A DNA stretch of 39,743 nucleotides, from NCBI GenBank assembly GCA_002256025.1, contig NKIB01009122.1, forward strand, positions 62,001 through 101,743. Reading direction: 5' to 3'. The translations under genes and the position numbers were made by a program. The stretch comes from Asterionella formosa (taxonomy: Eukaryota). Position 1 is the first letter of the stretch. Every line of letters starts with the position of its first letter. Shown in pieces: positions 1 through 39,743 of the stretch. The notes below the pieces were generated by a model that saw nothing but the letters and a program-made list of their open reading frames with translations, ran no database searches and was not told the DNA's origin.

Positions 1-2
1 AA

Positions 3-731
3 ACTCTGGAGGGTCGCATTGAAAAGTGGCTGGCTTCGCAAAAGAAAGGCTTCTTCCGAGGGGATAAGGAAATTGTTTCTAGAGTCAACACTTCTGCACT
101 GGGTATCGCTTGCGGTATGCAGTACTTGCACAAGAAAGGCATTATTTTCAGAGATATGAAACCTCAGAATATCGGATTTTCTCCTGATGGCGAAGTCAAA
201 ATATTTGACCTTGGGATCGCTCGGGAGGTTCAACAGTGTCGTGCAACGAATCAAAAGCTCGGGTTTGCTGGAACACCTCGCTATATGGCTCCCGAAGTTG
301 GTAGAGGTGAATTATATGATATGAGCGCAGATGTGTACTCATTCGGTCTTGTTTTATGGGAAATCTCCACATTACTTCGTCCATTCCGTAAAATGAGTTC
401 TCTTGGTGACTATCAGAAAATGGTTGTTGAGGGAGGCAAGCGTCCGCGCATTGGCAAGGTCAGGCATGCAGGACTGAGAGACTTAATTGTGGCATGCTGG
501 TCGGACTTTCCAGACAAGCGACCATCGTTTGAAATCATCGTCGGAAGACTTGACGAGATTTGTGGACACACTAAGACTCCGTCCAAGCTGTCGAGGCATT
601 CCAAAATTCAGGTGCGACAATCATCTTTGCCTAGTGACGCCTTAACAGAGACAGAGTCATCGATGGAAGCACTCAGTATTGGAGTAAGCTCTTCAAACCA
701 CTGCAATAACGACCCCAAGGTGGCCACGTAG
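3..731 (+). CDS. Protein kinase (TKL-like), C-terminal part; gene starts upstream of the window
   Basis: The frame is open from position 3 (TLEGRIEKW...IACGMQYLH). It contains the catalytic loop IIFRDMKPQN, DLG, GTPRYMAPEV, DVYSFGLVLWEI and CWSDFPDKRPSF, then a Ser-rich tail. Confidence 0.92.
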   Translation, partial: TLEGRIEKWLASQKKGFFRGDKEIVSRVNTSALGIACGMQYLHKKGIIFRDMKPQNIGFSPDGEVKIFDLGIAREVQQCRATNQKLGFAGTPRYMAPEVGRGELYDMSADVYSFGLVLWEISTLLRPFRKMSSLGDYQKMVVEGGKRPRIGKVRHAGLRDLIVACWSDFPDKRPSFEIIVGRLDEICGHTKTPSKLSRHSKIQVRQSSLPSDALTETESSMEALSIGVSSSNHCNNDPKVAT

Positions 732-1647
732 TATCACAAACATACACACAATGTTTATTAATTTAAGTCTTTTTTGCTACAAATGCTCGAAGGCGCAGTG
801 TAATCGCATACAGTCACGTTCCATGAATTGAACCAGTCTACGAGTACATTGTTCTACATTGGTAGCCCGACTTTTGTATACATGACATCAGGAAAGGTTC
901 CCCTTTGTTACTGGTAATACCTAGTCTACTTCTTGCCAAGCATTTTGTCTTGACAGCAAAATCAAGTAGTGTCAAAAAACCAAAGAAGCGAACTTCCTTC
1001 TGCTTTGTTGTCTTTCTGCAGCAATCGTCAGTGGTGAGACAACCAAGATTTGGGAGGGTTTGTCACTATATTGAGGGTGAGTCACATGTCTACTGGTAGA
1101 CATGAGGTACTCAACATAATCCAAATGACCAGTAGTCTACTAAGAAGAAATCGCCATCAAGATCTGAAGCAAGCTCAACTGTCTATTCTCGAAAAGGGGA
1201 TAGGAGGGCCAAGTCTGTCATGCCAATAGGCAGTTGAAAGATGGCTGGTTGTAGCTATGCTTCAGCCACAGTGGTGGGAACTGACTTTTGCATCCCCAGC
1301 CCAACAAGCATGGTGACTTTGGGTGCTGCAAGGCAGGGAAAGGGTGGATACATTCTCTCAAATGAGAGTAGTGGGACTTATGTGTGCTGTGTACTATGCC
1401 ATATTCTGGAAGTGGTGAGTTCTTCTGTCCCCAAATCTTGATGACTGAGGAGAAGGCAGATGACTTGGTTTGATCTTGTAATGAGACAATTATTTGCCTT
1501 TCACATGTTTGCCTCGCCTTTTGTGGTATTTATGGCAGACTCTGATATTATTGTGCAGCTTTAGGATCTGTTTGGATCAAAACAAAATTTGGTGACATGA
1601 TCATCATGACTCTTAATGAATGAATAATGCATCTTATGTAATTCCTG

Positions 1648-1912
1648 CCATTTTTGTCAAGCTCCTTGAGTTTTTCGTATTTTCTGTTGATTTTTTCATG
1701 TGTTCATAGCTTGTTGCATGCACTGTAGTTATTGTGTAGCTCGAAACGCCGGTGCAAACCCGCTTCTGATGCCAGGACATCGACAATGCGCTCTTCAATT
1801 GAATGATGGCTGCATGTTGTTTCATTCCAGTCATTTTCGTCAAGCTCCTTGAGTTTCTTGTTGTTTCTGTTGGTGATTCTTTCATGTATTTGTAGATGAT
1901 TGCATACAGTGC
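1648..1912. repeat. Diverged direct duplication, about 80 bp units with a period of about 180 bp
   Basis: CATTTTTGTCAAGCTCCTTGAGTTTTTCGTATTTTCTGTTGA (~1649) versus CATTTTCGTCAAGCTCCTTGAGTTTCTTGTTGTTTCTGTTGG (~1832). Confidence 0.75.
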
Positions 1913-3126
1913 CGTGATTTGGTAGCAAGAGTGGTCTGATTTGATTGTGTGGCTGTAAATATGCATTGCCATCCATGGCAAGAGGGGCTGCTCACCAGTG
2001 CTAGTAGGATCGCTGTGATATGAGTACTAGTTTTGTTTCATTTGTTTACATATTGATGCTTTGACAAAATAGTATACCGGTACTGGTGGTGGTATGTAGT
2101 CTTTACATATTTACTAATACCGTTAGTACTGTATGTAGCTATACTGGTGAACTAATGCAATACACATATAGATTTATTGTTAATTGTTCTACATGTATGT
2201 ATGTATTAGCTATGTTCCTGGAACATGATGTTTTCCAATACCAGAAGTAGTACTGCTGGCAACATCAGCCATGACAATTATGACATGCCCTCTATAGTAA
2301 ACAGATAAAACATGAATTATAGTAAATCAATTGTTGTTTTCAGCTGCCGATGTTGTACATTATGTCTACTTGGTGTACGGCGGTTATGTACAAACAATTT
2401 GGGTTTGGATCCGGCAATAAATCATGGAAATGTTGTCACTGCAGTCGAGCGCCATTTTGCTTCCTCCGATTTTCTATTTTAGCGATTTTCCAATGAATAT
2501 CAAAGCTAAATGAACATTTGTTTCACTACTTGCTAGCGATACTTGTATCCTATCTACGAAAGTAATAAAAGTGTTCAGCAGCTGTACGAAATTAGAGATT
2601 AACTATCGTTGTTTATCATGGTCTGTTTAATGGTAAAGGGGAATTTCCTTTTTTCGATTCAGCCTTGCATGTATAAATAAGTATGCATTTAAAACATGCA
2701 TGTTGTGTTTGCTCATATGATGCATAGTATGTACCACAGCCGTTTGCACTTCTGTACATTCAAAGTATGAAATGCATGTTAGCAAGGAGATTTCTGGAAT
2801 AAGTAATCTTGACATTCAGAATTGAGATGGGGGGGAACCCACAAATCGTAGCAAGGTTTGAAAATGGTTTTTTCAAAAAATCATTTGTTAAAACTAGCTT
2901 TTGATAAAATTGAAATTAATGGGCCAGCGTGAAACCATTAGAAATTTCTGAATGTTGAATTAATATTGCCAGAGGAGTCGAATTTGACTGCCTGCCAGTG
3001 CCTAATTTCAGTTTCAGCGAAATGACTGCAACTTCCTGGTACCAGGCAGATTGCAGTAAATGAAAACTTTAGCTGTTTTTTCATAGTAAAAGCGTCTTTT
3101 ACCACTACTCTCTCTGCTACCAGGTA

Positions 3127-3869
3127 CTCCCTCTGTTCATGTATAGTTGCAACATGCTCAGCAACTAATCCAGCTTGTTCCATATCTTTTTATGAGTCCC
3201 CATGCACTGTAGAAGCAATATGCCTTGTCTACGCAAAACCACGCAGGGTACATGTAGGTCGGTTAGATTTGTATATTTAGACAAGCATTAACACTAAATA
3301 GCAATACTTGTGGATGGATTAGGGCCATTTTACTGACCTGTGTCTGTGATTGCAATATTGGCTATTACTAGCTAGCTATCAAAGAGATATAGCTAAATAA
3401 ACCAATGTGCATGCATTTCTGGAAAAATGTGTTTTTTACCGACATTGAATATTATAGCTAACATTTTGTGCATGCCTGGATTTATGGATGAGCTAGCCAT
3501 CTATGTCATCAGTCTCATCAGCCTGCCTCCCTTTTGATTTTGAGAAGTGAGCAATCAATGATGGATTGTTGCTGCTCTGGCTGGTGCTCAATCCTTCTTC
3601 TTGTGTCTATTGATGAATGAAGGTTTAATGAAAGGGGGGGGTCCAGAGCAAACATTCCAATTGGGGCATGATTTAATGAAAAACATGCCAAGAAATGGAG
3701 GTCAGGTTCAACTAATTCTTAGACTACTTAGAACATATATTATATGCACCATTCAATTCGGAATAATTATTAAATAGGAAGGGCTGTGAGCCATAGAATT
3801 ATTGGAGCTTGCGCTTCATGAGAGGCAGTGACCTAAAGTTTGGTTGCAACTATACTGCAACAGAGGGAA
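3127..3869. mobile_element. Degenerate Stowaway/Tc1-mariner-type MITE
   Basis: The left end is TA|CTCCCTCTGTTCATGTATAGTTGCAAC. The reverse complement of the right end is TTCCCTCTGTTGCAGTATAGTTGCAAC (23/27 match). The interior is AT-rich and non-coding, and the right TA has decayed to CA. Confidence 0.7.
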
Positions 3870-4946
3870 CAGAACTGAATTTATATCTATTCTTTTGTCT
3901 TGGTTTAACCATGGCTTATGTATTACACTACCGGTATCTCGTACCAGTACATACACCGGTAAACATACATACATACTACAGGTAGTCCACTCTGGCAGGG
4001 AGTCGAAGGAAATGGTGCTTACATTATGCCATGTAGTATTACCATACAGTTGCCATATATTTTCCATATTCTCTCATGTCCCGTAACTCCGACTACCGGT
4101 AAATATGTACTGCGAGTACCGGTAATCAAATTGAAAACAGCGACCGCATTCTTTTATTTCTTTGTTTATCGTCCACCTGCCCGGGCTCCCTCGGTGGCAC
4201 TTTGGGAATGAAACTGCCGGTACTCCTTGGATCGGGTTAGCGCCTCCTATTTTTTGGCAGGAGTTTGTCCACATGGAAATTGGTGTCATGTGGCATAACG
4301 GTATGTAGCATCTTCAGGTACCAGGTACTCCAACTTCTCAAAAACGAGGATCGGAACTTATTGTGTGATATGGATCAGTCTTGTTAAGGGAAACCAGATG
4401 TTATACAGTAATCATATCTGAATACATTAATTGAAATCTTTCAAGGGATTCATTCTAATTAAGTCGGTTCCAAGGGTAGAAACAACCGGGATCTCTTGTT
4501 CGTATATATTCATTACGTAGTTTTGAGTCTTCGAATATGCACTCTTACGCGGTAACATGGCAGACTAAGAAGCATTGAATTCGAGGAGGGCTAGGTACAG
4601 ACAGTCTTAGCAGAGAGTCCGCAATCCTTACTCCGACTGGCTTGCTAGTTCGAGCCGAATGGAATCCGAAGTCTCCTTTTGCAAGACCAATTCTCCGCGA
4701 TTGATCTTGTAGACACCTGCTTGGACGATGATTGAGTCTGTTATACAATGAAATAAAGTGTGCTTCGACCGACAAACACTGTGAATAGGACAACGAAAGC
4801 CGTTGTGCTCCCGTTGACGGTTCAAGACTTCTCCGAGACATTTCCAGTGTAACTTGTCACCATTTCATTGCTGAGAAAGTAAAGGCGGTGTTTTATATTT
4901 TCCATATCTCGTTCATCCTGAGATTGTGCTCTGCTTTTCGGATCTG

Positions 4947-6543
4947 ATGCCGCATCCGCCCATGAGAGGCCCCCCTCCGGCCGATTCATACGGACCGCCA
5001 CCAGGTCGCGACATGCGTCCTCAATACCGCTATCAGAACGAGCACTATGGGCATTCACAAGGCCCCCCGCCTCCTCCTGCTCAACGGTACCATCCGAACA
5101 ACGCCATGCGAGTGCCTCCTCCGCACTATCACGAGCAGTTCCAGGGTCCTCCCCCGCCTGGTTATTACCCCCGAGGCGATCCTGGCTATGGAGCACCGTC
5201 TCCTGGGCCATGGAGGGACGAATCGCTTCGCCGTACGCCCTCATATCCACCGCGCTACGAGTACGGGCGTGACATGCCTCCACTTCACGAAGAGCAGCAG
5301 CGCTACCATGCTACTCCGAGAGGGCCACCTCCTGGTCTCTATATGCCATCAATGCAGCATTCGTCACCTAGAGAAGGCCCCCCTCCCTTGAGAATGAATT
5401 CTCGCCAAGGACGGTCAGTTCCTGAACCTCAGTTCAAACGCTCCAAGGACTCGCTTTCAAATTCCAAGGCAACCACTTCCATTTCTACCGATGTCAAGAA
5501 AACTTCGTCCAAGGAATCGAAAGGAAAGAAAAAGGGCGACGCTCTCGATCTTCTTGCCAAGGTGTCATCGGCAATGACGGAAGATGAAGAAAGTGATGGT
5601 GGCACGGAGGCAACAGCAGAGACGAAGCCTCCTGATGCAGGACGTGAATCGACGCAACAGACGACTACCCCACCTCGTCACCATATTTCGACGCCTCCCA
5701 AGTCATCGCACGTGTACACTGCAAAGATGGGATATGCTCCGGAACACAATGCGGCTCGTCAGATTACTCCCAATACAGACCAACGCCGTCGTCCACCTGC
5801 TCACTACCACGACCCTTATGCCAGACACACGCCCCGTGACAATTACGGGCCCGCCCGTGACTTTTATCCACCTCCACCCTACTACCCACGCAGTCACTCT
5901 CCGCCGGCGGTCATTTCACAGCGAAACTCATTCGAGGATGGTATGGGAATGGGACAAGAGGTTGTGTACTACGAAGGAGGGTCTGCGGATATGATGGACA
6001 TTGACCATCCACCACCACATCAAGGGCATTATGAGCGATACCCTGTGCGACCTGAACACTACCCCCCACACCTTCCGCCACCGCCATTGCCGTACACGTT
6101 TGTACAGCAACCCCGGATGGAAAATAAGACCATTCTTCGCAAGAAGTTTTCTTGGAAGCACTACCCTGAGGTATGCAATATTCTCGTTCTAGGCGAATGA
6201 CATTCATGTATTCCCAGATTTGCACAGTCTCACATGTTTGTATCCATTCCAATTACAGCTCGAACGTTTCTTGATTGCGAATCGTGACGAGTATCTTCGT
6301 CATTCAGCCCTCAACTACACAGCGGAACAAAAGCAGTACAATAATTGGCTGACAGAACGCCTTTTAGAATTGGCCGCCCGTCATCACTACATTTTCGACG
6401 CGGAAGAATTTAACTTTGTAGCTGTGAGGGATAGGATCCGGTGCTATTACAAATCCTACGTGCAAACATCACGCAAGCGGGGACATCCACTAACAGCACC
6501 ATCACCGGTAGCCAAGAAGAAGACTGCAGGGGCAGCCGAATAA
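4947..6543 (+). CDS. Pro/His/Tyr-rich protein with a conserved-looking C-terminal globular domain (putative nuclear regulator); exons 4947-6170 and 6259-6543
   Basis: A phase-0 GT..AG intron at 6171-6258 (88 nt) joins LRKKFSWKHYPE to LERFLIANRDEYLRHSALNY...RDRIRCYYKSYVQ. The first in-frame ATG is at 4947. Confidence 0.85.
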
Positions 6544-8840
6544 CTTGGGACAAAAGTTCGCGCCAATTCCCGAAATGTTGTTGCTGCGACTATGAAAAAG
6601 GGTATCCGTAAAGAATAGTTTATGTTTTCATACATGAATACGAGGTCATTATATGCGCTGAATTAAGGTCCAATGATCTATTGCTTGCCTGTGGGAACAT
6701 TTTAGAATGCGTTGCTTGGTTTAGGATAGCGGCGAAGCAACAAAACGAATTCTCAGCTGTGGTGTTCACCAATCACAAGACGTCAGATCTTTCGGCTACA
6801 GTTTTAATGAACCACATTGGATTCAACCACTCTGAAATCATTTATTTTCATGGTGACAAACTCCATTGCTGCGACTGACTGTTTCATCAATACAAGCACA
6901 TTTGCTGTAACTGCTTCATCATTACAGGTGTAGCTGGGTGTGGGGCAATCTTCAACCCCGTTCAAGATGCTGAAACTAGGATTACATTAATGAAAAAAAC
7001 TAGGATTACATTAATGGTTGAATTTTCATGGTACGGCCAGTTCCAGGTAATGCGATCTGAGTTGAAATGCAACCAAAAGATGGTAAGATTGCAATACTGA
7101 AGGCACTCAGAACATTCAGTTAGAAAAAATTTGGTTTGAATCCATGGCATGCACATTTCACTACAGTCAACACGGTTCAATATAATGGTAATGGACTGCT
7201 GCCATGTCCTGTGTAGAATAATTCCAGAGGCCTACAGGCGCTAATCCTTGCTGTAATGAATTTTCTGTACCAATTAACAATAACAGGGTGTGACAGTACC
7301 CAGAGAAGAATTGCCTGGTAATGCCTGCATACCATTCAATTACTGGCATAAATGTAGTTTACACCATGTATGAATCCATGTTTCAGTATGCAGTTGCCTT
7401 CCATAAGCTAGTTTTCCTGATGTCAGAAATGCAATAAACTAAGGTAGGAGAAGTCCATTGTCCCTATCTGACTGTTTAGTGTGATTATCATATTGTCTTA
7501 TTTGACCAAATTGAGTTCCTAACCCAATTCAACCTCATTGTTCCTCACCTTACTTCTCAGATTCTAGTAGATTATTGGAGACATGATGACAAAATTTTCC
7601 ATTCACATGTTATAACTTGCCTTCGTTCTGCTGAATACCCAAGCGATGATTCATCCATTGTGAACCCCTTCTCAAATATTCTTCCAAACATTCCTAACTT
7701 GCCGATGTTAACAATACAACTAAATGTTCTTTCTTAAATAAGTATTTTGCTTGTGCAACAAGTAGTTCCAGCCATAACATGATAAATACCGGAATTTGAA
7801 GAACCGAGAGGATGTTCTAGTTAGGCAAATGCAATGGGGATGGGTACAGGACAGTGAAGCATACAGAGTGGTCATATATTATATTGGGAAGCTAGGGAAA
7901 AGTTTAGTGCTGGTTAAGCAGGCAGGTTGTCTTTGTAAAAAAATTGTGGGATTGGTTCCTGTTTTTCTGAGAAGCAACTGTTGTTGGGTTCGACTTGTCC
8001 CACACTCAGCTCACTTGCTCCTTACTGTCCCTCATGGTCTTGCCAGGTCTGCAAGAAAAGTTGGTTTCCTCCATCACCCCCCCCCCCCTACAAGCTCCAT
8101 AGGTGGTCAGAGTTTCCCCTGACATTGTGGCTAAGATGACCATCTTTTGCAAAAGGTGTTGGGGACTGACCTATGCTAACAAAACTAGGAAAGCACAGCA
8201 GGTTTAGTTACCAGGCAGCACAATGAATACTTGCCTAGAAATAGGGAGGGAAGTAGGAATGGGCTACTATGAACCAGCATATCATTTTATACTAGAGGTA
8301 TAGGTACATTTGTATGACCAATTTGGAAGTAGCACTTTTATGTTGTACAATGATCCTTCAGCAAACTACAAAAGATGAGGGAGCACGCCATGCTTTGATT
8401 ATGTACATATTCATGGATATTTACATATCAATGTTATGAAGTTTGGAGCAGCCTTGTGCACACGACACCCATAAATATTCTTTTAAAACTGTCTGTACTA
8501 CAGCACAGTAACGGGTCTCCGTTAGCTACTAATAATATCTGGTACCTGGTACCTGGTACTCTGAGTACATTGGATACCACTCCGAAGTACCTGGTACCGT
8601 AGCCTTGCCACATGCACATGAACGTGTCATCGAAATACAAAGCACAGCAGTACCGAGTAGCAGGTGTCACCATTATGAGCGACGAAGCTGAAGCCGCGAG
8701 GGTGAACATCTCTAGCTACAGGCCAGCCAGTGCAGAAGTGTGCATGTGGTTACTATCAGGTACCTGGTACCCTGGGTAGCTGATACTCCGAGTATTCTTT
8801 GTATGTACCTGCATGTACTCCGTGCTTCATAGTGGCTGGT

Positions 8841-8868
8841 CAAGCAACAGCAACAACAACAACAATAA
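8841..8868 (+). repeat. Short imperfect (CAA/CAG)n microsatellite upstream of the DUF6824 gene
   Basis: caagcaacagcaacaacaacaacaataa. Confidence 0.6.
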
Positions 8869-9005
8869 TCTCAAACAGCCGGCGCAAATGGCGGTACAAC
8901 ACCTATAACACCCCGTTCCGTTGACGCTATCCCTCGTTAATTTACACTAATACGTTTCTAGAACACTCTCCAATTGCTCTCATCCTCGAGAAAGCAGAAT
9001 ACAGA

Positions 9006-10397
9006 ATGTCAGATAATGAACACAATAGCGATCCAGACGACGGGGCAAAAGAAATCGATGAAGAACCTCACGAAAGTGATGTTTTGTGTGGAAGGGGTGG
9101 CGCTGCGCTTCGTCATCCAGGGAATCAAACATATCGTAGATTGGTCCATCTCAACAAGGGTTTATACATTACTTGTCTGAAGGCTGAGAAACTTAAGATC
9201 AGCAGAAGTATTGTCGCCGCAATTCGAGAGCAAAACGGACGATTTTTGGAACGAGATCCAAAAAAGGGTACTTGGTATGACATTGGGGACAAGAAGGCCA
9301 TGGAGAAGACCTCTCAAGCGTTAAGGGAAGGTCAACCAAAATTACGCCAAAAAATTGTAGAATTTGGAGGCGGGGCTGCAGGAGCAGCGGCCATGTTGGA
9401 GAGTCAATTTCCTGGAGGCCAGCTGTACAACCTTCATCAACACCCCGGACCTGCTTGCAATATGCTTGTTAAGGGTAGTGATCAGATTATAGACCAGATG
9501 GCGCAAGCGCTTGATCTGAATGCGCAAATCGAGAAGCAGCTGCAGAGCCAACAAGAACAATATGAGAGCCAGCAATCACAAGGGCATCAGCATCAACACG
9601 ACGATAGTAATGATGACATGTTTCAACGACTTTCTCTTAGTGAAATTCAAGAGGAACCCTCCTTCCACCAAAACAATTACCCAAATATAACAGCTCGAGG
9701 TTCCATGGTTGCGGCGGATCTCGGAATTGAATCGACGTTTTCACTATTAAGTGACTATAGCAGTTACGGTATGGCGGAATCTCAACTTGCATTGGAAACT
9801 CAGCAGCAGGCATTCACCATGAGCAACACGTTGCCTCAGCAACAGAGTAGTTCCAACCATATGGGACCACCTGAAGATATGTCTCCCGGTGGCGCATCTA
9901 ACCACCAACAGGCAAAACTGGCATTTACGAAATTGGACAGGCGTAAGCATTTTGCAATAATGAAGTATTCCAGACCAGCCTCAGGAAGATCTTCATCTGG
10001 ATCCTCTCTGAATTTAATAAATTCGCAGCAAAGCTTGGGAACAGATGGTATGCCAGATATCCATCTCGTTGAATCAGCTCCCAGTTTGCTTAGCAACACA
10101 AGCAGTGTAGGAAGTGAGAAGGTGGATGCCACTGGTGCTAAAATCCCTGATGTGGCAAATATCTTTGAATCTCGCCGGTCCATGATGAGTGGGTTGTCTA
10201 AAATCAGTGACACCTCTGAAGTCAATTCTATCTTTTCTGATCTCAGCAGGAAGATTGGAAATATATCCACTCGATCTATTGCCATGAGTGAAATTTCAAA
10301 CATGGATGATCATGGTGATATCGATAATTTGAGTGTCGAGGACAGCGAAAAATTGCACTCTGTCGCTAGTCAGCGGATGCCAATGGATTTTGATTAG
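9006..10397 (+). CDS. DUF6824-domain protein with a long Gln/Ser-rich disordered tail
   Basis: N-terminal motifs DVLCGRGG..HPGNQTYR..IVAAIREQNGRFL..WYDIGDKKAMEKTSQALRE are typical of this diatom-expanded family. Single 463-aa ORF. Confidence 0.88.
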   Translation: MSDNEHNSDPDDGAKEIDEEPHESDVLCGRGGAALRHPGNQTYRRLVHLNKGLYITCLKAEKLKISRSIVAAIREQNGRFLERDPKKGTWYDIGDKKAMEKTSQALREGQPKLRQKIVEFGGGAAGAAAMLESQFPGGQLYNLHQHPGPACNMLVKGSDQIIDQMAQALDLNAQIEKQLQSQQEQYESQQSQGHQHQHDDSNDDMFQRLSLSEIQEEPSFHQNNYPNITARGSMVAADLGIESTFSLLSDYSSYGMAESQLALETQQQAFTMSNTLPQQQSSSNHMGPPEDMSPGGASNHQQAKLAFTKLDRRKHFAIMKYSRPASGRSSSGSSLNLINSQQSLGTDGMPDIHLVESAPSLLSNTSSVGSEKVDATGAKIPDVANIFESRRSMMSGLSKISDTSEVNSIFSDLSRKIGNISTRSIAMSEISNMDDHGDIDNLSVEDSEKLHSVASQRMPMDFD

Positions 10398-11150
10398 TGA
10401 GAGAATGATGGAAGGACGACGAACAGGGCGAAAATGGATTTCAACCAGATTTCTTGGAGATATGTCGAGATGAATGCGAGAATTTGTAAACACGCAAAAC
10501 TGTGGAAGATTTGCTTGTAAGTTTATGGTTTAGTTTTTTCTGAAGGATATTAATTTGAGACATGTTCATCTCTGGGTGGTGCGTGGGCAAATAAAACGTA
10601 ACCATAGGGACCATGGGTTGCACCCGGGCAAAAGACCCCACCTGTACTAATCCTCCCGTCCTACTCAGGTGTATTACAAGCAAGCTGAGCGAAGTATCGC
10701 TATATATAGTCTACCGGTATTTTCACCCCCTTCGTCTCGGAGTTTTGTATTTTAGATATTGTATTGCCTTGTTTTATGTATTAGCTATATTATGCAAATT
10801 GTATATAGCATGGATATTATGAAATATGGAGTGCGTATGTAGTTTTACGGAAATATGGCAGGCAGCCAGGAGGCAGCCGATCGTCAAAGACGCCCTTTTC
10901 CCTCCACGTGGTGCTCGAGTGAGTAGTGCAACCTACCCATGTACTGAGTATACCGGTGCTTACGTAGTAAGCGACCAATCGTCCCGTAGTGCGTCAGATA
11001 TTCACTCGGACGACTGCTTTGTCGCCACAAAAAAAAGCCTAGAACAAAGGGGTTCCTCTGCTTCCTTCTATATGTACCGGTACGTATTGGAATACATAAA
11101 ACAATATATGATACGTGGTATTGGCAGTCCCGATTATATGTATGTGACAT

Positions 11151-11299
11151 GTAGGTAACAGGTACCTGGTACCAGGTACCAGGAAGTACCGGTGGTAGTA
11201 TGCTATGTCAAAGAAAACCGGTGTCCTCATCGATAGGATACGTATGGTACCAGGTACCAGGTACCATACCAGGAACCACCAGGTACCGGGTACTCCAGG
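11151..11299. repeat. GGTACCW / TACCGGTA array immediately upstream of tsf (one of about ten such fields in the window)
   Basis: GGTACCT-GGTACCA-GGTACCA at 11161-11181 and (GGTACCA)x3 at 11246-11266. The field ends about 45 bp before the ATG. Confidence 0.85.
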
Positions 11300-11344
11300 C
11301 ATAACAATATCCTCACCTCAAACATCAAAACGAAAGTGCCAACC

Positions 11345-12319
11345 ATGAAGACCACCTGCCTTGTCACACTCATTGTTCTCTCATCAGTTTCGGCATTTAG
11401 CCCTGCTGCTTTCACAAGGAATGCCAGAACCACCACTTTTCTGAATGCTGAGGTCACTACTGCATTGATCAAGGAGCTTCGTGAGACCACCGGCGCGGGT
11501 ATGATGGACTGCAAGAAGGCGCTCATTGCGGTGGATGGCGATTTCGAGCAAGCCTTGGCTGACTTGCGAAAGAAGGGTCTAGCCAAGGCCGATAAAAAGG
11601 CAAGTCGTGTTGCCGCCGAAGGAAAGATCGTCGCCGCCTCTAGTGGAGACAAGGCTGTCTTGGTCGAAGTAAACTGCGAGACGGACTTTGTGGCTAAAGA
11701 TGGCACGTTCTTGCAGTTTGCTGATTCTGTAGCAAAAGCTGCTCTTGAATCTGGAAGTGAAGACTTGGATACAGTCATGGGATCAAATATGGGTTCATCT
11801 ACGGTTGAGGAGGCTCGTCAAGCTATTGTTGCCAAGATTGGAGAGAACATTCAAGTTCGTCGCGTGTCCGGAATGGGAGGTCCTGAATCAACCGTTGGAA
11901 CCTATGTCCACATGGGAAAGATTGGAGTCATGGTTGAATTGCAGGGTGGTACCGAGGAACTTGCCACTGATGTTGCCATGCATGTTGCTGCTATGAACCC
12001 CGCTTATGCAACTCAAGATGATGTCCCGGCCGATGCCATTGAGAAGGAACGTGCTATTCTTATTTCGCAAGTAGAGGACTCTGGTAAGCCAGAAGAGATT
12101 ATCAAGAAGATGATCGATGGACGCATTCGCAAGTACTTGGAGGAAATCTGTTTGGTCAGTCAGACTTACGTCAAGACCAACGACAAGACTGTCGGCAAAC
12201 TGCTTGCAGATGCCGGTGCCAAGATGGTCGGATTCAAGCGTCTTAATGTCGGTGAGGGTATCGAGAAGAAGACGGAAGATTTCGCCGCTGAGGTCGCCAA
12301 GATGGCCAGTGGAAAATAA
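11345..12319 (+). CDS. tsf: Translation elongation factor Ts, nucleus-encoded and plastid-targeted
   Basis: Motifs IKELRETTGAGMMDCKKAL, AAEG, EVNCETDFVAK, KIGENIQVRR and DVAMHVAAMNP. The N-terminus is a signal peptide followed by VSA-FSP (ASAFAP-type cleavage motif) and a transit peptide. Confidence 0.97.
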   Translation: MKTTCLVTLIVLSSVSAFSPAAFTRNARTTTFLNAEVTTALIKELRETTGAGMMDCKKALIAVDGDFEQALADLRKKGLAKADKKASRVAAEGKIVAASSGDKAVLVEVNCETDFVAKDGTFLQFADSVAKAALESGSEDLDTVMGSNMGSSTVEEARQAIVAKIGENIQVRRVSGMGGPESTVGTYVHMGKIGVMVELQGGTEELATDVAMHVAAMNPAYATQDDVPADAIEKERAILISQVEDSGKPEEIIKKMIDGRIRKYLEEICLVSQTYVKTNDKTVGKLLADAGAKMVGFKRLNVGEGIEKKTEDFAAEVAKMASGK

Positions 12320-13696
12320 AAAATGTATGCGCATGCGTAATTTGACTTTATTTTATATCTTGTAACAAGTAATAGTGACGTAGCCGGTCATGTTTGCACT
12401 AGCTTTCGCAATATCTCGATGATTCCACATGTCAATGCATACGCTGGAAATAAATATATTATTCGTTTTATCGTTTTGCTAACTAATACTAAATTCCAAA
12501 GTGGCCTTTTTCACTAATGTTGACATTGATCAGGTTGAAAATCATTATCTATGTTTCGAAACTATGAAACATCTGCCAGTTAGGTTATTTGGTTTTTTCC
12601 TTGTTCGTTCATAATGTTGGAAGTACATAACTTCTGAAGATATTGTTGGAAATAGTAGGTTAGCTCACAAGTTACAAATCAAGGCAAGGGCTCAACGATT
12701 TCTCTTCCTGTCATTGACATCAAAGTGCTGCCTTCCATTCTGTATTTTAGACTGGTTCTACATGTGTCTCTGTTACGATTTCAGATACCGGTACTGGTAT
12801 CCACATATTCCGAATGGGTTAATTAATAGGTATGGACTCTCGGTATTCTACTAATGTTTTCCTGATGCATACGACAAAATGTGGCTGGACATAGCACAGC
12901 ATGTACCGTATACCGGTATTCAACAAAAGAAAAGGAAAAACTTGAATCTATTTTACCACATCCTGCATCATCGGCCACATTACCCTCGCTCTAATACCAG
13001 TAGGTCTACCTGGTACCGTGTGGGTGTACGACACCATTAGAAAAACATGGATAAAATTTCATCGAACAGTGGCGATGTAAATTGGCGCGCGGACTGTGAT
13101 GATCCAATCAAACGAGTTCCTTTTCCCTCCCAATTTTGCCTCATGTTCACCCAGCTCTTCATCAGCGTAAGAGGAAGCCACATTCACATTACATTGCATT
13201 GCTTGGCTTTGTTTGAATAGGAGTTAATGTCATTGAAAGTGTTGCTCTTCATTCAAGATGAGCAGAGTATCTAAGAAAGGAAAAGAGGTAAGATGTTATA
13301 GGCGTCACATGATGTCGAAAACCGAAGAGACGGACGCGAACGAAAAGGAATTGGTGCAAATCAATTTCGTAATGCGGTTCTACGTAGGGGTGGTACTTAA
13401 AACATGTGCCAGCCGTCCCAGCGGGAGGCACTCTGACCGGGAGTGTTCACAACAACCTGAATGCTGGGCCGAGCCTGTCTAACACCCTTTCTTTCCCTAA
13501 AAAGCAGTCGGTTCTCTCCTCGCTCGTCAGCATTTCTTCGACTGGTAGAAACGTTTCGAAATCAAAGTCACCGAAAACTGACCCAACGCTCAGCTTTGTC
13601 CGGACTAGTGGCGATAACGGGCAAGGTCAGAATTGCAAACTCGCGGACGAAGGAGTCCGTTCTCCCGCTAGTTCTAAATCCGTCAATTCAGCCAAG

Positions 13697-16600
13697 ATGA
13701 TTACGACCGTCGACGACAATGAAACTTCACAAACAACGACATCCCTAAAAGCTGCAGGAAAGAAATCCTATGTCCAGCTCGCTCACGATGCCATTATTGC
13801 CTTGAAAGATCGGACGGGATCAAGCCAAATGGCCATACAAAAATATTTGCTTGGCAATCATCCAGACTTGGAGGATGGAAAAACCTTTCGGACTCGCGTT
13901 GGTATGGCCCTGAAGAGCGGTGTTACGCAAACACGCTTCATTAAATTGAAGTCAAGCTTCAAAGTCAACACCGAGTGGGTGAAGAGGACCAAGGCCAATC
14001 AAAGGGCTAAAGATAAGGCTCGCAAGGATAGGGATAGAAAGAAACGAGAGGCGGAGAGAAAAGAGATTCAGGACGCTATGCCTGTGAAAAAGGAAGAAAC
14101 GCTCGATGACCTCAAGGATTCACTACCTCAGGATGAATATATAAAAATAAAACAGAAACATGATGATGACGTGGACAAACAACGCAAAAAAGACGTTGCG
14201 GAGCTTCTTAGAAAGGAGCGAGCGGAAAGATTAAGGAAACGGCGTTTCCCTATGGAAGACACCAAACTGCACTTGGAAGACAAGGAGCTTGCGGTCAAGC
14301 CACCAGACGATGTCAAGAAGCGCCCTGGTTTGCCCTACGTATTTCAATTAGTTCGAGATAACAAGAATACAGCAGAGACTCCGTCCCGTTGTCAGTATCT
14401 TGACCATGGTTCTCGTGGGTTGATCCCAGACTTGTTGCAGATCTACCACTTCTTCCGTGGTGATGTTCACTTCAGTCCTACTGACGATCCAATTGTGCCT
14501 GAATTCTCGTTACAGCACTTACTGTTTGCGGTCGATGAAATTTTGAATGGAAATGCTAAGAAATCAAGAATGGTGCCTCCTCTAATTTGCCATTTGTTTG
14601 TCACTTGTCTCGGGCTTTTGACGTCGACACCGATCGCGAAGGAAGCAAACGTTTACGAACGGCGGTTACAGAAGGATTTGGAAAATTTGGCTCTAGCCCT
14701 TGGTCCGCCTAGTTGGGCTGAAATTTGCTGTCAATACATGGAAGCTATGGAACGATACTACACGACGTCAGCCTCTGTAGATCCAAATGTCTTATCTCCT
14801 GGTGTAACTGATATGCTTTTTCTCATGAAAGTCAAGTCAAACCCTGACATTACCGAAATCGAAGGAACGCTTCCAAATGGATACACAGGCTACATTGGTT
14901 CTCCCAATGCTGCCCTCGCCAAGGGACACGTCAAGCTGATGCGTCATGACCCATGGAACCTATCGGCTGATGAACTAATTGCCCTTCTGCGTGCATTGAC
15001 TGAGGATGTGCTGGCGACTCGACCAGAACTAGCAGATGACTTGGCTCAGCGCGATGAACAAATGTATGAATTGATCAAAGCGAAGCGAATAGCAGATTTA
15101 CACTTTCGCAAGATGAGATTGGCGTTCGAAGGTCCCAAGCATAAAGGCAAGGCAAAACCCAAGGAAGAAGAAAAGAAGGATGAATACGCAAAGGAAGAGC
15201 CTACCGATGAACAAGACACCGAAGAACAAGGAGAACTCGATTGCGACAAAGACATAAAGAAAGAGGCGTCGAGGGAATGGAAACCTACTGCTACCAAGAA
15301 GCAATTTGACTCTGCTGTGAAAGCCCAGGAAAAGGCCCATGATGCTTATGAAAAGGGCGTTCGCAACCTTATGGCGAGAACAGATCCTGTTGGATACGAT
15401 AGACATTACAACCGTGTTTATTACTTTCACCACGACCCCCAGATTTTGTACGTTGAAATGATACGCACGCCTACAGGACTTGCCAATCACCTACCGGCCG
15501 ACCTGCAAATTAACCGAACCAGTTGGCATGCTATTGAGAATCGCTCTGTATTTGATCAGTTTGTTGCGAGTTTAGATATCCGCGGCAATCGTGAAAACGA
15601 TCTTTACGAAACAATGGTGGGCCCTGCTGGTGCCAACAAATCTCTCAAACGGCACTTGGTCGATGATATCAAGGAGCAAAGTGTCATAGCAAACCGCAAG
15701 AAAGATCGTGAAGAACTGGAAAGGAAGCGTCAGAATGCAATATTGGCTTGCAAGCTGGAGGAAGAAGGCGGCGGTCGCAGAAGTGGCCGCTTCCAAAGTC
15801 AGAATGAAGCGGATCTAATGCAAATTAATGTTGACATTGACGAAATTGAGAAGAAGATCAAGATTGACGAAACGCCCAAGGTCCCTGACTATTATGAACT
15901 GACAGGAATGAGAGTATTGGAAAAGTTTGATGGCGCTAGCAAGAGGCAGACTCGTCGCAGTCGCGAGAAGAAAGGAGCATCAGAAATCAATTTTCCAATC
16001 ATGCCTTGTAGTAAGCTTTGGCCCACGGGAAACATTGACGGCAGCGGGATAGTTGGCTGGATTGTTTCCGAGCTTTTAAATATTGAGGGACTTTGTGAAA
16101 CTTTGTGTCCTTGGCAGAGAACAGGACCTGGTCGAAAGGGTTGGATCGCAGATGTGGAAGGTACTGTTTATTCTTGGTATACTTCGTCGCCTCCCGCTAT
16201 TGGACCAGAAGGTGACGATGGTCCACGTGATCCATCGCTCTCAGGGACTGCGTCAAGTCGAGCATTTTTAAGTGTTGCTCCGGGAAGGCGCCAGTCTGTT
16301 GAAAGTTCAACTTCTGATGGAAAGAGGCGTAAGTTGGAGAGCCCCATATCGATGCTAGGAAATTTTAGTCAAGTATCCCCAGCTTCAGTTTTAAGTACCT
16401 TGAAGAATCCACTCTTGGAGTTAGAGGAGCGAATCTACGAATTGACTGGTTTGGCCACCGCCGAACGTGATGCTGGCGAGGCTGACGACAACATGTCAAC
16501 CGCTTCAGATGACGAAGAGGAGAATCACGCAAAGCAGATGAATCTCTGGAAGAAGAAGATCTTTATCATTCGCAACATGCCAGCGAAGAAACACACACAA

Positions 16601-17488
16601 GTTCGGGAGCTCCTCGTTGAAGCAATTTCTGCTGCAAGAAAAGCACACCTTCCGGCTGTTGTTGGAAAGCTGCGTTCTGCCCTCTTATTACACCAGCCCA
16701 GCGCCTCTGGTGACTGCAAGGCCGCTGCCCTAGCGATTCTTCAGGAATATGGGGGTTACGAAGTCGAAGACGAAAGTGACGACGAGATTGACGAAGAGGA
16801 AGGCAAGGAAGCTGAGGACGAGGCAGTGCATTCCTTACTCGACACGGAAGCAATGATGCTTACTGGCAGTCTCAACGGGGATGAGATGGCCAACCGCTTG
16901 GACTGGATTGAAGGTGTTAAGGATTGCAAGACCCTTTCTCGTTTTGCTGCACTTGTTCTTGCGTTCTCGCGCAACGCCACCAGTAGGCTTGAGAAGATAA
17001 GGGACGAATCCACTGCATTATTCCATGTCCTGGATGGGTACGAGAAGGAACAGGATCGCGCGAACCGTATACGAGGAAATGGCAAGGCCAAAGCCCCACC
17101 CAAAAAGGCACCATTGCATGCGACAGAAGTGTGGGCCAATGTCCACATAACAGACGAATTTTGTATGGTCAAACTCGATGGTTCACCCTGGTGGCCTGCT
17201 CGTAAATGCGTAGCGAAGGACAAGGCCATACAAAATCGGATTACCTCTCTTGACCTTGAATTGCTTTCTGTTCTAGGTGAAGAGCAAGAAGGCGGCTTCC
17301 GCATTGTCAAATCGGAACTGGTAAGGAAATTTTCGGAAGAGCCTATTGATGAAGATCTAAGTGAGTATCCCAAATGGACTCGCAATCAGTTAGAGGAGTT
17401 TTTGGCTACATCTCGCAGAATCATTAGGGGGCGCACGAAGGCTAACTGCGATGTGGGGTTTGTGGAAGAAAAGAAGACAGCCAAATAG
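13697..17488 (+). CDS. Large chromatin protein: linker-histone H1/H5 globular (H15) domain + DDT-like + WHIM1 + WSD (WHIM2/3) + PWWP
   Basis: H15: SYVQLAHDAIIALKDRTGSSQMAIQKYL...ALKSGV...SFKV. DDT-like: DLLQIYHFF..FSLQHL. WHIM1: LSADELIALLRALTEDVL. WSD: PVGYDRHYNRVYYF..WHAI..SLDIRGNRENDL. PWWP: VKLDGSPWWPAR. The first in-frame ATG is at 13697; the track start at 13406 is a GTG. Confidence 0.85.
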   Translation: MITTVDDNETSQTTTSLKAAGKKSYVQLAHDAIIALKDRTGSSQMAIQKYLLGNHPDLEDGKTFRTRVGMALKSGVTQTRFIKLKSSFKVNTEWVKRTKANQRAKDKARKDRDRKKREAERKEIQDAMPVKKEETLDDLKDSLPQDEYIKIKQKHDDDVDKQRKKDVAELLRKERAERLRKRRFPMEDTKLHLEDKELAVKPPDDVKKRPGLPYVFQLVRDNKNTAETPSRCQYLDHGSRGLIPDLLQIYHFFRGDVHFSPTDDPIVPEFSLQHLLFAVDEILNGNAKKSRMVPPLICHLFVTCLGLLTSTPIAKEANVYERRLQKDLENLALALGPPSWAEICCQYMEAMERYYTTSASVDPNVLSPGVTDMLFLMKVKSNPDITEIEGTLPNGYTGYIGSPNAALAKGHVKLMRHDPWNLSADELIALLRALTEDVLATRPELADDLAQRDEQMYELIKAKRIADLHFRKMRLAFEGPKHKGKAKPKEEEKKDEYAKEEPTDEQDTEEQGELDCDKDIKKEASREWKPTATKKQFDSAVKAQEKAHDAYEKGVRNLMARTDPVGYDRHYNRVYYFHHDPQILYVEMIRTPTGLANHLPADLQINRTSWHAIENRSVFDQFVASLDIRGNRENDLYETMVGPAGANKSLKRHLVDDIKEQSVIANRKKDREELERKRQNAILACKLEEEGGGRRSGRFQSQNEADLMQINVDIDEIEKKIKIDETPKVPDYYELTGMRVLEKFDGASKRQTRRSREKKGASEINFPIMPCSKLWPTGNIDGSGIVGWIVSELLNIEGLCETLCPWQRTGPGRKGWIADVEGTVYSWYTSSPPAIGPEGDDGPRDPSLSGTASSRAFLSVAPGRRQSVESSTSDGKRRKLESPISMLGNFSQVSPASVLSTLKNPLLELEERIYELTGLATAERDAGEADDNMSTASDDEEENHAKQMNLWKKKIFIIRNMPAKKHTQVRELLVEAISAARKAHLPAVVGKLRSALLLHQPSASGDCKAAALAILQEYGGYEVEDESDDEIDEEEGKEAEDEAVHSLLDTEAMMLTGSLNGDEMANRLDWIEGVKDCKTLSRFAALVLAFSRNATSRLEKIRDESTALFHVLDGYEKEQDRANRIRGNGKAKAPPKKAPLHATEVWANVHITDEFCMVKLDGSPWWPARKCVAKDKAIQNRITSLDLELLSVLGEEQEGGFRIVKSELVRKFSEEPIDEDLSEYPKWTRNQLEEFLATSRRIIRGRTKANCDVGFVEEKKTAK

Positions 17489-17683
17489 AGCACACACGTA
17501 GATAGTATTTTTAAAAGATGGGAAAACTTAGACATATACAAGCATCCCTTTTCTGAGTTTACAGAATTGGGTTGACTGCTTTGCAAAAAAACTGTCAACG
17601 AGCAGTCGATTTCAGAAGATATTGCAATCCATGCTAGTTGATGTGTTGATTCGTCCCATGTAAACGCCCTCGTAGATATCGCC

Positions 17684-19015
17684 TTATTTCTTGACCTCGC
17701 CCATAGCATCTTGGGCGTATGCAAAAAGGGACTGGTGCCAAATATCGAAACTCCACAAATAATCTAAATCACCATCATCAGTTTTCGCAGCTGCCATGAA
17801 TTTCAATGGCTGACCATTGGTGCATGGAGCAAGGTTCACTTTACCAATGACTGAACCCATATCTAAAGCAAAGCTGTCGCCGAACATCAGTAAATGTTGA
17901 TAAAATTCAAATGTGTACTCCTTGCCCACCTCAAATTTTGGATCCTCTGCCTTGGATGCCGCAATGCTATTCAATGCCTTCTTACGAGCTTTTTGACGGC
18001 TGACCGTACTACTATTACTGTTGTCGATCTGTTTACATCCCAAAGTCTGCATGAGAGATTCAGGATCACCAGATGAGGGTTCTTCAATGCTTGCCTCAAT
18101 ATCCTTGCTACCTTGATAAATTTTGTAATTCCTCAGTTTCTCATCATTCACTTCCCCCACATTTATTTCATCACCAACTTTCTTGCACAAGACCGTATGA
18201 GCCGTAGCACATAACGGGGTCAGGAATTTCGGCGTCGTCCCGTTAATGGTTGCCTCCAGCTGAGGTGCGAGTGTACTAACAAACTTGATGAAGGAGGAAA
18301 CAACCCATCGTGCTGGCAACTTACCAGCTGGTCGATCAAAGAGTTGCCCCGTGACACATTTAGAATATGACAGGGGCGCTTTGAACTTTCCCTTGACAAT
18401 GGCTTGAAATCTTCTTTTCTTGCCATCAAAATAACTTTGAGTGGATTGAGTATCCTTAGTGTTTGGTGGGGCTTCCTTGATGCGCATTAGTAGAGTCCCG
18501 ACAAAGTTGTTGGATTCAAAGTCAATGACTAGAGATTTTCCCTGCACTTCAGCACCGGTGTTGATCGGGAGAATGCATCCAGCGCAAAACCCTTTAAAAT
18601 GCTGATAGTCTGACGAGCTTGCGAAGCGAATCCCCCGAATGTTGGTGCTTGTATTCGGGGTTGGACGCAACATGATGGGTGACTGAGGCCACTTGGAGGG
18701 ATGGCTGGGAAGGGCCTTGTGAGTGTCTTTACAGGGGTATGCGTGCTCGTTATGAATAGGCAAACAATGTGGAGGCTCAGGAGGAAGTGAAGTTACAACG
18801 TGAGGACCTCCTAGTTCAAGTTGTTTCGCAAACATTTCCATTAGCTGTCCTTCCACCATCGAGATCCGTTTCAGAACGGCTTCATCTGCCTCTACCTCCT
18901 CATTTTCAGCGTCACTGGACGTCGATTGAAGCGACGAGTGCGGGGACGAGGGCGGTGTTGATGCGTTTGCCTCTCGCAAGCCGGAAATGGCTTCGTTCAT
19001 ATCTGATTCTTCCAT
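17684..19015 (-). CDS. DUF1769-family protein; 5' end uncertain (frame open to about 19150, possible upstream exon)
   Basis: Motifs FESNNFVGTLLMRIK, YFDGKKRRFQAIVKGKFK, GQLFDRP, YTFEFYQHLL, GQPLKFMA and YLWSFDIWH. The first ATG is at 19015. A CTAAT..AG acceptor-like sequence lies near 19155-19180. Confidence 0.78.
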   Translation of the reverse strand: MEESDMNEAISGLREANASTPPSSPHSSLQSTSSDAENEEVEADEAVLKRISMVEGQLMEMFAKQLELGGPHVVTSLPPEPPHCLPIHNEHAYPCKDTHKALPSHPSKWPQSPIMLRPTPNTSTNIRGIRFASSSDYQHFKGFCAGCILPINTGAEVQGKSLVIDFESNNFVGTLLMRIKEAPPNTKDTQSTQSYFDGKKRRFQAIVKGKFKAPLSYSKCVTGQLFDRPAGKLPARWVVSSFIKFVSTLAPQLEATINGTTPKFLTPLCATAHTVLCKKVGDEINVGEVNDEKLRNYKIYQGSKDIEASIEEPSSGDPESLMQTLGCKQIDNSNSSTVSRQKARKKALNSIAASKAEDPKFEVGKEYTFEFYQHLLMFGDSFALDMGSVIGKVNLAPCTNGQPLKFMAAAKTDDGDLDYLWSFDIWHQSLFAYAQDAMGEVKK

Positions 19016-20789
19016 GATACAACAAGACTTCGCACTACAAGCTGATGATGCGCAGTCTAATAGTGACTCTAGCCAACCAGGATTGTTGCGAATGGGATCT
19101 GCAATTGTTGCGTGCGGTGACGGATGCTGATACAATCGTCGTGATGGCTTTCTTGGTTTGTGAGAGCAGTGTTATTAGTAAATAGTATGGAGTATACTTG
19201 AGTAATATTTGTGAATTTAATGATCATACCGTTAGCTTCGCTCGCGGTCTAACCTAACCTGCACAGGGACATGCATGTACTTTATTCCCGACGAGGCAGA
19301 TTTGCATATTCTGTTACGACTTGATAAAAATTGTACCGGTGCGTATACAAAATGTGAAAACGACAAGAATGCTCAGGCTCAAACGAGGTGTAACTTTGCA
19401 GCGTTCAGTTCTTCGTTTTGCAGTCCTGAGTCAGTACACTATTAAGTATACACAAATTCTGTTCATGGACATAATGAAACCTGAGAAGTATGGTTTTCGG
19501 ATTGCTACATTGCTTCTTTGTGAGCTCACCTGCAAAGTTCTTAGTACAGCATGCCTGACGATGTCAGAGTGTGTCTGTTAGGCTGTTGATGTCGACAGGT
19601 GTCCGAAGACTAGGTAGTCTGAGGAATGTCTAAACGGGAATAGACAGGATTTATATAGCAGAATAATCTGCAGACGAGCGGTGCGAGAAAGATCTTGACC
19701 GGTCATTCCAGGGCAGTACTGGAGCGCGCTAGAGTAGGCGCCATATATTTTAACATGACGATACTATTACCTGATACAGGACATACGCGCAGGTACCGGA
19801 GGCTACTACCGGTACTAGCTGGCACTCTATGATATCGGATTCTTTCCACCTAGACTGATTTCAGTCTAATAGACTGGATTCAGTCTCAGTTTTCAATCCC
19901 TTGCCCCTAGCTCAATTCAATGGATATTTCATTTCTGAAAAGTTAATCTAAATCTACAGAACTGGATGTTTCTGGAGGTATGCATGGCAATAAGCTTTTA
20001 TCAGGGTTTAAAAAATTATAAATACATAAGTAGTCTGCCTGCCAAAAATCTCAAAAATATCTGTGCAGGATGGCGCGAAAACAAAATTTGACAATGGGCA
20101 AAGGTGCCGTCGTTTCATGCCTTTCCAAGTACGTTCACCCATAGCTGTGGGTCCGAAATCATCATGTGAACATCGCAAAAGACCGTAGACTTGAAAGAAT
20201 GACATTTCGGCAGAGGGAGCTCAAGGAAATCAGACGAGGTAAGGATGCAATGGCCATTATGGTCACTGCTCCCGGGACTGTAGATGATGTTGATACGACT
20301 GAGCTGTATGCCCTTGAAAATGACTTCTAGGTCATTTCCGATGGTTTCCAGACACCTTTTACTATAATGAAGGCGATTATTTACTTGAGGAGGCAGCAGA
20401 AGGTGAAGTGATGCCTTCAGAGCTTCTCAAACTTGTCAAGTGTACTAGTAGCTATTGGCGCAGTTCTTGACACTGAGGATATTGCCATCCCAGCTAGATT
20501 TTTTGATATTGGCGTTGATAATGCCCCAGCATCTGAAAATGTTTTTCCACAATGAAATTGCAAACAATTTGTTTGACAATGAGTGAGATATGTCAGGAAG
20601 TCGTGACAGGAGCCAGTTGAAAGGATCAAAGGCAGAGCATCCAATATTTTCATCATTTCCAATTCATCGGAAGTCGACTGCCTTCCAGTTATTTGATTTA
20701 ATCTTTCCTTCGGAGCTCTGGAATGATTCAATTATTTTTATCATTGATCAAGAGGTAGAGGGCAAACCTGTAACCACTCATTTGGATTG

Positions 20790-21350
20790 AAAGAATGGTG
20801 GAATGAGGATGGTGGAGGGGAACGTGTGCGTAGATCATGAATAACAGAAAAAGATGATGACATTTACAGTGGTTTTCTACCACCACTACAATTTTCGGCA
20901 TGCAGTTGACGATCATAATGCAACGAGGCATTCCTCAATTAGTTTGGAGGTGGAATGGGCGACAAAATGGTGGCCAAATAGAATTTTTGCATTCCTCCTT
21001 TCAGTCACGGAAGTAAATGCCATGCTGGCATATTAACACTTCTGCATTGAGAAGGTTGATAGCATGCTCGGTTTTCGCAAGCTTTTGCAGAGGCATTAAT
21101 ATGTAATCATTATTACAAAGAAGAAGACAGAGAATCGCCTAGAAGGTCGTCAAGATTGACTATAAATGCTGAGCACATTGTTTTCCAGTTACCCAGAGGC
21201 AAGAAAATTTTCGGGACAGAGGTTGTGGTTCTGACAGCTCCCACCTCCAAAGTACATGTGCAGACTGGAAAATGATGACTTGGACATGTTGTGTATGGTC
21301 AATGGGTATACTTCGATATGTTGATTGTTGTTTACATCATTCCATTGAAG
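20790..21350 (+). pseudogene. piggyBac-like DDE transposase relic, C-terminal part
   Basis: YHHYNFRHAVDDHNATRHSSISLEVEWATKWWPNRIFAFLLSVTEVNAMLAY* followed by MLGFRKLL and a Cys-containing tail. The frame is broken by stops and frameshifts. Confidence 0.7.
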
Positions 21351-21420
21351 CAGCATTGAGTCCTTCCAGTCCAGACTGATCTGTGTCTGCAGAGTTTTTC
21401 ATGTTGTGACTGACACACAA

Positions 21421-21683
21421 CGACTGGAAGAACCGGAAAGTTGGGCTGTCATTGACACTCTTGATTCAGAACAGGAAATACATGACCAACAGAGCTTTCT
21501 GTTACTTGCAGCAGTTGCCTTATCATGTTGTCTGGCTGATGATTATCATTACTCAAATGAGAATGACAAATCGACTGGAAGAACCGGAAAGTTGGGCTGT
21601 CATTGACACTTTTGATTCAGAACAGGAAATACAGCATGACCAACAGAGCTTTCTGTTACTTGCAGCATTTGCCCTATCATGTT
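21421..21683 (+). repeat. Direct duplication, about 110 bp units with a period of 151 bp
   Basis: CGACTGGAAGAACCGGAAAGTTGGGCTGTCATTGACACT... occurs at 21421 and 21572. Confidence 0.9.
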
Positions 21684-22495
21684 TGGAATCCTACTAGTTC
21701 AGGACAAACTCAAAGCCAGTGCAATCAGCAAAATGGGAGCATCAATGATGACTTGACTGGAATGATCATGATGTCATAAAGCTTCTCCACAAGAATAGGT
21801 TTTATTGTGAATATTGCAAGTCTCTTCAAGCTTTCAATCACCTTCTGGAGCTACATCAAACTTCCATCACAGTTGATGCTATAGTTGATGCTGTTAAATC
21901 CATTGCAAGTTCCAGTTTATTCAGCACAAATCGGCATATTTATCCTAAGTTGATCCTTGCCGTCGGCCTTTATTGGTTTGCAGGCGGAAACATCATTGAC
22001 ATTTGCCATGTCTATGGAGTTTCTTATCCTTCTGTTTATGCAATTGCTCAAAAATTCCTTGATGCTGTGAACTCTTTCCCAGAACTATCAATTAAGTTCC
22101 CAGCAACAAACAAAGAGAACCAAGCTTCTTGAAAAAAGCTCACAGCAACTATTTTGTGGATGCGTTGGGGTGCAAAAGATGGATACTTACAGTCTATCAC
22201 CAAACCAAGAAAAATGGATTGTGGTGGTGATAGCTTCCCTCAAGCATATTTGTCTGGGCATTATATGTCATATGGATTAAACGTCCAAGCTGTTTGTGAC
22301 AGTAATTGTTGTTTCCTAGTATACTTCGGTGTCGTGGCACCAGGAAAATGTCCATATCAGAAGGCATTTGGAAGGCCACAGCTTTTTCAGATTATATCCA
22401 ACCTGGATCCAGGACCATATATTGGAGGTGATGTCGTTGCTGCTTAATACACATTGACTGATCAAGTGGTCCTCTGTCCCTTTGCTGGCTGGAAG

Positions 22496-22807
22496 TCAAA
22501 GAGAATCAACAAACAAAGATCCATATTACTATTTTCTTTTGCAACTATGCATTTGCATTGAGATGACGTTTGGGTTGCTCACCAACAAATGAAGGATCCT
22601 GAGGACATCCTTGTCCTTCATTCTGAAAAAACCAGTTGTTATTCTTTGTTGAGATTCAAAGAGATTCAACAAACAAAGATGCAAACAACTATTTTCTTTC
22701 GCAACTACATATTTGCATTGAGATGACATTTGGGTTGCTCACCAATAAATGGAGGACCCTAAGGACATCCTTGTCCATAACCCTGCAGAAATCAGTTGTT
22801 ATTCTTT
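22496..22807 (+). repeat. Tandem duplication with a period of 160 bp, covering the Harbinger catalytic Glu region
   Basis: TCAAAGAGA(A/T)TCAACAAACAAAGAT...ATTTGCATTGAGATGAC(G/A)TTTGGGTTGCTCACCAA...CAGTTGTTATTCTTT occurs twice. Confidence 0.9.
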
Positions 22808-23350
22808 CTGCTTTTGCCTGCTTACACAATTTCGAATACTCATGGATGTTGATAAAAAGAAGGAACTTGTTAATGGTTTTGAATTTCTGACCAAGTTGGA
22901 GTGCATTTGTTGATGCAATGCCCAATTCTCCTCTTGGGTGGGCTTATCATCCAACTGTCAGGAAATTGGATGTATTAGAAGGTACTTCACAAATTCGGCA
23001 AATTTATTCTTGATGTTGTCACCAACAATGGGGTTAAGGCAGTCTCCAGCTAATGTGTTGCACCAACAATGTGAACTGACTGAAATAGGATTAATGTAGC
23101 ATACAAACAAGAAGTGGAAGAAATTTGATTCCAAGGTAATAACAACTAAAAATAGAATTATAATAGAACCTTCCTTTTTATTGAAACAGGTCTTATAATG
23201 AGCAGCCATTTAGAAATTCCATAACCTCCTACAATTGTTCACTATCCGCAACTTGCTGGTACATTTTACCAGCACCTCCACAGTGAATACTACCAACCCG
23301 GCATGTTGCTTCCCGGCCTCTGCCTCATCATTTAGTGCCACAGAAATATT

Positions 23351-23412
23351 GGAGGGGGGGGGNNNNNNNNNNCCCCACCACCACCCCCCCCCCCCCCCCC
23401 CCCCGCCCCCCG

Positions 23413-23458
<46 letters not shown>

Positions 23459-23478
23459 CCCCCCCCCCCCCCCCCCCC
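23351..23478. other. Assembly gap (10 N) flanked by poly-G and poly-C; low-quality sequence
   Basis: The N run at 23363-23372 is followed by about 105 nt of near-pure C. Confidence 0.9.
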
Positions 23479-23518
23479 AGATAGGTGAAGAATGTACCAA
23501 AGAAGAAAAAAGTAGTCA

Positions 23519-24298
23519 CTATATTCCCAAATCACTGCTCATTGTTTCAGTAGGCCCTTCAATGTCACCAAAGCGCTGTCTTATTGAGTTCCGTAGATAT
23601 CTCCAGCAATCGCCTCGGTTCCAGTCGGCAAAGATGACCTCAGATGGAACTTCCACTGACATCCATGCATCCCCATCTGCATCGACACCCTCCAACATTT
23701 CATCTAATTCCGCTGGACTAAACTGGCAATAGTTAAAAAAGAATTTGAATTGATCACTCTTGTGTTTTCCTTTATCCACAAACTCCATGGCCTTTTCCAA
23801 CCCTCCTTCATACACTCCAGACGTTCCAATTTCATTTGAACCCAGCGAAGAAACCGTATGCAACATCATGGCACAATCTCCGCCCTTCATCCCTCCCTTC
23901 CAGAGCAAGTTTTCACTCAACACTCCAGCCACCGCTCCTGGCGCCATTTCCGCCATAGTAAAGGGAGTGGGGTGGTCCAAAATGACGCCTCGTATCACCG
24001 TTTCGTCGTATTCGTCTGACCCAATTGCGTAAACGTACACCGCCGACTGTCGCAAAAAGGTGTGGAATTCTTCCTTTGGTGCAATCAAAACAGCACCTTC
24101 ACGAACGATGGCGTTGGGTCCCTTACCTAGGAATCGAATATTGTCGGCAGAGAATTGTATCTTGCTGGACGACAAACATGTTGATCCTGGTTTCAAAAGC
24201 CGAGGAGCAAGCAAGAACGAGTAGGATGTCTGCAATGAGAACAATAAAAGTGTGGCGACAACGCCGCCATTCGTCCTTGTTTGCGTTTTGAGTGCCAT
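23519..24298 (-). CDS. DUF179 / YqgE-AlgH family protein, probably plastid-targeted
   Basis: Motifs GAVLIA, RQSAVYV, GVILDHPT, LWKGG and FKFFFNYCQFSPAELDEML..W. The hydrophobic signal peptide ends in SYS-FLL. Confidence 0.8.
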   Translation of the reverse strand: MALKTQTRTNGGVVATLLLFSLQTSYSFLLAPRLLKPGSTCLSSSKIQFSADNIRFLGKGPNAIVREGAVLIAPKEEFHTFLRQSAVYVYAIGSDEYDETVIRGVILDHPTPFTMAEMAPGAVAGVLSENLLWKGGMKGGDCAMMLHTVSSLGSNEIGTSGVYEGGLEKAMEFVDKGKHKSDQFKFFFNYCQFSPAELDEMLEGVDADGDAWMSVEVPSEVIFADWNRGDCWRYLRNSIRQRFGDIEGPTETMSSDLGI

Positions 24299-25973
24299 TA
24301 TGGTCTAGCGTATCGTCGTGCCGGTTCGAAGCTATGAGCGATGTTAACCTGCTTACTAAACTAATACCTCAACACTCTGCCTGCTGTCAGATTTGAGAAA
24401 GCGTTTTCTGTCCTTGCGTTGTCGCTTTCGTCATGCTTTGCTTATTCCTCGTTCGGATGGCTGTGACGAGTGTACATCATAGCGGTGGTACCAGTACCCC
24501 GTTGCTTAATTAACTGCCGGTACATATATAATTTGTAAACAAGCAGACAGTAATAAATAAAAAGCTAAATACTCGGAGCTCGGAGTAACATGGAGTAGCC
24601 GTATACCGCGAAGTAACTTCGACACAATTACCGTCTCGTCCGTTTCGTCTTTCTCCATTTGTAATCTGTGTACCGGTAGTAGCTTTGTGGTACTTCGCTG
24701 GAATATATAAAATCAACCCATAGAAAAGCGAGCCAGAAATACTAAGTAGAAGTACCGGTAGCAAAAATGGTTTTTGAATTCGGTGCTAGGTAAACTTGTG
24801 CCTTTCCCATATCCGGAATCAAATTTCGGATCCAGTCTGCGGCAGTCGAGTTGCGCTTTGCTGTGGGAGGGACGTAGGGTGGGTGATATTAGACTATAAA
24901 TTGCGAAAGGCTTGGGGATGCTTTAGACTGATTCTCTGAATCGTTATTCAAAGAATTGTTTTCATCACCCTTGCACTACATCTAAGCCGCGAAATACGCC
25001 ACTTTTCGAAATTTCGTCTACGTACGAGTGATAATTATGTGGTACTTCACATGCATTAATGCCACTTTTCACGTAAAAAAGATTACTTTTAACGGTTTCA
25101 TGTGAAGTTTTCACAAAAAACTTTGAACTCAAGACTAAATTAGTCGATGTTTCAAATAATTCATTTCAAAGTTCAACTAAGTCCTGCTCTTCAGGCTAAT
25201 TCATTTATTACATGCATCTTCCTTTGTGAAAGAATAGTAAGGATATTTGTGGTGTCTTAATTCATGCTACAGTGGTGTCTTAATTCAGCTACAGTTTATG
25301 GTTGTGCACTTCACGTAAATAATATTTACTATTAAACTGAACAAGATTACTTGTCGTGGTTTCATGTGATGGCTCACAATTGTAAGGTTATTTCCAAAGC
25401 AGGAATAGTTGATGTTACAACTAAATATTTTAAAAGTTCAAGATAGATTTTTTAGAGGATAAATCATTGCGAAAGACAACTTCACTACTACGTAATTGTT
25501 TGATTGCCACCTGCCCTTATTTGATTGAGAAAAACAGAGCGAAATGGATCTCGAGAAATATCGCGACATGATTCGTGATGAAAGCAACAACCAACCCTAA
25601 TGAGCACAAAACAGGTACGGAAGAATGAATCATTTAATATTGAATTTGAAATGCTAAACTAAATATCTAGACGAATTAGTGTGTTTTATCGACCGCAAAT
25701 CTTCGGAGTGATATCGGGCATGAATTGATGGAGAAAATCGAATCCATGTGGTGGTCAGCAACTGCTGGGTGCATGAAGCATATCAACAATCATCCTTACC
25801 ATCATCGATATTGTCAGCATCCAATATGAATTCTCTTATTCTTTTACATAAACTATATTTCGTATGAATTCTAAAGATACAAAATATATGAATAACACAC
25901 CTGTATTGTGAGCATGTCTGGAATGGCATCGTGATGCTGAGTGTGTTGACCTCAGCTAATGAATAGGTATGAT

Positions 25974-26148
25974 GGTACCAGGTACCGGTTTAGAAGGCCT
26001 ACACAGGGCAATGATACCTACTACCAGTACCAGGTACTAGGTACCAGGTACCTGGTACCTTGAGTCTTTTGACCCTGCACTCAAACATACTAACAAATAG
26101 CTATACTGTATGGTGCCACCAGGTACTCCTGGCTGGTAGGAACCAGGT
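25974..26148. repeat. TACCWGG array not adjacent to an intact gene
   Basis: TACCAGTACCAGGTACTAGGTACCAGGTACCTGGTACC at 26022-26059, plus GGTACCAGGTACCGG near 25974. Confidence 0.8.
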
Positions 26149-28518
26149 TGTCGTTACAAGTGTGAGACTGTTGGTTTGCCCTACCAGTATTTCCGTCTTC
26201 CCCTTCTTGTTACAATAGGAATTATGCCGTTCGTACTGTGAAACTGTACTCATTTCTACGTGCGTACTGTGGAACTGTAGGTTGCTTTGCCATACCAGCA
26301 TTCCCGTATTCCCCTTGTTACAATAGAATATGGCGTTCGTCTGTGAATATATTAAGATTAACCATTGGCTGTGTCCTCTCCTTCTTGCCATATTTGTTTT
26401 AGGTCACACTTGTAGCATCAGAATTTTTCCCGACGAAGTAAGACTGCGCCGATTGTAGGTTCTGTTGGTACAAAGATGAAGTCATGGCGGCTGCGCCAGG
26501 ATTTTTGACCCCCTCTGAATTCACAAAGACAACATTTTACCACCACTGTGCACAATACATTTTCAACATGGGGACGAACCTTAAAACCAGCATCCCCCTT
26601 CTAGCTTTTCAGCACCTCACCACCATTAACAAATCCTTCAACAGCCAAGAACTCACATATTGTTTGTTACAACAACAGAAGGTGGAATGATGCAACATTG
26701 AGATCGTAAGCAATCGATGCTTTTTAGGTAAGATTTATTTGCTTACTATTTTTGCTATCATATCACAAGAAAGCGCAGGATAACTCATACTGATATGCTG
26801 TTGTTTTCAAAATTCATTTGACATTTGAACATGCCATTTCAGAAAAGGAGCGTTCTTTGGAAAGCACGAGTGATAGAGGGTGAAATGATACAAAATGGAG
26901 ACCCGCAATAGAGGCCTTTAGGTAAGCTCAATCTTCAGTTTTTGTCATTGTATCAGCAAAGCGAGCGATAAATCACATGGTTCTGTTATTGTTCTTGTCT
27001 TCATTTATTTTACATGTTATCCGTCCATTTCACAACAGGAGCATTCTTTTGAACGCATCAGTGAGTTGTGGTGCTGCTAGAACTTAATAGTCGCGTTGTC
27101 GCTATAATAATATCTCAGCTGCGACTCCTTCGATTCGCGTCGCGTGGTTTGTATCATCCGGTGCTCGCCTGATATACTAACTCCATCGCGTCCGTCCTTG
27201 TCCGTAATATCAAGTACTATGTAGTCAATGAGGTTACCGACTTAGTTAGTATGATGATGCTCGTGCCTGTTAGCTAATATTCTGGTGACGCATCGTATCT
27301 GGTAGCAGGGTTGGGCGGGGTACCAGCAAGTTGCCGTCATTTTCCATGACTGGCCAGCACATGGCAACTGTCAGATGTATATGACTAGTCTACCTATTAC
27401 GTGAACATGTAAAATACTACAAAGGCTTAAAATTTTAATGCTTTCGAGATTGGCACACAATCACTTTTGCTATTAATATGATTCTTTGGCAGGTATGTAT
27501 AGCAAAATGTTTTTGATTTGGCAGATAAAGTAAACTTGCTTTCCTTGAATAAAGCAATGACAAAGTTTACTTGGTGTTTATCTGTCAAATTAAAACATTT
27601 TGCTATATCTGCCAAAATGGGCGTGCATCGCAATACCAAATTAATTTGTGAAAAATAATTTTATCACAAATATTCCTTCGTGATTTGATGTAAAAAATTG
27701 CCGCTGCGCTCTGATAATCGAATTATTTTAAATTACTTATCTGACATTAAAAAAGAATTTAACTATAATTTACAACAATTAAATTTTCACAGCAATGCAT
27801 CATCCCATTTTTTATGCCTCCTCTTATTCATTTTAATCATAGTAAAAATATCATTGATTTTGAGTTGCATAATTTCGCCTTCATCGGTCACTGACCATAG
27901 TGGCTTTAATCAGATCAAATATGAATACAGCTTGTGCCGCTGGTAGATTGATTATAAAATGAAATCTAAATCTGTGTCTTGTGTGATAAGAGAGTTGTCA
28001 TGAACAAAAGGCAAGGCATAAATGAAACAACAATCAACATCATACCAAGAAAAGCGCCAGCAAAACAACCTTGACTACGACCTCCAATTCTTCTATGAAT
28101 CTTGAATTTTCTTTCGTGAGAAGCTGTAATTATAAAAGGAGAAATAGGTGTCAAAAGTAGAAGATCAGAAAAAGTTACAATCACATCAAATTTATCATGT
28201 AGAGGCAACCTTCATCATTGCGGTTTTCCTTGATTTCGCTATGATTTTACAATTATGTGGCGCAAGAATGATGATGATGATACTAGAGTACCAGTCTATA
28301 ATGAATTAATTAAATATGGGCGCGGTCAATTGTGCTCAATTCCTAATAACATGTACCAGACTCGTGTAAAACGAACAAGCAAAAACTGCTGGCGCGGTCT
28401 GCAGTGCTGTATGAGCGTACCATGAGGTCCTCCAATTTTACCACCCTTCAAATACCAGGAATAAATAGTTACATAAGGAAAAAAAGTAAGGCTGGATTCA
28501 TGCTTTGGGTACCAGGTA

Positions 28519-29319
28519 CTCCCTCTGTCCAATGACAATTGCATCGATAATACAAATTTAGCCGGGGCCATTTTGACTAATACGATTTTCTCCGACTCAA
28601 TTGCCCTATTGTGCGGCTTGCTCTAAGTAACAGAATCATATATACATTATAAATAGAAAGATTAAAATTGAGAACTACGTTTCAAAAAACGTTTTTGGCT
28701 TTTTCGATTTTCACTTACAGCTATCTCGAGCAAAATGCAGATGCATGAGGACCCATTTTTCTTCGAACCATCTATTCTCAACATACGTACAAAGTTCGAT
28801 ATAACAGTAGAACAACGGCAACTTGCGTTCAATTATGGAATGCACAACCCGGAAAGTGGCGATGATGGGAAGGAAGAAAACGACGACGGTATGCTCGTTT
28901 TGATGATTGTAACCGTTAAACATCTGGCAGTATGGTCCATGTAGGTGCAATAACCGTAGAAAGTATACCGAACGACAATTATTCTATTCACATTATAATT
29001 ATGTTAGTGGCTTGTTGTATTCGGTTTCCCGCAAATTTTTGGCCGGCCGATGTGAAACAGCATTTGGCGATATGTGCATGTATGCAATGGATATGCGTAT
29101 GTTAAATTGGTTTCGATTAATTTATTTATATGCCAATAATTTAATTACAGAAACCGATTATATGTTCACGGCTATGTAACTCATAAAAAACGCATTTTTC
29201 CGAGTAAGCCGACCCTCACGTAGAAAGTTGGTATGTTGGCTACGTAATCCTTCATATGTGAACAGTGAAGACACTAGTGGTGCCGGAGAATCGATGCAAC
29301 TGTAATTGGACAGAGGGAG
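28519..29319. mobile_element. Intact Stowaway/Tc1-mariner-type MITE, 801 bp, with 30-bp TIRs and a TA target-site duplication
   Basis: Left TIR CTCCCTCTGTCCAATGACAATTGCATCGAT; right TIR (reverse complement) CTCCCTCTGTCCAATTACAGTTGCATCGAT (28/30). TA lies at 28517-28518 and 29320-29321. Confidence 0.92.
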
Positions 29320-29617
29320 TACCAGGTAACGTAGGTAGCCTTCGCAAGCGCTACAAGGTAAATTATTATTTGGCTGAGATACTGCGATTCTTTTGTCTAT
29401 ACAAATTGCCAAAATGTAGTTGTTGTGATCATCTGGAGCATCCTGCGCGCATCATGTCGTCTCAGTCTTGACCATGACGAAAATAGCTGAAATTTCTACG
29501 AACATTGAGAACGACGCTTTCCTATTTGGTACATATATCAAGCACAACAAATACAATACAACCGTAAAAGAATTATTGCAATAACATTGATATTGACAAC
29601 GAAATCTCCGATGGCAC

Positions 29618-29777
29618 TTTTTTTCTACATAATCTATAGCTGCTCAATTCAAAACGACGCTGTTGCGAACAGATTTGACAATTTCGCAGTAGCTGGCTGA
29701 GCAATGATTTTTTCTACATAATCAATAGCTGCTCAATTCAAAACAGATTTGACATTTTCGCACTAGCTGAGCAATGA
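29618..29777 (+). repeat. Tandem duplication (about 90 bp and 70 bp copies)
   Basis: TTTTTCTACATAATC(T/A)ATAGCTGCTCAATTCAAAAC...AGATTTGACA(A/T)TTTCGCA...GCTGAGCAATGA occurs twice; the second copy has internal deletions. Confidence 0.85.
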
Positions 29778-30693
29778 ATAAGACAACAACTATAACAATA
29801 ACATGATAAGTTGAAGCAAATGATGTAAAATAGTAGTTATTTATCAAAGGAGAATTGATTGATTGTACCACCGGCAATTTGTCTATTCGTCGATGCAGGT
29901 ATCGGGGCCCACAAATGCATGTGCTGTTCTTTGGCAGTCGATATCAAGGAAAAATGTGATAGGGAAAAAATAATAATTGAATCGAAATTTGGGACTCTTT
30001 ATTTAATTATGTGGTGAGACCAGCATAATATTGCTGTGAGGTGACATAATTTCGCCATAATACCGTTATGAGGGCTAGTTGGTAAAAAAATATTGTTGCG
30101 AACTCACATAATTATTTGATAAGTAGAATAAATTTTATTTTAGAACACATATAAATTTTGGTTTGACCCAAATAAATTCCAAAAAAGTAGCATAAATACG
30201 TCACTTTAGACATAAATTCGAAAAGTTGCCGTAAAAATGTATAGCCCTTTTCATCAGGAGAAAAAGTATCATCCAACAATTTATCTTAAGTTTAATGGAA
30301 AGTAACAATAAGCTTTTCAAATTTAGCCTCAAAGAGAGACTGAAATCAGCCTAATGAGCCGGAAAGACCTGATATAGTTTGGTAACAACCTTGGTAGGTT
30401 CTGATTGCTATCGTCCATTAAACTGCAATGTTCCCATATAATCACAGGAAATCGAAATACCAACCCAATTATTTGTGTCTAAATTCTAGGCTAGTAGAGG
30501 TGACTATAGAAGTGATTTTTGTGTTGTTGCTCCATCACAACCCAAGCTGAGTCTGCAGCCACCTGTTAATTTTCGAATTGACAGGGGTTTTGTCCATCTG
30601 CCTTACCTACACGTGCTGGAAAAGCGAGAATATTACAGTTTGTAAAGCTAACTAGTGAAAACGTTATCCAAGTTGTTTGCAATTGACAACATT

Positions 30694-31614
30694 TTATTGC
30701 GAAAAGAACAAATGAACATTGTAAAAGGACAGTGCAATCACAGCCGTGACCAAAGCATATCTTTTCATGCCTACCTGTTGTGCCTCAAATTGTTTGTCAG
30801 CAAGGTCCACACTGCATTCGTCGTCGGTGCTGGCACATGTTTCGTCCTCCTCTCTTTGCGGCTTCCGTCGAAAGGCCTCCCACCAGCCAGTGGGCTCCAC
30901 CGTCCGCTTCAGAACTGGTTTTTGTTTGGCATATTCCATTTCACTAAACTTCTTGACCCATCCCGTGGCCTCTGTCAACGCTTGTTTGGACATGAAGTTC
31001 ACCACAAAGCTGGGTACCCAATCAAACATGCTCACTTCCACACTGTAGTACACTCTAGACCATTCTGGGTTGTCAGGATGGGAAACAACATACCAGTATC
31101 CACACGAATCGTCAAAATCACTCTTCTTGGAGTAGTCCAACGTCCACGTTAGCGAGTTTTGCTGCGGCTCATATAAATGCTTGACGAAGAACTGAAGTTT
31201 TACCATGGGGAAGCCCACCTTCATTCTGGTGAAAATGGTTTGAGCTCCGTGCCTGTGATGCTCCACTTTGTAATTCTGTGATTCCATTGTCTTGGGGACC
31301 ATCTTGTTGTAGTTGTTGTAGTCCAAGATGCGTTCCCAGACAATATTTGTGGGAGCCTTCACATCCTGGACCACCAAGCCCCTCCCGCCAGTTTCCGATT
31401 CGATCTGAGTGGAATAGGGATGTCCGTGTTCAAGCACGTGAAGCGCATGCTTGTCCAACTTGACCTTTGGATCGCCTGCTTGGAAGGGCGGCACAACACC
31501 TTGATGAGGATGAGGTCCAGCAGCACCAGAACACACACCAGGCGGCGAGAGCAACAAGAGCATGGTGCTGACGAGTATTGCGGGAATTGTCAAGAGGCTG
31601 CGACAAAGGAACAT
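30694..31614 (-). CDS. START/SRPBCC (polyketide cyclase/Coq10-like) domain protein with a signal peptide and a C-terminal hydrophobic anchor
   Basis: Motifs VKAPTNIVWERILDYNNYNKMVP, LTWTLDY, FDDSCGYWYV, SRVYYSVEV and WVPSFVVNFM. Both termini are hydrophobic. The first ATG is at 31614. Confidence 0.82.
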   Translation of the reverse strand: MFLCRSLLTIPAILVSTMLLLLSPPGVCSGAAGPHPHQGVVPPFQAGDPKVKLDKHALHVLEHGHPYSTQIESETGGRGLVVQDVKAPTNIVWERILDYNNYNKMVPKTMESQNYKVEHHRHGAQTIFTRMKVGFPMVKLQFFVKHLYEPQQNSLTWTLDYSKKSDFDDSCGYWYVVSHPDNPEWSRVYYSVEVSMFDWVPSFVVNFMSKQALTEATGWVKKFSEMEYAKQKPVLKRTVEPTGWWEAFRRKPQREEDETCASTDDECSVDLADKQFEAQQVGMKRYALVTAVIALSFYNVHLFFSQ

Positions 31615-32247
31615 CTGTGACTCGGAGTTGACGTAGCGGGAATCATGCAACGCCAAGTTTTGAGGAGATGATTAAATAGTCGTTGAAGTGCAGCTACATA
31701 CCCGGTTGTCTAGAATAGTATTATCGGAGCACCAACATATAAATCATAGAAGTAAAGCAGCAGCAAGATTCACGTGAAGGAACTGTCACAACTCGCACAG
31801 CCACCCGTGTGACGGTGTCATCAGTGATTCATTTTATGTACAGGTGCTGTATCTGTGAAGAACCCTAACAATTGTACCTACCTTGCGCGTTAATAGAAGA
31901 CAATCATTTATCTCCAGTTGGAGCTCAGTCATGTACCCGGTATGTACCCGTAGTGGAACGTGGGGGGGGTACCAGGTACCTGGCTATAAGCAAGTGGAAA
32001 AAAAGAAGAGCAACCGGTTTACCGGTATTTGAAACGCTAGTATTCCTATTACCCCAGTACCTGATATCTACCTACATATTCAAAAATGTAATGATAGTCT
32101 ACCGGTAGCTACCTGGTACCTGGTACCATACGCAGGTATCGTCCGAGACATGACATCTCCATTCACAACAATTGCAAGAATGCAAGAATGCATCCTTGCT
32201 GATCGTACCGATATTACTCTGCCTGATTATTCAAACTCCTCCGTATA

Positions 32248-33456
32248 ATGGTCTACCGATCTCACCATCATACCATTGTCTTGTTAATCATGATGGGACG
32301 AACAGCCTTTCGATGCGCGTGCTCCGCCTTTGCATCACACATTCCACTGCCGTCCTTCCACCAGCGCATTGCCGTCCAACCGGGTTGGATCGTTTCCAGA
32401 GGAGGCTCATCATCACTGACATCAAGTCTTTCGACTCATCAAGCTAATGAAGTCGCAGCGCTCGAAGCCATTGATATTCTCGGGTCCAGCCTGGTCCAGC
32501 GAGAATTTGGTGGCATCCCTTACTGGGACACTTTTTCCCTGGAGGAATTCCGTGTCTGTTTCATCTTGGGTGGACCAGGGGCTGGTAAGGGGACTCAATC
32601 CGAATTCATGAAGAAGCATTATCCATGCGTTCATCTTTCTGCTGGGGAACTGTTGAGAAATGTGCCTCAAGACTCACCTCACAAGGCGCTAGTCGACGAC
32701 TGCTTGGTAGCTGGCAAAATTGTCCCCGTGGAAATTTCGTTGAGCCTACTGCGGGCTGCAATGGAACTGGAGGCGGCCACTAACGGAAAATCTCTGTTCT
32801 TTTTGGTTGATGGATTTCCTCGCAACTTTGATAATTTGGAAGGCTGGTCCAGGTGCATGAAAGGTGTTGCTAGTGTTTGGGGAGTGCTCATGTATACATG
32901 TCCCCTGCAGGAGTTAGAGAAGAGAATTATGTCCAGAGCGGAAACATCGGGACGGTCGGATGACAACTTGAAGAGTTCGCAAAAACGGTTTGAAACATTT
33001 GAGAGAGAGACTGTACCAGTGGTAGACACACTTCGAATGGTACACTCCAAACAGAAAGCGGCGGGACTTCCAGCTCTGCAAGTTGTGGATATTAAAGGTG
33101 ACCAGTCTATGGAAGCAGTTTGGAAAGACACACAGCAAGTTATGAATTCTTTTGTGGCGAATGACGTATTGACAGCCAATGCTCGTTTGCTCAAAGCAGC
33201 CGCCGAGGGTAATGCTGAGCTATATGCTAAACTCTATTCCATTCCTGAAGGAAAGATACCTGCAGAGGTACTGAAGGCTCAAGAAAGCAACTATCTGGTT
33301 CAAGTATCAAATACGAAGATTGAATTCGTTACTGGTACCAAGGTGGTTGTGTCGTACGATCGTGCTGATGGCCTTCGAGAGACTCGAGTTTGGTCTTATC
33401 AGGGAGCTCAAGGATGGACCAACATTCACTTCTCACGGATACCACTACTACAATGA
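32248..33456 (+). CDS. UMP-CMP kinase (adenylate kinase family) with a putative plastid presequence and a C-terminal CaMKII-association-like (NTF2-fold) domain
   Basis: Motifs FILGGPGAGKGTQS, HLSAGELLR, GKIVPVEIS, FLVDGFPRNFDN and SGRSDDN. N-terminal CSA-FAS. C-terminal ETRVWSYQGAQGWTNIHFSR. Confidence 0.9.
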   Translation: MVYRSHHHTIVLLIMMGRTAFRCACSAFASHIPLPSFHQRIAVQPGWIVSRGGSSSLTSSLSTHQANEVAALEAIDILGSSLVQREFGGIPYWDTFSLEEFRVCFILGGPGAGKGTQSEFMKKHYPCVHLSAGELLRNVPQDSPHKALVDDCLVAGKIVPVEISLSLLRAAMELEAATNGKSLFFLVDGFPRNFDNLEGWSRCMKGVASVWGVLMYTCPLQELEKRIMSRAETSGRSDDNLKSSQKRFETFERETVPVVDTLRMVHSKQKAAGLPALQVVDIKGDQSMEAVWKDTQQVMNSFVANDVLTANARLLKAAAEGNAELYAKLYSIPEGKIPAEVLKAQESNYLVQVSNTKIEFVTGTKVVVSYDRADGLRETRVWSYQGAQGWTNIHFSRIPLLQ

Positions 33457-33634
33457 ATCCAAGTGTTGTGTACTTTGTGCTATTATAACAGCCATTTGAG
33501 ACGGGCAAGTTGACCTCAATCTTTTGTCTATTTCTTATAATCCTATGTTAGGATCACTGGATGTAGATTCTCTCATGTTGATATTACATTTGTTTGCATT
33601 GGGAACATTGCCAGTGATATTTGGGTTTCTGCGC

Positions 33635-34326
33635 TTATTCTTTGATTGGAGGAGGGGGCACTTTGGATGCGTCAATTGGACTTAACAAGGTGTTGACCCA
33701 GTTTCCAATCGAGAAACCACTTGGTCTGGTCCCAGCTTTGGTTGCCACTTCCACAGGATCGTCTGGGTAAACTTTAAGATTGAAACCAAATTCAAACTCC
33801 TGTTCAAATCCTTTCAACTTGGGATAAGTTCTCACAATAGCCACCTTGAGCGCTTCATCATTAGCAAAGATGGCATCAGGCACTTGCGCTCCTCTAGGAA
33901 CAGCAATAGCACCACAGGGAAACCAAGACCCGTCATCGGATCCAAACTGTCGTACGAAAATGTTATATTCTTGACCCCCTGTAGCAGAAATTTCATCATA
34001 CTTTTTTGATTGCTTCTCTCGTTCCATTTGAGCGGGTGTCTTTTCACGAGGCTTCTCTTCCTCCTTGGCAGCTCCAAACCCCTTGGACATGGACATTCTG
34101 AATTTTTGGGAAGAAAAAATACAAGTATGCTTGGCAGGTGAGACCAAGGTCCCAAACGAGAAACACAACAAACATACCTTCCAGACTCCCACGTAGGCAA
34201 GTAGTAGCGTACTAACCTTACGATTGAATTGGATTGAACAACTGAACGTTGGCCGACGGAAAAGGCTGATGTCATGCCAACGCAAGCGCTACCAGCTAGA
34301 ACAGCGGCAATGGAATAAATTTGCAT
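33635..34326 (-). CDS. HHL1-like plastid protein; exons 34326-34217 and 34097-33635
   Basis: Intron 34216-34098 (GTTAGT...TTCAG, 119 nt) joins the signal peptide + TSA-F presequence to SKGFG..EYNIFVR..WFPCGAIAVPR..AIVRTYPKLK..EFGFNLK. This matches cyanobacterial/plant HHL1-like proteins as recalled. Confidence 0.78.
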
Positions 34327-35093
34327 TGTCGTCGGCGGGTCGATTGTTAATTTAATGATAAATTAATGAGGGAAACGAAGTAACTGGCTGGGTCTTGGTG
34401 ATCAATTATTAGCTTAGGAAGAACCAGCTACGAGAAACCGTCTCATGTGGTCTGATGATGGTGTATGTGAGAAAGGATGTCACGGAATGAGCTAGCAAAC
34501 AAAGGTGGCATGCATCAGACGAGGCAGGTAGGTGGTCAAGCCGCGAGGTAACCACTACCTGGTACCAGCAGTGGCTGTGCGTATCTCGCAACAAATTCCA
34601 ACCGCGGAGACTAACGGTGATACTGTGAACGATCGGACATTTCACACCGATTGGTATTCTTTGTATGTATCCTCCCTCTATCGTGTATGACATGTGGTGC
34701 ATGATACGTACATGCCCGGTGTACCACCATCGTATACCGGTTACTGCACTCTACGAGGTCTACGAGGGACTAGGGAATGGTTCCTGGTACAGTATCAGGT
34801 ACCGGTACCGGTACAATGTACCCTGCTACCTGGTCCCCTCGGAGTACCTATACCTGGTACCTGGTACCACAGGTAGACAACGGTGCCTGGTACCTGGTCC
34901 CTCCATGTTCTATGATGAGCCGATGCATGTAGCGATGATAGGAGTACTGGTTCCGGTGGTTTGATTTTGACGCACTCCGCCAGAGTTGGGTCGTCGGCAA
35001 TTGAAATAATGATCCTTTCATTCTTGCCGTTGCTCTCTCATCACAACTCTTTAATGTTCTCCTAAAAATAATTCTCCATGAACGAGAGTGACC

Positions 35094-35985
35094 ATGTTCG
35101 GTTTATCTTTCGAAGACGAATCTAGATTTCACAAAAATGTTGCCTATGGCATGATTTACACGGCGATACCCCAGTTTCTCACGCTTTACTACCTCATTGA
35201 TGCTCCTTGGGGAAAGCATACACCTAAGGTTGGCGAGCAGTGGTATTTGGGCCCATTCGTTAATGCGCGTTGGTCATGGTTTGCCTTTGAGTCTCAAAAC
35301 TTAATGTGGAGTATGGCTTGCTTCGTGCAAAAAGATCGAACAATATTCACTTCCGTCAATCTCGTCCTTCTGACGATGTTTGTTGTCCACTACATCAACC
35401 GCGCCATCTTTCATCCACTTCGTATGAGCCCGGAAAGCAAGCCCATGCCGTTAGCTGTGGTATTCGCAGCTTTCGTATTCTGTAATTTCAATGGGTAGTA
35501 AGTGATGTGAGACAAACCATTGTGCATCATAATTAAGAATTCTCATGACTTTTCGTCGTCTGACATCATGCTGCTGCGTAAACAACGATAGTCTCCAGGC
35601 TCAACATTTTTGTCAGTTTCGACGTTACGGGATCGAAAATTTCTTGGAAACTCATTTTATAGTTGGTGTGACAATGTATATTTTTGGTTTTTCCGTGAAC
35701 CTACACTCCGATGGGATTCTTAGAAATCTCAGAATGCCTGGGGAATCTGGTTACCAAATTCCTCGTGGAGGATTATTTGACCTTGTCAGTGGTGCACATT
35801 ACCTTGGCGAAATTGTGGAGTGGACAGGGTATGCAATTGCAAGTAATAGTTTACCAGGCTATGCATTTGCCATATACACAGCATCTAACCTGATTCCACG
35901 GGCAGTCAGTCATCATCGGTGGTATCAGGAGCACTTTAAGGACTATCCCATGGAGCGGCAAGCTGTGATCCCATTTTTATGGTAG
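35094..35985 (+). CDS. 3-oxo-5-alpha-steroid 4-dehydrogenase (SRD5A1/DET2-like); exons 35094-35497 and 35592-35985
   Basis: Intron 35498-35591 (GTAAGT...GATAG) restores the conserved NGYLQA. Other motifs: APWGK, HYINRA, NLHSDGILRNLR, YQIPRGGLF, YLGEIVEWTG, NLIPRA..HHRWY and YP..R.AVIPF. Confidence 0.95.
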
Positions 35986-36482
35986 ATCCAGTGTTGAAAT
36001 TCCTGGGAAACCTACTCCAATCATGAATCACCAGATAACTTGCAAGGTTCTGGTAGTGACAACATAAATCATCAACAAAGTAGACAATATGTCAACCTAG
36101 CAATAGCTGACATCTCATTGCAAATGCAGCTTGTTTCACTTTTCCATTACTATATGGATTACTAGGTGTTATTTCCAGTGGACAAGCATAAATGTGAACA
36201 AAGCTGAGAGTATTTACCAGCACTACGGATGGAACCGAAATGGACCAGCCTGTTCCATACTTACTTCCTGAGGCAGCATGTTTAGGTTTGCTTAATATGT
36301 ATAGGAGCAGTGGTCACTTCCAACTGGAAATAAAAGAAGAAAAATTCATATCGAACCTCCAGCGAGCCAGAGGTTCCATTTTATTATTACCTGGATCAAT
36401 TGGTCTACAAAATAAATTTTACCTGATACGCTCTGCATTCTATGATCACCACACTCAGGCACCCACATCAACCACCTTGGAA

Positions 36483-37202
36483 CTCCCTCTCAGATATAAT
36501 AGTTGCGGTGATTTTCCAAGACTCAAGTTCTGGCTGAGATGCATATTTTTAGGATGAATTAGGTAGAAAGCCTACTATTTCTCTACATGAGGATGGGCTT
36601 ACTACTCGAAAAAATGTTTTTATTATGAGTTACATAGATGTGAACATGACTGAATCGCTAATTAATGCAATTCCTAGTATATAAATAAATCGAAACCAAT
36701 TGAACATAAATATATGCATAGGGAGTATATGCATTGGGTATACATAGCTATGTATCATCCAATGCTGTTTTACATTGCAGGAACCTAATTAAACACATCA
36801 CTATAGTATATCATAATCATAAAAAGAATAGAATAGAATAACTGTCCTTGTTCCACATCATTTCTACAGATGTTACATTTACATGGACCACACTGCCAGA
36901 CATTTAATGGTCCCAATTTATGATCATAAAACAAGCATTCCATTTGTTTTCTTGCTTCCCATCATCGCCACTTTAACTGTGGTGCTTGCGCAATCCATAA
37001 TCAAAGTAAAATTGCCGCTGTTCTACTGTTATATTTTACTTTGTATGCATGTCCTTGGGAATAGATGATTGTTTGAAGAAAAATTGGTTTTTACTCATGC
37101 AACTGATCTGAAGCTTACTATTAGATTAAGGCGCACAATAGGACGATTGAACTGGAGAACATCATGTGAGTCAAAATGGCCCTGGAGAAATTTTAAGAAT
37201 CG
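36483..37202. mobile_element. Diverged copy of the 28519-29319 MITE in inverted orientation, missing one TIR
   Basis: It begins CTCCCTCTCAGATATAATAGTTGC and is colinear with the reverse complement of the intact copy. Shared blocks include TTATGAGTTACATAG, CATGGACCA.ACTGCCAGA, CTTCCCATCATCGCCACTTT, TGTTCTACTGTTATAT and AGTCAAAATGGCCC. Confidence 0.85.
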
Positions 37203-38060
37203 CCGGGGACATTTTCGCCCAAAAGGAGAACCTGAAAAACTGCTTTGACCCATTGAGACAAGGTGTTTGCTTGTCTTCTCCAACTAGAGGTAAAATATAT
37301 TTAATTTCAGACCCTTTTATCATTAGTTTTAGAGCTGCATTCTTGATCAAGCCACTTTCAACTTGTAATCTCTTGGGAATATTGTTGGCAACAAGGTGCT
37401 CTGAATGAAGTCGGAGATTATTTGTTTTGATAACCCGGATTGCAAATAATTCTTCTTGAAGATTGTAAGCATTGATTCCTAAACCATTTAAATAATGCAA
37501 GGGAATGTCCACTTTACGAAAAGTCGAATGTTCCGGATAGAGATGAAAGAGAGGGAGCCATTGGGTTTATTGTGTATTGTAACAAGTGAGACATCCATTG
37601 TGGTCTGATTCCCGGTAAGAGTGTATTGAGGTGCCTTTGCTGTATGATCAGGGAAACTGGGTGCTTGATTATCTCTTAGACTACTAGGGTGAAATAAGAG
37701 TAAAAAATCTTGAAGCACACCAAATCCATCTCTAGTTGGGCTACATTTCTCAAGTATGTCCTTAGCTTGATCACCCTGGTGAAGTGGAAGTACTATGTCG
37801 CCATGGTTGAGAGCAGAATAGAGAATGATGCTAAATCGACAATATTCACCTTGAAAATACTGAGAAGTTGCTGTTATACCGAGTTTGGGACCAAATTTGA
37901 GGTGCATTCCTTCAAGAAGCTCAACATCAATTGGAGAATCTCTGAGATCTGCATCATAGACCATGTCAATGACTTGAACTGTAGAGTATGGAAATTTTTT
38001 CCTCATAAAGGATACTAGGATTGCGTAGATTTGGTGTTGTGTTGAATAAATGTGATCCAC
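37203..38060 (-). pseudogene. Frameshifted ORF, possible gag-like relic of a diatom Ty1/copia-type retrotransposon
   Basis: Two overlapping reading frames (190 and 113 aa) with no ATG at the start of the longer one. DGFGVLQDFLLLFHP and LHYLNGL resemble gag-region motifs from memory. No RT or integrase is visible. Confidence 0.35.
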
Positions 38061-38860
38061 AGCAGTTACTTGCTAGATACAGTAAATGCAAGTATTACAA
38101 GAGAAGAAAAAAAAGATGTTGACAATCAACGCTAGACTGAGCGACACAAGCCAAGTACTGAGAGGCTGTGCGGTCTACAAAAAACACGACTTGTACTCAG
38201 GAGTATGGCAGACGATTGACCCACAATAAATAAAATTAAATCGGAACCGGGATTACGCACAACTGGCCAGGATATAAATAATATGAGGTTGGTGTACAAT
38301 GTACAGGGATGCGATCTTGGGGATGATATTTTAGTGAGTGCCCTCACTAAATATTATGTACCACAAGAAGAATCACAAAGAACCTCCAGAGCTTGTATTT
38401 TAATCGACGTACAATTGCGCCACCACAGATGGACAATAAATGACATGGTTTAAGATGATATGTGAAGAAGCGCTCCAGATCGACGTGCGTATCACAGAAC
38501 ACCAGCTGTCTTTGAGAATTCTGGAAGGAGAACAAATGTGGAGCAACCTTGTCCACAGAAAATTTCTCTGGTATCCACTTGTAGAAATGTGCGTCTGAAG
38601 TGTCACCAGTAGTGATTTAGATGCACCACGAAACAAAATAAACAATGGTGGCTGATTGAAAATTCACAACATTTCTTTTCTTTCTTTGATTGGATAACTC
38701 GCTTGTTCAACAGTAACAATAGATAAAATAGCTGATGATTGACTTGGAGGTCAATGTCAAGGAGTTATCACAATCCAATAGAGAGCAAAAAAGTGAAGAT
38801 GACAGCGACATATGCGTAAGTTGACAAATTGAAACGTTGAATTTTGATTGAATTGCCTTT

Positions 38861-39697
38861 ATGTGTGGAATCTTATGGTCTGTCTGTCATCACTACACAG
38901 CCCTTACAGGCACCAACTGGGATGACACAGATGCACTGCATGTGGCGTTGACTGGTCTTGGATCCACTGCCACACCCATCCTGTTCGATGGTGCCAAAGC
39001 TTACAAAGACATCATGATCGAAATGCCACGCATCTCGACGAACGAAGACATCGCCATGACCACCACCGCGGACTTGAAGAGCCACAAGCAGAAGGAAACT
39101 GGATCCGGCATCTTCCTCGCCATCCCACACCTGGCCCAGGTTCCCCCCTTCCTTTTCGATATGCTCACAAGACAGACATCTCACGATCCTGCAGATTTAT
39201 ATTTCGCCACAAAACAAGCAACAATCGAATTCGGCCTTGCCCAGGCCGACTTGATAGCATCGCGTTTGGACAAGGAAGAAGCAGAGATCATCTGCCGTGT
39301 CCATGTGTCTGCAGGTTACTTCACAAATTTCTTATACGCAGCAGCAACACATGCCGAAGAACTGGCATTGTCGACCTCGAAACCCAGCCTGCCCGAAACT
39401 ATGGAATGGAGTACAGCTCTACACCGGGCACATTTAAGTGGTACCACCGTTACTACTACTACAGGTACACCGAACCCTACGAGAACGGTTCCAGTACCAG
39501 AAAATAATTCAGGTAACAATGCAGATTTATATGTGGGACACGGTTTGGACAAAGTAGCTAACCACAGCTCTGGTAAATGCGGCATCGAAACTAGCTACCG
39601 TATACTTCATTGTCCTGGACCCCCCCTATGGTTGCTGGACCCCCCTGTACATTTTTCTCGAGGTGGAACCAAACACCCAATAATTTTCTTGTCATAG
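38861..39697 (+). CDS. Hypothetical 278-aa ORF; first about 190 aa possibly an ORF1/gag-like relic of a diatom retroelement
   Basis: Coding-like composition to about 39430 (HHYTALTGT..VALTGLGSTATPILFD..VPPFLFDML...DPADL). The ORF then runs into TA-palindrome-rich low-complexity sequence. Confidence 0.4.
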   Translation: MCGILWSVCHHYTALTGTNWDDTDALHVALTGLGSTATPILFDGAKAYKDIMIEMPRISTNEDIAMTTTADLKSHKQKETGSGIFLAIPHLAQVPPFLFDMLTRQTSHDPADLYFATKQATIEFGLAQADLIASRLDKEEAEIICRVHVSAGYFTNFLYAAATHAEELALSTSKPSLPETMEWSTALHRAHLSGTTVTTTTGTPNPTRTVPVPENNSGNNADLYVGHGLDKVANHSSGKCGIETSYRILHCPGPPLWLLDPPVHFSRGGTKHPIIFLS

Positions 39698-39743
39698 ACA
39701 AAGTAACGTGCTATAATTCTTTTTGTCCTCGTAGGCACTAGTA

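Follow-up and report, generated by a model that had tools for sequence, protein, structure and literature searches.

Palindromic words between TA dinucleotides before diatom genes as probable stacked footprints of transposon excision

Introduction

Why should short palindromes bounded by TA stand before nearly every gene start in a stretch of diatom DNA? The stretch analysed here, 39,743 nt of Asterionella formosa (the window), carries the words TACC(A/T)GGTA and TACCGGTA, called units below, in fields on the promoter side of its genes. A preliminary description read them as scars of TA-targeting transposons that recreate their own target sites. Transposon footprints are normally regarded as rare, local traces. 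We conclude that the promoter words are very probably stacked excision footprints of Tc1/mariner/pogo elements and their MITEs, with reuse of the same site and some later slippage. The survey covered the window and 290 kb of a second diatom, and its counts refer to these sequences rather than to whole genomes.

Results

Two enriched words in non-coding DNA

In the window, there were 23 exact copies of TACC(A/T)GGTA and 15 exact copies of TACCGGTA, all of them non-coding. An order-3 Markov model predicted 0.95 and 1.5 copies, and none of 200 simulations gave more than 4 and 6, respectively. Isolated instances had been reported inside coding sequences, but none of the 38 exact units lay in the ~14.7 kb of coding DNA. 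The general rule proposed before (TA + X + 0-2 nt + reverse complement of X + TA) turned out to be too broad, as it took in 90 words, of which only two classes were enriched and the rest had one or two copies each. Thirty-eight exact units in two enriched classes have the form of a footprint, a short core between two TAs. Units involved 69 of the 1779 non-coding TAs, and the scars reached a density of ~1/kb, in chains and concentrated before genes. The two strands were balanced (11:12 for TACC(A/T)GGTA). Furthermore, the next unit adjoined directly in 6 of 23 cases, compared with ~0.03 per nearby TA.

The fields are as follows (no strand is assigned to them).

3929..4327, scar field with three CCGG units and one CCWGG unit (3929, 4094, 4117, 4319), before the gene at 4947
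8536..8795, scar field with a CCWGG chain and CTC..GAG-type words, before the DUF6824 gene (9006); exact units at 8543, 8550, 8588 and 8761
10712..11300, scar field with two CCGG units and two CCWGG chains, before tsf (ATG 11345); exact units at 11075-11255, plus 10712
12786..13020, scar field before the H15/WSD gene; units at 12786, 12911 and 13007
19790..19815, one CCGG unit, its neighbours partial, before the Duc1 (DUF1769) gene; exact unit at 19807
24487..24760, scar field before the DUF179 gene; units at 24671 and 24753
25970..26060, dense chain within a high-copy repeat region (~24.6-30.5 kb) without CpG depletion
31934..32130, scar field in the divergent promoter of the START-like and adenylate kinase genes; units at 31970-32117
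34547..34900, scar field in the divergent promoter of the HHL1-like and steroid 5-alpha reductase genes; units at 34556-34858

All eight regions named in the preliminary description contained exact units at about the places given there, and one of them, 19790-19820, had been called a cluster but held only the exact unit at 19807.

Position relative to genes

Most units (27 of 38) lay within 1 kb before a start, and only 2 of 38 lay within 1 kb after a stop. When the window was pooled, there were 27 units in 6415 bp upstream versus 2 in 6390 bp downstream (P = 1.6e-6). In addition, all 10 genes starting in the window had 1-6 units at 90-1020 bp upstream, so that the claim of units before essentially every gene start was borne out. 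In the second diatom, there were 213 units in 62,160 bp upstream versus 35 in 42,274 bp downstream. The two convergent gaps (17489-17683 and 33457-33634) had been described as empty; the pooled excess of upstream over downstream units agrees with this, but the emptiness itself is weak evidence because the gaps are only ~195 and 178 bp long.

Such an upstream bias is what would be expected of a promoter transcription-factor motif. The earlier suggestion that the arrays may now act as cis-elements draws its support from this position, which is equally well explained by promoter-seeking insertion of the kind described for Passer (PMC9976928). Four CpG-depleted repeat tracts (8,404 bp in all, CpG o/e 0.30-0.39) contained no unit, and the regions bearing units had a CpG o/e of 0.76-1.26. 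An origin of CCWGG by deamination of CCCGG/CCGGG was considered and rejected, with 23 versus 2 copies and the CpG-bearing CCGG still common. CCAG/CTGG words may be deaminated CCGG rather than separate footprints.

Element ends and MITEs

The bases at the core of the units are also the terminal bases of TA-flanked elements resident in the window: CCAG at 27323 and 3039, and CCG at 39598. Thus, TA-flanked ends that fit a CC..GG core, whose lack would have spoken against a footprint origin, are present. The elements are listed below.

27323..27344, plus strand, element end beginning with CCAG directly after TA, matching the end of the L125 MITE; candidate source of the CCWGG scars
3018..3039, minus strand, second end of the CCAG family, TA-bounded and followed by a decayed unit
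39598..39743, plus strand, end of a very-high-copy element (by depth and by a match to L040) with CCG after TA; candidate source of the CCGG scars
28519..29319, Stowaway-like MITE of 801 bp with CTCC ends, flanked on both sides by TA and by a CCWGG unit
3127..3869, related Stowaway-like MITE whose left end adjoins unit 3118; right end decayed
36483..37193, minus strand, decayed copy of the 801-bp MITE (~67% identity)

The CCAG terminus was picked out with the motif already in mind. The end at 27323 differed from the end of the complete L125 MITE by 2 mismatches in 22 positions, and none of 300 shuffles reached 3 or fewer. In one contig (runs X1, X5, and X6), this end is connected with a chain-like stretch. 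In the window, partner ends of the two CCAG ends were not found, nor was a transposase matching the CCAG or CCG ends. The CCG end was identical over 148 bp to L040:3687-3834, with a different flank. L040 also contains a DDE_3-like ORF, which has no tie to the CCAG/CCG ends. In addition, near-complete MITEs of 100-140 bp with CC(A/T)G-like ends occurred in L021, L065, and L125.

The 801-bp MITE occupies the middle TA of a two-unit chain. Of the four ends that the two better-preserved Stowaway-like MITEs have between them, 3 adjoin a CCWGG unit. Stowaway elements have a 10-bp TIR consensus (CTCCCTCCRT), a TA target duplication, and a length of <500 bp (PMC1925063). Both ends of the 801-bp element share 9 of the 10 consensus bases, and we call it Stowaway-like rather than Stowaway because its length exceeds that limit. 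A 9-bp target duplication is possible in principle for this element, but it is unneeded since the ends and TA flanks are Stowaway-like.

Two other candidates were rejected. First, a 3-kb element in L056 and L029 at first looked TA-flanked and was considered as a parent of the scars; it encodes DDE_Tnp_4 and has a 3-bp ACT duplication, and thus it is a Harbinger element and not the parent. Second, alignment gave no support to a long inverted repeat around 24.9-30.3 kb.

Units at one TA in related copies

In the MITE of L125, three different units (CCAG, CCTGG, and CCGG) stand at one TA that is a plain TA in L021 and L065. Unit insertion at one existing TA was thus seen in related loci, whose species identity is unproven. 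L099 and L125 differ by a 26-bp insert consisting of four whole units and by TA-bounded inserts of 6 bp and 18 bp, and 5 of the 27 indels listed between them are strictly TA-bounded. The turnover of units between these two loci is heavy and fast, and their link to a gene is not established.

Among contigs of the same species, three differed from the window by 14, 16, and 41 gap letters at places not listed, and unit-wise indels could not be located in the contigs compared. One contig has a net gain of 14 bp over 33996-34632, which could be two units and was left out of the argument. The sequence 34566-35133 was identical in one contig of an independent lake run. Across alleles, no site was seen in all three states (empty, occupied, and excised).

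Word spectrum and the second diatom

The termini CCAG, CTCC, and CCG, joined as prefix and suffix, predict 21 of 27,785 spacer classes. Both enriched TA-x-TA classes of the window (2/2) and 12 of the 20 enriched classes of the second diatom were among the predicted ones; the other 8 of the 20 were not predicted by these termini, and the termini themselves were not seen on elements of the second diatom. In the second diatom, the strands were again nearly balanced (259:229).

The proposed mechanism

A footprint origin with reuse of the same TA is well supported by these sequence comparisons. IS630-Tc1-mariner elements, probably pogo-like, and their MITEs would target TA. Insertion would duplicate the TA, and excision would leave a few terminal bases as 3' overhangs, which end-joining, the presumed repair route, would seal between the two TAs. 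From a CCAG end, a putative 4-base overhang pairing around an A:A mismatch would give CC(A/T)GG in either orientation. CCGG would come from a CCG end that pairs via its CG, or from the trimming of a CCAG end to 2+2. The elements would prefer TA in a GTAC context and unmethylated DNA before genes. Each scar would leave GG-TA and TA-CC half-sites that fit this preference, a supposed feedback by which the same site would be hit again and chains would gain 6-7 bp per visit. Slippage would later lengthen some chains.

The collapsed empty sites showed the GTAC context in 13 of 31 cases, compared with 61 of 725 nearby TAs (P = 1.3e-6), a preference resembling that of the promoter-seeking pogo element Passer. 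In rice, perfect excision was seen in only 8 of 94 cases, flanking DNA being lost or gained in most (PMC4423477). Thus, scars as uniform as those described here need cleaner repair than in rice. Moreover, the CCWGG core has 5 bases and is longer than the footprints reported for Passer (0-4 bp, PMC9976928) and Tc1/mariner (2-4 bp, PMC7913693).

Discussion

Slippage, factor binding or host repair

The words could instead be a 7-bp microsatellite, expanded by slippage, in which hairpin-driven template switching flips A and T and mixes the orientations. We consider this improbable as the full explanation. In its favour are the near-perfect palindromes formed by the chains, the same-orientation runs in L099 (8:1), L125 (6:0), L084 (3:0), and L130 (8:1), and the orientation shared by 4 of the window's 6 neighbour pairs. 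The mixed A/T centres emphasized before do exist, although their basis in the window is 2 mixed versus 4 same-orientation pairs, a number too small for a test by itself. In the second diatom, 68 neighbour pairs had the same and 64 the opposite orientation (16 versus 17 away from the scan pattern); neighbouring units thus face either way, which argues against pure slippage. In addition, most CCWGG runs have a single unit (11 of 17 in the window and 261 of 356 in the second diatom), and slippage provides no route to the first unit at a plain TA, nor to three different units there. Nor does it predict the series CTC, CTCGAG, CTCCGAG, and CTCCGGAG, which matches Stowaway ends. The earlier reading holds for footprint origin and same-TA reuse, given the CCAG/CCG ends, the inserts at a single TA and the free orientation, and slippage is to be kept as a secondary process.

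Alternatively, the words could be a lineage-specific transcription-factor site that is kept by selection and unrelated to transposons, which in our view has a slim chance of being right. The strong upstream bias and the unchanged lake contig are in line with it. Furthermore, TACCGGTA (M94) and TACATGTA (M93) are found in excess in the promoters of Phytophthora infestans (PMC3597505), and PsMyb37 binds TACATGTA (PMC11134190). However, selection would act by point changes, not by inserts of 6-7 bp at TA. Unit number and spacing vary between promoters, the turnover between L099 and L125 is fast, units also occur inside repeats and at MITE ends, and the family of cores of variable length matches element ends.

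Finally, host repair might insert short templated palindromic patches at TA-adjacent breaks in open chromatin, the likeness to element ends being due to chance or to elements landing in the patches; this would agree with the fact that excision was not observed and with two Copia copies (L070) in which TA-bounded micro-inserts (TAC, TAGC) make up 5 of 17 indels and have no identified source element, but it is very improbable, as the recurrence of one core at unrelated sites calls for a constant donor such as element ends supply, and the 4+2 word CCAGGG/CCCTGG (25 copies versus 0.9 expected) exactly fits the CCAG end.

Comparison with known systems

As excision footprints, the scars are of a known kind at an unusual density. 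Sleeping Beauty leaves TACAGTA/TACTGTA, its CAG end giving C(A/T)G (PMC6943129). The diatom words likewise have a short end-derived core between two TAs with a central A or T; unlike those of Sleeping Beauty, their cores have 4-5 bp (CCGG, CCWGG) and are chained, at ~1/kb and before genes. In a beta-amylase intron of Triticeae, Stowaway elements are described as having repeatedly entered and left a single TA (PMC1925063), and parallel insertion sites make up 1.6% of insertion sites in carrot (PMC6881990). These accounts resemble ours in that a new element enters an older footprint at its TA, that footprints carry 2-4 plus 1-2 terminal bases, and that hot spots lie near genes. They concern one locus and 1.6% of sites, whereas chains of many scars stand here before nearly every gene. 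Passer, of the pogo superfamily, inserts at AAGTACTT, with a GTAC palindrome, and with a bias to TSS, promoters, and active chromatin (PMC9976928). The TA target in GTAC and the promoter-side bias are alike, but the CCAG/CCG ends of the window have no linked Passer-type transposase.

The oomycete motifs M93 and M94 are also TA-bounded palindromes enriched in stramenopile promoters, and M94 is the same 8-mer as ours. They are treated as factor-binding sites, and the main text of PMC3597505 nowhere contains the string 'transpos'. The target of PsMyb37 is given as AM-20 (PMC11134190), and TACATGTA is bound by this Myb protein, whereas the diatom words are known from sequence alone. Our literature search, which most subscription papers lay outside, found no earlier description of such scar fields.

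Meaning of the scar words

In two diatom lineages, no non-coding words before genes are more over-represented than the scar words, and thus excision would count as a major source of small promoter insertions. Motif searches in diatoms, and perhaps in oomycetes, would mistake such scars for factor-binding sites. Sequence alone would then reveal, through the scars, where transposons once passed and where chromatin was open, and element ends, cut offsets, and end-joining could be read from the word spectrum. It is conceivable, though rather unlikely, that much of the promoter-side sequence in several diatom lineages is written by a feedback of transposon arrival and departure and that host factors have come to read the scars as a regulatory code; the oomycete TACCGGTA and the Myb-bound TACATGTA would then be co-opted scars. 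The link to oomycete motifs makes the co-option of scars as cis-elements directly testable.

Other observations

A scan of viral contigs gave 0 matches to the triple chain and 0 to the CCAG inverted repeat, 10 matches to the double chain (2-4 units each, without fields), and 15 to the CCG end, all of which diverge directly after the pattern. The lone match in a prokaryote genome lay within a bacterial ORF without units and was dismissed as chance. Positions 8597-8760 may be a decayed 165-bp MITE, without a second copy. In addition, several units had been overlooked in the preliminary description: the cluster at 25970-26060 in the high-copy repeat, the MITE-flanking units at 28510 and 29320, and the single units at 2075 and 3118.

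Abundance and Position of the Units

We found that the palindromic units are a real feature of the window, most likely stacked excision footprints of TA-targeting Tc1/mariner/pogo elements and MITEs. There were 23 copies of TACC(A/T)GGTA (CCWGG units) and 15 copies of TACCGGTA (CCGG units), against expectations of at most 0.95 and 1.5, respectively, when the non-coding DNA was simulated with Markov models of order 1 to 3, which confirms the enrichment over background. Only these two of the 27,785 TA-x-TA classes (x = 3-8 bases) were Bonferroni-significant in the window. The preliminary description placed clusters before essentially every gene start, and indeed all 10 gene starts had units 90-1020 bp upstream. 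Its isolated instances inside coding sequences were not recovered, as 0 of the 38 exact units lay in the 11 gene models (about 14.7 kb; set by hand from the ORF list and Pfam, with approximate start codons). Furthermore, within 1 kb, there were 27 units in the 6415 bp nearest to a start and 2 in the 6390 bp nearest to a stop (P = 1.6e-6), with comparable TA density.

Judged from its genes and the runs containing it, the window is nuclear diatom DNA, since the named matches of its EF-Ts protein are diatoms almost throughout, it encodes DUF6824 and HHL1-like genes (Pfam), and the runs are from fresh water for the most part.

In addition, one-base variants occurred five times in the window's non-coding DNA (0.33 expected). 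They could result from decay of the outer C, or they could be scars left by copies in which one end is altered.

8754, 19768, 32058, 34793 and 36420, for example: TA-TCAGG-TA / TA-CCTGA-TA variants

No unit was found in four CpG-depleted repeat tracts of the window (8,404 bp), which look like decayed repeats.

750-2000: CpG-depleted tract (o/e 0.30-0.39 for all four)
6600-8450: CpG-depleted tract
20000-23200: CpG-depleted tract
36000-38100: CpG-depleted tract

The unit-bearing regions had CpG o/e of 0.76-1.26, the high-copy repeat at 24.9-30.3 kb included. CCWGG contains no CpG; thus, the missing CCWGG units in the depleted tracts are not due to CpG decay. This pattern suggests that unit formation takes place in unmethylated DNA. 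By eye, 21.7-23.1 kb resembles a Harbinger transposase remnant.

Element Ends and Proposed Excision

Several element ends adjoin TA in the window.

28519-29319: Stowaway-like MITE, 801 bp, with TA and a CCWGG unit on either side
3127-3869: related MITE, left side abutting a unit
27323, + strand: CCAG element end right after TA, 2 mismatches in 22 to the inverted repeat of the CC(A/T)G-like-ended MITE family
3039, - strand: CCAG element end right after TA, 3 mismatches in 22

In the shuffle control for this inverted repeat, 3 or fewer mismatches were reached in 0 of 300. The partner ends of the 27323 and 3039 ends were not found in the window. Sequencing runs X1, X5, and X6 each had one contig in which the 27323 end is preceded by 24 bases resembling a chain, which weakly suggests another copy of the CCAG element adjoining a chain, given the short side. 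Near-complete MITEs (100-140 bp) of the CC(A/T)G-like-ended family were present in the metagenome stretches L021, L065, and L125.

The window's last 148 bases match the metagenome stretch L040 exactly from the TA onward, the flank differs, and their depth was very high in all four runs examined. On this sequence comparison, they are an element end beginning CCG. Adjoining the identical stretch, L040:363-3485 (minus strand) holds a 1040-codon open frame without Pfam match, whose C-terminal part resembles Atlas clusters bearing DDE_3 (0.92; family on 43% of members). It is apparently an intact Tc1/mariner-clan transposase. Meanwhile, 24631-24690 of the window (TA-CCG start, short stretch, ~150-fold depth, variant at 24664) may be a further element end; no second copy was found among the sequences compared.

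The excision-footprint mechanism is already known. Excerpts of one report describe that the cut by Tc1/mariner transposases in the non-transferred strand falls a few bases within the element, leaving 3′ overhangs, and that Sleeping Beauty scars are TACAGTA or TACTGTA (PMC6943129). Applied to the present ends, this would turn a 4-base CCAG overhang into CC(A/T)GG and a CCG overhang, paired through CG, into CCGG. In one Triticeae intron, Stowaway elements are described as leaving scars of 2-4 plus 1-2 bases and as inserting anew at an older scar's TA (PMC1925063), and parallel insertion sites are reported in carrot (PMC6881990). However, perfect excisions are rare in rice (8/94) in the excerpted text of PMC4423477, which counts against this mechanism for the diatom units, as do same-orientation runs at some loci, a pattern pointing to slippage in chains already formed. 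At the level of listings, we found no published description of scars on this scale, of their stacking in front of almost all genes, or of their occurrence in two diatom lineages.

Units in a Second Diatom

A chain scan of metagenome contigs gave at least 126 stretches, and 123 loci were kept. Among the matches listed, 47 loci (290 kb) were grouped as one organism by contig series and word content, with three duplicates dropped and a single species assumed. The closest named match of one L044 protein was Seminavis robusta (77%); thus, this organism is a raphid pennate diatom. It had no DNA similarity to the window outside the chains.

These loci were selected for the chain, so their unit counts are inflated, while orientation and gene side are unaffected. 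There were 488 CCWGG units in the 47 loci among the matches listed (strands 259:229). Taking 101 ORFs of at least 200 codons as gene models for the 23 longest loci, we counted 213 units across 62,160 bp of upstream sequence, 35 across 42,274 bp of downstream sequence, and 6 within 128,274 bp of ORF. Neighbouring CCWGG units had the same orientation in 68 cases and the opposite in 64 (16:17 outside the scan pattern).

The window's termini CCAG, CTCC, and CCG predict 21 word classes (prefix plus reverse-complemented prefix), and 12 of the 20 classes enriched in the second diatom were among them. Six of these (CTC, CTCG, CTCC, CTCGAG, CTCCGAG, and CTCCGGAG) had no role in locus selection. Among C..G words 3-5 bases long, enrichment was seen for 6 of the 9 predicted classes and for 0 of the 30 unpredicted ones. 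Eight enriched classes lay outside the prediction, the largest being GAC/GTC (220 vs 39). In the window, TA-GC-TA words numbered 17 against 5.3. Of the 17 indels that separate the two L070 Copia copies (1-4646 and 4905-9610), 5 were of TAC or TAGC type. The TAC, TAGC, TA-GC-TA, and TA-GTC/GAC-TA words thus also have the look of insertions and are possibly scars of G..C-ended elements, of which the source was not found. Also beside a scar chain of the second diatom sits a complete two-ORF PIF/Harbinger element (DDE_Tnp_4; L056:1849-4902 and L029) with a 3-bp ACT duplication.

Related Copies, Site Preference, and Promoters

The L125 MITE copy carries CCAG, CCTGG, and CCGG units at a single TA, which is plain in L021 and L065. 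L099 and L125 represent the same locus in two versions, identical in 586 of 635 aligned columns. The differences comprise a 26-bp stretch made up of four whole units, two TA-bounded blocks of 6 bp and 18 bp, and numerous less clean indels; of the 27 indels listed, 5 were strictly TA-bounded. The compared loci originate from other waters, possibly from a different species than the window's. For the latter, a single X6 contig spans 34566-35133 with zero differences, and several contigs from other runs stop at or near arrays.

When each run of units was collapsed to one TA as the former target, GTAC occurred at 13/31 sites versus 61/725 nearby TAs in the window, and at 138/372 versus 903/6766 in the second diatom; neighbouring scars of other kinds contribute to this excess, so cause and result are inseparable. 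Of the 23 CCWGG units, 6 had another directly behind them, compared with about 0.03 for each nearby TA (P = 5e-5). The pogo element Passer inserts at AAGTACTT and favours TSSs and active promoters, according to excerpts of PMC9976928. A transposase with such habits would account both for the bias towards promoters and for the repeated use of scars, with selection not needed.

A regulatory role of the arrays would be hypothetical, with a comparative lead in oomycetes. In Phytophthora infestans, TACCGGTA and TACATGTA are reported as promoter motifs that are over-represented (PMC3597505), and TACATGTA is reported as bound by PsMyb37 (PMC11134190). The same word TACATGTA forms tandem-like arrays (29 words) in L043, a contig of an unrelated eukaryote, and in L034.

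In addition, 24584-30545 of the window is a nested high-copy repeat region with its own scar chain, summed contig depth up to ~1,700x single-copy bins (run X1), CpG o/e of 0.92, and intron-like signals near 26.7-27.0 kb; neither outer inverted repeat nor coding family was identified in it. Directly after the DUF179 stop region, the poly-C tract with 10 N at 23355-23480 is probably an assembly join.
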